Notes: generated by a model from the letters alone, not told the origin. A DNA stretch of 64,000 nt from an uncultured bacterium (GCA_963848965.1 CAWKFG010000001.1:579181-643180), one strand, 5' to 3'. Shown: positions 1 to 64,000, numbered from the stretch's first letter. A program made the numbers and translations.

Positions 1-293
1 GCTTTAGACTGCGTAAAGCGTCGTGCAGATTGTTTAATTCTATTAAACAGTTCTCGGCTTTCTGCAGAAAGAGCATGGCGTAATGTTCTTGGTGCTGGAG
101 TCACTGCTTGGTATCCTCCTTCAGATTTATAATAGGATAGGTACTCCTTAAACTTTTGTAGTTCCTGAGGATGTGCTTGTGCAAAATTATCAATAGCTCT
201 TTGAGTATCATATAAAACTTTAGAAAGAGATTCTCTACTAAAAGTTTCTCCAGCTGAAAGTATACATATACCTAAGATAAAATTTTTATACAT
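1..293 (-). CDS. Partial secreted hypothetical protein running off the left edge (MYKNFILGICILSAGETFSRESLSK...)
   Basis: Manually translated open frame from ATG at 293 to the window edge. AAGGGA SD-like site upstream and a signal-peptide-like N-terminus. Not in the ORF track. Confidence 0.7.
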   Translation of the reverse strand, partial: MYKNFILGICILSAGETFSRESLSKVLYDTQRAIDNFAQAHPQELQKFKEYLSYYKSEGGYQAVTPAPRTLRHALSAESRELFNRIKQSARRFTQSK

Positions 294-603
294 ATTATCC
301 CTTTCTTTTTTTTGCCTATACTATAGTACCATACTAAATTATTTTATAGCCAAATTGCAATATTTGAATGGGTGACAAGGAGAGCTTAGGCAGGCTATAG
401 TAATCTGCATTATTATGAAATGTAGCACCGTTTTGACTGGCGGGCATCGGCTATCATAAGCAATTTTATTATAGTTCTATTTTGCTGTCTGGCATAATCT
501 AAAGCAGTCATATTTTTACTATGTACAACTGGTACTTCGGTTTGCTTTTTTATTTCTTAGCATCGGGAATAGAAATACTCCACTAACATGCTACTATTAT
601 TTT

Positions 604-1635
604 TTACTGTTTTGCTCCATGCTTCTTAAGCAATTCTACTATTTCTTTATTCCCACATTGTGTAGTAATCATTAAAGCAGTATAGCCGTATTTATCTTGA
701 ACATTAACATCAGCACCTGCATTGATGAGCATTTCTACTATATCTTTGCTCTCATCATATACAGCAAATATTAAAGCAGTTTTTCCATCTTTGTTTTGAG
801 CGTTAACATTTGTGCCCTTAGCTATAAGTAGTTCTGCAACATCCTTGTGCCCTTTGCACAAAGCATCCATGTAATGTCCCCTTCTATACACAGCATCCAT
901 AAAAGGAGTTTTATCATATTTATCTCGAGCATCAATATTAGCACCATAAGACAGAAGTATTTCTATTATATCTTTTTGACCAGCTCGAGCTGCCCAGTGT
1001 AAAGCTGTATGCCCAAGGTTATCTGCGTGATGAATATTTGCCCCAGCCTTAATAAGCGTTTCTGTTATATCCTTATGGCCTTTTTGGGCAGCTCGATGTA
1101 ATGCAGTAAGACCATACTTATCTTGAGCATTACTATTAATACCTTTAGATAAAAACTCTTGTACTGTGTTTATATCTCCTTTTTCTGCTGCATCTATAAA
1201 CTCCCGTTGCCTTAAAGACTCTAAAGCGCCTGAAGTATTTAATTCTTGTGCTATATTTTTTAGTTCTTTAGAAGGATCTTTGCTAGATAATTCACTAATA
1301 AGGATACGATTAAAATTAGGGCTGTTGAAAAAGAACGCTAAATCTTTATCGTTGGATAAAGTTTGCAGCGCATCTATGGCATTAGTATAGTCTTGTGTCT
1401 TTATAAGCTCTAATTGTTGTTGTAAGGTATTAAGAGCTTGCGAACTTTTAATGTTTGCAGCTTCCCTTATTCCTTGCAACAACTCATCGATAGTAAGAAC
1501 ATTGCTTAAATTAGTAGTAAATTTAACAAGTTCTTGCTTCAGCTCTTGCGGTAAGAGTTTTAAATAGCTCTCAAGCTGCATTGCAGATAAAGGAAGGCTA
1601 TATCCTATTACCAGAGCTATCATTATTTTCTTCAT
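604..1635 (-). CDS. Secreted ankyrin-repeat protein (family member 1)
   Basis: MKKIMI...SAMQ signal peptide, YLKLLPQEL motif, FFNSPNFNRIL domain, then about 6 G.TAL..AA..G.K.I...L...GA.VN repeats. ORF track starts at 1650. Confidence 0.92.
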   Translation of the reverse strand: MKKIMIALVIGYSLPLSAMQLESYLKLLPQELKQELVKFTTNLSNVLTIDELLQGIREAANIKSSQALNTLQQQLELIKTQDYTNAIDALQTLSNDKDLAFFFNSPNFNRILISELSSKDPSKELKNIAQELNTSGALESLRQREFIDAAEKGDINTVQEFLSKGINSNAQDKYGLTALHRAAQKGHKDITETLIKAGANIHHADNLGHTALHWAARAGQKDIIEILLSYGANIDARDKYDKTPFMDAVYRRGHYMDALCKGHKDVAELLIAKGTNVNAQNKDGKTALIFAVYDESKDIVEMLINAGADVNVQDKYGYTALMITTQCGNKEIVELLKKHGAKQ

Positions 1636-1835
1636 TAGATTGTCTTTCAAATATCTTTATTCTACAAATTTCTTGTTCTTCCACAATTTAAATAATCCAA
1701 ATTTTATAAAAATTAATTTTTATTGCATGTTTATGTTCAATTTAACTTGATTTTGGTAAAAATGCAATAATTGTGATGTTTAAGAGATGATGCATTGTTC
1801 TGCTAGATAAACACGGGTTGTAAGAAGTAGTTTTA

Positions 1836-1927
1836 TTAAGCCCTTGCATAATCTAAAGCAGTCATATCATTACTATCTCGAATATTACTATCTGCGCCCA
1901 TATTAACAAGCATGATTACTATTTCTT
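1836..1927 (-). pseudogene. Ankyrin gene 3' fragment (KEIVIMLVNMGADSNIRDSNDMTALDYARA*)
   Basis: Manual translation matches the ankyrin consensus. A 22-nt piece (gcataatctaaagcagtcatat) also occurs at about 492-513. Confidence 0.65.
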
Positions 1928-2157
1928 CAAGCATTAATAGCACCTTGATACTTTAATAAAAGAGCTACAATAGCACACTGAAAGTTATCTTATGACGAAA
2001 ATGGGCAAACACAGCTGTTTCTAATTAATCTAATTGAAGGCTTAGATGCCATTATAAGTATCGACTTTGTTTTAGTTGACGCATGATAGTTGCTGCTATA
2101 AAATTTATAAGGAGATGTAGAAATAAGTAAAAATGTACCAAAATTGTTAAGGAAGAG

Positions 2158-3183
2158 ATGAAAAAACTCATATTAGTAGTGCTAGGATGGTCTGTTTCTA
2201 CTTTTAGTATGCAGCCTAAAACCTATTTAGATATTCTATCGCAACAGCTTCGACAAGAGATTGTTAAATTTATCACTGACCCACAAGATGTTTTTGCTTC
2301 AGAAAACGAAAACATAGCAAAAGAATTAAATACTTCAGGCGCTCTAGAATCTTTAAGGCAACGAGAGTTTATAGATGCAATAGAAAGCGAAGATATAAAA
2401 GCAGTAAAGGACCTTTTAGCTGCAGGTATTAATAGTGATGCTCAAGATATCTATTACGGGCTTACCGCTTTGCATTGGGCTGTTGGAAGAGAAAACAAAG
2501 AATTAGTAGAGGTGCTTCTATCATTTGGCGCTAATGTTAATGCTAAAGATGTATATACAAATACTGCTTTAATGGATGCTGCAGAAAGTAGTAAGCATAT
2601 ATTTGTTACAGACGTTAATGCTAAGAATAGACATAAAGATATAGTAGAAATGCTTATCAATGCAGGTGCTGATATTAATGCTAAAGATGGATATGGTTAT
2701 ACTGCTTTAATGAAAGCTGCATATAAAGGAAATAAAGCAGTAGTAGAATTGCTTCTGTTATCTGGCTCAGATGTTAATACTAAAAATAGTTTTGGCAATA
2801 CTGCATTAATGCGTGCCACTAAATATATATATGGTAATAAAGACGTAGTAGAAATGCTTATCAATGCAGGTGCCGATGTTAACGCTAAAGACAACTATGG
2901 TAGAACTGCTTTAATGTTTGCTATATTGTTTATCAATCATAGCAGTATAGTAGCGCTACTTATAGCTAAGGGCGCTGATGTTAATGCTCAAGATGGAATT
3001 GGCAATACAGCTTTAATCTATGCTGCAGACGATGGCAATAAAGATATAGTAAAAATGCTCATCAATGCAGGTGCTGATGTGAATGCTAAGAATAATGATG
3101 GTCAAACTGCTTTAATGGCAGCTAAGCATCGAGGCCGTAAAGAAGTAGAAGAGCTTCTTAAAAGACAAGAAGCAAAAGAATAA
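2158..3183 (+). CDS. Secreted ankyrin-repeat protein (member 2), lacking most of the family's helical N-domain
   Basis: Signal peptide ...FSMQ, YLDILSQQL, about 8 ankyrin repeats. Confidence 0.92.
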   Translation: MKKLILVVLGWSVSTFSMQPKTYLDILSQQLRQEIVKFITDPQDVFASENENIAKELNTSGALESLRQREFIDAIESEDIKAVKDLLAAGINSDAQDIYYGLTALHWAVGRENKELVEVLLSFGANVNAKDVYTNTALMDAAESSKHIFVTDVNAKNRHKDIVEMLINAGADINAKDGYGYTALMKAAYKGNKAVVELLLLSGSDVNTKNSFGNTALMRATKYIYGNKDVVEMLINAGADVNAKDNYGRTALMFAILFINHSSIVALLIAKGADVNAQDGIGNTALIYAADDGNKDIVKMLINAGADVNAKNNDGQTALMAAKHRGRKEVEELLKRQEAKE

Positions 3184-3214
3184 AGAGCTATCTTCCAGGG
3201 CTTTTAATTTTTTC

Positions 3215-3316
3215 TTCCGCTTCAAGGGTTACAATGGTACCATGATCTAATGTAAGCTCCTTCATTGCTGCTAAAAGAGAGCCAATTTCTCTGTGCTGAG
3301 TTTCTCTCATCCTTTA
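3215..3316 (-). pseudogene. C-terminal remnant of an AAA_14/DUF4143 ATPase of the 16038-17351 type
   Basis: Translates to REIGSLLAAMKELTLDHGTIVTLEAE, versus REINSLLIAMKELKVGYGTIITLEEE in 16038..17351. Confidence 0.75.
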
Positions 3317-3581
3317 AGGAAATTATAATAATTGGTACTAATATTTGCCTCAGAACTTCTAAAAAACATAGAAATATGACAAGTGTTTATATGCCTATCC
3401 TTGCAAAATCATGTAGCTCTAGCTCGGCAAAGTTATATCCTTAAAACCATCTTAAAAATGAGCAATTACTGTTGTTCTCATCGAGCTTATCAAAGGAAAT
3501 GACGCTATAACTATTGCTTTTATTTTATTTTATGCATTATAATTGCTAATATAAAATTAATAAAACTCTGGGGGAACAAAA

Positions 3582-4779
3582 ATGAAAAAACTATTAATTA
3601 TAGTGTTAGGGCGGTCTGTTTTTACCATAGGTATGCAGCCTGAGACTTACTTAGATGTCTTACCACAAGAGCTTCAAAAAGAACTTATTCAATTTACTAC
3701 TAGTTTACAAGACATACGTACTTTTGAAGAGTTACAAGAAAAACTAAATGAAATACAACAAAAGGCTGTGCATCTTAAGAGGCTTTCTTCTTTAGTACAA
3801 GCTCTTAACAACCTACAACAGCAACTAAAATATATAAAGAATGCAAACTATACTAATGCTTTAGCTGCGCTGCAAACTTTATCCAAAGATAAAGAATTAG
3901 AGTTCCTTTTTAATAATCCTGATTTTAATCGTATTCTTATTAGTGAATTATATAATTCTTCAGCGCCAGAAAATATATTAAAAGATCTAAATACTCCTGG
4001 TGCTTTAAAATGGTTGAAGCAACTAGAGTTTATAGATGCAGCAGGGAAAGGAAGTGTAAAAGCGGTAAAAGAGTTTTTAGATGCAGGCATTAATAGTAAT
4101 GCTAAAAACAAAGATGGTTATACTGCTTTAATATATGCTACATCTAATGGCTACAAAGATATAGTAAAGCTACTTCTAGCTAAGGCAGATATTAACGCCA
4201 ATAACTATGGGACCGCTTTACACCGAGCTGCTGTAGCTCGGCATAAAGATATAGTAGAGATGCTTCTTAATAAAGGAGCAAATGTTAACGCTCAAGATGG
4301 TTTTGGCAATACTGCTTTAATAATAAGCTGCGTTGGGACATAAAGATATAGTGGAACTACTTATAAATGCAGGCGCAGATGTTAATGCCCAAGGTTATTG
4401 CGGTAAAACAGCTTTAATAGAAGCTGTGCAAAGAGGAAATAAAGAAATAGTAGAAATACTCATTCAAGCAGGAGCAAATGTTAATGCTCAAGATTATGAA
4501 GGTCTTATTGCTTTAATAGATGCAGTAAATAATGGACATAAAATTATAGTAGAGATGCTTCTTAAGGCTGGTGCAGATGTTAATGCTAAAGATAAGATTG
4601 GACGTACAGCTTTAATGTATGCCGCTTTGCACGGACGCAAAAGCATAGCAGAACTACTCATTAAAGCTGGTATTGATGTTAACGCTCAAGATAATGATGG
4701 CCAAACTCCCTTAATGATTGCTATACAAAGAGGGGATAAAGAGATAGCAGAACTACTTAAAAAACATGGAGCAGAATAA
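3582..4779 (+). pseudogene. Secreted ankyrin-repeat gene (member 3) split by a +1 frameshift near 4325 (ORFs 3582..4343 and 4333..4779)
   Basis: Removing one A from ataataagctgcg restores NTALIIAALGHKDIVELL. The downstream frame ends with the family tail LLKKHGAE. Could be a sequencing error. Confidence 0.8.
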
Positions 4780-4862
4780 ACTACACAACTTTAATTTGTG
4801 CTGCCGCTACAAGATATTTCTTGTTCACATTCAAAATACTATTGTACAACATGGCCGTTTCA

Positions 4863-4917
4863 TGTTAAATTTTAAACAGAGAATGGTCAAATTTTGAACA
4901 GTTGGTGGTCAAATTTA
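4863..4917 (+). promoter_or_regulatory. Three 22-bp-spaced operator-like boxes (tgttaaattttaaaca / ggtcaaattttgaaca / ggtcaaatttac)
   Basis: Boxes start at 4863, 4885 and 4907, directly before the ATG at 4920. Conserved at 11164-11219. Confidence 0.6.
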
Positions 4918-4919
4918 CG

Positions 4920-6149
4920 ATGTTTCATAGAAATATAAAAGAAAAACTAGAAAAAGCTCTTTCCTTTAGCCCTGTTGTGCTACTTACAGGAGCGCGTCAG
5001 ACAGGGAAGTCAACCTTAATGACAGCAATTGCGCAAGAGCATAAATACTCCTTCCATACTTTTGATAGCCTAACAACATTGGCAGCAGCATCGAGTGATC
5101 CTTCTGGCTTTATAGCTGGTATCCAAAAACCAGCAATTTTAGATGAAGTTCAACGAATACCAGAGATATTTTTACCTATAAAGCATGAAGTAGATCAAAA
5201 TAGGCAGCCTGGGCAGTTTGCTCTTACTGGATCTGCAAATCCACTCCTTATTCCCACACTTGGCGATACCCTTGCAGGCAGAATAAGTATTTTAGAATTG
5301 TTTCCTCTGTCTCAAGGAGAACTTTTAGGCGTTTTTGATGATTTTATAGATTTTGTATTTGGTGATACATATCCAGCTATAACTAGAATCGCAAGAAAGG
5401 ATCTTATAGAAAAAATAATGGTTGGAGGCTATCCAAATGTTCAATTACTAGATGAGGAAATGCGAGATCAGTGGTTTGATAATTACATTACAACTGTTTT
5501 AAAGCGCGAAGTAACAGAGCTTGCAAAAATTGAAGGCATAGTTGAGTTTCCTCAATTATTGCGCCTTTTGGCAACACGTGCGGGAACTATTTTAAATGTC
5601 TCAGAACTTTCTCGTGCAAGCATGCTGGTTAACACTACACTTCGTCGCTACCTTGCACTTCTACAAACCGTATTTCTAGTGAACTTTTTACCTTCATGGG
5701 GTATTAATTTAAGTAAGCGATTGGTGAAATCTCCAAAAGTATATCTTGTAGATACCGGTCTCCTGAGCTATTTATTGGGTATCAATCATGATAGACTTTC
5801 TGTCGATGTCACCCTAGTGGGCAATCTCTTTGAAAACTTCGTAATAATGGAGCTCAAAAAACAAGCGACCTGGTCAAAACGACGTGTTAATCTTTATTAT
5901 TATCGAACACTGGATGGTATTGAAGTTGATCTTGTACTAGAAGATAAGGCAGGAAACATTGTAGGCATTGAAGTAAAAGCATCAGAAACAGTAACTGCTG
6001 CAGACTTTAAGGGTCTTAAACATATGCAAGAAACCTATAAAAATAGATTCCTAAAAGGAATTGTATTATATGCAGGCAGTGATAATGTTCCTTTTGGCAA
6101 AAAACTCTTTGCATGGCCTCTCTCCTGCCTGTGGGCAAAACCTGCTTGA
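4920..6149 (+). CDS. AAA+ ATPase, AAA_14 + DUF4143 family, with C-terminal PD-(D/E)XK-like motif
   Basis: Walker A GARQTGKS, Walker B ILDEVQ, LTGSA, GGYP, K..KVY..D.G, EVDLVLE...GIEVK. Confidence 0.92.
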   Translation: MFHRNIKEKLEKALSFSPVVLLTGARQTGKSTLMTAIAQEHKYSFHTFDSLTTLAAASSDPSGFIAGIQKPAILDEVQRIPEIFLPIKHEVDQNRQPGQFALTGSANPLLIPTLGDTLAGRISILELFPLSQGELLGVFDDFIDFVFGDTYPAITRIARKDLIEKIMVGGYPNVQLLDEEMRDQWFDNYITTVLKREVTELAKIEGIVEFPQLLRLLATRAGTILNVSELSRASMLVNTTLRRYLALLQTVFLVNFLPSWGINLSKRLVKSPKVYLVDTGLLSYLLGINHDRLSVDVTLVGNLFENFVIMELKKQATWSKRRVNLYYYRTLDGIEVDLVLEDKAGNIVGIEVKASETVTAADFKGLKHMQETYKNRFLKGIVLYAGSDNVPFGKKLFAWPLSCLWAKPA

Positions 6150-6178
6150 CAGATTTTACATAATGTATCAATAATTTT

Positions 6179-6207
6179 TTGACTTAATTTCAAGCATTAA
6201 TTATAAT
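6179..6207 (+). promoter_or_regulatory. Sigma70-type promoter of ankyrin gene 6241
   Basis: TTGACT-17 nt-TATAAT, 33 nt upstream of the ATG. Confidence 0.6.
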
Positions 6208-6240
6208 TAGTGAGATAAGAATCAAACAAAAGGAAGTAAG

Positions 6241-7068
6241 ATGAAGAAAGCACTAGTTATAGTACTCCTAGGATGGTCTATTTCTCTAGTGGGTATGGAG
6301 CCTAAAACTTATTTAGATCTTTTACCTCAAGATCTAAGGCAAGAACTTGCTAAATTCACTACTACTTTAGAAGGCATATATACTTTTGATGAGTTACAAG
6401 AAAAACTAAGTGAAATACAACAAAATGCTGTGCATCTTAAGAGTCCCTCTTCTTTAGTACAAGCTATCAATAACCTACAACAGCAACTAAAGACTATAAA
6501 GAATGCAAACTATAGTAATGCTATGGCTGCATTACAAGTTTTATCCAAGGATAAAGAGTTAGAGTTTCTTTTTAACAATCCTGATTTTAATCGTATTCTT
6601 ATAGATGCATTACAGCAAGAGAACTATACTGAAAAACTAGAAAATATAGCAAAAGCTCTTGGTACTCCAGGTGCTTTAGAATACTCAAGGCAATTACAAT
6701 TTATAAAAGCAATCAAAAAAGGAGATATAAAAGCTGTAAAAGAGTTTTTAGATAAAGGTATTAATGTTAATGTTAAAGATGGGGTCAGCAATACTGCTTT
6801 AATGATTACTGCCGAAAAAGGACATAAAGATATAGCAGAATTACTTTTAGCTGCAGGCGCAAATGTTAATGCTAAAGACATAGGTGGTTCTCCTGCTTTA
6901 ATGCTTGCCGCTTTGTACGGAAGTAAAAGCATAGCAGAGTCACTCATTAAAGCAGGAGCAGATGTTAATGCTCAAAATGTCCGTGGCAGAACAGCTTTAA
7001 TGCATGCTGCGGACTATGGCTATAAAGAAATAGTAGAACTACTTAAGCATCATGGCGCACGGAAATAA
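6241..7068 (+). CDS. Secreted ankyrin-repeat protein (member 4)
   Basis: Signal ...VGME, YLDLLPQDL, FLFNNPDFNRIL, about 4 ankyrin repeats. Confidence 0.92.
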   Translation: MKKALVIVLLGWSISLVGMEPKTYLDLLPQDLRQELAKFTTTLEGIYTFDELQEKLSEIQQNAVHLKSPSSLVQAINNLQQQLKTIKNANYSNAMAALQVLSKDKELEFLFNNPDFNRILIDALQQENYTEKLENIAKALGTPGALEYSRQLQFIKAIKKGDIKAVKEFLDKGINVNVKDGVSNTALMITAEKGHKDIAELLLAAGANVNAKDIGGSPALMLAALYGSKSIAESLIKAGADVNAQNVRGRTALMHAADYGYKEIVELLKHHGARK

Positions 7069-7544
7069 CTTTCTTCATCCTTCTGCCTCAGTCACCCCAA
7101 GGCTCCAAGGGTATTAAGACTTTTTAATCCTTTAGAGAGAGATATCAATGATAAGACATAAATAATAATTCTATTAAAATCAGGTTTCTTTAATTCCAAA
7201 GTATGAAACAGTTAGGCGAACTTTTTTGGTTAGCGTTGAAAAAAGGCTTAAATTCAAGCATATTTCATGTCCGAAAAGCGCACATTGCAGACATGCAGCG
7301 TTTTAGAATTCTACCCGACTCATTGTTTTAAGTGTTTATTTTTATTCTGCTTTACATGAGTTTGAATGTTGCCAGAAAGACAGAGAAAGTCGTATAAACT
7401 TATAAGCGATCCAAGGCTATAGCGCCCCCCCTAAACCATTTACTGCAAAATTGAAATAAACAATCCAAGCAACCCTAGCGACTTTTTACAACGAGAAACA
7501 TGCGCCAAATGGTGCCGTATTATAATTATAAAAAGCTTTTTATA

Positions 7545-7626
7545 ATTATAGACAAAACCATTATTGCTTAGCAAATATTCATTTATAGTTGATTTGTGTG
7601 CGCATGAATCTTATAATTATACGACG
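7545..7626. repeat. About 80-bp diverged direct repeat; second copy at about 8875-8952, flanking ankyrin gene 7724..8710
   Basis: cattattgcttagcaaatattcatttatagttgatttg...ttataattatacgac versus cattagtgcttagtgaatactcgtttgtagtggatctg...ttataattatgcgac. Confidence 0.65.
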
Positions 7627-7723
7627 CATCTGCCAGAAACTTTACTTCCTTAATTCGATTGGTAACTGGCAAGAGACAAACAAATTATAGGACTCGTATC
7701 ATGCCTTAAAGCTCATCATACGA

Positions 7724-8710
7724 TTAAGAGATCATTTTGCTCCATGCTTTGAGAAGCTCTACTACATCTTTATCTCCGCGAAAAGCAGCTATGATCTCAG
7801 CGGTATTACCGTCTTTATCTTCAGCATTAATATCAGCACCTGCATATATAAGTAGTTCTACTATATCTTTTTGTCCCTTTTCAGCAGCAAGCGTTAAAGC
7901 AGTATCTCCATTCTCATTTTGAACATTAACGTCAGCACCATGGGTTATGAGCATTTTTACTATATCTTTACTTCCTGCGGTTGCTGCCCATATTAAAGCA
8001 GTATTGCCATACTCATCTTGAACATTAACGTTGGCACCTCTAGCTAGTAATAAAGATACAACTTCTTTATGTCCGTTCTTTGCAGCTTCACGTAAAGCAG
8101 TCCTGCCGACTACTATATCATCTTGAGCATTAATATTAACACCAGCATCTAAAAAGTCTTTTACTGCATTTATGTTTCCTTTTTCTGCAGCATCTATAAA
8201 TTGTAATTGTCTTAGATATTTAAGAGATCCTAGTGTATCAATTTCTTGTGTTATGTTTTCTGGTGCTTTAAAAGGATTTTTATAATATAATTCACTAATA
8301 AGAATTTGATTAAAATCAAGATTATTAAAAAGGAATTCTAAATCTTTATCTTTGGATAAAGTTTGTAGCGTAGCTAAGGCATTATCATAATCTGCATTCT
8401 TTATAAGCTCTAGTTGGTCCCATAGGTTGTTAAGAGCTTGTATTAAACGAGAAAGACTCTTAAGATGCACAGCTTTTTGCTGTATTTCATTTAGTTTTTC
8501 TGGTAACTCATCAAAAGTGTTTATGCCTTCTAAATTAGTAGAGAATTGAATAAGTTCTTTTTGAAGCTCTTGAGGTAAAAGCTTAAGATAGCTTTCTCGT
8601 TCTTGAGCTGGAAGCTCCTCTGAAGGCGTAGGCCATAGCGATGAGGGATCCTCCATGCTATATATATTGATACAAAACATTACAAACGCTATCCATATTG
8701 TTCTTTTCAT
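7724..8710 (-). CDS. Secreted ankyrin-repeat protein (member 5)
   Basis: Signal ...YSME, short linker, YLKLLPQEL, about 5 ankyrin repeats. Confidence 0.92.
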   Translation of the reverse strand: MKRTIWIAFVMFCINIYSMEDPSSLWPTPSEELPAQERESYLKLLPQELQKELIQFSTNLEGINTFDELPEKLNEIQQKAVHLKSLSRLIQALNNLWDQLELIKNADYDNALATLQTLSKDKDLEFLFNNLDFNQILISELYYKNPFKAPENITQEIDTLGSLKYLRQLQFIDAAEKGNINAVKDFLDAGVNINAQDDIVVGRTALREAAKNGHKEVVSLLLARGANVNVQDEYGNTALIWAATAGSKDIVKMLITHGADVNVQNENGDTALTLAAEKGQKDIVELLIYAGADINAEDKDGNTAEIIAAFRGDKDVVELLKAWSKMIS

Positions 8711-9488
8711 AAAGGCTTCCTTGCTTGTTTTATTTTTTCAGAACTCTTGATCATGTTAAACTATTTATTGCAAAATAGCAACACCCCGACCAGTGCCTAG
8801 GCTTATTTTTCACAAGGAGAAACCACCACCCTTTTGATGTCATATTCTATACAAGAAAAACATTTTTCACCTACGAGCCAAAGACATTAGTGCTTAGTGA
8901 ATACTCGTTTGTAGTGGATCTGCGCAAGCATTAATTTTTATAATTATGCGACTCGATTGAAAGCTACAGAGTTCTGCTATATTTTTATGTCCTTCTTTTG
9001 CAGCTATCATTAAAGCAGCAACTCCGTTTAATATTACCCTGGTTGCATTTATACAAAGACGGTTGGATCATGTGTATTTAATATAGAACTACAACTACTA
9101 GAGTTCGTAAAAGATGTACCTAACAAGTTTACCAAAACAACAGAAGATAGACGCTCTAACTGAATTGAATACAACCAGAATAGCTATGGAGATCTTTTAT
9201 CTTAAGTTACATGAGCCCGAGCCGCATAATTATAAATTACAACAAAACAACAAACGCATTACAAGGCATGACCATTCGCGTTTCTGTATTGGGGCTCATT
9301 ATCATGTCCTACGGACTTGCTTTATTTGAATTAGAGTGTTTATGTTAAAAATGTCGATTGTATGGCCTTTTTAAAAACCTTCACTCTAAAATATGCCATC
9401 TTTAACTCTGCAAGGATTCTTATAGCTGTTATCGCTATTGCCGTTAGCAACTTCTGCTTCGAGGAGCATCCTCATTTCTTTATTTCTT

Positions 9489-10934
9489 TCATTGCAAAGC
9501 ATATGATAAAATCGACACATCTGTATTGTTTTCTTGAGCATTTATAAGTAGTTTTACTATCTCCTTGTAGCCGAAGGATACTGCCCAATCTAAAGCAGTT
9601 TTACCCTCTTCATCTTGAGCATTAATATTTGCACCAGCTGCTAGAAGTAGTTCTACTACATCAGCATTCCCTTTATTTACAGCAAATATTAGAGCAGTTT
9701 GTCCCATACATTTTACATTAACATCAGCTCTTGCAGCTATATACATATCTACTATCTTCTTATATCCTCCATGTATAGCCTCTATTAAAGCAGTCCAGCC
9801 ATTATTACTTTGAACATTAACATTTGCGCCTGCAGCTATAAGCATTTCTACTGTATCTTCATATCTCTCTCTTGCTGCAATTATTAGAGCAGTCTGGCCA
9901 TTTATATCCTTCGCATTAACATCTGCCCCTGCATTTATAAGCATTGCTGCTATCTCATTATGACGATCTAAAGCAGCATGAATTAAAGCAGTATCACCAT
10001 ATTTATTTGCAGAGTTAACGTCTGCCTTGGCTTTAAGAAGCAATTCTACTATATCTTTGTGTCCAATAGTTACAGCACGCATTAAAGCAGTAGAGCCATT
10101 CTCATTTTGAACATTAACATTTGCGCCTGCAGCTATAAGCACTTCCACTATCTGTTTATATCTAAGCATCTCTGCCATATCTTTATACACACGGTCTACT
10201 GCACCTATTAAAGCAGTCCGGCCATGTAGATTTTTCGCATTAACATCTGCTCTTGCATTAATGAGCAGTTCTACTATTTCTTTGAATCCACTACCAGAAG
10301 CATACATTAAAGCGGTTTGGCCATTTAAACCACGAGCATTAACATTAGTACCTTTATCTATCAGCTCTTTTACCTTTTGTGTATCCCCTTTTTCTACTAC
10401 CTCTAGAAATTCAAGGTACCTTGCAAGCTCTAAAGCTCTGGCAGTAGCCAAATTTTCTGCTATATTTTTTGGTCCCACACCTAGTTCTTCAGCATTTGAT
10501 TTATGCCAGAGGCTATCTACAAGAATACGGATAAAATTAGGATTATTAAAGAAGAATTCTAACTCTTTATCTTCTGATAAATCCTTTATTAAGGCTAATG
10601 CATTAGTGTAATTTTCTCTCTTTATTTGCCATAAACGATCTTCCAATCTTTCAAGAACCTCTGCTGAAAGAGATGCTCGAAGAAGAGAAATCCCTTGTAT
10701 TTCTTCTAACTTTCTCAACAGCCCATTAATTGTATTAACATCAGATGAACCACATAGGTTAAAAAGAAATGTAACGAGCTCGTTTTTAAGTTCTTGAGGC
10801 AAAAGGCTTAGGTATGTTTGTTCCTGCTTTCCTTTTTTTTCGGCTTGTTCTTTAATGTCTTCGCTTTCTTGCTCCATTGTTAGAGTTGTGATACTCCATC
10901 CTATTATAAGCATCATTATTATTGTTTTCTTCAC
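9489..10934 (-). CDS. Secreted ankyrin-repeat protein (member 6, about 9 repeats)
   Basis: GTG start, signal ...LTME, YLSLLPQEL, FFFNNPNF, long ankyrin stack. Confidence 0.92.
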   Translation of the reverse strand: MKKTIIMMLIIGWSITTLTMEQESEDIKEQAEKKGKQEQTYLSLLPQELKNELVTFLFNLCGSSDVNTINGLLRKLEEIQGISLLRASLSAEVLERLEDRLWQIKRENYTNALALIKDLSEDKELEFFFNNPNFIRILVDSLWHKSNAEELGVGPKNIAENLATARALELARYLEFLEVVEKGDTQKVKELIDKGTNVNARGLNGQTALMYASGSGFKEIVELLINARADVNAKNLHGRTALIGAVDRVYKDMAEMLRYKQIVEVLIAAGANVNVQNENGSTALMRAVTIGHKDIVELLLKAKADVNSANKYGDTALIHAALDRHNEIAAMLINAGADVNAKDINGQTALIIAARERYEDTVEMLIAAGANVNVQSNNGWTALIEAIHGGYKKIVDMYIAARADVNVKCMGQTALIFAVNKGNADVVELLLAAGANINAQDEEGKTALDWAVSFGYKEIVKLLINAQENNTDVSILSYALQ

Positions 10935-11221
10935 TTTATTTGTTCTTTCCTACTTCTATACCGTATAATTTTATTGTAGATCAACGTTCTCTTTATATGT
11001 TCCAGCACTATTAAAAAAGGTAGAGCAAAATGGCTCAACAACACAATGCAATCGCAGAACTTAGATCTTTTAACGCAATTATTTATTATACCTTTGATTT
11101 ATAACTATGACAAATTCAGCAGCACTATTTTTAATGTAGAGTGTTGTATAAATTACCATTATGTGTTAAAATTTTAAACATGCAGAGGTCAAATTTTGAA
11201 CATTTGGTGGTCAAATTTACG

Positions 11222-12457
11222 ATGATTTATAGGAATATAAAAGAAAAACTAGAAAAAGCCCTTTCTTTCAGTCCTGTTGTACTTTTAACAGGAGCTCGCC
11301 AAACAGGAAAGTCAACCTTAATGGCAGCAATTGCACAAGAACGTAATTATTCTTTCTATACATTCGATAGTTTAACAACATTGGCAGCAGCAACAAACGA
11401 TCCTTCCGGTTTTATAACTGGCATTCAAAAGCCAACAATTTTAGATGAAGTTCAACGGATACCAGAAATATTTCTACCTATAAAGCATGAAGTAGACCGA
11501 AATAGACAGCCAGGGCAGTTTGCTCTTACAGGATCTGCCAATCCGCTCCTTATTCCCACACTTGGCGATACTCTTGCAGGAAGAATAAGCATCTTAGAGC
11601 TATTTCCTTTATCACAAGGGGAACTTTTAGGCATTTTTGATGATTTTATAGATCTAGCGTTTAGCGATAAGCATCCTATTATAGCTCAAGTCTCGAAAAA
11701 AGAGCTTATAGAAAAAATGATAATTGGAGGATATCCAAATGTTCAATCAATAGACGAAGAGCAGCGAGACCAATGGTTTGATAATTATATTACGACAGTT
11801 TTAAAGCGAGAGATAAGCGAGCTTGCAAAAATAGAAGGTATAGTTGAATTTCCTCAATTATTGAGACTTTTAGCAACGCGAGCCGGGACTATCTTAAACG
11901 CCTCAGAACTTTCTCGTGCAAGCATGCTTGTAAATACTACTCTTCGTCGCTACCTTGCACTTTTGCAGACGGTATTCTTAGTTGGCTTTTTACCTTCATG
12001 GGGTGTTAACTTAAGTAAGCGATTAGTCAAATCTCCGAAAGTATATCTGGTAGATACTGGCCTGCTAAGCTACTTATTGGGTATCAATCATGATAGACTT
12101 TCTGTTGATAGCGCGCTTATAGGCAATCTTTTTGAAAACTTTGTTGTAATGGAGTTGAAGAAGCAAGCTACGTGGTCAAAAAGGCGTGTTACCCTTTATT
12201 ATTATCGAACACTCGATGGTATTGAAGTTGATATTGTTCTAGAAGATAAAGCAGGAAACATTGTAGGAATTGAAGTTAAGGCCTCAGAAACAGTGACTGC
12301 TATGGATTTCAAAGGCCTTAAACATATGCAAGAAACATATAAAGATAGATTTTTAAAAGGAATTGTACTATACGCAGGCAGCGAAGGCGTTCCTTTTGGC
12401 AAGAACCTCTTTGCTTGGCCTATTTCATCTTTGTGGGCAAAAAATACGCAAATTTAA
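11222..12457 (+). CDS. AAA_14 + DUF4143 ATPase, close paralog of 4920..6149
   Basis: Same motifs and long identical peptide stretches. The upstream boxes are also conserved. ORF track starts at 11141. Confidence 0.92.
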   Translation: MIYRNIKEKLEKALSFSPVVLLTGARQTGKSTLMAAIAQERNYSFYTFDSLTTLAAATNDPSGFITGIQKPTILDEVQRIPEIFLPIKHEVDRNRQPGQFALTGSANPLLIPTLGDTLAGRISILELFPLSQGELLGIFDDFIDLAFSDKHPIIAQVSKKELIEKMIIGGYPNVQSIDEEQRDQWFDNYITTVLKREISELAKIEGIVEFPQLLRLLATRAGTILNASELSRASMLVNTTLRRYLALLQTVFLVGFLPSWGVNLSKRLVKSPKVYLVDTGLLSYLLGINHDRLSVDSALIGNLFENFVVMELKKQATWSKRRVTLYYYRTLDGIEVDIVLEDKAGNIVGIEVKASETVTAMDFKGLKHMQETYKDRFLKGIVLYAGSEGVPFGKNLFAWPISSLWAKNTQI

Positions 12458-12463
12458 ACAAGC

Positions 12464-12832
12464 TCAGAAAGCAAAACTCGCCTGGCTTAATGTATTCAGT
12501 TCTATTATACCAGAAGCTAAAAAGTCTTTTACAGCTGCAACATTGCCTTCCTTTACGGCGGTTATAAAATATTCTTGCCGCAGATATTCGCGTGCTCCTG
12601 GCGTATCAATCGCTCGTGCTACTTTTTCTGCATTAGCATATCCTTTTCTATAAAAAAGAGACCTTGCAAAAATACGAATAAAATCAGGGTTATTAAAAAA
12701 AGATCCTAGTTTTTTGTCTTGAGATAATTGTTTTATGATAGCTAATGCATTATCATATTTTGCATTCTTTATCTGCTCTAATTGCTGTTGAAGATTATTA
12801 AGGGCTTGAGTAAAACCTAATAAACTAAACAT
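12464..12832 (-). pseudogene. Internal fragment of an ankyrin-family gene (helical domain plus start of first repeat)
   Basis: FTQALNNLQQQLEQIKNAKY...FFNNPDF...TPGA. No signal peptide, and it breaks off where it meets the ATPase 3' end. Confidence 0.8.
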
Positions 12833-12958
12833 TAGTTAATTATTCTTGTAAAATAGAATTTGGGCAGGGAGTTTGCTTCTATGATAGTTTATGGTGTTTG
12901 AGTAAAATCTGTCTTGAGCGAAGCACTTAAAATAAGAGAGCCCCAGGGGACTTATAAT

Positions 12959-13984
12959 TTATTTTGCACCATGCCTTTTAAGAAGCTCTACTATCTCTTT
13001 ATATCCACATTGTGTAGTAATCATTAAAGCAGTATAGCCATATTCATCTTGAGCATTAACATTTGCACCAGATTTAATAAGCATTTGAACTATATCTTTA
13101 TGTCCATACAGTGCAGCATACCTTAAAGCAGTTCCGCCATATTTATCTTTAGCATTAACATCGGCACCCTTAGCGATAAGCATTTGTACTATATCTTTAT
13201 ATCCACGAGAAGCAGCATTCATTAAAGCAGTCTGACCATACACATTTTTAGCATTAACATCTGCACTAGCTTTAAGAAGCATCTCTACTATTTCTTTGCG
13301 CCCTTTTTCGGCAGCAAACCATAAAGCAGTATTGCCTTTATTGTCTTTAGCATTAACATTTGCCCTATGAGCTAGAAGTAGTTCTGCTATATCTTTATGT
13401 CCAATAGCAGCATACATTAAAGCTGTCCAGCCATCATTATCTTTAGCATTAATATCAATACCTTTATCTAAAAAGTCTTTTATAGCTTTTACATCTCCTT
13501 TTTCTGCAGTCTTTAAAAACTCTAATTGCTTCAACCATTCTAAGGCACCAGAAGTATTAAGCTCTTTTGCTATGTTTTCTGGATTCTTCAAAAAAAGGTT
13601 CTGCTGCCAAAGTACAGATGTAAGAATGCGATTAAAATTAGGATTATTAAAAAGGAACTCTAACTCTTTATCGTTAGACAAAGCTTGCAGTGCAGCTAAA
13701 GCATTAGTATAGCTTGCTGTCTTTATAAGTTCTAGTTGTTGCTGTAGGTTATTGATAGCTTGTATTAATGAAGAGAGACCTTTAAAATATGCTGCCCTTT
13801 GTTGTATTTCACCTAGTTTTTCTTGTAACTCTTTAAAAGTCTGTATGTCTTGTAAACTAGTAGTGAATAGAATAAGTTCTCGTTTAAGGTCTTGAGGTAA
13901 AAGTTCTAAATAACTCTGCGGTTCCATACCTAGAATAGAGATAGACCAGCCTAGTAGTAGCGCTAACAATCTTTTTTTAATCAT
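12959..13984 (-). CDS. Secreted ankyrin-repeat protein (member 7)
   Basis: MIKKRLL...LGME, YLELLPQDL, about 6 ankyrin repeats. ORF track starts at 14020. Confidence 0.92.
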   Translation of the reverse strand: MIKKRLLALLLGWSISILGMEPQSYLELLPQDLKRELILFTTSLQDIQTFKELQEKLGEIQQRAAYFKGLSSLIQAINNLQQQLELIKTASYTNALAALQALSNDKELEFLFNNPNFNRILTSVLWQQNLFLKNPENIAKELNTSGALEWLKQLEFLKTAEKGDVKAIKDFLDKGIDINAKDNDGWTALMYAAIGHKDIAELLLAHRANVNAKDNKGNTALWFAAEKGRKEIVEMLLKASADVNAKNVYGQTALMNAASRGYKDIVQMLIAKGADVNAKDKYGGTALRYAALYGHKDIVQMLIKSGANVNAQDEYGYTALMITTQCGYKEIVELLKRHGAK

Positions 13985-14196
13985 CTTATTCCTTTTATTA
14001 TAGCATTTTATAGTAATCAATTATACTTAAAGATTGTCTTTTGACCAGAAGATAATATTTTTTAAACTCTTATTTTATGCTAATTCTTTAAAAACCAACA
14101 CTTGTATTAAAGACTAGGAATGCATTAGTTTAATGCTCAAGAAATATCTTGTAGAAGAATTATTTTGAGCTAAGTGGCACAAAAGTTAAGTTAATT

Positions 14197-14255
14197 TTGA
14201 CTCACTTGACTCATGCTTGACTCATGAGTTATACTAGTAGTGAGGAAATGAGTTA
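14197..14255 (+). promoter_or_regulatory. TTGACTCA direct repeats x3 plus inverted ATGAGTTA x2, operator-like
   Basis: TTGACTCA at 14197, 14206 and 14217. ATGAGTTA at 14224 and 14248, upstream of the AlbA_2 gene. Confidence 0.5.
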
Positions 14256-14271
14256 AACTGAAGGAACTTAC

Positions 14272-14493
14272 ATGAAATACCCAGAACAAGAATCCTCGAC
14301 ATTAGAATTCAAGGAATCTTTCCCAAAAAATAATCAAATTACTAAGACATTAGTTGGCTTCTGTAATCAGCATGGAGGTAAAATACTTATAGGTGTTGAT
14401 AATAGTGGCACTATTAAAGGTCTTGCTGAAGAAGATATTGAACATGCTCTTGAGAGCCTTGATAAAGCTATATTTGAGATAACTTGTCCTTAA
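14272..14493 (+). pseudogene. Truncated AlbA_2 (Schlafen-like) DNA-binding/ATP-binding protein
   Basis: ESSTLEFKE...VGFCNQHGGKILIGVDNSG is the AlbA_2 N-terminal signature. It stops at 73 aa. Confidence 0.8.
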
Positions 14494-14721
14494 TACCAAG
14501 ACTATTTAAAAATAAAGGGTTAATTATTTGCATATTACTTATCGTCCCTAATCCATAAGGCTTTTATTGCTTAAGCTCAATCTTTTATTATAACTTATTT
14601 TTCATTAAACTCTAAATTACTAATGTGCTAATAGACCGAATCTTTATGTCCTCTTTGTACGGCTTCAAAAAATACCGTGACTATACAAAGACAAGTGGTT
14701 TGCCTACCGTTACACTTAGCA

Positions 14722-15729
14722 TTAACCCTTTGCTCCATGCTTCTTCAGTAATTCTACTATATCTTTAGCTCCTGTGTCTGCAGCCTCATGCAAAGCAGTT
14801 CTACCTTCGTTATCCTTTACATTAACATCAGCTCCTGATGCCAAGAGTATTTCTACTAGATCTTTACGGCGATATTGTACAGCAAGCATTAAAGCAGTTC
14901 GGCCATATTTATTTTGGCTATTAACCTCTACACCTGCTTTAAGTAGTATTTGAACTATACCTTTAGGTCCTAATGCAGCTCGATGTAAAGCAGTAGAGCC
15001 ATTATTATTTTTAGCATTAACATCAGCTCCTGCCTTTATAAGCATTTCTACTATATTTGTATGTCCTTTTTCGGCAGCCCAATGTAAAGAAGTAAGACCA
15101 TACTTATCATGAGCATTAACATCTGCTCCTGCATTGATAAGCATTTCTACTATATCTTTGCTTTCATCATATACAGCAATCATTAAGGCAGTACGTCCAT
15201 TTATATCTCTAGCATTAACATTAATACCTTTATCTAAAAAGTCTTTTACAGCTTTTATATCTCCTTTTGTTGCAGCAGCAATAAATCGTTTTTGCCTTAA
15301 GTATTCTAAAGCTCCTGGAGTATTAAGCTCTTGTGCTATATTTTCTAGTTCTTTAGAAGTATCTTTGATAGATAATTCTCTTATAAGAATACGATTAAAA
15401 TCGAGATTGTTAAAAAGAAATTCTAACTCTTTATCCTTGGATAAATCTTGTAGCGCAGCTAATGCATTATCATAGTTTGCATTCTTTATCTGCTCCAATT
15501 GCTGTTGTAAGGTATTAAGGGCTTGAGTAAAAGAAGATGAGCTTGAACGCTCTGCTGCTTCTTTTAATTTTTGCAATAACTCATCAATAGTAAAAACATT
15601 GCTTAAATTAGTAGTAAATCTACTAATCTCTTGTCTTAGCTCTTGCGGTAGGAGTTCTATATAAGTCTTCTGTTCCATTCCTAAGGTAGAAACATACCAT
15701 CCTAGTACTATAACTAATAATTTCTTCAC
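14722..15729 (-). CDS. Secreted ankyrin-repeat protein (member 8)
   Basis: GTG start after GGAG, signal ...LGME, YIELLPQEL, about 6 ankyrin repeats. Confidence 0.92.
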   Translation of the reverse strand: MKKLLVIVLGWYVSTLGMEQKTYIELLPQELRQEISRFTTNLSNVFTIDELLQKLKEAAERSSSSSFTQALNTLQQQLEQIKNANYDNALAALQDLSKDKELEFLFNNLDFNRILIRELSIKDTSKELENIAQELNTPGALEYLRQKRFIAAATKGDIKAVKDFLDKGINVNARDINGRTALMIAVYDESKDIVEMLINAGADVNAHDKYGLTSLHWAAEKGHTNIVEMLIKAGADVNAKNNNGSTALHRAALGPKGIVQILLKAGVEVNSQNKYGRTALMLAVQYRRKDLVEILLASGADVNVKDNEGRTALHEAADTGAKDIVELLKKHGAKG

Positions 15730-16037
15730 TTTCTTTCTCCACAATTATTATCTCACATCTATAATTATTTATATTAGTAATTATAATACATAAATTAAAA
15801 TAAAAGCAATAGTTATAGTGTTATCAACCTTTTCGATCAGCTCAATGAGAAACAGCAGCCAAACAAATCCCATGTCATATTTCTATACCTTACCAATCAT
15901 AGCTATAGAGCAAGCTGCTCTGAAGTAGATATTAGTACCAATTATTATGATTTCCTTGAAATAGGGATAGTTATATAGTATTATGTCCTTATAAGAGAGA
16001 AATAATTTATAACTTTTATCCCCTTACAAAGGAAAAA

Positions 16038-17351
16038 ATGGAATTTAAGCAAGTTTTTAAAGAGCTTATTACTGATTTTCATGCCTCTCATCTTCCACAT
16101 CCCATTAAAAGAGCTATAGCATTGCCAATTTTACCTGATAATGTGCGTAAAGCTTTTGTATTTATAGGCATGAGACGGAGTGGCAAAACTTGGACTTTAT
16201 ATCAAATTATGCAAGACTTGATAGCGCAAGGTATAGAGTTTTCTAAAATACTTTATCTTAATTTTGAAGATGAGCGTCTTATTGATATGCAGAAAGAGAA
16301 CCTTCAAGATATCCTTATGGCTTACTTTGAACTTTATCCCCAGTATTTAAACAGATCGGATATTTACTTTTTCTTTGATGAAATTCATGAGGTGAGCGGA
16401 TGGGAAAAATTTATTCGAAGGCTTTTGGATCAAGAAAAGGTTCAAATTTATGTAACTGGTTCTTCTTGCAAAATGTTAAGTAAGGAAATTGCCTCTGCTT
16501 TAAGAGGGAGAACCTTTGTTCAAGAGATCTTCCCCTTTAGCTTTAGTGAATATTTACAGAAACTCAACATAGCAATTCCCAAAACAATTGGAACAAAAGC
16601 AAAGATTGAGCTCGTACATCATCTTAGGAATTTTCTGCAAAGGGGCGGCTTTCCTGAAGTTATAGGCACTTCTCCAGAAGTCCATCGTCAAATCCTTCAA
16701 GAATATATTTCTTCAGTTATCTATCGTGATATTATTGACCGTTATGGTATAAGTAACTCACATGTTTTAAAACAGCTTCTAACCCATTGTTTAAGAAATA
16801 GCTCAAGAATTTTTAGTATCAATAAAATGTATCTTGCCTTCAAATCAATGGGATATGAAATTAGCAAAAATACGCTCTACGACTATATGTCCTATTTTGA
16901 AGATGCATACTGCGTTTTTTCTTTAAATAAATTTGATTTATCTTATCGGAAAGCTGCCTATAGTATGAAAAAGATATTTGCTATTGACCAAGGGCTTATA
17001 ACCGCAGTAACAATGGCAAGCCATTTTGATTTATCCGCTCAATTAGAAACGGCAGTGTTTGCGCATTTTCGTCGTAAATCGAGCACTATCAGTTACTATC
17101 GATCCAAGGATGATAAAGAGGTGGATTTTCTTATAGTGCTAGTAGATCATTCTATCTCTCTTTTTCAAGTTTGCCTATCATTAAAAGATGAGAATACTAA
17201 ACAGAGAGAAATTAATTCTCTTTTAATTGCAATGAAGGAACTCAAGGTAGGTTATGGTACTATTATAACTCTTGAAGAAGAAGGAGAAATTCAAAGTCCA
17301 GAGGGCATAATCTCTCTGATACCTGCTTTTAAAATACTCCTTGAGCAATGA
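16038..17351 (+). CDS. AAA_14 + DUF4143 ATPase (second subfamily)
   Basis: GMRRSGKT, YLNFEDER, FFFDEIH, VTGSS, GGFP, EVDF...FQVC. Confidence 0.92.
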   Translation: MEFKQVFKELITDFHASHLPHPIKRAIALPILPDNVRKAFVFIGMRRSGKTWTLYQIMQDLIAQGIEFSKILYLNFEDERLIDMQKENLQDILMAYFELYPQYLNRSDIYFFFDEIHEVSGWEKFIRRLLDQEKVQIYVTGSSCKMLSKEIASALRGRTFVQEIFPFSFSEYLQKLNIAIPKTIGTKAKIELVHHLRNFLQRGGFPEVIGTSPEVHRQILQEYISSVIYRDIIDRYGISNSHVLKQLLTHCLRNSSRIFSINKMYLAFKSMGYEISKNTLYDYMSYFEDAYCVFSLNKFDLSYRKAAYSMKKIFAIDQGLITAVTMASHFDLSAQLETAVFAHFRRKSSTISYYRSKDDKEVDFLIVLVDHSISLFQVCLSLKDENTKQREINSLLIAMKELKVGYGTIITLEEEGEIQSPEGIISLIPAFKILLEQ

Positions 17352-17474
17352 TAAATAATCTTTTGTCATCCCTTTGTTTTGTAACTTTTATACTATTAAT
17401 TATAATTATATTTTATATCAGAATAAAAATCAATGTAACAGAGAAATACAGATAACAGAAGCAAGCTGACAGTA

Positions 17475-19574
17475 TTAATGAAAGAACTTAATACCAAGAT
17501 TATCTAAAAATAGGGGGTTAATTATCTGTATGTCTGGATACCTATCTTTAAAGGCTTCCTTAACCTGCTCAAGTTTTTTGGCAGCTTCAAGGAATTCGCT
17601 GCTATATTTACCTAAGAGGAGAAGCATGTTTTTAAGATCGCCTTGAGCTGCTGCTACTTCCAGCACTAGTACTATTTTCTTAATAGAGCCAATCTTGGCT
17701 CCTTGAGCTAGAAGTAATTTTGCTACCTCAAAATTACTCTTTAATAAAGCATAAAAGAGTGCGGTATTGCCTTCTTTATCCTTGAGGTTTATACCACTGC
17801 CACAGGTATTAATAAATGTACCAGGCTGAGTTTTGTTTCTTAGATAAATTAATGCTTTAACACAGTCATCTCTACCACATACTATAGCATACATCAATGC
17901 TGTTTTTCCCCATTGATCCTGTGCATTAATGTACCATTGTGGCATAGTAGTCAAACTGAGTACTCCAAGGGTATACCCTCGTATACAGCATCTATGAAGT
18001 GCCGTTTGCTCTGTCTGTTCATCGCGTAAATGAGGATGTTCTGCTGTTATTGCATGTACACAGTGCTCATGTAAGTTAGTAAACTCATTCACATTAATGC
18101 TATTGTTTTCAATACAGGTTGGTAGAATACGTGCTACTTCTCTTTGCAAAACATCACAAAGAAAGCCATTGCTGTTGTGCCTTATCTCGGTCTCGGCTTC
18201 AAAAGTCTTTATGTTTGCTCCAAGGTTGTTCTCTATAAGTTTGACTATGTTCATATCTATTGGAGCTAGTGCGATATATATTTTTTGGTTTAAGATTAAA
18301 CTGAGTATATCAAGTCTTCCATGCTTAAAGATACTGTTAATACACGCACTATCTAAGCTTATATGGCTAAATGTGTGGACTAAGGCTCTGATTATCATTT
18401 CAATAGTTTCTAGTGATTTATTAGTAGTAATAGCAAAGCTTAGGAGCACTTGGTTGTAATTAATAACCTGAATAGTTGGCGGTGCTCCGAATGAGAGAAA
18501 CTTTCTCACTAACTGAGGCTTGTCAAACTTTACTGCATTAACAAGCCCATTGGCAAGCAGCTGTATTCTATCGGGAGAACCCATAGGATAATAGTCTAAA
18601 AATCTATTTATGATGTCTTCATAATCTTGCTCTATAGCATATCCTATGATAGACATATTTCTACTATTATTACTATCATTATAGTCAATCACAAAACTAG
18701 GGTACTCTAGTAAGAGCTCAGCTACTTTTTTATGCTTATTTTCTAAAGCTATCATTAAGAGGCTCTTACCATCAGGTCCCTTTAGAGTGCAATCAGCTCC
18801 TGCATATAATAAAAAGCTTACCTTTTCTACCTCACCGGTTATTACTGTACAAAGAAGGTACTCGTTTAAAATCTTTTGACCAGATTCGCCGTATTGTTGT
18901 AAAATAGCTCTAATAGCACTACCATTACAAGCTTCTATCGCATCGCCTATAATACGTTGTAGTGGGTGTTTTTCTGGGCCCTGAGTTTCTTTTTTAGGTT
19001 GTAGTCGTTTATAATCAAGCAATAAGTTAACTACATCTTCACGACCGTGTTCTGCAGCTATTTCTACGGCACTCTTACCATTTTCTTTAAAATTCTGGTC
19101 AGCACCTAAATCAAGCAACTGACGAATTTTAGCTACTGTCATTTTCCGTCTAATTCCACTAACCAGTAATGAATTAATTAAAAAAGGATTTCGCGCTAGC
19201 AGCTCTTTAAATAAAGTAAGATTTGAAAGCTCGAATGCCCTTTCTAGTCTTGTTAAATCATTAATCCCAGGAGCAACCGTAGCCCACAATGTTTCAAATG
19301 CCTTTTTTTGCCCTTCTGCCAATGGCGCAGGAGTTTCCTCAGAAGATTGACTATCTTCTGAGTCTTCATCATCAGACAAGTGGGGTATTACAAGACTATC
19401 TTCAGAGCTTGAAGCTTGTTCATCAGAGGAGTTATTATGTTCAGAATCGCTCTCAGAAGCCATTTCATCATGCAATCTTTTTATACCGTGAGCATCCAGA
19501 TTTTTTTCCATGGCACTACTACCATAAGAAATACTTATAATGCCCAAGAATAGTATTACATACTTTGTTACCAC
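17475..19574 (-). CDS. Large secreted ankyrin-repeat protein with an acidic Ser/Asp/Glu-rich N-terminal region (not part of the main family)
   Basis: Signal ...SAME, low-complexity SESDSE tract, dispersed ankyrin motifs (GKTALMYA, GNTALFYA). Confidence 0.85.
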   Translation of the reverse strand: MVTKYVILFLGIISISYGSSAMEKNLDAHGIKRLHDEMASESDSEHNNSSDEQASSSEDSLVIPHLSDDEDSEDSQSSEETPAPLAEGQKKAFETLWATVAPGINDLTRLERAFELSNLTLFKELLARNPFLINSLLVSGIRRKMTVAKIRQLLDLGADQNFKENGKSAVEIAAEHGREDVVNLLLDYKRLQPKKETQGPEKHPLQRIIGDAIEACNGSAIRAILQQYGESGQKILNEYLLCTVITGEVEKVSFLLYAGADCTLKGPDGKSLLMIALENKHKKVAELLLEYPSFVIDYNDSNNSRNMSIIGYAIEQDYEDIINRFLDYYPMGSPDRIQLLANGLVNAVKFDKPQLVRKFLSFGAPPTIQVINYNQVLLSFAITTNKSLETIEMIIRALVHTFSHISLDSACINSIFKHGRLDILSLILNQKIYIALAPIDMNIVKLIENNLGANIKTFEAETEIRHNSNGFLCDVLQREVARILPTCIENNSINVNEFTNLHEHCVHAITAEHPHLRDEQTEQTALHRCCIRGYTLGVLSLTTMPQWYINAQDQWGKTALMYAIVCGRDDCVKALIYLRNKTQPGTFINTCGSGINLKDKEGNTALFYALLKSNFEVAKLLLAQGAKIGSIKKIVLVLEVAAAQGDLKNMLLLLGKYSSEFLEAAKKLEQVKEAFKDRYPDIQIINPLFLDNLGIKFFH

Positions 19575-20029
19575 AATTATTTACCTTATATTATAAGAAG
19601 ATGAACTTTATCAAATAATAGAGAGTATTAGTATATGATATAAATTCCTGATTGACAAGGCAAATATTGGCACTAGTTTCAATTGCACAATAAAAACGTG
19701 CTTTATCAAAAACATACAATAACCAAAAAGTAAGTATTCTCAAAAAGATTTAATACAAAATAGCTTCTTGATAAATATAATTCTTTATGTTGCACCATAC
19801 TTTTTAAGAAGTTCTACCATATATTTCTAACAAGAAAGACACTATAGATCAACCAACTCAAGAATGTACTTAAAGTGACCACAGAGAGCCAATTTAGAAA
19901 TAACTAGCTTTTTTGTATAGGCCCATTTAAGAACAAAGCTGCTATAATTGACTTAAATATGCACACCGCTATACTTAAAATAATTCGCATATGAAAATAA
20001 AAACTAGAAGATAATCAAAGGATATAGCA

Positions 20030-20870
20030 ATGAAAAGGATACTAGTTGTAACACTCGTAGGATGGTCTATCTCTATTCTAGGTATGGAGCCTAAAACTTA
20101 TTTAGAACTTTTACCTCAAGATCTGAGGCAAGAGCTTGCTAAATTCACTACCAATTTAGAAAATGTTTTTACTATTAAGAAGTTACAAGAAAAACTAGGT
20201 GAAATAGAACAAAGAGTGGTGCATCTTAAGGGTTTATCTTCTTTAGTACAAGCTCTTAATACCTTACAACAACAATTAGAGCTTATAAAAAATGCAAAGT
20301 ATGAAGATGCATTAGCTTTAATAAAAGAATTATCTCAAAATAAAGGATTAGAATCCTTTTTTAATAATCCTGATTTTATTAGAATTATTATACACACGCT
20401 ATGGCCTAAAGCACTTAGGGAAGGAAAGTACAACATTCAAGAAGGAAATATAGCACAAGAGCTTAATACACCAGGAGCTTTAGAATACTCAAAGCAATTA
20501 CAATTTATTAAAGCAGCACATAAAGGAGACATAAAAACAGTGCAAGAATTTTTAAGTAAAGGTATTAATGTTAATGCTAAAGCTATCCTTGGCACCACTG
20601 CTTTAATGTCTGCTGGATATGGTAGGAAAGATATAGTTCAAATGCTTCTGGCGCATAAAGCAGATGTTAATGCTCAAGATCACAGTGGGCAGACTGCATT
20701 AATATATGCTGCATTGCGTGGAGATAAAAATATAGTAGAAGTGCTTATAGTGCAAGGGTGCAGATGTTAATGCTAAAGATAATGATGGTCATACTGCTTT
20801 AACGTGGGCAGCTACTTATGAACATAAAGATATAGTAGCATTGCTTAAAAAGCACGGGTCTAAAGAGTAA
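20030..20870 (+). pseudogene. Secreted ankyrin-repeat gene (member 9) with a +1 frameshift near 20757
   Basis: ORF 20030..20770 ends QGCRC. Removing one G from caagggtgca restores [16 protein letters not shown]...LLKKHGSKE* at 20870. Confidence 0.8.
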
Positions 20871-21159
20871 TAAAAGCAAAAAATATTCAAGCAGCTCTAC
20901 TCTATTCCTTTCTATTCTATTCCTTGTGTGCTTCTTATAGTCTCCAGGCTCCCAAAGAGCCCTGAAACTAGTGTTTACAGCCAAAGACGCGGACATCCAA
21001 TAATCATTCGTTATTATTGGCAAAAGCACAAAAGTTGTCTTTGCAAAAAAAACATATGTGCAAAATAGCGAGTATACTTCTCAACACAACAGCTGATTCA
21101 AAAACACTTTAAATAACTTAAATTTTGCTTATACTCATATACTATACAAAGGAACTCTT

Positions 21160-21699
21160 ATGATATACAAGTACTCTCTGACCCTTGCTCTTCTTGGTGC
21201 TTTTGCTTCCAGCTATAGCATGGAACACATGAACCAACACTTAGAAAATCTAAAAAGGCTTGATCCTGAAGGAGTATATGCGTTTATGCACACTCTTATT
21301 TTATATTATAGTAATGATATAGAAGCTCTCTATCAATCACAAAACATTGAAACCTCGTATCTTAAGTCATTACCATTAGATCTTAACCGAGAACTTATGT
21401 GCTACAGAATTCTTGCTATGTTAGAGGATTTCGATAGGTTCCGCATGCTAGACAACAGTGATATCGTAGCATACCTTACAACAGCACTTACTAGTATCAA
21501 TCCTCGCATACCATTTCAACTTCTTGGCCTACAAAATAATGCTTCTGCAGCAGAAATAGCGACAGCATTTAAGCAACTTGCTCGCCAATGGCACCCGGAT
21601 AAACATACAAGAAGTACCGAAAAAGAAAAAGAGCTCGCAATTGCTCGTTTTAAACTTTATAATGCTTGTAGAGAGTTTTGCTTATTAAGAGCACAATAA
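21160..21699 (+). CDS. Secreted protein with C-terminal DnaJ (J) domain
   Basis: Signal ...YSME. PFQLLGL...EIATAFKQLARQWHPDK is a J-domain with an HPD motif. Internal YLKSLPLDL motif. Confidence 0.85.
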   Translation: MIYKYSLTLALLGAFASSYSMEHMNQHLENLKRLDPEGVYAFMHTLILYYSNDIEALYQSQNIETSYLKSLPLDLNRELMCYRILAMLEDFDRFRMLDNSDIVAYLTTALTSINPRIPFQLLGLQNNASAAEIATAFKQLARQWHPDKHTRSTEKEKELAIARFKLYNACREFCLLRAQ

Positions 21700-21975
21700 T
21701 CTCTATTCTTTTATATTATTGTCTTCCCTGTTTATTATCAGTCTTAAAGCTGTATTGCCACCTATACCTCGAACCTTTTTAACTCATAGGCTAACTGGTG
21801 ATGAAGAAATAAGTTAATATGGCAATACTAATCATCCGTCAATAAAACTGTAATACTTTTTTCATAAATTAATTCAAATAATTAATATAATTGACTTATG
21901 TTGACATAAATTGTTATGTTAAAAAAAATTTATCAGCTAAATTTTTACATAAAAAGATAAAAATAATTAAAGGAT

Positions 21976-22913
21976 ATGATAATGAAAAAGATACTAGTAG
22001 CTGGAGTAATAATAGGATGGTCTGTTTTTACCGTAAGTATGCAGCAAAAGACGTATTTAGATATTTTACCACAAGAGCTTAGACAAGAACTTGTTAAATT
22101 TACTACTCATTTAAAAGGTATACATACCTTGTATGAGTTACCAGAAAAACTAAGAGAAATACAACAAAGGGCGGCACAGCTTAAGAGTTTCTCTTCATTA
22201 GTACAAGCTATCAATAACCTGCGGCAGCAATTAGACCTTATTAAGACTGCAAACTATGATAATGCTTTAGCTGCGCTACAAGATTTATCCAAGGATAAAG
22301 AGTTAGAATTTCTTTTTAACAATCTCGATTTTAATCGTATTCTTATAAGAGAATTATCTATCAAAGATACTTCTAAAGAACTAGAAAATATAGCACAAGA
22401 GCTTAATACTCCAGGAGCTTTAGAATACTTAAGGCAAAAACGATTTATTGCTGCTGCAACAAAAGGAGATATAAAAGCTGTAAAAGACTTTTTAGATAAA
22501 GGTATTAATGTTAATGCTCAAGATGTTAGTGACTATACTGCTTTAATAATAGCTGCAGCTCATGGAGATAAAGATATAGTAAAGATGCTACTTGCATCCG
22601 GTGCTGATGTTAATGCTCATGATAAGTATGGTCTTACTTCTTTACATTGGGCTGCCGAAAAAGGGCATAAAGAAATAGTAGAGATGCTTCTTAAGGCAGG
22701 TGCAGATGTTAATGCTCGAGATATGTATGGCCGTACAGCTTTAATGATTGCTGCAAATGATGAAAGACACAAAATATAGCAGAAATGCTTATCAATGCAG
22801 GAGCAGATGTTAATGCTCAAAGTAATGATGGTCAGACTGCTTTAATGTTTGCTACTGAAAAGAATTATAAAGATATAGTAGAACTACTTAAGCGTCATGG
22901 CGCACGGAAATAA
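21976..22913 (+). pseudogene. Secreted ankyrin-repeat gene (member 10) with a -1 frameshift near 22772
   Basis: ORF ends ERHKI* at 22779. Adding one A to cacaaaatata restores HKNIAEMLINAGADVN...LLKRHGARK* at 22913. Confidence 0.8.
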
Positions 22914-23024
22914 AAATTCAATTTACTAGAAAACTGTATACTTCCCTACTTTTGAAGGAGGCCATACATATTTCTTGCTATGTATAAAATGTATCAAATC
23001 AGCAGTATGAGGAATCTTATTAGT

Positions 23025-24266
23025 CTAGTGCTGAGATTCTTTTACATGAGGCATACACACTTTTTTATGATTAGGCCAATCTTTAGCTTGGCATTCTATA
23101 CTGCAATAACGTACCTTTTTGCACTTTCCGCAGACCTGAATCTTGTGAACTGTTCGAGTATTAAGACAGACCTGGCATGAACGGACGTCTTTTTCGGGGT
23201 TATTTTTCAAGAAGTTTTCAATTACGTTTACTAATCCTCTAGAAAAGGCATTTATGTCCCCATGAACGTGAAAGAGCATAGTCCGCAACTGCTTTCTTAG
23301 TGTTATTCCTTTGACCATAGAATACCCTAGCTTTTTTAAAACGGGGATAAAACCTTGTATATGATCTTCGCCACCGATAAAGATAACTCGCCAGTATGCT
23401 GCTTTTTGAGCATCAAGGATTTTATCAAGAAAGCATGCGTTTGCAAAGTTTTCATCAAGCTCAGAAAGTAAGATTTTAGCTATAACCTCAGTGTAAAGTG
23501 TAAGTGCTTGCTGAGCGGTAGAGCATCGATTCAACAGCTCAACACTGGCAATTTCAAAAAGCTGCTGAAGATCTTTATCTCTTGTAAGAAAGAAATACGC
23601 TTTGTTCTTGGCTTCTTGGTATTCAGTTAAAGTACGCATAAAAAAGGGCCCAACATCTTTTTCATTGCGGTATTTTTTGACAAGATCTTCAAGGATGCGC
23701 TGATTTTTTTCAAGGTCGTTAAGATATACTTCAACAGTAACATCTTGAGTGAGATTCTGTGCTTGAGCATTCAGTTGATTTTTAAAGTCTGTCCAGAAAG
23801 TAGAAAATGAATCGCACTCAAAAGATTTTTCAATAACATCTAAAATGGTTTGTGCTACTCCTGTAAGGACACTACTTGGTCTTGATCGAGGCTCGTAAGG
23901 GATAAACTTTATTTTATCCAAAAGTTGAGACGCTTGCTTACTAAGTTCCTTAAATGTAGTATGTATAATGACATTTGAAGCTAAGGTATTCTTTTGTATA
24001 GCAAAGAAATAGGGCTCTTCCATTGCTAAAATACAGGGAATAGGAGCTGAGATTGTTTCTTGCTTTACGAGGTTTGTTAAAGTGTTTACATGCAAAATGT
24101 TAGTAGTATACAACAGCTCTGAAGAATGCTCTATATCACCTAAAAGAAGAATCTGCTGTCCCTGCTCGTTAGTAAAGAGGTAGTATGAAATAAAAGGATA
24201 CACCGATATAGGTATGCAAGAAAGAGAAAATAACATAGTGATTAATAAGTAGCGCACTTTATTCAT
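23025..24266 (-). CDS. Secreted protein with C-terminal MYND zinc finger
   Basis: CQVC...CGKCKKVRYCSIECQAKDWPNHKKVC matches zf-MYND. Hydrophobic N-terminus. Confidence 0.88.
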   Translation of the reverse strand: MNKVRYLLITMLFSLSCIPISVYPFISYYLFTNEQGQQILLLGDIEHSSELLYTTNILHVNTLTNLVKQETISAPIPCILAMEEPYFFAIQKNTLASNVIIHTTFKELSKQASQLLDKIKFIPYEPRSRPSSVLTGVAQTILDVIEKSFECDSFSTFWTDFKNQLNAQAQNLTQDVTVEVYLNDLEKNQRILEDLVKKYRNEKDVGPFFMRTLTEYQEAKNKAYFFLTRDKDLQQLFEIASVELLNRCSTAQQALTLYTEVIAKILLSELDENFANACFLDKILDAQKAAYWRVIFIGGEDHIQGFIPVLKKLGYSMVKGITLRKQLRTMLFHVHGDINAFSRGLVNVIENFLKNNPEKDVRSCQVCLNTRTVHKIQVCGKCKKVRYCSIECQAKDWPNHKKVCMPHVKESQH

Positions 24267-24677
24267 GATTTTCCTTATCGAGAATTGAGATCTTACGTGC
24301 TGTTTAATAAGCCTATAGCTTTATCATTTCTACAAATGGGCTGTATCTTTACTTAAAAAGCTAGCACCGTACTTTTGAAGAAGCTCTACAACGTCTTTGT
24401 GCCTTCCTCAGGATGCATTAATAAACATACTGCCACTGTCAAAACTACTTTATTCATATCTAAAAATACCTTTGATTAACTATTTACAGTTTTATATTAT
24501 ATAACAAATAGGAAATATGCGCAAATCGTTCTTTTATGCCCTAAAATTGGTAATCACTCTTGTCTTTTCATTCCTAGATTTAGTTATTCTTAGGCAGCAT
24601 AATTATAGTATACTTGAAATATAAAGTTAATATATGATATTTTATAATAAAATAATAAAAGTTAAAGGAAAATTATT

Positions 24678-25124
24678 ATGAAGACATCTTTTATTAAAGC
24701 TTGTATACTGCTGACAACCTTTTCTTCCGTATACGGCATGGAAAAAATTAAGGAAAAACTATTTCCTAAAAGCAAAGAGAAAAGAGAACGGCCGGCAGCA
24801 GAACTTCCTCTAGAAGAGCAAATTCAGAACGAATTTACCAAAAGAGCTGCAGTTGCACATGGACAAGGAAGAAATATGAATCAAGACGACCTTATGCTTA
24901 TTTTCTTTCCCTTGCGCCCAAGTCTTGCACAGGAACAGCGGGTAACAGTTGAAGTAGTCGATACTATTATAGGACAAATTAAAAAGCATTTTCCAGATTG
25001 GTCACTTGATAAAATACATGATCTCTTAATACAGTATCTTCCAACACGCGAGTTTACCTATTTTAATAATTTTCTTTCGCGCAGGATTAAAAAATACAAA
25101 GCTAGCAAGATCAATGGTGCGTAA
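24678..25124 (+). CDS. Secreted hypothetical protein
   Basis: AAGGA SD, signal ...YGME. C-terminus weakly resembles the next gene. Confidence 0.8.
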   Translation: MKTSFIKACILLTTFSSVYGMEKIKEKLFPKSKEKRERPAAELPLEEQIQNEFTKRAAVAHGQGRNMNQDDLMLIFFPLRPSLAQEQRVTVEVVDTIIGQIKKHFPDWSLDKIHDLLIQYLPTREFTYFNNFLSRRIKKYKASKINGA

Positions 25125-25140
25125 TAGGAGGCCTAAAACA

Positions 25141-25647
25141 ATGACTAGAGCTCTATCTTTCATCATTACAAGTAACTTCTTGCTACTCATCCTTTGTCAC
25201 TCTTATACATCTACAATGGAACCTATGAAAGAAGAGCCATCAACTTCGCGTTTATACGCTCTGCCTCCAGAGCTCAGAGCACAGACACTTCTTACTACTA
25301 TAATGAAAGAACTTCAATCAAAAATGGGCCGTAAAATGTTAATGAGAGCACATAAAGCACTTGCTCCTCATGAAGAGCCACAACTAGAGTTAGATGAAGA
25401 CGATATTCAATTTATCATCGCAAAATTGCAACCCTCTTTTTCTCATAAGGATTTTTCTACTTCGCGTACCATTGGCACGGTACTTTCTAGACTTGCTCCT
25501 TATTATAAAGGATCCCTCAAAGAACTTGGCCTCAAGATTAAGGAAGGGTTTCCTGAGAAAGAATACCCATTCTTTAACCAAGCTCTTCAAGAATGGTTGA
25601 AGGAACAAGCGGCAAAAGAGACACAATCTTCTCAAAGTAGATTATAA
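25141..25647 (+). CDS. Secreted hypothetical protein with LYALPPELR motif
   Basis: AGGAGG SD before ATG 25141, signal ...STME. Confidence 0.8.
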   Translation: MTRALSFIITSNFLLLILCHSYTSTMEPMKEEPSTSRLYALPPELRAQTLLTTIMKELQSKMGRKMLMRAHKALAPHEEPQLELDEDDIQFIIAKLQPSFSHKDFSTSRTIGTVLSRLAPYYKGSLKELGLKIKEGFPEKEYPFFNQALQEWLKEQAAKETQSSQSRL

Positions 25648-25744
25648 CAACAAGCTTTCTATAGTTGCATCATAAAAAATAACAGATATACTTAAGAATA
25701 TTAATTAATATTCTAATAAATAATCTAAATACATTTGGTCTGTT

Positions 25745-26134
25745 ATGAAAATATTATTTTTTCTATCTATATTATTACTTAATGTAATTTACGCTCAGGC
25801 TATGGATACAGCAAAAGCGGTTAATTCTCAAAAGCCACTTACTATTCTCCATATTATTGATAATACAAAAACTACTGGTGGTGAGAATGCGGTAACCATT
25901 GAACATAAGACTGCAGCATCCTACTGGGGGCCTATGATATATGATTGCCCCATTCAAGACATAGTAGATATCCCTCTTTTTAAACGTGATATTGTAAGGG
26001 TCTATGGCCCAGGGGGAGTTTCTCTTCTTACCTATTGCCCTACAGGCAAATTCTCTCGTGTAAATCTTATCATTGGCAAAAGTAAAAAAAGTACTAAGAT
26101 TGTTTTTGTACAAAACAAAGAGGACCTTCATTAA
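25745..26134 (+). CDS. Small secreted hypothetical protein
   Basis: Signal peptide MKILFF...AQA-MD. Confidence 0.7.
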   Translation: MKILFFLSILLLNVIYAQAMDTAKAVNSQKPLTILHIIDNTKTTGGENAVTIEHKTAASYWGPMIYDCPIQDIVDIPLFKRDIVRVYGPGGVSLLTYCPTGKFSRVNLIIGKSKKSTKIVFVQNKEDLH

Positions 26135-27027
26135 GTATATTTTTTAAGAAGTTCTATTATATCTTTAAATCCAGACATTTTGGCAGGCGTTAAAGCAGTA
26201 TTGCCTTTATTGTCTTTAGCATTAACATCAGCACCATGAACTATAAGCATCTCTACTATAGCTTTATTTCCCCCAGATGCAGCTACTATTAAAGCAGTAT
26301 TGCCATACTCATCTTGAGCATTACCATCTGCACCAGATGCAAGTAGCATCTTTACTATATCTTTATATCCATTAGATGCAGCTTTCATTAAAGCAGTATC
26401 ACCAGTTATGTCTTGAGCATTAACATTTGTTCTATGAGCTAGAAGTAGTTCTACTATGTCTTTATAACCAAAAACTACTGCTCTCATTAAAGCTGTTTGA
26501 TTAGTATTACTATTTACTTTAGCATTAACATTTATTCCTTTATTGAGAAAATCTTCAACTGCTTTAACATCTGCTTGGCCAACAGCCTTTAAAAATAGCA
26601 ACTCTGTTGGACGACGTTGTAACCAGAGTGCAGCACCTGCTGTTTTAAGATCCTTTGCAATATCATCCTGCTTTTTAATATCATATCTTGTGTGGTAATC
26701 GTTAATCTTGATTACTTTATATTTCTTCTGCAGCTCATCTAATAGAGATTCAGTAAAAGGAATATCTTCAAAGAGGGTAGCATATTCTTGCTTTTGTGCG
26801 AGCTCTTGTATCTTATGTAATGCCTCTGTGTATTCTAAGTCTTTTATAAGTACATGAATTACAAGAGGATTCAGTAAATTCTTAAGATCTTGCGGCAATA
26901 AACTTAAATAACTCGTCTCTTGCTTGCTTTTCTTATGCTCTCTTTCTTCTGCCATCTCAGACTCATGCTTCATACCTATAGCATTAAAACAGAAAGCTAT
27001 GAGTAGAATATATAATACTTTAAACAT
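26131..27027 (-). CDS. Secreted ankyrin-repeat protein (member 11, divergent N-domain)
   Basis: Signal ...IGMK, YLSLLPQDL, about 5 ankyrin repeats. Confidence 0.9.
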   Translation of the reverse strand: MFKVLYILLIAFCFNAIGMKHESEMAEEREHKKSKQETSYLSLLPQDLKNLLNPLVIHVLIKDLEYTEALHKIQELAQKQEYATLFEDIPFTESLLDELQKKYKVIKINDYHTRYDIKKQDDIAKDLKTAGAALWLQRRPTELLFLKAVGQADVKAVEDFLNKGINVNAKVNSNTNQTALMRAVVFGYKDIVELLLAHRTNVNAQDITGDTALMKAASNGYKDIVKMLLASGADGNAQDEYGNTALIVAASGGNKAIVEMLIVHGADVNAKDNKGNTALTPAKMSGFKDIIELLKKYT

Positions 27028-27179
27028 GGGTACCCTTCTTTTCTCTTTATCTGCATGCTAAATATATCATAAAAGAAATTTATTTTCAATTCTATCAAAA
27101 TATATTATTTTTGTTACACTAGTATAAAGAACTATATTCGTAATTAAAATATCCCTTAGAGACCGGAAAAGGCTTAAAA

Positions 27180-29453
27180 ATGAAAAAAATACTTTATTTA
27201 GTACTTATAGCATTTTCTAGTACTACTTATAGTATGGAGAAAGAAAAGGGCTCCTCAATTGAGCTATCAGTTGCCCAACTACCAGCTCCTTCTTTAAATG
27301 AGCAGGAAAAACATACCTTTGCTCAAATTCTTTTTAATAGATACAGAGTTACTGAAGCCTTTGCTGGCCTTATTGCTCAAAATCACTACCTTAACAAAAC
27401 GCACACCGACCTCTGGGTTGATGAAATTATCTCTCGCTGCTCTACTCTAGAAAGGCTAGAAAATGAATCTTCAGAGAGAGTAAAAGCTCTCTTAAAGCTT
27501 ATTGACACTATATGCCTTACTCACAGCAAAGACTACTGCTATCAAACAATAGCACCCCTTTTACAGATCTACCATTTTAATACTCATCAATGGGATACTT
27601 GTTTACACACTCTTATTGCCTATTATAAGGAAATACGCACACTTGCTGCAGATCTAAAACAAGAGTTTGCTACAAGTGATAGAAAAAAAAGAAAATTCTT
27701 AAGTAACCTCAAACGCGCTGTCGATATTCTCAATGAAATAGCAATAAAAGATCCCTACGCCGCTCTTGAAAAGGCTTTTTCTGAGCACCACCTTAATATA
27801 GGAAACAAAGAAAACCTGCATGTCGTACTTGATACAGTAACAATACAACAACCTCATTTGAAACGAGATAAATCTGTTTTCGATCAATTTGACTCGTATT
27901 ATGAAGGTAGAAAAAATATTTCTGCGACAGAAAAGGATATCCTTTATTACATTAGACTATGCCGCCTTAGAGAGATGCGAGCCTCAATAGAAACACATCT
28001 TAATAATCTTATAAGTCAAGTAGAACCATTTCAATCCTTATTAAGTACCATAGATACACTATCTCCTTACCAATGCTACGTACGTTCTCCTCTTCCGCTT
28101 CTTAATAATTCTCTTTACAAAGCATATACAAACGATAAAACTCCTCTTTATCCTCTTCGTATACTCATGGACCTTTCAGAAGCTGAAAAGGCCACATTCG
28201 CTCAAACAATAAGAGATCATCTTGTTATTGCCCGCAACTTCTGCTATCTCAACACTGTCTATAAAGCAATTGAAAATGCATGGTCTCAATTGCCTCTCTA
28301 TGCCCTTGAACAAAAATTAAAACAGCTTCTCCTTACTCTACAAACAGAACAAGCTGCTTCTAAACTTTCCGCAATTCCTCGCTCTACAGAGAGCTTAGAA
28401 CAAGAATGTAAAGCGCTTACTCTCTTTATCGCACAAACAAGAAAAAATATATGGCGCTACGTAAAAGAGCGCCTTTGTAAATCATTGTGGCAAGAAATTC
28501 AAGAAGCCGCTACCTGTCTTTTATCTATACCTCCTCAAACTATGTTTTTACTAGAATGTTATAAACTACTTGAACAACCACTCAGAGGATACAATCATGA
28601 AGCTCATGCTCACGCTCTTGTAAAAGAGTGGCAAGAGCTTTTTAAAGACAAAGTAGATCTTATCATTATTCTAGATTATACCGTTTGTCCCTATATAACT
28701 CACGTATATACTACACTTTCAGGCCATGAATTTCCTCTTACTTTATGTCCTCCACAAGAAAAGCTTAGCTCAACCATCTCTTCGGTAAAAAGAAAGATGG
28801 AAAGTTACATACAAGTATTTACAAACCAAAGCAAGGAAGCAAAACCTAAGACCCTTGTTAAAGAAGCGCCTGCTACACTGGATCTAGATGATGAAGACAA
28901 TAGCGAAGAGAATTATGCACAACAGGTCTCTACTCAGCCAATTCCTGTTATTAAACAGCATATCTTATCATTACATGAACATATGCAATTAAAAGAACAA
29001 GCACAAAAGCGCTTCATTCCAGTAGTAACTCTTCTTTACGAGTCTGATGAAAAAGTAGTACTGCGCAACTGGAGAGGCTATTCTTCTTCTGACAATGTAA
29101 CTCTTACTTTATATAAGATTCCTAAAAATCAACAAAATAGCTCTGCCTGTACCTTTATTGTCAATCCTCATATTCTTAAAAAATATCGAGACTCTACACA
29201 GGACAAATGGGACATATATCACTCTTTTACCTCAGAAGTTGAACGGAAGTTTCTTGTTCCATGCGCTCTCGTAGTGTCTCCTGGAAGCCCTCTTGCTCAA
29301 CAATTAGGATTAAAATCGCTTGATGCGACAAGCTATGCTCTTTGTATACGCGCTTGCATAGAACAAACCAATGGGTATATTGTTTATCTTATAAACAAAA
29401 CAACGAAAGAATGCTTCCACCGGTTTTTTCATGCAGATAAAGCAGTAGTTTAA
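27180..29453 (+). CDS. Large secreted hypothetical protein (mostly helical, with a distinct C-terminal domain)
   Basis: 757-aa ORF, signal ...YSME, internal RKKRK basic patch. Confidence 0.85.
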   Translation: MKKILYLVLIAFSSTTYSMEKEKGSSIELSVAQLPAPSLNEQEKHTFAQILFNRYRVTEAFAGLIAQNHYLNKTHTDLWVDEIISRCSTLERLENESSERVKALLKLIDTICLTHSKDYCYQTIAPLLQIYHFNTHQWDTCLHTLIAYYKEIRTLAADLKQEFATSDRKKRKFLSNLKRAVDILNEIAIKDPYAALEKAFSEHHLNIGNKENLHVVLDTVTIQQPHLKRDKSVFDQFDSYYEGRKNISATEKDILYYIRLCRLREMRASIETHLNNLISQVEPFQSLLSTIDTLSPYQCYVRSPLPLLNNSLYKAYTNDKTPLYPLRILMDLSEAEKATFAQTIRDHLVIARNFCYLNTVYKAIENAWSQLPLYALEQKLKQLLLTLQTEQAASKLSAIPRSTESLEQECKALTLFIAQTRKNIWRYVKERLCKSLWQEIQEAATCLLSIPPQTMFLLECYKLLEQPLRGYNHEAHAHALVKEWQELFKDKVDLIIILDYTVCPYITHVYTTLSGHEFPLTLCPPQEKLSSTISSVKRKMESYIQVFTNQSKEAKPKTLVKEAPATLDLDDEDNSEENYAQQVSTQPIPVIKQHILSLHEHMQLKEQAQKRFIPVVTLLYESDEKVVLRNWRGYSSSDNVTLTLYKIPKNQQNSSACTFIVNPHILKKYRDSTQDKWDIYHSFTSEVERKFLVPCALVVSPGSPLAQQLGLKSLDATSYALCIRACIEQTNGYIVYLINKTTKECFHRFFHADKAVV

Positions 29454-29609
29454 TACTTTACCTCTAAAACGACACAACTTTAACCATAGGTACTTTTCTT
29501 CCGCCCCTCTTGCATATTTCAACACCTTTATTGGAATTATTTCAAATATTATATTATAATCAAGAGAGATAATTTAAGAAATACTATATAAAAACTATGG
29601 AGCTAAAAA

Positions 29610-30626
29610 ATGAAGAAACTGTTAATAGGAATACTAGCAGGGTCCATTTCTACTTTTAGTATACAGCCTAAAGGCTATCTTGACATCTTACCTCAAGAGC
29701 TTAGTCAAGAGATCGTTAAGTTTATTACTAGCTTAGAAGATACTTTTACAATTACTAAGTTGCAACAAAAATTAAAGGATATGACAGGAATATCTATTTT
29801 TAAGGGATTGCCTTCTGCTCAAGCTCTTAAAAATCTACAACAACAATTAGAACTTATAAGGTATGCAAAGTATGATGATGCCTTAGCTTTGATAAAGATT
29901 TTATCCAAAGATAAAGAGTTAGAATTTCTTTTTAATAATCCTGATTTTAATCGAATTCTTATAAGTGACTTACATCTCATTGCATCATGGAGAAATCCAC
30001 AAGATATAGCACAAGCTCTTGGGACTCCTGGGGCTTTAGAATACTCAAGGCAATTAGAATTTATAGAAGCAGCGGCAAGAGGAGATGTAAAAAGAGTAAA
30101 AGAATTTTTAGATTCTGGTATTAATGTTAATGCTAAGGATACAAAAGGTGATACTGCTTTAACACGAGCTGTACAACATAGGCACAAAGAAATAGTAGAA
30201 CTACTTCTAGCTCATGGTGCTGATATTAATGCTAAAGATGGGTATACAAGTACTGTTTTAATTTATGCTGCGCGAGGTGGCTATAAAGAAATAGCAGAAA
30301 TACTCATAGCACATGGAGCTCATGTCAATGCTAAAAAGTCGGATGACAGTACTGCTTTAATGCATGCTGTAGACTATGGTCATGCAGATATAATAGAACT
30401 ACTTTTGGCTCATCATGCCGATGTTAATGCTCAAAGTGAGGACGGCCTTACTGCTTTAATGGGGGCTGCATACCACGGATTCAAAGATATAGTAGAACTG
30501 CTTATAGCCGCTGGAGCAAATGTTAATGCTAAGGACAAAAATGGCAATACTGCTTTAAAATATGCTGCAGACAGAGGATATAATGAAATAGCAGAATTAC
30601 TTAAAAAACATGGCGCTAAAGAGTGA
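29610..30626 (+). CDS. Secreted ankyrin-repeat protein (member 12)
   Basis: Signal ...FSIQ, YLDILPQEL, FLFNNPDF, about 6 ankyrin repeats. Confidence 0.92.
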   Translation: MKKLLIGILAGSISTFSIQPKGYLDILPQELSQEIVKFITSLEDTFTITKLQQKLKDMTGISIFKGLPSAQALKNLQQQLELIRYAKYDDALALIKILSKDKELEFLFNNPDFNRILISDLHLIASWRNPQDIAQALGTPGALEYSRQLEFIEAAARGDVKRVKEFLDSGINVNAKDTKGDTALTRAVQHRHKEIVELLLAHGADINAKDGYTSTVLIYAARGGYKEIAEILIAHGAHVNAKKSDDSTALMHAVDYGHADIIELLLAHHADVNAQSEDGLTALMGAAYHGFKDIVELLIAAGANVNAKDKNGNTALKYAADRGYNEIAELLKKHGAKE

Positions 30627-30653
30627 AGAGCAGCAATAGTGCCATTAAGGCTT

Positions 30654-30884
30654 TCAATTATGCAACATTGGAAGCATTAGATCTTTGCGTAAAGATCTAA
30701 AATCGGACACGTCAGTTGCAGGCTCAAAGTCAAAGAAATTCTCTGGCCATGCACGTGATTCATGCTTCTTAATCCATAACTTAAGTGCTTCATTAATAAT
30801 AGAGTTTCTGCTCTTATTTAATGCTTTATTCAGTTTATTTACTTGCTCTGCAAGCTCTTTTTTAATATACACAGCAAAATTCAT
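30654..30884 (-). CDS. CopG/ribbon-helix-helix protein, antitoxin-like, with no adjacent toxin
   Basis: GGAGGG SD. MNFAVYI...SRNSIINEAL RHH pattern and a WPENFF/acidic tail typical of VapB-like antitoxins. Confidence 0.7.
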   Translation of the reverse strand: MNFAVYIKKELAEQVNKLNKALNKSRNSIINEALKLWIKKHESRAWPENFFDFEPATDVSDFRSLRKDLMLPMLHN

Positions 30885-31027
30885 AATCCCTCCATAATGA
30901 GCAAACACAGCTGTTTCTAATCGGGCTGATCAAGGATGTGATTAAGAAATACGTGGGCAACGCTTGTATATTATAAGGTATAGAGAGAGCAAAAGAATAC
31001 CATCTCAAAAGCTCTTAATTACAACCC

Positions 31028-32257
31028 TTATTCTGCCCATAACGATGTGATAGGCAAAGCATAGAAATTACCACCAAAGGGAATACTTTGTGATCCGGTA
31101 TACAACACTATACCCGCCATAAACCTTTCTTGAGCACTTTCCTGCAAGTATCGCAATCCCTTAAAGTCCTGTTGAGTAACGGTACTACTACTTTTAATCT
31201 CTATCCCTATAATACGCCCTGCTGCATCCTCAAGCACAAGATCTACTTCAACTCCCGTCTGGGTCCTAAAGTGAAAAAGCTGCACTTGGGTCGTACTCCA
31301 TGACGCTTGCTTTTTCAATTCCATCACTACAAAATTTTCAACAATACTTCCCATTAATTTACCATCAATAGCTGCTCGCTCAGTATCTATTCCCAGCAAA
31401 TACGCTAAAATACCCGAATCAATAAGATAGAGTTTAGATGATTTAACAAGACGCTTTCCTATATTAACACTCCAAGGCTGAAGCAGGCAAACAATAAAGA
31501 GCGCTTCTAAAAGAGATAAATATCTATGCAATGTAGTATTTGGTATTCCTACTGCTCGCGAAAGCTCTGCAACGTTAAGAAGATTTGCTGCTCGAGTTGC
31601 TAGTAACTGTAAGATTCTAGGAAACTCTGCTAATGCTGTAACATGTGCAAGATCCTGCACATCTTTTTGCAAAAGAGCTGTAATATATGAATTGAACCAG
31701 AGCCGTCTTTCTTCTTCCCCAAAAGCCTGTACTGCCGGATACCCCCCTTTCAGGATTCTTTCATAAAGCTCTTGCCGAGAAAGATTGTCCGCTTTGTAGG
31801 GAACCTCTCCCTTAAACAGACGATCAATAAAGACCTCTTTTCTTCCAAGCAGCTCTCCCTGCGAAAGTGGCAATAACGTCAGTATAATCATACGCCCCGC
31901 TAGAGAGTCTCCCAGTTTAGGAATAAGGAGCGGATTTGTAGATCCTGTTAATGCAAATCTCCCTGGTTCTCTATGCTGATCTACATCATATTTTATTGCC
32001 AAAAATAGTTCTGGTACCCGCTGAACTTCATCTAATATTACTGGCTTAGGCAGTCTCGCAACAAATCCCATAGGATCTGCTTTAGCAGCTGATAATATAC
32101 TCAGATCATCAAATGAAGCAGAAAAGTATCCTCTATCTTGTGCTACCTCATTCATTAATGTAGTTTTACCTGTCTGTCGAGCACCCGTAAGCAGCACTAC
32201 TGGGCTTATTTTAAGAGCCTTCTCAAGCTTCGGTTTACTATTACGACGAAAGAACAT
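31028..32257 (-). CDS. AAA_14 + DUF4143 ATPase (more distant relative of 4920 and 11222)
   Basis: GARQTGKT, ILDEVQ, GGYP, EVDLVLE...GIEIK. ORF track starts at 32284. Confidence 0.92.
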   Translation of the reverse strand: MFFRRNSKPKLEKALKISPVVLLTGARQTGKTTLMNEVAQDRGYFSASFDDLSILSAAKADPMGFVARLPKPVILDEVQRVPELFLAIKYDVDQHREPGRFALTGSTNPLLIPKLGDSLAGRMIILTLLPLSQGELLGRKEVFIDRLFKGEVPYKADNLSRQELYERILKGGYPAVQAFGEEERRLWFNSYITALLQKDVQDLAHVTALAEFPRILQLLATRAANLLNVAELSRAVGIPNTTLHRYLSLLEALFIVCLLQPWSVNIGKRLVKSSKLYLIDSGILAYLLGIDTERAAIDGKLMGSIVENFVVMELKKQASWSTTQVQLFHFRTQTGVEVDLVLEDAAGRIIGIEIKSSSTVTQQDFKGLRYLQESAQERFMAGIVLYTGSQSIPFGGNFYALPITSLWAE

Positions 32258-32267
32258 TCCTATCCTT

Positions 32268-32462
32268 AGTAAAAAATTTACCATTATGTGGTAAAAATTC
32301 TACCATCCTATGACAATATTTACAATAAATCCTTAAAAATATCTCATAAAACACCTTTGACACCTATTAAATACTCCTTTTGACTACTTTTACACAAGAG
32401 TAGCGTAAATATCTACCACCCATTGGTAAAATGTTTTACCAATACGAGAAAAATATCACCAC
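32268..32462 (-). promoter_or_regulatory. Two trios of about 21-22-bp-spaced imperfect palindromes (GGTAAA..TTTACC)
   Basis: Boxes near 32269, 32291 and 32312, and near 32405, 32425 and 32446. Confidence 0.55.
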
Positions 32463-32477
32463 CAACCAGGTTTCTCT

Positions 32478-32537
32478 AAAAAATAAGAAGAAGTGCTTAC
32501 CCCGAAACAAAGTTGAGGGAACGTAAGGCACTTCTTC
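32478..32537 (-). terminator. Long hairpin with T-rich tail downstream of the zinc-finger cluster
   Basis: gaagaagtgcttac...gtaaggcacttcttc inverted repeat, followed on the minus strand by TTATTTTTT. Confidence 0.55.
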
Positions 32538-32670
32538 GATTTCTTTAACTTAGTATTGATGAAAATTATAGGACACAGATAATGAAGAAGCGTTTTTTAC
32601 AACACTCCCTGTTTATAAAATTATGCGACGATTATAATTTTATAAACATCAGAACTCAAAAAGAGAAACC

Positions 32671-33476
32671 TTAGCTGCTTCTTTCCGCTGGCTCTTCGCT
32701 GTCCGATTCTGTAAGATATTCTATAGGCTTAGTGTCAACCATCACCTGAGGCTCTTGTGCATCCAAACGAAGAGGCTCTGGGGCACTGCCAACTATAGAT
32801 GAACCAGTAAGCATTCCCGACTCTTGATGCCAAGTCCATGTTGTATCATATGATTTATACTGTTCTTTAGGCTTAGGGCACTCTTTGCGCTTATTAAAAA
32901 GTGCTCGTGATTTAGCCTGAAAGTGACCTCGCTGTTTTCCAAGATGCTGTTCTTTAAAATGGCGCCTAATAGCATCAAGTGACTTAGCTCGTACAATACA
33001 TTCTGGCCACTTACAAGCGTAATCCTGTGCAATACGATGCTTATCTATATGTTTTATAAAATACGAAAGGCTTATTAACTCCAACGCACATTGAGGACAC
33101 CTATAATCACCATCTATCTTATGTAATTCTAGCACATGTTCTCTTAAATCTTGAATATCCTTAAACTTTTGGCCACAAGGACAATTATAATTGTCTATCT
33201 CATAGAAATTTCCTGAAGAAAGCGCCTTCTGCGCATCTAATAGAGATGCATCACTGCGTACACTTAAAGATTGGCCTGCTGCAAGTAAGTTCTGAACAAC
33301 AGACCTTGATACATGCTCCTTTGGTTCATATGAAGAAAGAACATCTGCTTTTCGCTTACCTAATAGTGACTCCGCTTGCATTGGCTCTGCTTGTACAGCC
33401 CGCTCAAGCTCCATTGCTTGTATTTGCCGCACAGAATCTACCGCATGAATATGCATATGCAAAGTACTTTTCTCAT
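32671..33476 (-). CDS. Secreted C2H2 zinc-finger protein (3 fingers); signal peptide probably frameshifted near 33444
   Basis: CPC..HVLELH, CPQC..HIDKH, CKWPEC..HFKEQH. ATG 33476 gives MRKVLCICIFM, which joins AVDSVRQIQAME if one G is added. ORF track gives 32671..33462. Confidence 0.82.
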
Positions 33477-33536
33477 GAAAAAGATCTTTTTATAAAATTA
33501 TGCGACAATAATAAATAGATCCTTAAAGATTCAAAG

Positions 33537-34903
33537 TTACTTTTCAAAAAAGTCCAACAACTCGTCAAATTCCTGCCCAGAAAGATCATCATACGAACAA
33601 GAAACATCTCCGAAATCAATATCAGACAACAATGAGTCTATTTGATCAGCTTGCAATCCTTCAAAAAGGTTACGATCATCAAACAGTCCATCATCCATTA
33701 TCTTAGCCTCGTTGTGCAAACTTGGAAATTCTTCAAGACGAGGTTTCGTTCTCCTTGAGGGTAACCGAGACAATGATATTTTTGGACTATGCTCTTCTTT
33801 TAAATGTTTACAAAGAGCATCAAACGATTTAGACTTCCTCTTACATCCTGGCCATTTACAACTATAGTCTTTTGCAGTGCGATGTGTATCCAAATGGCTT
33901 AATAAATGCTTAGGGCTAATGAACTCTTTATTACATTTTGGACAGTTAAATTTATTTCCTAGTTCATGCCGCTCCATTATATGATTTCTTAAACTTTTTC
34001 TATCACCAAACTTCTCTCCACAAGGACAATTACAATGCGCTACCTCGTAAAAATCTGCGTCAGATAACAATTTATCTCCATCTGCCGCATTCTCTTTTGT
34101 ACTTAAAGATTGAGCTGCATCTACTAATATTTGAGTAAAAGAAGGTAACCCCTCTTCCTCTTTTTTTCTTGTGGTTTCATAGGACATCCTAGAAGAACGT
34201 GCTGCATAATAGCTACTAACTTATAAGCATTATTACACCGAGAACACTTATACATCTCTCCTACTTTATGCTTTTCCCTTATATGATCTCTCAAGCTGAG
34301 TTGAGCACCAAACTTCTCTCCACAAGTACAATTACAAGGAAATCCCTTTTTCTCTTTTTTCTCTTGTGATCTCATATGACATCTTAGAGCATGCTGTATA
34401 ATACCTGCATATGTCCTATAAGCATTATTGCATCCGGGCACTTTACAAATATAGCTCTTTTGAAAGTGATCTTTATCTATATGACTTATAAAACTTATAA
34501 GACGCACAAATGCTTGTTCACATTGAGGGCATTTATACTCTTTCCCTTTTTTATGCTGCTCTCTTATATGATCATTTAAACTTTCTATAGTATTAAACTT
34601 CCCTCCACAGACACAATTACAATGTGTTACCTTATAGAAATTTGATAAAAATAAATATTGGGCTCTATGTAACATTGCCGCACTATTCTGTACCCCTAAA
34701 GACTCCGCCCCATCAAGCAAGGTTTGAACAAGAGGCACTGCTCCTTTTTCCTTTTGCATTTCTTCAGTTCGCTTTCTCTTTTGTTGCTGCACCTGAATAG
34801 GACCTTCTAACGAACTTTTTTGACCCTCTGCTTGTTCCATACAATACAAAAAGCAGGTAAAGAACATGTTCATAGCATATAGTAGCATAATCGCATAGGT
34901 CAT
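33537..34903 (-). CDS. Secreted C2H2 zinc-finger protein split by a -1 shift at an A7 run (ORFs 34124..34936 and 33537..34187)
   Basis: One extra A at 34161-34167 gives QEKKEEEGLPS, matching the upstream repeat QEKKEKKGFP. Signal ...YCME, acidic C-terminal tail. Confidence 0.78.
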
Positions 34904-34955
34904 CTTTATTTCCCTTTTATTTCTTTTTATAATCAAAGGCTTTGGAGCACATCAT

Positions 34956-37900
34956 CTATTTTTTGTCTTCTAAAAACTGCAGAATATCAAAACCGTCTGA
35001 TTCGGTCTCATCAAAAAGAAAGCGAGAATCATCATCCTCTTGAAGCGCTTGCGGTACTTCGTTCAAACTCTCAGAGCGCAATTCATCATTAAGCCAGCTC
35101 AGAAAATCTTCTTGTTTATCGTGAACTAAAAAATCACCAACAGAAAGCTCATTTGTAACACTATCTACAACAGTATAAGCATCCATATCTAACGCTGAAT
35201 CCTCGTTCATAGCAAACGACTCTTTTTCATGAGAAGCATCCTTATCAGTAACTTCGTTATCTTCATGAGAAAGCTCTTGTATACCCTCGTTTTCAAGTTT
35301 CGTCTTTTTTATCCTATGTTCTTGGAAATACTTCTTATTCATCTCCTGTCTTTGGAGATATTTCTTATAATGATCGTGTACTTCAACTTCTTGACGCGTG
35401 GGGAAAGTTGTGTTGCACGTAACACAGTGATTGTGCATTTTAAAAGCATGGACCACTAATCCACGATAGAATAACTTAGAACAAAGTGGACACTTACTCT
35501 TTTTCCTTTCTGGAATATTAAGCAGCTTCTTCCCTTCTTTATGTTGCTTAAGATGTAGATTCAAACTCCGCTCTTCATAAAACTTTCTGTTACAATGAGG
35601 CCAGTTACAAGAATATGTTTTATTATCATTATTATGACGAGCCTCAAAGTGCATCATAAGCCAAGAAGGATTATCCATTACTGTAGCACAGCCTGGACAC
35701 TTATAGCGCTTTTCATCTGTTTTATGAACCTCTATTATATGCTGTCTTAACAACTCTTTACTTGTAAATCTTTCTTTACATGCACAATCAAAGCTTTTTC
35801 TGTTATAAATACTCTTTAAAGACGGCAAATCAGATTTCTCTTCTAAGCTTGAATCATGATTTTGCTGCATTAAGAACTGGGTTTCGTTCATAGATGTTTG
35901 CATAGTCGATATCTCTGGAACGACAATTTGTGTATTTGTTGAAAGAGCATTCAGCACGTCAAAAGTAGAAGCAATATCTTTAGACGATAAATATGCATTA
36001 TTTTGTAGATGCACTAACTCACCTGCGTCAAGCAAAGTTTGTGTAACCTGAACTTCTGCGCCGCCACTCTCAGCGTCTGAAGAGAGAGCATCTGCCTTGC
36101 GCTTACCTACCACCCGTTCTTTAACAACATCATGTTCAGCTTTCTCTGTTTCATCATACTGCTCTGTTTTAGCAGGGCTAGAAACAGGATCTTTTCTATC
36201 TGCGTTTGGCACATCATCAAAAGTATCATACCTTTGAAAAGTTGGTACACAATCATCTACATTTTGCATTGGATCGTTAAGCCAGTCTACAAAGCTTATA
36301 TTAGCACTAGGAGGAGTGCTTTTAGTCGTTTCTTGAGCTACTGTATCAAAAGGTGATGTTTGTCCTCTTTTTCTCTTTTTTACATCACTTACATTATTCT
36401 TATGCGTATCTAAGTGAACCATCAATTTACTAGGGCTAGGAAATAATTTATTACAAGAAGGACATACATATTTTTGCTCTTGTTTATGAGAATTTATAAC
36501 ATGTGATCTTAAATTTTCGTCGTCTTCAAACTTTTCACCACATACACACTCAAATCTATTTATTACCAAAGCACCTTGCTCGCTAGATGGCACAAGTTGC
36601 ATTTCTTTTGTAGAAGAAAAATCTTGGTTATTCTGATTTTGATCAGACAACAATATTTTATCTCCTTCTTGCTTTCCAGAGGCTACCTGAGAGGGCTTGT
36701 TATGATGCTTATGAGATTGACTTTCTTCAACAGTAGTAAATGTTTTGTTACACGTTAAACACTGCTTATGTATAGTAATAAAATGCTTTTCAAGATTCCG
36801 ACGAGTATTAAACCTTTTGGTACATTCTTTACAAGAAAAGTTTTTTGATCGCTTTCCATTATTCCCATGTTTTGCAATGTGCCTTTGCCTTTTGTATAGC
36901 GAGGTAAACACGCACAAGCATCCGTTCCACGTACAAGCATATAGTTTACGACTTTTATCATGACTATAGATGTGCTCCGTAAATGCAAAAAGCTCTCTCA
37001 TTCCCTTACTACATTGAGGGCAAACATACTTTGACTCTTGATAGTGAGAGTAGACAAGGTGCTCTTTTAAGCCTTCTTCGCTAGCAAACCTTTGACCACA
37101 GGGACATGCAAGATCTAATGGAAGAGATTGTAGGCCAGCTTGCTCCTGTATATGAGCACCATTATTGCCCCCTGAAACAGTCAAAGAGTTACCGCTCTCA
37201 ATTAAGGTCTGAATCAAAGAAGTTCCCTTCTCTTGCTCACTCTGGATATCATCGTCGTTGGTTTTTCCTCTCTCTCTATCAACGACAGTTATAGATGGCA
37301 TCACATTTTCGCGCACCTTTGAAGCATCCTGACTTTCAGGGAAAGATAAAGTTAATTGCACATCTTTGGCACCTTGAGATTCCAGGCCGGTAGTGGGGTC
37401 AGGATGCACTTCCTTTCTTTTCCTAGATTGATAAAAACATTCATGCATTCTTATGTCCATTCCACTAGCAAATGTTCTTCCACAGTGCAAACAGTAGAAA
37501 TGTGACTCAATAAAGTGTGTTTGCAGTACTGCTGCTCTATAAAATTCTTTATTACAGCCTGGCCATCTACATGTATAAATTCTACTATTAGTATGAGCTT
37601 CCATATGTCTAAGACAAAGAGAAGGATACTTAAGTCTCAGATTACAGTGAGGACATATATAACCTTTTGAATCTTTATGAGCACTTATTACATGCTGTGT
37701 CAACTGTTCTTGTCTATTAAACTTTTCCCCACAAAGACAATCAAAGTTATTTACATCATAAAAAGGTGAATCGGTTTCTCCTCTCTCTCTATCAACGATA
37801 GTTATAGATGGCACCACATTTTCGCGCACCTTTGAAGCGCCCTGACTTTCAGGAGAAGATAAAGTTAATTGCATATCCTTGGTTTCTTGAGAGTCCATGT

Positions 37901-38585
37901 GGGTAGTAGCTTCAGGATGCACTACCTTTCTTTTCTTATGAGCTTTCATATGCTTAAGATAACGAGAAGGATATTCAAGTCGCAGATTACAGCGAGGACA
38001 TATATAACCTTGTGGATCTTTATGAGCACTTATTATATGCTGTTTTAACTGTTTTTGTCTATTAAACTTTTCCCCACAAATACAGTCAAAATCATTTACA
38101 TCATAAAGGGGTAAAGAAGCTACAAGTTTTTCACTAACTGCAGACATAGGAGCTATCTGTACCTGTTGACTAACATCTACTAATCCTTGCACAAGTGATA
38201 TGCTCCTGTTGACATTCTGTGCACTCTCAAGAAAGTCATCCATCTTACGCTTACCAGATACTTGAGGTTGCTGAACAGAAACAGGAGATTTCGAATGAGT
38301 TTGTATATGCCTCATAAAATCAGGTAGAGCCTGCAAATACGTAATACACTCTTCTGCTGGACATTCATAATAGCTTCCTTCAGGCGCTTTTATAAAATGC
38401 TCCTTTATAATATGCTCTGAAAGACTCTTCTTATTTTCAAACATCTGCTTACAAACACAATTATGAAGTATCGCAAGCAAAGGTTTGCTTACAAAACTTT
38501 GTTCCTTCTCTGTCTGTTCCATACTATACAAGAAGCCTGCAGAAAAGAGAGCAATAATAACTATTATTACATATATTTTATTCAT
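34956..38585 (-). CDS. Large secreted multi-C2H2 zinc-finger protein (1209 aa) with internal duplications
   Basis: Signal ...YSME, many CxC/CxxC...HxxxH fingers, KRK motifs, acidic C-terminus. Confidence 0.92.
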   Translation of the reverse strand: MNKIYVIIVIIALFSAGFLYSMEQTEKEQSFVSKPLLAILHNCVCKQMFENKKSLSEHIIKEHFIKAPEGSYYECPAEECITYLQALPDFMRHIQTHSKSPVSVQQPQVSGKRKMDDFLESAQNVNRSISLVQGLVDVSQQVQIAPMSAVSEKLVASLPLYDVNDFDCICGEKFNRQKQLKQHIISAHKDPQGYICPRCNLRLEYPSRYLKHMKAHKKRKVVHPEATTHMDSQETKDMQLTLSSPESQGASKVRENVVPSITIVDRERGETDSPFYDVNNFDCLCGEKFNRQEQLTQHVISAHKDSKGYICPHCNLRLKYPSLCLRHMEAHTNSRIYTCRWPGCNKEFYRAAVLQTHFIESHFYCLHCGRTFASGMDIRMHECFYQSRKRKEVHPDPTTGLESQGAKDVQLTLSFPESQDASKVRENVMPSITVVDRERGKTNDDDIQSEQEKGTSLIQTLIESGNSLTVSGGNNGAHIQEQAGLQSLPLDLACPCGQRFASEEGLKEHLVYSHYQESKYVCPQCSKGMRELFAFTEHIYSHDKSRKLYACTWNGCLCVFTSLYKRQRHIAKHGNNGKRSKNFSCKECTKRFNTRRNLEKHFITIHKQCLTCNKTFTTVEESQSHKHHNKPSQVASGKQEGDKILLSDQNQNNQDFSSTKEMQLVPSSEQGALVINRFECVCGEKFEDDENLRSHVINSHKQEQKYVCPSCNKLFPSPSKLMVHLDTHKNNVSDVKKRKRGQTSPFDTVAQETTKSTPPSANISFVDWLNDPMQNVDDCVPTFQRYDTFDDVPNADRKDPVSSPAKTEQYDETEKAEHDVVKERVVGKRKADALSSDAESGGAEVQVTQTLLDAGELVHLQNNAYLSSKDIASTFDVLNALSTNTQIVVPEISTMQTSMNETQFLMQQNHDSSLEEKSDLPSLKSIYNRKSFDCACKERFTSKELLRQHIIEVHKTDEKRYKCPGCATVMDNPSWLMMHFEARHNNDNKTYSCNWPHCNRKFYEERSLNLHLKQHKEGKKLLNIPERKKSKCPLCSKLFYRGLVVHAFKMHNHCVTCNTTFPTRQEVEVHDHYKKYLQRQEMNKKYFQEHRIKKTKLENEGIQELSHEDNEVTDKDASHEKESFAMNEDSALDMDAYTVVDSVTNELSVGDFLVHDKQEDFLSWLNDELRSESLNEVPQALQEDDDSRFLFDETESDGFDILQFLEDKK
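37261..37930. repeat. Internal direct repeats in the large zinc-finger gene
   Basis: About 37261-37415 matches about 37773-37930 (linker). About 37600-37765 matches about 37945-38106 (finger pair). Confidence 0.85.
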
Positions 38586-38612
38586 ATTTTTATTTTGACT
38601 ATATTTTATTGT

Positions 38613-40463
38613 TTAACTATCTTTTTCTCCTAAAAATTGCAAAACATCGTCAGAGGTAGCAATAATTTCTGTTTCATCCTGCTCTGTTTTAGCAGGGCTA
38701 GATACTCTATCTTGCATATTTATATTTAACACATCACTAAAATTGTTAGCGCTTTGAAAATTATATAAAGCATTCATGTCCTGCGCTGGATCGTTAAGCC
38801 AATCTACAAAGCCTAGATCAGTATTACTAATGACATCTTTAGTCATTTCTTTAGCTGATACATTTTGAGAAAGTTCAGAAGAAATTATTGGCCTTTTTTT
38901 CTTACGTTTTACATTATTACTTTTATGGGTATTCAGGTGGTCTCTCATTTGTCGCAATGAGCTGAAAACTTTCGAACAACTATCCCAATCACATGCATAA
39001 CTTACATTACTTCTATGACGATCTAAATGATACAACAACTTTATAGGTCGCCCTTTAAAGTGAGCTTCACAAGCAGGACAAGTATACCCTGAAGCTTGCT
39101 TATGAAAGCCTACAATATGTCTCTTTAAATTCTCTTCATATTTAAACTTTTCACCGCATACACAATCAAACTTATTTATTTTAAACTTTCTTATTCCAGG
39201 TTTTTTTATTTCATTTTGATTTTCATCAGAGGAGATCTTTTGTTCTAGTCCATCTTGCTCTTTAGGCGAGCTATTGCTATTTAATATCTGCAAAGATCGG
39301 CTTGACTGCATTAAAGTCTGAATAAGAGAAGCTTTATGTATATCTTGTTCATCACTAGAAAGAGCATCTGCTTTACGCTTACTACCAACTATAACCTCCT
39401 CAGCTGCTCCTATCTCTGCTTGTTGTATATGAGTTGCAGGTTGCTCCTGAATGTGCATAGTATAAGAAAGCTCTTTAGTACCTTGATCGCTATCGGAATA
39501 TGATGTTTCCTCTCTTTTACGCTTTTCAGAAGATATTCTAGAGTTTCCTTTGTAATGCTCATGAGATTGCATCTCTTCACTAGTAGAAAAAGTTTCATTA
39601 CAAGTAAAACATTGCTTATGTGCACTAAAAAAGTGTTCCTCAAGATACGTTTTCTGCCAAAACCTACAACCACATTTTCTACATAAAAAATTCCCTACTA
39701 ACACATTAGATTTTTCGTGCTTTTTTTTAACATGCGCTTGTCTCTCTCTTATTGAAGAAAAAACTTTCAGGCACCCTTGCACAGGACAGGTATAACACTT
39801 ATCATTAATACTATGAATATCCATGTGCCCTATAAACGTAACAAGCCCTGCAATAGACTTACTACATTTAGGACAAATATACTGCGATCCTTGGCAATGA
39901 GAACGTATAATATGTTCTTTTAAGCCATCTTCATTAATAAATTTTTGGTCACAGGCACATTCAAAGCCTACTTGCTCATGCGCATGAGCAACACTGTTGC
40001 TCTCAGATACAAACAAAGAGCTGCTACTATTAATTAAGGTCTGCGCCAAAGAAGTTTTTCTCTCTTTTTCGCTTAAGCTGTTCTTTTCAGATGCCTGTAC
40101 TTCTTGCCTTACTAGAGCTTGTTCAGGCTCAGCGGCTTGGAACAGCTGTCCAGAAGGAGCAACGCTTGTATGAGTTTGCATATGTTGCATAAAACCAGGA
40201 AGTGTTTTTACGTACTCACAACATACTTGCGCTGGACATACATAGTAATCACCTTCTGGCGCTTTTATAAAATGCTCATTTATAGCGTGCTGCAAAAGTT
40301 GCATTTTATTAGAAAACGATTGCCTACATGCACATGGGTGTACGATAGCAAGCGCTACCGGCACGCTAAGCTTGCTAGACTTATTCTCTGCAGGAACCAT
40401 TCCATAGAGAATACTGTCAATCCTAAAAAGCATAAAAACCAGCACAATATGATAATAGTTCAT
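38613..40463 (-). CDS. Secreted multi-C2H2 zinc-finger protein, paralog of 34956..38585
   Basis: Shared EHFIKAPEG, FVDWLNDP and SSPAKTEQ blocks. KRKKKR basic patch. Confidence 0.92.
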   Translation of the reverse strand: MNYYHIVLVFMLFRIDSILYGMVPAENKSSKLSVPVALAIVHPCACRQSFSNKMQLLQHAINEHFIKAPEGDYYVCPAQVCCEYVKTLPGFMQHMQTHTSVAPSGQLFQAAEPEQALVRQEVQASEKNSLSEKERKTSLAQTLINSSSSLFVSESNSVAHAHEQVGFECACDQKFINEDGLKEHIIRSHCQGSQYICPKCSKSIAGLVTFIGHMDIHSINDKCYTCPVQGCLKVFSSIRERQAHVKKKHEKSNVLVGNFLCRKCGCRFWQKTYLEEHFFSAHKQCFTCNETFSTSEEMQSHEHYKGNSRISSEKRKREETSYSDSDQGTKELSYTMHIQEQPATHIQQAEIGAAEEVIVGSKRKADALSSDEQDIHKASLIQTLMQSSRSLQILNSNSSPKEQDGLEQKISSDENQNEIKKPGIRKFKINKFDCVCGEKFKYEENLKRHIVGFHKQASGYTCPACEAHFKGRPIKLLYHLDRHRSNVSYACDWDSCSKVFSSLRQMRDHLNTHKSNNVKRKKKRPIISSELSQNVSAKEMTKDVISNTDLGFVDWLNDPAQDMNALYNFQSANNFSDVLNINMQDRVSSPAKTEQDETEIIATSDDVLQFLGEKDS

Positions 40464-40608
40464 TGTTCTTTCCTTACATGAAAGATGGAATTTTATATTT
40501 CAAAAATAGAATTTTTATTGTAATAAGTATACTGCGCACTCAGTACAAATGCAAGCTAGCTACTTACAACTGCCTCTGCTTACCCTACAGCCACGAACCG
40601 TTTTCAAG

Positions 40609-41331
40609 TTATTGTTTTTCTTTGCTTTGTAAAAGCATGTGGTAGATCTTTGTACTTACCGAGCCTTCTCCCTGTTGACAAGCAAGATTTTGAGCAAACC
40701 AAAGCTCTCTATCAGAAACAGGAGCACTATACTTAAGCAAAAGTTCTACTAAAGAAAGATCTTTTCTACCTACTGCTATACTCAGAAAGCTATACAACAC
40801 TGGATATTTGCAAGGACAACCAGTAAAAGGATCTATTGAAGTAAGAATTTCCATGGTTGGACTAACAACACCCGTACTTATATAATTTTTTATCTCCTCA
40901 ACGACTAAAGTACTACCTGGCGCCTTAAGAAGCTCTACAAATTCCTTGTTAAAGAGTATATAAGCATGCCACCAAGAAGTTGCTGCCTCAGTGCCTATCT
41001 CTTTCACCACCTCCAAAATCATATTTGAATATACTCCTCTACAACCTCTTGAAAAGACTCGCGCCAAATGGGTAATAATATCCCCCACTTGCCGAGCGTC
41101 ACACAAAGCTTTAGAGTGATACTTTTTAAGCCAACTTACATAGTTTGATAAAGTACTCTTTTCAAGAGCTGGATTAAAAGGAAAATAACGCGCTAATTCG
41201 TCAAAGAGTTCTCTTGGAAGAAACGCTAAATATGAATGCTCTCGTTTTTCTTTGGATAAATAAGCAAGCCCCTTAAGAGAAAAGGTACATAAGATCGCCA
41301 TACTTAAAAAGACATATTTATTATTTTTCAT
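40609..41331 (-). CDS. Secreted hypothetical protein with YLAFLPREL motif and a degenerate ankyrin-like C-terminus
   Basis: Hydrophobic N-terminus. LSIAVGRKDLSLVELLLKYSA resembles one ankyrin repeat. Confidence 0.8.
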   Translation of the reverse strand: MKNNKYVFLSMAILCTFSLKGLAYLSKEKREHSYLAFLPRELFDELARYFPFNPALEKSTLSNYVSWLKKYHSKALCDARQVGDIITHLARVFSRGCRGVYSNMILEVVKEIGTEAATSWWHAYILFNKEFVELLKAPGSTLVVEEIKNYISTGVVSPTMEILTSIDPFTGCPCKYPVLYSFLSIAVGRKDLSLVELLLKYSAPVSDRELWFAQNLACQQGEGSVSTKIYHMLLQSKEKQ

Positions 41332-41522
41332 ACTAATTCTTTCTTTATTTTCTAATAAATCATCGCTAATAGAAATATATCAAATTTTTTGATATATTTC
41401 CACTTTTACCAATAGCTCCCGTAGTGCTAAAAGACAGCGCCACTTGACTCTCTCCTACAAGCTGGTACCATTAAACAATAACAATATTTACTCAAATTGC
41501 ATATAAACCAAAGGAAGCGCAT

Positions 41523-50855: not shown

Positions 50856-51038
50856 TTATTTCTTTTTAGGTTGCGGAACCTTTGCTCCCTTTTGCCGAGC
50901 TTCAGATAATCCTATAGCAATAGCTTGACGAGGGTTCGTAACCTTCTTGCCAGAAGTACCACTTTTGAGTTTTCCCTGTTTGAGCTTGTGCATTGCCTCT
51001 CCAACAGATTCCTGTGCTTTTTTACCATATTTTGCCAT
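50856..51038 (-). CDS. DUF6496-like small basic protein
   Basis: M...K.GKLKSG.SGKKVTNP.QAIAIGLSEAR..GAKVP, AGGAG SD. Confidence 0.85.
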   Translation of the reverse strand: MAKYGKKAQESVGEAMHKLKQGKLKSGTSGKKVTNPRQAIAIGLSEARQKGAKVPQPKKK

Positions 51039-51098
51039 ACTCCATCTCCTTTTATTTAGAGAATTACTTTTTATGAGTATATCATAAAGAATAAGCAC

Positions 51099-51129
51099 AA
51101 AAAAAGCCCCTAGGAGTTTTCCTAGGGGC
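51099..51129 (-). terminator. Intrinsic terminator after the SBP gene
   Basis: GCCCCTAGGA stem followed by a T7 run on the minus strand. Confidence 0.8.
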
Positions 51130-51149
51130 CATACATAGAAAATTAACTC

Positions 51150-52178
51150 TTATGCTGCTCCATTTTCAGCAGGAATAAGGTTAATTATATCAAAATTACA
51201 AGATCCTGCAGGAGATATACCACAGAATTTGCAACGGATTAAGTCAACCAATGGACAACGGTTTGTTGTGCACGGATCAAACTGTGTAAGCGGACAAACT
51301 TGCGGAGTAAATGCAAGATCAGCAGAATTAAATGTGAATCCTGGAGTAAACTCCGTAGCAAGCTGTTGAAGCTGACTTACATTAAGACGAACAAAGTTCG
51401 CAAATGCATTGATAAGATCACAGTTATCTCTTCTAATACCAGCAGAAACAGGCAATATTTCAAATGGTATTGGAGTTGTAGTAACAAGCTGAGCAAATGT
51501 AGGATCATTTGATTCAACTGTTTGACCTTCGTTAAAGAATGCAACAGCATTTCCAGCAGAAAGGAGACCTAAAGCATCTGGTGTAGAAAGAGCTGTTACC
51601 TTAATCAAGTTCGTTAAGCCACTTGCTATTGACTGATCAAGAATTTGCTCTTCAATAGTACCTGCTAATACAACAATTGTTTTGTTACTCAAACTTGAGT
51701 CATTAATTGCTGTAAGAAGATCAGATCCGCCAACAAGTCCGCCAGGAACTGGGTTTCTAAACACTAAAACAAGATTCTGAGTACCGCCATAAGGCACTTG
51801 CTCAATTCTTTGTAGACGTTCAGCAGTTCTGTTTTGTTGATTCAAGATGATATCAATACCACCTGATATTACTGCAGGAATAAGATCTGCAAAAAGCAAG
51901 TTTTTGAATACAAGTCTTAGTCCTAGGCATGACGCAAAAAGACAAGCTACCCGTACATCAAATCCATCAGGACGTCCTGTTGAAGGATCAGTAAAATTGA
52001 AGCCATTTATTGGATCAAAGTTAATCTGTAATCCAACAGTAAGTACTCCTGGTTGCACAGTAATACTTGTTGGTGGAACTAGACGCTCTGGACAGCTACC
52101 ATTTTCAATACGACCATAGCAAAAAGAGGTAAGAATAATGCTCAAAAAAGCACTAGCAGTTATTAACATTCTTTTCAT
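51150..52178 (-). CDS. Amino-acid-type ABC substrate-binding protein (SBP_bac_3-like) with Cys-rich tail
   Basis: PGVLTVG...PDGFDV..A...F.DLIPAV.SG.ID pattern. Signal peptide. Confidence 0.8.
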   Translation of the reverse strand: MKRMLITASAFLSIILTSFCYGRIENGSCPERLVPPTSITVQPGVLTVGLQINFDPINGFNFTDPSTGRPDGFDVRVACLFASCLGLRLVFKNLLFADLIPAVISGGIDIILNQQNRTAERLQRIEQVPYGGTQNLVLVFRNPVPGGLVGGSDLLTAINDSSLSNKTIVVLAGTIEEQILDQSIASGLTNLIKVTALSTPDALGLLSAGNAVAFFNEGQTVESNDPTFAQLVTTTPIPFEILPVSAGIRRDNCDLINAFANFVRLNVSQLQQLATEFTPGFTFNSADLAFTPQVCPLTQFDPCTTNRCPLVDLIRCKFCGISPAGSCNFDIINLIPAENGAA

Positions 52179-52202
52179 AGTTATTCTTCCTTAATTATTC
52201 AA

Positions 52203-53894
52203 TTAAAAGCCAACGCTAAGGTTTACAGCAACAGCCCATTGCTCAAGTGCCCCTATACGATGACGAGCAAATTCATAAGAACCAAGGAAACCAATCATCC
52301 AAGGTGTATCGCACCAGAGACCATTATAAGAAGCTGCACCATAAACTTTGTTTGTAAGAACGCGCGGTTGTGCTGATGAACAAGGATTAAGATCACAATC
52401 ATCTACATTAGTAAATACAGCGTCGCTTCTAACTCTGTTAAACGGTTGTGCAATAGTCGTTTGACTTGCTGTAGTAAGGTTGCCAACGCAAACACCACCA
52501 AGATCAAAAATTCCAAGATCCTTACGATTGTTGCAACGGTTAATAAAGCTGATTCTTTCTGAATCTCTCCACCAGAGGTTGTAACCAAGCTCAAGGTTCC
52601 ATCCACACCATTCATAGTGTAATGCAGTCCAGAAATCGATTGTGCTACGAGGTTCAACACGTACACAGTTAGTAAAGAAGTTGATCGCTGCAGCATTATC
52701 ACCTGGGCATCTGTCAGCAAATGTTACAAGAGGAAGGAAACGGGAGAATTCGCCGTTACAGCAGAAATCAAAAGAACGAATTTCGTCATGTTGGAATACA
52801 AAACGATATTTGAAATCAAACATGAAGTTTACGTTAGAATTGCACCATTGCCATACCATGTAGTCAAAATTAAGACCAACACCAGTACTGAAATGCTTGC
52901 TTCCTACAACCGGCTCAAAGATATGACGAGCGCTCTGTCTTCTGCCTGTTGGAACGCCAAACACTGAGTAAATTCCACCATGACCACAATCTGTATCATA
53001 GAAATTCCAACCGAACTTCACTTGGATATCGTCTACCCCAGTTCTGCCACGGCATCCTCTGAAGAATCTACCAAATCTTAAGAATGTATCGCTTGTCAAT
53101 ACATCAGTTACAGTTGCTCTACCAGGAAGTGAACCTTCTGCTGATTCAAGACGCTCTCTGAAATTCAATCTGTGCTCTGCTCTCATAGGAGTAAAGTTAA
53201 CACTTGCCCAGAGACCATCCCAGAATGAGCAAAGATCAAAGTATGCATAAAGCACAGCTCCGAATGCTTTTCTTTCTGGACAGATGCTAATTGTAGATCT
53301 GAATGGCGCTTGACCGCATGGCGTTATAAGGCCAAGGAACAATGAGTTAATGTCAACATCTGTAGCAGCTGTACCCAACTCTGCAACAGTTAATGTATTG
53401 CGGTCGCCTGGGAACAAGAAACGTGCAAGACGGTCACCTCTTCTTGATTTTTGGAAGAAAGGAACTGCATGGAGATATACAAATGGACGGCATGGCGCAT
53501 TATTGTAATAGTGCCAGTAGTTATTTAATGCTAACTCATACGTTGCATCAAAGCTAACTTGGCGAGGAATAAAGGTTGTTCTACTATCACAATTATTGCA
53601 ATCGTCACAATCGCTGTTGCAGCTGATAGAACATCCTGATCTGCCGCTTCCGCAGTCACGGTCACAGCTTACATCGCAATCACGATCACAGCCAGAACGA
53701 CCGCTTCTATCGCAACGATCGTCACAGCCACCGCCACTACGACCATTGTCACAGCCACCATTATCACATCTGCTCACGCTGCTATCACAGCCATTGCCAT
53801 TGCAGTCATTACCTGCTCGTAGAGGGGCATAAAAACTACTCAACCCCAAAAGTATGAATAGAAGAGAACGAAATTTGATTGATTCGCAGCTCAT
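52203..53894 (-). CDS. Cysteine-rich putative outer-membrane beta-barrel protein
   Basis: Signal peptide, 15-Cys G/S/D/R low-complexity N-terminus, alternating aromatic strands, C-terminal ...NLSVGF. Confidence 0.75.
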   Translation of the reverse strand: MSCESIKFRSLLFILLGLSSFYAPLRAGNDCNGNGCDSSVSRCDNGGCDNGRSGGGCDDRCDRSGRSGCDRDCDVSCDRDCGSGRSGCSISCNSDCDDCNNCDSRTTFIPRQVSFDATYELALNNYWHYYNNAPCRPFVYLHAVPFFQKSRRGDRLARFLFPGDRNTLTVAELGTAATDVDINSLFLGLITPCGQAPFRSTISICPERKAFGAVLYAYFDLCSFWDGLWASVNFTPMRAEHRLNFRERLESAEGSLPGRATVTDVLTSDTFLRFGRFFRGCRGRTGVDDIQVKFGWNFYDTDCGHGGIYSVFGVPTGRRQSARHIFEPVVGSKHFSTGVGLNFDYMVWQWCNSNVNFMFDFKYRFVFQHDEIRSFDFCCNGEFSRFLPLVTFADRCPGDNAAAINFFTNCVRVEPRSTIDFWTALHYEWCGWNLELGYNLWWRDSERISFINRCNNRKDLGIFDLGGVCVGNLTTASQTTIAQPFNRVRSDAVFTNVDDCDLNPCSSAQPRVLTNKVYGAASYNGLWCDTPWMIGFLGSYEFARHRIGALEQWAVAVNLSVGF

Positions 53895-54241
53895 AGCTTC
53901 TCCTTATTTATAGTAATACCATTACAACACTCGTTTTTAGGTAATTTTCTTGCGTTCGGATGTATCACCTCGTCGTATTTTGAGGTTTATTACAATCCAT
54001 GAAATCTCCTTCTTAAAGTGATGATCATTTCTTTTGTGGACAGTATTATACATCTTCACATCAATTGCAATAGTTTCATAATCGCTTTTTGATTTTTCTG
54101 TAGTGCCTCCCTTTTTATGTACGTCAATTGTGCATGTACAACAACCTGTGCCTAAGTATTATACATAATTTTTTTTATTGCAATAGTTTCTCATCACTTT
54201 AAAGAGCCATGACAAGAGAAAGACAAAGGTTACCATCTCCT

Positions 54242-55069
54242 TTAGTCGTGATAACCATCTAACAAAAGAGAAGAGTCTATAAGAGAAAGACGCTCAATAG
54301 ATTCTGCTTTTCCAGTAGCTGTGTCTATATCGATTATGACACCAGAAAGCACCATAGGGCCTTCTGTTTCAACCTCAAATTTTACTGGCATTTGCAAAGT
54401 CATTGTGCGAATAATAAGATCTTTTTTAACACCGATAACTGAATGTAACGGACCAGTCATACCTAAATCAGTAATATATGCTGTTCCCTGTGGCAAAATG
54501 CGCTCATCGGCAGTAGGTACATGGGTATGAGTGCCTACAACAGCACTCACTTTGCCATCAAGATAGTGTGCTATAGCTACTTTTTCTGAAGTAGCTTCTG
54601 CATGAAAATCGACAAGAATAAGAGACGTTTTTGTCTTAAGATAAGTAAGCACTGTGTCAGCAGTCCTAAATGGACATGCTACCTGCTCTCTCATAAATGT
54701 TCTTCCCTGAAGGTTAAGTACTCCTACTGTATATCCCTTACATAAAAAAGTAGTAACGCCCGTACCAGGACAGCCAGAGGGAAAATTAGCAGGGCGCAGT
54801 AAATCTGTATGCTCATGTAAGTATGGTATAATTTCCCGTTTAGCCCAAATATGATTACCAGAGGTTACCACGGAGACTCCATTATGCTTAAAAAAATGCA
54901 TAATCCGCGGTGTAATACCTCTTCCATCTGAAGCACTGTTTTCACCATTTACAATAACTGCATCAAGCTTATACTGCTCTTTAAGACGTGCTATATGCTT
55001 TTGAAATAATGCTCTTCCAGGAACACCGCATACATCACCTATAAGCGCTATCCTCAGCTTATTTTGCAT
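54242..55069 (-). CDS. ymdB: YmdB-like metallophosphoesterase (TIGR00282)
   Basis: GDV.G, NGEN, TSGNH, DFHAEATSEK, GTHTHV, TDLGMTG. Lies downstream of rny. Confidence 0.93.
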   Translation of the reverse strand: MQNKLRIALIGDVCGVPGRALFQKHIARLKEQYKLDAVIVNGENSASDGRGITPRIMHFFKHNGVSVVTSGNHIWAKREIIPYLHEHTDLLRPANFPSGCPGTGVTTFLCKGYTVGVLNLQGRTFMREQVACPFRTADTVLTYLKTKTSLILVDFHAEATSEKVAIAHYLDGKVSAVVGTHTHVPTADERILPQGTAYITDLGMTGPLHSVIGVKKDLIIRTMTLQMPVKFEVETEGPMVLSGVIIDIDTATGKAESIERLSLIDSSLLLDGYHD

Positions 55070-56618
55070 ATTCAATTGCTCGTTTTTCTCGGATAACATT
55101 TACTTTAATTTGTCCTGGGAATGCCATCTCTTGCTCTATTTTACGAGCAATATCTCGAGCAAGCACGGCAGCTGCTTCATCATTCAAAAAGTCCTCTTCG
55201 ACAATGACGCGCACTTCGCGACCTGCTTGTAAAGCATACGATTTCTTTACGCCTTCAAAAGCGTTACAAATTTCTTCAAGCTTTTCAAGCCGCTTTACAT
55301 AAGCAGATAACGTTTCTCGTCGTGCACCCGGACGGGAAGCAGAGATCATATCTGCAATTAAGACAACAGGTGCATAAATAGAACCAAATGGTACTTCTTC
55401 ATGATGCGCTGCAACTGCATTCACTACTAATGGGTCTTCCCCACATCGTTTTGCAATATCTGCACCTATCAGCGCATGGGGACCTTCTACTTCAGCTGAT
55501 ACAGCTTTACCAATATCATGAAGTAATCCTCCACGAAGTGCAATTTCTGGATTTGGTAACCCAAGCTCTTCTGCAATCATTCGTGCGAAAAGAGCTACCT
55601 CAATACTGTGCATAAGAACATTTTGAGAAAAGCTCGTACGGAAATGTAATTTTCCAAGCAACGCAATGATTTCCGATTTAACTCCTTGTAAATTAAACTG
55701 CAAGATAGCATTTTTACCATACTCTTGCACCATCTCTTCAATCTCTTTTTCACATTGCATAACAGTCTCTTCAATACGCGTAGGATTAATACGACCATCA
55801 GCAATAAGCTTTTCTAAAGAGCGACGTGCAATTTCTCGTCTAATAGGGTTAAATCCGGAGATAGTAATAATTTCTGGAGTATCACCAATTACAAATTCCA
55901 TACCTGTTGCTATTTCAAGAGCCTTAATATTGCGGCCCTCTTTTCCTATAATACGACCTTTCATTTCATCATTAGGCAAATGAACTACTCCTGATGAATG
56001 TGGTGCAACTTGTTCAGATGTATACCGTTGCATAGCAGTAACAACAATATTGACTGCTTTTTCTTTTCCAAAATTTCGCGCTTCTTCTTCAATCTTTTGT
56101 ACCCATTTTTGATTTGAAAGGCGCACTTCATTATCTAATGCATCAAAAAGGGCTTTACGCGCTTCTTCTTTACTCATCCCGCTAATAGCTTCAAGCTTAG
56201 CAATAAGCTCTTCATAAACACTTTTTAACTTCTGCTCATTTACCCGTTGCATGTCAGTAGTACGTGATATAACGCGCTCTTTCTGCTGCAACTCTTTTCT
56301 TAACTCTTCAAGCCATTGATCTTTTTTCTCAATACTTTCATATTTTGTATTAAGCTTTGCTTGAAATCTTTCTAGTTCTGCACGCTCTCGCTTTATTTCT
56401 AGGTCAAACTCTGTACGTTTTTTGTAAAGTTCATCTTTAAGCTTTAAGAGCGCTTCTCTCTTTTCATTTTCTATCTCTTTTTTGGCATTTTCCCATTGTG
56501 CTCGTGTTGAAGCTATTAAGTTATAAGCAATAGCGCGGCTTCTATATGCATAGAGTAAAAGTACTATACCACTGATTAAAGGCACTGTTGCTAAAATTAA
56601 ACTAATTGATGCTATCAT
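55059..56618 (-). CDS. rny: Ribonuclease Y
   Basis: N-terminal TM, coiled coil, KH (KGRIIGKEGRNI), HD domain (LLHDIGK). Confidence 0.97.
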   Translation of the reverse strand: MIASISLILATVPLISGIVLLLYAYRSRAIAYNLIASTRAQWENAKKEIENEKREALLKLKDELYKKRTEFDLEIKRERAELERFQAKLNTKYESIEKKDQWLEELRKELQQKERVISRTTDMQRVNEQKLKSVYEELIAKLEAISGMSKEEARKALFDALDNEVRLSNQKWVQKIEEEARNFGKEKAVNIVVTAMQRYTSEQVAPHSSGVVHLPNDEMKGRIIGKEGRNIKALEIATGMEFVIGDTPEIITISGFNPIRREIARRSLEKLIADGRINPTRIEETVMQCEKEIEEMVQEYGKNAILQFNLQGVKSEIIALLGKLHFRTSFSQNVLMHSIEVALFARMIAEELGLPNPEIALRGGLLHDIGKAVSAEVEGPHALIGADIAKRCGEDPLVVNAVAAHHEEVPFGSIYAPVVLIADMISASRPGARRETLSAYVKRLEKLEEICNAFEGVKKSYALQAGREVRVIVEEDFLNDEAAAVLARDIARKIEQEMAFPGQIKVNVIREKRAIEYAK

Positions 56619-56766
56619 AAAGTTCCTAATTCAAAATCTAAAAGTGCAAAAGCAAGATATGTGCCCATACCGATACTACAAATGCTTTACCTGTAGAAAG
56701 CACACGGTACTCAATTAGTATATACTAAGAGGAAGAGAAAACCAAGACAAAACTTTTTATTAGATA

Positions 56767-56800
56767 AAAGTACCCATTCCCCCAGTTTTGGGGGAATGGT
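56767..56800 (-). terminator. Hairpin after zapA
   Basis: ccattccccca-gttt-tgggggaatgg with a T-rich tail on the minus strand. Confidence 0.7.
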
Positions 56801-56823
56801 AGCCATATACTTTCAGAGAAAAG

Positions 56824-57126
56824 CTAGAGAGAATGCTGTGTAAGCTCTTTTTCGACAAGTGTAATGAGTTCATCACTTTTATCGTAATAAAGAGTAACAG
56901 CATCTTTTGTTTCTAATGTTTTACTTGCAAGTTGAAGTGCAACAAGCACTGCAACTCGCTTAGAGTCAGTTATTTGACCTTTTTCTGCTATCTGTCGCAT
57001 TAAGCCATCTACAAGCTGCGCTGCAGTTACCAAATGCTCTTCAGATTCGTCACTGACAAGAAAGTAACTTTCTCCAAAAATCGTAACTTTGTACTTTTTT
57101 ACTTTTCCTGACACGTCTTTACTCAT
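56824..57126 (-). CDS. zapA: Cell division protein ZapA
   Basis: VTIFGESY.L...E.HL..AA.LVD..M..I...RVAVLVAL. Located upstream of rny. Confidence 0.88.
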   Translation of the reverse strand: MSKDVSGKVKKYKVTIFGESYFLVSDESEEHLVTAAQLVDGLMRQIAEKGQITDSKRVAVLVALQLASKTLETKDAVTLYYDKSDELITLVEKELTQHSL

Positions 57127-57395
57127 TATGGCTGCTCTTGTCCAACAAGCTGGTCAATATTTTTAATTAACTCATCAACTACCATTTTGGTTAGTTCAAT
57201 GTTTTGCGATCCTTTCAACAAAGAACTTTCTACCGCTTCTAAACGAGCAAGAAGATTATTCTTTTCATCTGCAAGGAGATTCTTTTCTTCAGCAAGTTTT
57301 GCAGAAAGCTCTTTTTCAGCTCTAAGCAATTCAACTAAAGAAGTAATCTTCTTTTCAAGAATGTTCAGTTTTTCAAGCGGATTCAACGGTTCCAT
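57126..57395 (-). CDS. ZapB-like coiled-coil protein
   Basis: LEKLNILEKKITSLVELL heptads, coupled to zapA. Confidence 0.7.
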   Translation of the reverse strand: MEPLNPLEKLNILEKKITSLVELLRAEKELSAKLAEEKNLLADEKNNLLARLEAVESSLLKGSQNIELTKMVVDELIKNIDQLVGQEQP

Positions 57396-57490
57396 AGGTA
57401 TCTCCTTTTTCCTTTTATCCTAGGGTTTCTTAGCTTGTCGTTGAATGTACTCTTAACCAGAAACATTTGTCAAGGTCTTTCTTACCTTTT

Positions 57491-57841
57491 TTATCTTGTT
57501 TGCACTAAACCTACAAGATGGTTGAATGCTTGTGGATCATATACAGCAAGCTGACTCAGCATTTTACGATTAAGAGCTATATCAGCAGTTTTAAGGCCAT
57601 GCATAAACGTATTATATTTCATGCCATTTCCTTCTGCTGCAGCCTTAATACGCATAATAAAGAGGGAACGCATATCGCGCTTTTTTAATTTTCGTCCTTT
57701 AAAAGCAAACGCCATCGCACGCAACAAGGTTTCTTTTGCGCGCTTAAACACGTTCTTTCTTTGTCCCCAAAATCCCTTAGTCTGCTTTAATAACTTTTTG
57801 TGTCGTTTTTTCGTAACTATACCACGTTTTACGCGTGTCAT
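57491..57841 (-). CDS. rplT: 50S ribosomal protein L20
   Basis: MTRVKRG...KKRDMRSLFIMRI...LNRKMLSQLA. Confidence 0.98.
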   Translation of the reverse strand: MTRVKRGIVTKKRHKKLLKQTKGFWGQRKNVFKRAKETLLRAMAFAFKGRKLKKRDMRSLFIMRIKAAAEGNGMKYNTFMHGLKTADIALNRKMLSQLAVYDPQAFNHLVGLVQTR

Positions 57842-57857
57842 GAGTAAATCCTTTTGT

Positions 57858-58052
57858 TTAGTACGGCAACAATGGTGCTATATGCCCTTTATCTGAAGAA
57901 TTCAAATAAAGTCCCGTACGTAATTTCCGTTTTCTTTTTGCTGATTTCTTTGTAAGCAGGTGGCGTCGAAATGGTCGAGCAGCTTTAATTTCGCCGCTCG
58001 CCAACTTTTTAAAGCGTTTCTTTGCCCCTGAATGAGTTTTTACTTTCGGCAT
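57858..58052 (-). CDS. rpmI: 50S ribosomal protein L35
   Basis: [15 protein letters not shown]...HLLTKKS. Confidence 0.98.
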
Positions 58053-58061
58053 CTGTTGTCC

Positions 58062-58619
58062 TTATTTCTTGAGATAATATACTCGTGACCACATTGAAGG
58101 TGCTTTGGCATCTTTTTCTTGCATCACTTTGGTGAGTCCTGCTGCTTCTAAAGAAGAGTTTATTTTTGCAAAAAGCTCTTCTCCTTTTTCGTCACGCATA
58201 GCAGCTTCTCGACCTTTAAACATAAGAGTAACTTTTAAATGCTTACCCTCTTTTAAGAATTGAATTGCCTGATTCATCTTCGTTTGATAGTCATGTTCAC
58301 CAATCTTTGGTCGCAACTTCAACTCTTTAACTTCAATAACCTTTTGATGCTTCTTTGCCTCTGCAAGCTGCTTTTTCTTTGCATACAGCGCTTTGCCAAA
58401 ATCCATTATTTTAACAACAGGCTGTCCCTCTCCGCCTTTTTCAGAAAGGAGTACTAAGTCTAAATCTGCTTGTCGAGCAAGTTTCAATGCTTCATCGCGA
58501 GATAAAATACCGAGATTTCTTCCATCAGCAGAAATCACTTGCATTCTATCAAAGCGAATTTTTTCGTTCATGAGTGGAGTTGCTGCTCCTTCTTGTTTTG
58601 CTTTCAATGTTGTTAACAC
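58062..58619 (-). CDS. infC: Translation initiation factor IF-3 (true start may be TTG at 58607)
   Basis: NEKIR, DLVL, KIMDFGK, KELKLRPKIGEHDY, FKGRE. The GTG at 58619 lies inside a GAGGTG SD. Confidence 0.97.
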   Translation of the reverse strand: MLTTLKAKQEGAATPLMNEKIRFDRMQVISADGRNLGILSRDEALKLARQADLDLVLLSEKGGEGQPVVKIMDFGKALYAKKKQLAEAKKHQKVIEVKELKLRPKIGEHDYQTKMNQAIQFLKEGKHLKVTLMFKGREAAMRDEKGEELFAKINSSLEAAGLTKVMQEKDAKAPSMWSRVYYLKK

Positions 58620-58629
58620 CTCGTATTAT

Positions 58630-59685
58630 TTATTCACTAACTTCTACTGCAGGCACGGTAACTTCTTTATGAGTTCCGAGAGCCTCTTTTACCTTTTTCT
58701 GGATTTTTTCTGCAAGCGCTTTATCCTCTTCAAACAGCTGGCATACAGATTCTCGTCCTTGAGCAAGCTTTTCTGTGCCAAATGAGAACCACGAACCAGA
58801 TTGTTTCACAACGTCGCTCATAAGCGCAGCATCTAAAAGATCATGCTCTTTACTTATCCCTTTACTAAAAATAAGATCGACTTCTACTTGTCTAAAAGGA
58901 GGAGCCATCTTATTTTTTACTACCTTTATACGAACACGATTACCTATGTTTACATCCCCCTTTTTAAGGCTTTCAATCCTTCTTACCTCAAGCCGTAAAG
59001 AAGAATAAAACTTAAGCGCATTACCACCAGTAGTCGTCTCTTTACTGCCAAATGCCATAGCATTAAGATTTTGACGCACTTGGTTAATAAAAATGAGTAC
59101 CGCTTTTGACTTATTAACAACAGCAGTTAATTTACGCAGCGCTTGTGACATAAGCCGTGCTTGTAACCCCATATGCACATCTCCCATATCTCCTTCAAGC
59201 TCTGCCTTAGGAACCAATGCTGCTACAGAGTCAACAACGATAATGTCTATTGCTCCTGAGCGCACAAGAATCTCAGCAATATCAAGAGCTTGTTCACCAT
59301 AGTCAGGTTGTGAAACAAGCAAATCTTGAGTATTAATACCAAGCTTTGAAGCATAAATAGGATCTAGCGCATGCTCTGCATCAATAAAAGCACATATACC
59401 ACCCTGTTTTTGTGCTTGTGCTATTACATGTAATGCGAGTGTCGTTTTACCTGAAGCTTCTGGTCCATAAATTTCTACCATTCTGCCACGAGGGAACCCC
59501 TGAATTCCTAATGCATGATCAATCAAGAGCGATCCTGTTGAAATTGCATCGCAATGAACAGAGGTTGTTTGTCCAAGGCGCATAACAGATCCCTTACCAT
59601 AGCTTTTATCAATCTGGGCAAGAACACCTTCAAGCGCCTTTTCCTTATCGGTAAGTACCGCGTCTTTTATTTTTTTTTCGTTCAT
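58630..59685 (-). CDS. recA: Recombinase RecA
   Basis: [40 protein letters not shown]. Confidence 0.99.
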
Positions 59686-59780
59686 AAAAAATGCTTTCTG
59701 TGAAAGGGTACAAAACTCTTTATGATTCTCGCTTCTAGTCCTTTTCTATAGTGTACCATTTTTATCAAAAAGAGCAATGT

Positions 59781-61715
59781 TTATACACGACTTGACGCTC
59801 GTCGTAATAACTCTTCATTCACCTTTACCTGAGCCTTAGATCGTACATACTCTTTAAAGCTTTGGCTCACAAAAGGTACCTCTTGGCTTGCCATATAGGC
59901 CCTCAATTCACCTTTTTTGTGCTCAAAGTCACTTTCATTAAACGGTTCAATCTGAGTAAGAACGATCAGATACCCTTCTTTCGGCAGTATCTCTTCGATA
60001 ACCGATTGCGGTTCTACAAGCATCATAGCACGGTTAATAGGAATCTTTTTTTCTTCAAGCTTTTTCGTGGTTTCTTGATTTTGCGGATCTATCCAATCAG
60101 TAGTTTCACTCTTTCCACCTACTGCTTGTGCAGCTTTCTCTATACCATTTTTAAGCTGATTACGAGCTTTATCAAGATCTTCTTTAAGCAGCGCTCGTGC
60201 TTTTTGTTCATAGATATCCTTTACTACCTTCTCTTGTACGGTAGATAACCCAGGAATAAAGCTTTCCTTACTGCTTAAAAATTCCATAATATACCCTTTA
60301 TCGCCTTCTAGATAGAATGTTCTATCCCCTTTCTTTTGCAGGCCAAAGAGCTTTTGGGATTGCACATTTTCTGTGAGCTTACTATTTTCAAGCATACTTT
60401 CTTGTGCTTTCTTTTCTTCTACAAACCGTTTAAACACCTCTGGCATATCAGAGGCTTGACTTATCACCCTTTGAGCGTTTGAAGAAAACTCGCTTGCAAA
60501 TTTTTCTTTTTTAAGCTTTTTCTCAATGTCACCCTTTACTTTTTCAAGTGGCTTATAGCTCGCAGCTCTTCGTTCAATAAGTTTTACAATAACAAACCCT
60601 TGTGGAGTATCTATAACAGGAGAGATGTCCCCTTTACTAAGACTCGCAACCGCTTGGACAAGAGCAGGATCTAACTGCTTTTGAGCTACTGCTACAGGAG
60701 CACCCTTTTCTGGCGCATCAGAATACTTTTTAGCAAGATCTTCAAACAAAGTAGGATTATCTTTTGCCTGTTTCATAAGCTCTTGCGCTTGCTTTCTCTT
60801 TTCCACCAGTGTTTGAGGAGTTGTTTTAAGCAGTATTTTTTGAATTACTAGCTCTTCAGGCTTTTCTATAAATTCGCGTCTATGTTGGTTGTAGTACTGC
60901 TCTTTTTCTTTATCAGAAACAGCCACATCATAAGAGAACGTCCATAAGCGAGCAGTACGCTGCTCTGGAACTCTATAGGCTTCTTTATGAGCATTAAAGA
61001 ACGTCGCTATCTCTTCTTGAGACAGCTTCTGTGTACGTGCTTTTTTAAGATACTCTTCAAGCGATAGAGAGATGATACCAAATTTTTTCTTAGCATATGC
61101 TCTCATATACAGCTCTTTAAGTGCGCTTGTAGGAACATATACTGAGCTTTCTACAAGCCTATCAAGCAAATACCGTTGTACTGCTGCTGTAACTGCTTCT
61201 TCAAAATCAGCTTCAGACATTCCCTGACGTTCAAGGTTATAGCGTAGCATCTCTACATTCAATGTACCTCCAGCAAGCGCTTGCTGAGGTACCAAATCGG
61301 CTAAAAAGTTTCTTACAAAAAGAGGATCCTTAAGTTTATTGGTCATATACTCTCTACTTACACGTCCTCCAAGAGCATCAGCAGATGATTGCAATGCTTT
61401 CTCTTGAATAAGATTCTCTAACACAGCTTGCTCTGGTTTATCACTGAGCCCCCATAATTTGAGAGCCTCATCTGCTTGAGGGCCATACAATCTACGAATT
61501 TCCTGAATAAAATGAGCAATCGATATAAATTTTCTTCGATATTCCATTAAGCCAATATCATACTCATTTACAGTAGCAAGTGCATCAACACTGCCAAATC
61601 TTCTTGAAAATCTGATAAGAGAGAAAAAGGAGCCTCCTGCTAGTGAAAGCAAAATAAGCCATATAATAATTTTTGTTCCTCTCTTTTGAATATGCTTTCT
61701 TATTGAACCAATCAT
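59781..61715 (-). CDS. SurA N-terminal/parvulin peptidyl-prolyl isomerase (PpiD-like)
   Basis: N-terminal TM, ATVN, F..LAKKYSD, ISPVIDTPQGFVI. Confidence 0.85.
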   Translation of the reverse strand: MIGSIRKHIQKRGTKIIIWLILLSLAGGSFFSLIRFSRRFGSVDALATVNEYDIGLMEYRRKFISIAHFIQEIRRLYGPQADEALKLWGLSDKPEQAVLENLIQEKALQSSADALGGRVSREYMTNKLKDPLFVRNFLADLVPQQALAGGTLNVEMLRYNLERQGMSEADFEEAVTAAVQRYLLDRLVESSVYVPTSALKELYMRAYAKKKFGIISLSLEEYLKKARTQKLSQEEIATFFNAHKEAYRVPEQRTARLWTFSYDVAVSDKEKEQYYNQHRREFIEKPEELVIQKILLKTTPQTLVEKRKQAQELMKQAKDNPTLFEDLAKKYSDAPEKGAPVAVAQKQLDPALVQAVASLSKGDISPVIDTPQGFVIVKLIERRAASYKPLEKVKGDIEKKLKKEKFASEFSSNAQRVISQASDMPEVFKRFVEEKKAQESMLENSKLTENVQSQKLFGLQKKGDRTFYLEGDKGYIMEFLSSKESFIPGLSTVQEKVVKDIYEQKARALLKEDLDKARNQLKNGIEKAAQAVGGKSETTDWIDPQNQETTKKLEEKKIPINRAMMLVEPQSVIEEILPKEGYLIVLTQIEPFNESDFEHKKGELRAYMASQEVPFVSQSFKEYVRSKAQVKVNEELLRRASSRV

Positions 61716-64000: not shown

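What the first reader, a model, noticed from the sequence alone, without database searches (positions are those of the whole stretch)
604..41331. Portable F-box-like motif (YLxLLPx(E/D)L) on ankyrin and non-ankyrin proteins
Seen: the motif sits near the mature N-terminus of nearly all ankyrin paralogs (degenerate in 2158). It recurs in unrelated proteins: YLKSLPLDLNREL (J-protein 21160), LYALPPELRAQ (25141) and YLAFLPRELFDEL (40609). Established: F-boxes start LxxLPxE(L/I), and F-box+ankyrin effectors such as Legionella AnkB recruit Skp1/SCF. Ariadne-type RBRs cooperate with neddylated cullin ligases. Inference: a library of substrate adaptors for host SCF, possibly working with the local RBR ligase.
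Basis: inference. Interest (0 to 1): 0.8.

Follow-up and report, generated by a model that had tools for sequence, protein, structure and literature searches.

The report
One-helix F-box-like tag on exported ankyrins
A bacterium that lives inside protists puts the same 20-residue 'LP-helix' tag, which resembles the first helix of a eukaryotic F-box, on the ends of about fifty exported ankyrin and leucine-rich-repeat proteins, probably to dock them onto host protein-tagging machinery, but no binding has been tested.

Summary
In the window's genome (1.73 Mb, Dependentiae by its nearest named relatives), the pattern [YF]LxxLPx[ED]L occurs 52 times in 1454 ORFs, against 5.05 +/- 1.9 in shuffles. 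It is nearly always terminal: 40 sites lie just after an export leader, 11 lie 19-32 residues before the stop, and 1 is internal.

The carriers are mostly repeat proteins: 36 of 52 are ankyrin, 2 are LRR and 1 is a J-protein. In relatives the carriers also include WD40 proteins.

- **Against an F-box:** Pfam F-box, F-box-like and PRANC models hit none of the sites. Pfam UBM hits 11 of 51 below threshold. HUWE1 UBMs are the top solved-structure matches.
- **For an F-box:** a profile of the motif aligns with bona fide F-box-like domains of other Dependentiae at 92.5% probability. The score is 23.8, against at most 16.3 in 200 column shuffles. The match covers only the pre-LP loop and helix 1.

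Best reading (0.5): a minimal one-helix F-box-like docking tag, as reported for cowpox CP77. Skp1 and ubiquitin binding could not be tested. A link to the local RBR ligase has no support.

The parts
1510..1584 (-). Motif segment (25 aa) of ankyrin paralog ORF 604-1635, just after the leader
   Evidence: seed-HMM 31.6 bits; ANK domains
2224..2271 (+). Degenerate motif (P to S, E to Q) in ankyrin paralog ORF 2158-3183
   Evidence: seed-HMM 10.7 bits, E 0.029
3630..3704 (+). Motif segment of ankyrin paralog ORF 3582-4343. The gene looks broken: its ANK part continues in another frame.
   Evidence: ANK match with an internal TAA at C1:583693-583965
6292..6366 (+). Motif segment of ankyrin paralog ORF 6241-7068. 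This is the protein that was folded.
   Evidence: AF2: short helix at residues 6-9, then LP, then helix 12-21, with pLDDT 71-84 in this region.
8534..8608 (-). Motif segment of ankyrin paralog ORF 7724-8710
10758..10832 (-). Motif segment of ankyrin paralog ORF 9489-10916
13856..13930 (-). Motif segment of ankyrin paralog ORF 12959-13984
15607..15678 (-). Motif segment of ankyrin paralog ORF 14722-15678. The ATG start lies at the conserved Met after the leader; a TTG-started frame reaches 15744.
20081..20155 (+). Motif segment of ankyrin paralog ORF 20030-20770
   Evidence: best Pfam UBM sub-threshold hit in the genome, 17.5 bits
21340..21414 (+). Motif segment in the J-domain protein ORF 21160-21699, at residue 67 and upstream of the DnaJ domain
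   Evidence: DnaJ 38.9 bits; 23.1 bits
22036..22110 (+). Motif segment of ankyrin paralog ORF 21976-22779
   Evidence: (34.2 bits, the best)
25252..25284 (+). Marginal LP site (LYALPPELRAQ) in ORF 25114-25647. Not accepted as a member.
   Evidence: seed-HMM 3.3 bits, E 6.9; Pfam UBM E 0.057
26854..26928 (-). Motif segment of ankyrin protein ORF 26131-27027
29658..29732 (+). Motif segment of ankyrin paralog ORF 29610-30626
41176..41250 (-). Motif segment of the 240-aa protein ORF 40609-41331, which has no Pfam domain
   Evidence: 24.8 bits
41523..43445 (+). Neighbouring exported ankyrin + IBR (RBR-type) protein. This is context only; it does not carry the motif.
   Evidence: IBR 47.9 bits, IBR_1 45.6 bits, ANK

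Best explanation
The motif is a minimal, one-helix version of the F-box. It consists of the short loop or turn that ends in Leu-Pro, followed by the first amphipathic helix: (S/T)-[YF]-L-x-x-L-P-x-[ED]-L-x-x-E-[LIV]-x-x-[FY].

It is attached either to the N-terminus (after a Sec-type leader) or to the extreme C-terminus of exported ankyrin, LRR, WD40 and J-domain proteins of Dependentiae.

Proposed mechanism, none of it shown here: once the proteins reach the host cytosol, the tag docks on host Skp1. It uses the same part of the F-box that supplies most Skp1 contacts. The repeat domain then presents a host protein to the SCF ubiquitin ligase, or it competes with host F-box proteins.

- **Shown:** the motif, its enrichment, its terminal position, its carriers, and its profile-level likeness to helix 1 of real F-box-like domains in the same phylum.
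- **Inferred:** delivery to the host cytosol, Skp1 binding and ubiquitination.
For: 1. **Profile likeness.** hhalign of the 51-sequence motif alignment against 29 Dependentiae domains found with Pfam F-box-like at E<=2.8e-5 (28 of the 29 above the model's cut-off) gives probability 92.5%, E 4.9e-7, over 21 columns. The score is 23.8. In 200 column shuffles the mean was 7.1, sd 2.3, max 16.3, and 0 of 200 reached 23.8. The N-terminal class (92.2%) and the C-terminal class (84.8%) each match, and they match each other at 97.5%.
2. **Shared positions not imposed by my pattern.** A hydrophobic residue at P+7 in 49 of 51 motif sites and 29 of 29 F-box-like domains. An aromatic residue at P+10 in 40 of 51 and 17 of 29.
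3. **Carriers are the classic F-box partners.** 36 of 52 are ankyrin above Pfam cut-offs, 2 are LRR and 1 is DnaJ. Two WD40 propellers carry it in relatives. 35 of 54 HMM-defined motif ORFs are ankyrin, against 137 of 1454 ORFs overall; odds ratio 23.
4. **Intermediates in relatives.** In G188 the same site is hit by the motif profile and by F-box-like over profile positions 2-42. In G007 a motif-bearing gene lies in tandem with genes that score 23.4-24.4 bits on F-box-like.
5. **Distribution.** The sister genus G023 has at least 25 F-box-like domains and no motif hit. G000 and G008 have many motif copies and no F-box-like hit at E<=0.001.
6. **Precedent, from passages of the review PMC4353913.** Poxviral F-boxes keep two of three helices and still bind Skp1. 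CP77's F-box is reduced to the first helix and still binds. Most Skp1 contacts come from helix 1 and the loop before it. The C-terminal position after ankyrin repeats is the poxvirus and Orientia arrangement. All 13 G008 copies examined end 18-31 residues before the stop.
Against: - No Pfam F-box, F-box-like or PRANC hit falls on any motif site of this genome: 18 window proteins at E<=1, whole-genome scans at E<=10, and 0 of 51 segments.
- An HMM built from the Dependentiae F-box-like domains gives the motif proteins at most 9 bits.
- Pfam UBM, a ubiquitin-binding motif, hits 11 of 51 segments below threshold, best E 9e-4.
- The 4 best of 9 solved-structure matches are HUWE1 UBM regions (E 0.011-0.049), and none of the 9 is an F-box protein.
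- The likeness covers only about 21 residues. Helices 2 and 3 are missing.
- The N-class helix is more charged than F-box helix 1. E at P+6 occurs in 36 of 51 sites against 7 of 29. A hydrophobic residue at P+5 occurs in 10% against 52%.
- In the AF2 models of one paralog, residues 9-71 superpose on generic three-helix bundles (best Z 6.6). The helix may therefore be packed inside its own protein rather than free to dock.
- The proteins carry Sec-type leaders, and how they would reach host cytosol is unknown.
- No partner was tested.
Confidence: 0.5

Rival explanations
1. The tag is a UBM-like ubiquitin-binding motif: helix, Leu-Pro turn, helix, as in HUWE1, Rev1 and Pol iota. It would make the ankyrin and LRR proteins readers of ubiquitin or of ubiquitinated host proteins.
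For: - Pfam UBM is the only Pfam family that repeatedly hits the sites. It gives 12 sub-threshold genome hits, at least 10 of them on motif-bearing ORFs, best 17.5 bits against a cut-off of 23.3. It hits 11 of 51 segments.
- The motif profile's 4 best solved-structure matches are HUWE1 UBM regions, including the isolated UBM structure 2mul_A.
- AF2 predicts a short helix, then LP, then a helix.
- The acidic residue at P+6 and the aromatic/Leu pair before the LP fit the UBM match better than the F-box-like profile.
Against: - All hits are below the curated cut-off, and E-values are 0.0009-0.05.
- 0 of 48 motif proteins of relatives hit UBM. Among them, 4 hit F-box-like or F-box and 2 hit PRANC, all at sub-threshold scores.
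- From my own knowledge, no UBM is known to be coupled to ankyrin, LRR or WD40 repeats.
- F-box helix 1 and UBM share the LxxLPxE(L/I) core, so the two likenesses are not independent.
Confidence: 0.15
2. The tag is a lineage-specific docking or sorting tag for some other partner. That partner could be a host protein other than Skp1 or ubiquitin, or a bacterial export or surface-anchoring component. The resemblance to the F-box and the UBM would then be convergent, since all three are an LP turn followed by an amphipathic helix.
For: - The tag is strictly terminal: 41 N-terminal, 12 C-terminal and 1 internal among 54 ORFs.
- It goes with export leaders: 34 of 40 in the N class and 13 of 18 in the C class.
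- Its distribution in the phylum is patchy and lineage-specific: 28 of 261 genomes, with expansions in G000, G008 and genus g101.
- No curated family reaches threshold.
Against: - The tag was found on one enzyme only, a chance hit in a dikinase. About half of all ORFs carry a leader (766 of 1454), so a general export tag should be spread more widely.
- The profile match to real F-box-like domains is far above shuffles.
- Intermediates with full F-box-like domains exist.
Confidence: 0.25
3. The segment is only a structural element, such as the first helix of a small helical bundle or a cap on the repeat domain, and has no docking role.
For: In the folded paralog, the post-LP helix (12-21) and the next two helices (31-47, 52-69) superpose on generic three-helix bundles such as BAG and spectrin-like domains, Z 5-6.6. 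pLDDT is 69-84 in this region, which is not the value of a disordered tail.
Against: - The same 20 residues occur ahead of unrelated downstream sequence, and at the extreme C-terminus with nothing after them (13 of 13 in G008).
- They occur on ankyrin, LRR, WD40 and J-domain proteins.
- In the C class a Gly/Pro/Gln-rich linker separates the tag from the last repeat.
- Z below 8 is within noise for helical models, by the tool's own note.
Confidence: 0.1

Closest known systems
Truncated C-terminal F-boxes of poxvirus and Orientia ankyrin proteins (PRANC type), including cowpox CP77
   Same: Both have ankyrin repeats followed by a short LP-helix at the very C-terminus. Both are shortened F-boxes. 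According to the review PMC4353913 (passages), CP77's is reduced to the first helix and still binds Skp1. Both occur as many paralogs per genome.
   Different: The Pfam PRANC model does not hit this genome's sites. Most copies here are N-terminal and follow an export leader. Only one helix is left. The consensus has a fixed aromatic-Leu pair before the LP and Glu at P+6. Binding is untested.
Cellular-type N-terminal F-box proteins (FBXL, FBXW) and bacterial F-box effectors such as Legionella AnkB (AnkB recalled from my own knowledge, not from a call)
   Same: An LPxE(L/I) start, a hydrophobic residue at P+7, an aromatic residue at P+10, an N-terminal position, and fusion to LRR, WD40 or ankyrin domains.
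   Different: Helices 2 and 3 are absent. No Pfam F-box model scores. The proteins carry Sec-type leaders rather than signals for a dedicated injection system.
Bona fide F-box-like domains of other Dependentiae (for example genome G023)
   Same: Same phylum, and in G023 the same family. They appear in the same kinds of proteins. The motif profile aligns to their first 21-24 columns. Intermediates and tandem paralogs link the two.
   Different: Those domains are 45-55 residues long, with the helix 2-3 signature, and they pass the Pfam cut-off: 39 of 261 genomes. This genome has none at E<=0.001.
UBM ubiquitin-binding motif (Pfam PF14377; HUWE1, Rev1, Pol iota)
   Same: An invariant Leu-Pro between two short helices, about 20-30 residues long, with an acidic amphipathic second helix. 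It is the best Pfam and solved-structure sequence match.
   Different: All scores are below threshold. From my own knowledge, UBMs are eukaryotic and are not coupled to repeat domains. Motif proteins of relatives hit F-box-like, not UBM.

Membership tests
F-box / F-box-like (PF00646, PF12937) | Sequence match to the curated models at or above the gathering score | tested here: not met
   No hit at E<=1 on 18 window proteins. None at E<=0.01 on 39 others. Genome scans at E<=10 give no hit over the cut-off and none on motif sites. 0 of 51 segments hit.
F-box / F-box-like (PF00646, PF12937) | Leu-Pro, then an acidic residue, then helix 1 with conserved hydrophobic positions | tested here: met
   L and P are invariant in 51 of 51. 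hhalign to 29 Dependentiae F-box-like domains gives 92.5%, E 4.9e-7. 0 of 200 shuffles reach the score.
F-box / F-box-like (PF00646, PF12937) | A three-helix domain of 40-50 residues, with helices 2 and 3 present | tested here: not met
   Profile alignments end at column 23-26 of 55, even when downstream sequence is supplied. The C-terminal copies have 13-26 residues after the LP (G008).
F-box / F-box-like (PF00646, PF12937) | Binds Skp1 | not testable with these tools
There was no match to the Pfam Skp1 model in 261 Dependentiae genomes, though that search matched nothing in its control genomes either. The complex tool does not pair eukaryote-like chains with microbial chains.
F-box / F-box-like (PF00646, PF12937) | Joined to a substrate-binding repeat domain (LRR, WD40, ankyrin) | tested here: met
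   36 of 52 are ankyrin and 2 are LRR. WD40 occurs in 2 relatives. Ankyrin enrichment has an odds ratio of 23.
F-box / F-box-like (PF00646, PF12937) | F-box fold seen in a structure comparison | tested here: inconclusive
   The N-terminal 140-residue model (pLDDT 88.6) had a best Z of 6.6 and no Foldseek match at E<=0.001. Small domains may not rank, so this does not exclude the fold.
PRANC (PF09372), pox-type truncated F-box | Match to the PRANC model | tested here: not met
   One genome hit, E 0.029, not on a motif site. Two relatives hit at E 0.031 and 0.055 on the motif.
PRANC (PF09372), pox-type truncated F-box | A short F-box at the extreme C-terminus of an ankyrin protein | tested here: met
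   12 of 54 motif ORFs in this genome. 13 of 13 in G008 loci. The carriers are ankyrin proteins.
UBM (PF14377) | Match to the curated model at the gathering score | tested here: not met
   Best 17.5 bits against a cut-off of 23.3. 11 of 51 segments hit at sub-threshold scores.
UBM (PF14377) | An invariant Leu-Pro between two short helices | tested here: met
   The AF2 model has a helix at 6-9, LP at 10-11 and a helix at 12-21. L and P are invariant.
UBM (PF14377) | Binds ubiquitin | not testable with these tools

The most novel reading that the evidence does not exclude
The tag is not an SCF adaptor at all. It would be the first prokaryotic family of UBM-type ubiquitin readers: a 20-residue Leu-Pro helix-turn-helix that lets about fifty exported ankyrin and LRR proteins latch onto ubiquitin or ubiquitinated host structures. 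If so, F-box helix 1 and the UBM would be two uses of one ancient LP-helix docking module.
Probability: 0.15. Interest if true: 0.75.

Novelty: new variant of a known kind. Interest (0 to 1): 0.5.

Why it matters
If the one-helix tag does bind Skp1, about 3.7% of this parasite's ORFs (54 of 1454) would be host-ligase adaptors that standard domain searches do not see. F-box counts in Dependentiae, and perhaps in other protist parasites, would then be serious underestimates.

It would also give a natural, 20-residue SCF-recruiting tag that works at either end of a protein, and a second case beside CP77 to show how little of an F-box is needed.

The proteins carry Sec-type leaders, which sharpens an open question for the phylum: how do exported effectors reach the host cytosol?

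If the tag instead binds ubiquitin or something else, it defines a new effector-docking motif.

Tried and rejected
**Searches and predictions that gave nothing usable**
It carries no information.
- Skp1 was sought in 261 Dependentiae genomes and not found, so no Skp1 chain was available.
With the 40-residue alignment it returned only the window's own protein.
- The search for related loci with a whole paralog returned only generic ankyrin proteins from many phyla.
- The protein atlas gave no usable hit.
- Fold searches of the whole model list only ankyrin structures. Those of the N-terminal domain list only weak helical matches: no F-box chain among 50 rows, best Z 6.6. This is inconclusive.

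**Ideas rejected by inspection only (inference, no tool)**
- SOCS or BC box and Cul5 box: the spacing of Leu and of the small residue does not fit, and there is no second Pro.
- YxxPhi sorting signal: Phe replaces Tyr in 13 of 51.
- LC3-interacting motif: the best-conserved part is LPxEL, which such motifs do not need.

**Ideas rejected with evidence**
- Solenoid cap: rejected because the tag occurs on four domain types and behind linkers.
- Recent DNA cassette copying between unrelated genes: among 39 N-class genes, only 3 pairs share 26-30 nt at 83-88% identity without similarity in the rest of the gene.

**Literature**
- Two full-text searches (Dependentiae + F-box + ankyrin; Dependentiae + ubiquitin + effector) found no description of this motif.
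- I saw only passages of PMC6561590 and PMC4776705, and none of their supplements. Those supplements may list F-box counts.
- PMC2504846 was not held.

Full report
**What is there.** The window is G000:C1:579181-643180 of a 1.73-Mb, 5-contig genome with about 37% G+C. An isoleucyl-tRNA synthetase fragment from the same contig has its nearest named relatives in 'Candidatus Dependentiae bacterium' MAGs, at 48-58% identity. Unnamed soil MAGs reach 58-64%.

The first 43 kb of the window hold 12 paralogous ankyrin genes and several other genes. Almost all begin with a hydrophobic leader that ends in a small residue, then Met, then Glu or Gln.

**Checking the observation.** Thirteen window ORFs match [YFWLIM][LIVM]xxLPx[ED][LIVMT]:
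- 11 are ankyrin proteins.
- 1 is the J-domain protein at 21160.
- 1 is the domain-less protein at 40609.

The LYALPPEL site in ORF 25114 is marginal: 3.3 bits with my seed HMM.

Genome-wide, the pattern occurs 52 times in 1454 non-overlapping ATG-ORFs of at least 80 residues. In 100 shuffles the mean was 5.05 +/- 1.9, with a maximum of 10. One of the 52 is a chance hit in a pyruvate phosphate dikinase.

Positions that the pattern does not fix are also conserved:
- S/T/N at P-6 in 42 of 51.
- Glu at P+6 in 36 of 51.
- A hydrophobic residue at P+7 in 49 of 51.
- An aromatic residue at P+10 in 40 of 51.

An HMM of the sites finds 54 ORFs at i-E<=0.01, plus weaker terminal copies. This count is partly circular, because the HMM was built from the same sites.

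**Anatomy.** The tag is terminal. Of the 52 pattern matches, 40 start within the first 80 residues, 11 within the last 40, and 1 is internal. By HMM the split is 41, 12 and 1.
- N-class copies begin a few residues after the leader. By a crude hydrophobicity test, 34 of 40 N-class ORFs have such a leader, as do 766 of all 1454 ORFs. That fits the 44% signal-peptide share reported for Chromulinavorax destructans (passage of PMC6561590).
- C-class copies leave only 13-26 residues after the Leu-Pro. 13 of 18 C-class ORFs also have a leader.

Carriers, by Pfam, among the 52:

| Carrier type | Number |
|---|---|
| Ankyrin above cut-off | 36 |
| Weak ankyrin | 3 |
| LRR (both C-class) | 2 |
| DnaJ | 1 |
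| Chance hit (dikinase) | 1 |
| No domain | 9 |

Ankyrin proteins are common in this genome: 137 of 1454 ORFs by phmmer. The association is still strong. 35 of 54 motif ORFs are ankyrin, with an odds ratio of 23, and about a quarter of all ankyrin ORFs carry the tag.

DNA comparison of the 5' parts of 39 N-class genes shows no recently copied cassette between unrelated genes.

**F-box, tested directly.**
- Pfam F-box, F-box-like and PRANC give no hit on any motif site: 18 window proteins at E<=1, genome scans at E<=10, and 0 of 51 isolated segments.
- The only family hit repeatedly is UBM, the Leu-Pro ubiquitin-binding motif. It gives 12 sub-threshold genome hits, at least 10 of them on motif-bearing ORFs, and hits 11 of 51 segments, best E 9e-4.
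- A profile of the 51 sites searched against all solved-structure sequences returns 9 matches at E<=10. The best 4 are HUWE1 UBM regions (E 0.011-0.049), and none is an F-box protein.

**Relatives change the picture.**
- The motif profile finds matches in 28 of 261 Dependentiae genomes at E<=0.01. Expansions occur in this genome (32 scored), in G008 of the same family (14), and in genus g101 (1-6 each).
- In 48 motif proteins of relatives, UBM is never hit. F-box-like or F-box is hit at the motif site in 4 (E 5e-5 to 0.04), and PRANC in 2. Two carriers are WD40 propellers.
- In G188 one site is hit both by the motif profile and by F-box-like over positions 2-42 of 47. In G007 a motif gene sits in tandem with genes that score 23.4-24.4 bits on F-box-like.
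- Real F-box-like domains are common in the phylum: 59 of 261 genomes at E<=0.001, and 39 above the cut-off. G023, of the same family, has at least 25. This genome and G008 have none.

I aligned 29 of the best-scoring F-box-like domains and compared profiles. The motif alignment matches them at 92.5% probability, E 4.9e-7, over 21 columns. The score is 23.8. In 200 column shuffles the mean was 7.1 +/- 2.3 and the maximum 16.3. The reversed alignment scored 6.2. The N class and the C class match separately, and they match each other.

The match always stops after helix 1, even when 20-115 downstream residues are supplied. So the tag equals the pre-LP loop plus helix 1 of an F-box and nothing more.

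**Structure.** AF2 was run on the mature 6241-7068 protein with a 26-paralog alignment. It gave pLDDT 93.8 overall. The model has a short helix (6-9), Leu-Pro, and a helix (12-21) at pLDDT 71-84. A helical region and the ankyrin stack follow. The N-terminal 140 residues folded alone gave the same elements, pLDDT 88.6.

Fold searches gave only weak, generic three-helix-bundle matches for residues 9-71. The best Z was 6.6, and no Foldseek match reached E<=0.001. This neither shows nor excludes an F-box-like arrangement. It leaves open that in this paralog family the helix packs within its own protein.

**Reading.** Reviews of poxviral ankyrin proteins state the following (passages of PMC4353913, and of PMC9414399):
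- Truncated two-helix F-boxes bind Skp1.
- CP77's F-box is reduced to the first helix and still binds.
- Most Skp1 contacts come from helix 1 and the preceding loop.

The Dependentiae tag keeps exactly that part. It sits where F-boxes sit: N-terminal as in cellular proteins, or extreme C-terminal as in poxviruses and Orientia. All 13 G008 copies examined are C-terminal. It is fused to the classic F-box partners.

I therefore rate a one-helix F-box-like Skp1-docking tag as most likely, at 0.5. The rivals are:
- A UBM-like ubiquitin binder (0.15).
- A lineage-specific docking or sorting tag for another partner (0.25).
- A purely structural helix (0.1).

Nothing about binding, delivery to the host cytosol or ubiquitination is shown. 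The only partner test open to me was not folded by the tool, and no Skp1 sequence was available.

The suggested cooperation with the neighbouring ankyrin-IBR protein has no evidence beyond adjacency.

**Novelty.** F-box and ankyrin effectors in intracellular bacteria and poxviruses are well known, and F-box domains have been mentioned for TM6/Dependentiae (passage of PMC4776705). Two full-text searches did not find the following described:
- A one-helix variant invisible to Pfam.
- Its fixed consensus.
- Its use at either protein end behind Sec-type leaders.
- Its scale, 54 of 1454 ORFs.

I call it a new variant of a known kind, with moderate interest.

Noticed in passing
window 32671-40463 (- strand): Five neighbouring genes encode proteins rich in eukaryote-type C2H2 zinc fingers. 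The largest has 1209 residues and zf-C2H2 at 98 bits. Three of them begin with a hydrophobic leader, which suggests exported DNA-binding proteins (possible nucleomodulins).
   Followed up: partly
window 23025-24266 (- strand): A 413-residue protein with an export-type leader and a C-terminal MYND zinc finger (42.3 bits). MYND is a eukaryotic protein-interaction domain.
   Followed up: partly
window 41523-43445 (+ strand): A leader-bearing protein with ankyrin repeats and two IBR-type domains, the RBR ubiquitin-ligase architecture. It lies next to the tagged genes but lacks the tag.
   Followed up: partly
window 4920-6149, 11180-12457, 16038-17351, 31028-32284: Four AAA_14 + DUF4143 ATPase genes are interspersed in the ankyrin array (two were checked by Pfam). 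The copies at 4920 and 11180 are close paralogs. They may mark recombination or duplication units of the array.
   Followed up: partly
window 3582-4779 and 12464-12832: Decay within the paralog array. The gene at 3582 stops early, and its ankyrin part continues in another frame (an ANK match with an internal TAA). ORF 12464-12832 is an N-terminal-domain fragment without leader, tag or repeats.
   Followed up: partly
whole genome (G000): After the hydrophobic leader, a small residue followed by Met and a polar residue is common: 280 of 766 leader-bearing ORFs, against 62 of 688 others. The conserved Met could be a second start that would give a leaderless, non-exported isoform. This was not examined.
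   Followed up: no
L149 (G232:C9:20222-23434); also G000:C1:528245-528370: Ubiquitin-family domains occur in 13 of 261 Dependentiae genomes. G232 has two adjacent leader-bearing proteins that hold a near-canonical ubiquitin domain without the C-terminal Gly-Gly. The window's genome has only a weak ubiquitin-like ORF.
   Followed up: partly
G023 (same family as the window's genome): At least 25 Pfam F-box-like domains in one 1.4-Mb genome (25 of 119 candidates scored). It has no hit to the short motif profile. This is the reverse of the window's genome.
   Followed up: partly
L282:1211-2140 (- strand; G184): One ankyrin protein carries two copies of the tag in tandem, at residues 178 and 216 of 310. 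They are internal rather than terminal.
   Followed up: no
G000:C5:40551-41258 and C4:34263-35348: These are the only ORFs of this genome that approach a full F-box-like domain. The first scores 16.2 bits over profile positions 8-50 with the Dependentiae F-box HMM. Neither N-terminus shows a hydrophobic leader. The first also has ankyrin repeats.
   Followed up: partly

Follow-up and report, generated by a model that had tools for sequence, protein, structure and literature searches.

The Dependentiae bacterium analyzed here encodes a tandem family of C2H2 zinc-finger proteins that we read, with about even confidence, as Sec-exported, host-directed proteins that, once in the host nucleus, bind DNA. 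Part of this best reading, and put at the same even chance, is that the family is private to its lineage and is duplicating in tandem. Because an export-tagged C2H2 family here carries import- and activation-like motifs, the bacterium may send transcription regulators of its own to the nucleus of its host. The original prediction of host-DNA-binding nucleomodulins is borne out to the extent that the arrays are of eukaryotic type, the genome is bacterial and the leaders are mostly of the export type.

Four tandem genes and a three-finger module

The family occupies positions 32671-40463, minus strand, of the window (the whole 64,000-nucleotide stretch of DNA analyzed). As originally predicted, it consists of four tandem genes in five co-oriented ORFs, C1 and C2 being one frameshifted gene:

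38613-40463, minus strand, gene A: 616 aa; N-terminal two-finger module, two helix-plus-triplet modules, extra fingers
34956-38585, minus strand, gene B: 1209 aa, 17 fingers; N-terminal module, three triplets, two doublets, extra fingers
34124-34936, minus strand, ORF C1 (5' part of gene C): 270 aa; leader, KRKR, helix, one triplet, one doublet, KKRKRG
34149-34167, minus strand, gene C frame junction: A7 run at 34161-34167 (A AAA AAG in the C1 frame) and G4 run at 34149-34152
33537-34187, minus strand, ORF C2 (3' part of gene C, -1 frame): 216 aa; helix, one triplet, acidic tail FDELLDFFEK
32671-33462, minus strand, gene D: 263 aa; single module (GKRKAD, helix, triplet), no leader
32585-32610, minus strand, terminator-like hairpin about 60 nt past the gene D stop

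Gene A additionally encodes a marginal leader, KRKKKR, FVDWLND and the acidic tail DVLQFLGEKDS, and gene B a clear leader, FVDWLND, FLSWLND, the acidic tail DILQFLEDKK and an internal tandem duplication (residues 158-262 versus 273-433). C1 probably starts at the ATG at 34903 (C1 residue 12). C1 and C2 overlap by 64 nt, and because C2 lies in the -1 frame relative to C1, the two are one gene broken near the A7 and G4 runs; the break is a homopolymer indel or an error of assembly, or else reflects ribosomal slippage. Packing is tight, with gaps of 19-74 nt between genes, and introns are absent. Gene A and the C1 ATG (residue 12) are preceded by SD-like AGGA/GGGA sequences, and inspection of the regions upstream of genes B and D revealed no obvious site of this kind. 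A terminator consensus scan of the minus strand found no site between genes A and D, so the four genes are compatible with a single transcription unit; the hairpin past gene D comes from this consensus scan only, which returned 2 sites versus 5.2 expected.

A regular-expression count gives 37 C2H2-pattern fingers (A 9, B 17, C1 5, C2 3, D 3). Pfam zf-C2H2 (PF00096, curated cut-off 25.2 bits) scores 49.4 bits on A, 98.2 on B (E 1.3e-28), 34.1 on C1 and 33.6 on C2; D remains below the cut-off at 18.8 bits, its third finger passes FOXP-CC, and it is 46% identical to C2. The repeated module runs from a basic cluster through an amphipathic helix to a C-x-C finger, a CPxC finger and a CxWxxC finger, and the recurring CxC / CPxC / CxW(P/N/D)xC unit claimed originally is real. 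Thirteen C-x-C fingers are present. The next finger is C-x2-C in every case except the N-terminal modules of A and B, where it is C-x4-C. Eight of the units are triplets, whose third finger is C-x4-C with W at its third position in six of the eight:

39711-39971, minus strand, triplet A_u1: C-x-C, CPKC and CPVQGC fingers; 115.2 bits
38919-39176, minus strand, triplet A_u2: unit alignment and profile
37494-37751, minus strand, triplet B_u2: unit alignment and profile
36861-37118, minus strand, triplet B_u3: unit alignment and profile
35535-35798, minus strand, triplet B_u5: unit alignment and profile
34370-34627, minus strand, triplet C1_u1: unit alignment and profile
33783-34040, minus strand, triplet C2_u1: sequence used for structure prediction
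32938-33195, minus strand, triplet D_u1: unit alignment and profile

The Cys/His ligands are invariant across the eight units, which share 27-45% mutual identity. All 13 first fingers are spaced C-x1-C-x12-H-x4-H, and the HMMER alignment places a one-residue gap in their knuckle; the second, third and extra fingers fit C-x2-4-C-x12-H-x3-5-H. Linkers have the canonical seven-residue length and lack the TGEKP sequence. The units are basic (pI 7.8-9.2, net charge +1 to +8), the rest of the proteins is acidic, and the Cys content of the fingers is 4-8%. The C-x-C knuckle is rare elsewhere, with 7 occurrences versus 929 standard patterns in the 33 top foreign matches, and many presumed contact residues of finger 1 are acidic; this finger may not bind DNA.

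The AlphaFold2 model of C2_u1 (pLDDT 82.2) contains three beta-beta-alpha fingers, including the C-x-C finger, whose structure the original prediction had proposed to model. In a longer model the fingers reach pLDDT 77-92, and the pre-finger helix is predicted as an unpacked element with pLDDT <50. Searching PDB sequences with the unit profile gave 141 matches at E<=0.001, the best of which are DNA-bound arrays aligned in register over three fingers, among them Aart (2.1e-34), PRDM9, ZNF568, TFIIIA, CTCF, GLI, WT1, YY1 and Zif268. Foldseek returned the same set, with WT1-RNA and Helios-CRBN complexes among the structural matches. By this likeness to DNA-bound arrays, the units may be of the DNA-binding type. 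Within the tandem family, variability does not cluster at contact positions, in a set of sequences too few and too divergent to be decisive.

The beta-beta-alpha fold, the ligands and the seven-residue spacing are those of eukaryotic three-finger C2H2 factors (WT1, EGR1/Zif268, KLF4, YY1, GLI, TFIIIA fingers 1-3), the third finger has the C-x4-C pattern ("CxWPGC") known from GLI and FOXP-type fingers, and both groups have basic clusters and acidic regions around the array. Unlike these factors, the family is bacterial, stands behind a Sec-type leader, has a C-x1-C, H-x4-H first finger and lacks TGEKP; no KRAB, BTB, SCAN or other eukaryotic partner domain was found in a Pfam scan of the five ORFs. 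To our knowledge, tandem C2H2 arrays are regarded as a eukaryotic invention, and among bacterial DNA-binding domains of the C2H2 type only Ros/MucR is well known. In contrast to the arrays described here, Ros/MucR has one finger within a larger globular fold and is cytoplasmic; no ROS_MUCR match was obtained in the Pfam scan at E<=0.01, so by this test the family falls outside Ros/MucR.

Motifs outside the fingers

Relative to the proteome, for which a crude set of 1357 ORFs served as the baseline, the family is strongly enriched in basic clusters, with K[KR]x[KR] at 6.25 versus 1.19 per 1000 aa (~5-fold) and [KR]4 at 4.30 versus 0.29 per 1000 aa (15-fold). Genes A and D share a conserved GKRKAD box with B, which has two copies. 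These clusters are NLS-like and suggest nuclear import. Between the basic cluster and the fingers lies the conserved helix:

33232-33363, minus strand, pre-finger segment of gene D: GKRKADVLSS basic cluster, then conserved amphipathic helix
39981-40112, 39258-39389, 38127-38258, 37149-37280, 35979-36110, 34664-34795 and 34071-34187, minus strand, the seven other pre-finger segments

Described originally as an SL(V/I)QTL helix ahead of the unit, it does precede seven of the eight triplets, and its eighth copy precedes the doublet B_u1. All eight helices follow Phi-Q-x-L-Phi-[DENQA]-small-small-x-x-[LV], that of C2 reading TQILVDAAQSL, and they resemble the Mad1-type Sin3-interaction domain (SID), an amphipathic helix with bulky hydrophobics around two small residues. 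The SID consensus is Phi-X-X-Phi-X-A-A-X-X-Phi (PMC10163088), and the core of a SID peptide is IQMLLEAADYL (PMC5687616). The motif is too short for this likeness to be significant on its own, and the helix profile gave no match at E<=10 against PDB sequences and Pfam. Because the conserved helix resembles the Sin3-interaction motif, repression is as open as activation, and the original label of "activators" is too narrow.

The FVDWLND (A and B) and FLSWLND (B) motifs and three acidic hydrophobic tails are present as originally quoted:

38616-38648, minus strand, tail of A: DVLQFLGEKDS
34959-34988, minus strand, tail of B: DILQFLEDKK
33540-33569, minus strand, tail of C2: FDELLDFFEK

The last 30 residues carry a net charge of -6 in A, -8 in B, -9 in C2 and -7 in D, compared to a proteome mean of +0.97 (sd 2.85) with 1.7% of ORFs at -6 or lower, which places these four ends within the most acidic 0.3-1.7% of the proteome. 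An acidic activation domain is a net acidic segment with a Phi-x-x-Phi-Phi hydrophobic motif, and motifs of this type (ILQFL, VLQFL, LLDFF) sit in the tails of net charge -6 to -9. An acidic end with such a motif occurs in 21 of the 1357 ORFs, three of which belong to the tandem family. These tails are activation-like and may support transactivation; the end of D is acidic without a hydrophobic motif and is not activation-like.

We also considered that the proteins are host-directed without being transcription factors, their fingers binding host RNA or proteins or serving as decoys or scaffolds in cytoplasm or nucleus, and the other motifs serving other docking. We regard this as unlikely. C2H2 fingers can bind both RNA and protein, as in the WT1-RNA and Helios-CRBN complexes recovered above, the Pfam scan gave weak matches to UBZ, jaz (dsRNA) and FOXP-CC types, and both the lack of TGEKP linkers and the atypical first finger, acidic at presumed contacts, would fit such a role. 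However, three fingers at seven-residue spacing align in register with DNA-bound arrays, the units are basic, the enriched NLS-like clusters point to the nucleus, and a sister cluster in the same genome varies at DNA-contact positions.

Leaders and a proposed route into the host

Leaders were called by hydropathy heuristics, including a stricter version:

40401-40463, minus strand, leader of A: 21 residues ending ...ILYG, then M; fails the strict heuristic
38523-38585, minus strand, leader of B: 21 residues ending ...FLYS, then ME
34841-34903, minus strand, leader of C1: 21 residues from the ATG with the SD-like site, ending ...FLYC, then ME

Of the signal peptides originally assigned to every gene, those of B and C1 are clear, that of A is marginal (its n-region is not basic, and R and D follow 8-9 hydrophobic residues), and D has none. 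By the heuristic, 18 of 21 finger-pattern ORFs are leader-like, compared to 534 of all 1357 genome ORFs (39%). At residues 9-35, 49 ORFs carry the c-region motif [LIFMVY]Y[SGACT]M, versus 4 in a control window, and genes on four other contigs of the genome share it. Since 39-46% of genome ORFs are leader-like, the leader alone is weak evidence of host delivery. For a cultured member of the Dependentiae dwelling in the host cytoplasm, Deeg et al. 2019 (PMC6561590) give signal peptides in 44% of CDS and a Sec route. The genome encodes signal peptidase I, three secretins and two T2SS-type ATPases; VirB4 was sought in the genome and not found.

The abundance of such leaders implies many envelope proteins, and together with the lack of a dedicated injection system in that search (VirB4 absent) it would be compatible with proteins that stay in the bacterium, the N-terminus acting as a membrane anchor or periplasmic signal and the fingers in an envelope role or as bacterial regulators. 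We judge this improbable, as fingers with 4-8% Cys are poorly suited to an oxidizing periplasm, NLS-like clusters and acidic tails would serve no bacterial role, and the neighbors with the same leader motif (ankyrin, MYND and RBR-type) are proteins with eukaryotic targets.

Set beside the gene structure, predicted finger fold, motif enrichment, bacterial context and phylum-wide recurrence observed in this analysis, the preferred reading of nuclear, DNA-binding proteins would require export, release beyond the envelope of the bacterium, import into the nucleus, binding to DNA and transactivation, and might operate as follows. The N-terminal leader would carry the unfolded, zinc-free protein through Sec, with signal peptidase I cleaving after the hydrophobic-Tyr-small motif, and a secretin-type outer-membrane pathway or membrane vesicles would free it into the host cell. 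The fingers would fold in the reducing, zinc-containing host cytosol, the repeated KRK/KKRKR clusters would bind importin-alpha, and the protein would pass into the nucleus. There, the basic three-finger units with their seven-residue linkers would contact host DNA, the activation-like acidic tails and F(V/L)xWLND boxes would draw host transcription machinery, and the helix before the units could dock a co-regulator, possibly Sin3.

TAL effectors of Xanthomonas, the textbook bacterial effectors that read host DNA sequence directly, combine an N-terminal export signal, repeated DNA modules, NLS clusters and an acidic C-terminal activation region. The logic of this architecture is alike in the family, by analogy only: TAL effectors have a type III signal and a plant host, in contrast to a Sec-type leader and a protist host. 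The family does not consist of TAL effectors, as no TALE-family domain (33-35-residue repeats with repeat-variable di-residues) came up among the Pfam matches of the five ORFs at E<=0.01. TALE binding to importin-alpha is mentioned in a passage of PMC12488382, which also describes MoHTR1 and MoHTR2 of Magnaporthe oryzae as proteins with a signal peptide, a C2H2 finger and an NLS that enter the host nucleus and reprogram transcription. Compared by description only, these are small and fungal (MoHTR2 has 110 aa and one finger domain), unlike the bacterial family with its 3-17 fingers. A statement in PMC5570926 counts only one effector family known to target host DNA directly.

Genomic setting and related arrays

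The 643-kb contig that holds the locus also encodes, 4-24 kb from it, RecA, IF-3, RNase Y and CarD; the RecA is 77-66% identical to that of Dependentiae/Babeliales MAGs. The contig is bacterial and belongs to the Dependentiae, which are obligate intracellular parasites of protists. The GC content of the locus (35-38%) matches its flanks, and the surrounding 43 kb form an island of leader-bearing eukaryote-like proteins (ankyrin, zf-MYND, Ank+IBR).

Decay may be under way in part of the family, given the atypical leader of A, the leaderless D and the frameshift in gene C. The stronger proposition, that the family is eukaryotic material, acquired or duplicated not long ago, that is undergoing birth-and-death decay and whose function is not maintained, is one to which we assign little probability. 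In addition to the broken gene C and a gene D without leader and tail, it could draw on the dN/dS of about 0.93 in the duplicated linker of gene B (from small counts) and on the lack of an orthologue in the 260 other Dependentiae genomes and the metagenome scans. However, frames of 616 and 1209 codons are intact, the latter in a 36% GC genome, zinc ligands are invariant and non-finger motifs conserved among paralogues of 24-46% identity, and the family has gained bacterial leaders that carry this genome's c-region motif, with no eukaryotic protein standing out in database searches as a specific relative or close donor. The duplicated fingers of gene B, with a dN/dS of 0.42 (again from small counts), also speak for selection. 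That the locus stems from contamination by a eukaryote or giant virus, or from misassembly, a concern of the original prediction, is exceedingly improbable, for although the domain is typical of eukaryotes and one Atlas neighbor cluster comes from Nucleocytoviricota, the locus lies between bacterial genes at similar GC, is intronless with short gaps and SD-like sites, and shares its leader motif with the four other contigs.

No close relative of the tandem family was found in any database searched. On the unit profile, the triplet search suggested originally gave 111-122 bits for the family and at most 55.6 bits for other Dependentiae. Leader-bearing C2H2 arrays as a kind are not unique to the A-D locus and occur in 62 of the 261 Dependentiae genomes searched. 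These proteins share the leader style (a small residue, then M-E/Q) and the tandem gene clusters, but are plain Krueppel-type arrays, unlike the modular tandem family; the helix, WLND box and tail motifs are known from the tandem family, to which the scan for them was confined. Our literature search returned no paper tying Dependentiae or Babeliales to C2H2 fingers or nuclear targeting, and the literature on eukaryotic-like proteins of amoeba-associated bacteria, as searched, does not mention C2H2.

Should the proteins prove to reach the nucleus of the host, the commonest eukaryotic DNA-reading domain would have been adopted as an exported weapon by a phylum of protist parasites that has been little studied, independently of TALEs and by the general Sec route, not an injection machine. 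The family would then offer an entry into how Dependentiae take over their hosts, into the domestication of eukaryote-to-bacterium gene flow through added leader, NLS, repression and activation motifs, and into whether the C-x-C knuckle finger is a functional zinc finger. A broader proposal, which we advance tentatively and consider doubtful, is that Dependentiae run a bacterial poly-zinc-finger repertoire of exported, rapidly duplicating, programmable DNA binders in the protist nucleus, with self-contained modules (import signal, Sin3-type helix, three-finger reader) and activation-type tails, and with a second cluster in an arms race with host genome sequences, likened to TALEs in plants and KRAB-ZFPs in animals. 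Under this proposal, an effector with both the Sin3-type helix and an activation-type tail could repress certain loci of the host and switch on different ones.

The second cluster, in the same genome (G000:C1:233097-241863), comprises 8 genes with 55 canonical TGEKP fingers. Across these fingers variability peaks in three columns, helix positions +3, +6 and -1, which are those that contact DNA. A C-x-C finger was present in one of the 24 foreign ORFs examined.

Gene layout and the shared module

The finger genes of this family lie in tandem with intergenic gaps of 27, 19 and 74 nt. In four of the ORFs (A, B, C1, C2) zf-C2H2 scores above its Pfam cut-off, B reaching 98.2 bits (E 1.3e-28). D falls under the PF00096 cut-off (18.8 vs 25.2 bits); its third finger passes FOXP-CC, and D is 46% identical to C2. 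By pattern count there are 37 fingers, nine in A, 17 in B, five in C1 and three each in C2 and D.

Open reading frames of the finger-gene family, from ORF calls (window coordinates)
38613-40463, minus strand: gene A, 616 aa
34956-38585, minus strand: gene B, 1209 aa
34124-34936, minus strand: ORF C1, 270 aa
33537-34187, minus strand: ORF C2, 216 aa
32671-33462, minus strand: gene D, 263 aa

Pairwise BLASTP and alignments indicate that a single five-part module builds all four genes. It opens with a basic cluster, which is GKRKAD-LSS in A, B (twice) and D and otherwise KRKR or KKRKR, followed 10-25 residues further on by an amphipathic helix of the pattern Phi-Q-x-L-Phi-[DENQA]-small-small-x-x-[LV]. 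The remaining parts are a finger with H-x4-H spacing and the unusual knuckle C-x1-C, a CPxC finger, and a C-x4-C finger whose third position is W in six of eight copies. The recurring three-finger unit noted in the original prediction was recovered in eight complete copies (two in A, three in B, one each in C1, C2 and D), together with five doublets, including an N-terminal pair of a C-x-C and a C-x4-C finger common to A and B; every C-x-C finger is followed by a second finger (13 of 13). Alignment of the eight triplets gave 14 invariant columns, including 11 of the 12 zinc ligands, with 27-45% identity to the first unit. Both inter-finger linkers have the canonical length of seven residues from the last His to the next Cys, without the TGEKP sequence. 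A and B also share an FVDWLND box, placed after a KKRKR-type cluster, and B carries an additional box, FLSWLND. The three acidic tails that had been predicted are likewise present (DVLQFLGEKDS in A, DILQFLEDKK in B and FDELLDFFEK in C2).

Predicted fold and relatives of the three-finger unit

AlphaFold2 modeling of the eight-unit alignment (mean pLDDT 82.2) returned three beta-hairpin-plus-helix modules, the C-x-C finger included. The unit profile matched 141 PDB sequences at E<=0.001, with three-finger alignments to Aart (2.1e-34), PRDM9, ZNF568, TFIIIA, CTCF, GLI, WT1, YY1 and Zif268, from which the unit differs in a one-residue gap that HMMER places in the first knuckle. Foldseek recovered the same DNA-bound arrays with probabilities of 0.85-1.00 and TM-scores of 0.29-0.46, the low scores being expected because the linkers are flexible without DNA. 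Likeness to these arrays is consistent with units that would bind DNA. Contact-position variability within the focal family gave no signal, with the non-structural columns all saturated at eight sequences. It is possible, if unlikely, that these are instead RNA- or protein-binding effectors. In a model of the whole module, the conserved helix was predicted with pLDDT below 50 and unpacked on the fingers (77-92), which in this model fits a free docking element rather than a structural one.

As far as our searches reach, the family is private to its source genome. Of 5327 candidates in a word-indexed search, A matched itself and, apart from that, a single finger protein from Heimdallarchaeota (E 5.1e-5, coverage 20%). 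An exhaustive phmmer search with C2 gave 10705 hits, of which, besides five paralogues from the same genome, the best 150 were long generic poly-finger proteins, a background that would mask relatives under ~75 bits; 33 matches inspected from these 150 held seven C-x-C patterns vs 929 standard fingers. With the eight-unit profile, the family's triplets scored 111-122 bits and two of its doublets 73-77 bits. The best score in 260 other Dependentiae genomes, 55.6 bits, is at the level of unrelated canonical fingers of the source genome (54.9 bits). Metagenome-contig scans with A and B, sensitive to near-identical peptides only, found no relative, and the ESM Atlas gave generic C2H2 clusters only.

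As a class, leader-bearing C2H2 arrays (a leader being an N-terminal export-type hydrophobic segment called by a hydropathy heuristic) are common in Dependentiae. The unit profile matches 62 of 261 Dependentiae genomes at E<=1e-5 (48 of 189 good-quality ones), and PF00096 is present in 11 of 41 relatives, the source genome counted. Sixteen loci examined held 24 ORFs with at least two fingers, about 16 of which carry a hydrophobic leader as judged by eye; a C-x-C finger occurs in one of the 24. The source genome has 72 PF00096 matches, and a second tandem cluster lies outside the window on the same contig, ~340 kb upstream (G000:C1:233097-241863, where G000 is the source genome and C1 a contig rather than the ORF). 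Eight of its genes have one architecture, combining a leader (MKTLSLFLLCLF...IYSMQE) with an acidic stretch, an HKRQKKEH cluster and between 5 and 12 canonical TGEKPY fingers. Among its 55 fingers, variability is greatest in three columns, helix positions +3, +6 and -1, which classically contact the bases, and this variability is, at the level of sequence, a signature of what would be diversifying DNA recognition. Further dispersed leader-bearing ORFs with two to five C2H2 fingers were observed at G000:C1:78219-79064, C1:200583-201740, C1:330542-332623 and C4:600065-600799, the last being weakly similar to the second unit of gene A (tblastn E 4.7e-6).

Leaders, charged motifs and the proposed route into the host

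The reading best supported by these data, to which we would give about an even chance as a whole, is that the family is exported via Sec and directed to the host, that the proteins would fold in the host cytosol and be brought into the host nucleus by their basic clusters, and that the three-finger units would bind DNA there while the short motifs recruit host machinery. Export to the host is likelier than this whole chain, and a role as activators less likely. TALEs are documented DNA-reading bacterial effectors. One account describes only a single effector family as known to target host DNA directly (PMC5570926), and another describes secreted C2H2 nuclear effectors in a fungus (MoHTR1/2; PMC12488382). 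A literature search covering main texts and few subscription journals returned nothing linking Dependentiae or Babeliales to C2H2 fingers or nuclear localisation, and within the same coverage C2H2 went unmentioned in the papers listed on eukaryotic-like proteins of amoeba-associated bacteria. New here are the private module with its C-x-C finger, the putative grammar of import, docking and tail elements, the number of leader-bearing finger genes (~16 within a single genome of 1.7 Mb) and, in the sister cluster, the variability of the contact residues.

The charged motifs were set against a crude background of non-overlapping ORFs from the same genome (1357 ORFs, 483,757 residues). Per 1000 residues, K[KR]x[KR] occurs 6.25 times in the family and 1.19 times in the background, and [KR]4 4.30 and 0.29 times, with a lysine content of 8.6% vs 7.2%. 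The triplet units are basic (pI 7.8-9.2, net charge +1 to +8). The last 30 residues carry a net charge of -6 in A, -8 in B, -9 in C2 and -7 in D, against a proteome average of +0.97 (sd 2.85), with 1.7% of ORFs at -6 or lower. Acidic Phi-x-x-Phi-Phi ends are found in 21 of the 1357 ORFs, three of which belong to the family. Phi-x-x-Phi-Phi is the pattern of acidic activation domains, and the tails and WLND boxes appear to fit it. The helix, for its part, closely resembles in sequence the Sin3-interaction domain (SID) of Mad1, whose peptide core is IQMLLEAADYL (PMC5687616) and whose consensus is Phi-X-X-Phi-X-A-A-X-X-Phi (PMC10163088); the corresponding sequences are TQILVDAAQSL in C2, VQTLLDGAESL in C1 and IQTLIESGNSL in B. 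The motif is short and its profile found no match in PDB or Pfam, and we regard a Sin3-type docking function as doubtful. Given this likeness, repression is as open as activation.

A signal peptide had been predicted for each gene, and by hydropathy heuristics this holds clearly for B and C1, marginally for A and not for D, which lacks a leader. The B leader is classical (21 residues beginning MNK and ending ...FLYS before ME), as is that of C1 when read from the ATG at 34903, which is preceded by the SD-like AAGGGAAA; it ends ...FLYC before ME. In A there is no basic n-region, R and D follow after 8-9 hydrophobic residues and the stricter heuristic fails, while the leader end, ...ILYG before M, is the motif of the B and C1 leaders. 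Genome-wide, the leader junction is [LIFMVY]-Y-[SGACT] followed by M-[EQ]; [LIFMVY]Y[SGACT]M occurs at residues 9-35 in 49 ORFs, compared with four over residues 41-67, taken as a control window.

Examples of leaders ending in the Y-small-M motif (window coordinates)
38523-38585: leader of B
40401-40463: leader of A
41523-41590: leader

The sequence of this motif agrees with the -3/-1 rule of signal peptidase I, the -2 residue being bulky. The invariant Met at +1 is odd, and may be explained by an unusual peptidase preference or by an alternative internal start that yields a non-exported isoform. Junctions of a small residue followed by M-E are also present in finger proteins of other Dependentiae.

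Leader-like segments were called in 18 of 21 finger-pattern ORFs vs 534 of all 1357 ORFs (39%). The genome encodes signal peptidase I, two T2SS/T4P-type ATPases and three tandem secretins; the latter are large secretin-domain ORFs (G000:C4:767163-774663, open frames of 796-1153 aa) and a candidate outer-membrane exit for a large Sec secretome. No VirB4 was found in the genome. For the cultured Dependentiae member Chromulinavorax, the account of Deeg et al. 2019 (PMC6561590) gives signal peptides on 44% of CDS, the Sec system as the likely export route, secreted ankyrin proteins as presumed effectors and a location in the host cytoplasm. We consider it improbable that the finger proteins are retained in the bacterial envelope.

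The gene C junction and the genomic setting

C1 and C2 overlap by 64 nt, with C2 in the -1 frame relative to C1. Where the two frames meet there are two homopolymer runs, A7 at 34161-34167 and G4 at 34149-34152. Since C2 overlaps C1 in the -1 frame at a homopolymer stretch, the two ORFs are one broken gene, in agreement with the earlier count of four genes and five ORFs. The break may be an indel in a homopolymer, an error in the assembly or slippage by the ribosome. The junction (34149-34167) reads A AAA AAG in the C1 frame with C2 in the -1 frame, the arrangement of a dnaX-type slippery site; the hairpin directly after it has no spacer and does not outperform shuffled sequence (z -1.08, with 23 of 200 shuffles folding equally well). 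A promoter scan was uninformative (31 sites vs 30.0 +/- 5.4 expected). Within gene B there has been a recent tandem duplication (residues 158-262 vs 273-433; window 37290-38111), one copy of which lacks the third and fourth fingers. Between the copies dN/dS, from small counts, is 0.42 for the fingers and 0.93 for the linker. There is a slim chance that the genes are decaying acquisitions.

The window makes up the final 64 kb of one of five contigs, 643 kb long, in a genome of 1.73 Mb (88.7% complete). Between 44 and 64 kb it encodes an ABC exporter, thioredoxin, Ogg, GT4, RNase Y, YmdB, IF-3, RecA, a SurA-like PPIase, MiaA and CarD. In a genome-contig search, RecA showed 77-66% identity with MAGs carrying the names Candidatus Dependentiae or Babeliales, and GC is 33-42% across the whole window. 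Misassembly, raised beforehand as a threat to the prediction, is very unlikely given the bacterial genes on the same contig, the similar GC and the Dependentiae RecA, and the probability that the segment is contamination is close to negligible.

Leader-bearing proteins of eukaryote-like type are grouped in an island over the first 43 kb, namely the products of at least 14 ankyrin genes and one protein each of the zf-MYND, DnaJ and ankyrin+IBR kinds. The ankyrin genes at 604-30626 mostly carry a box, (T/S)YL(D/E)(L/I)LPQ(E/D)L(R/K)QE(L/I), right after the leader, which looks F-box-like in sequence; no Pfam call was seen for it. Domain zf-MYND ends leader-bearing proteins at 23025-24266 (E 7.5e-11) and at G000:C1:202325-204544; MYND is another domain of eukaryotes, where it binds co-repressors of transcription. 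Four leaderless AAA_14/DUF4143 ATPase genes lie among the effector-like genes (4902-6149, 11141-12457, 16038-17351 and 31028-32284) and may be linked to island turnover. Between the finger genes and the ankyrin+IBR gene is a 240-aa leader-bearing ORF without a Pfam hit (40609-41331). The ankyrin+IBR protein encoded next to the finger genes in divergent orientation (41523-43445) bears a leader, ankyrin repeats and two IBR domains, and from its sequence is an apparent look-alike of an RBR-type ubiquitin ligase.
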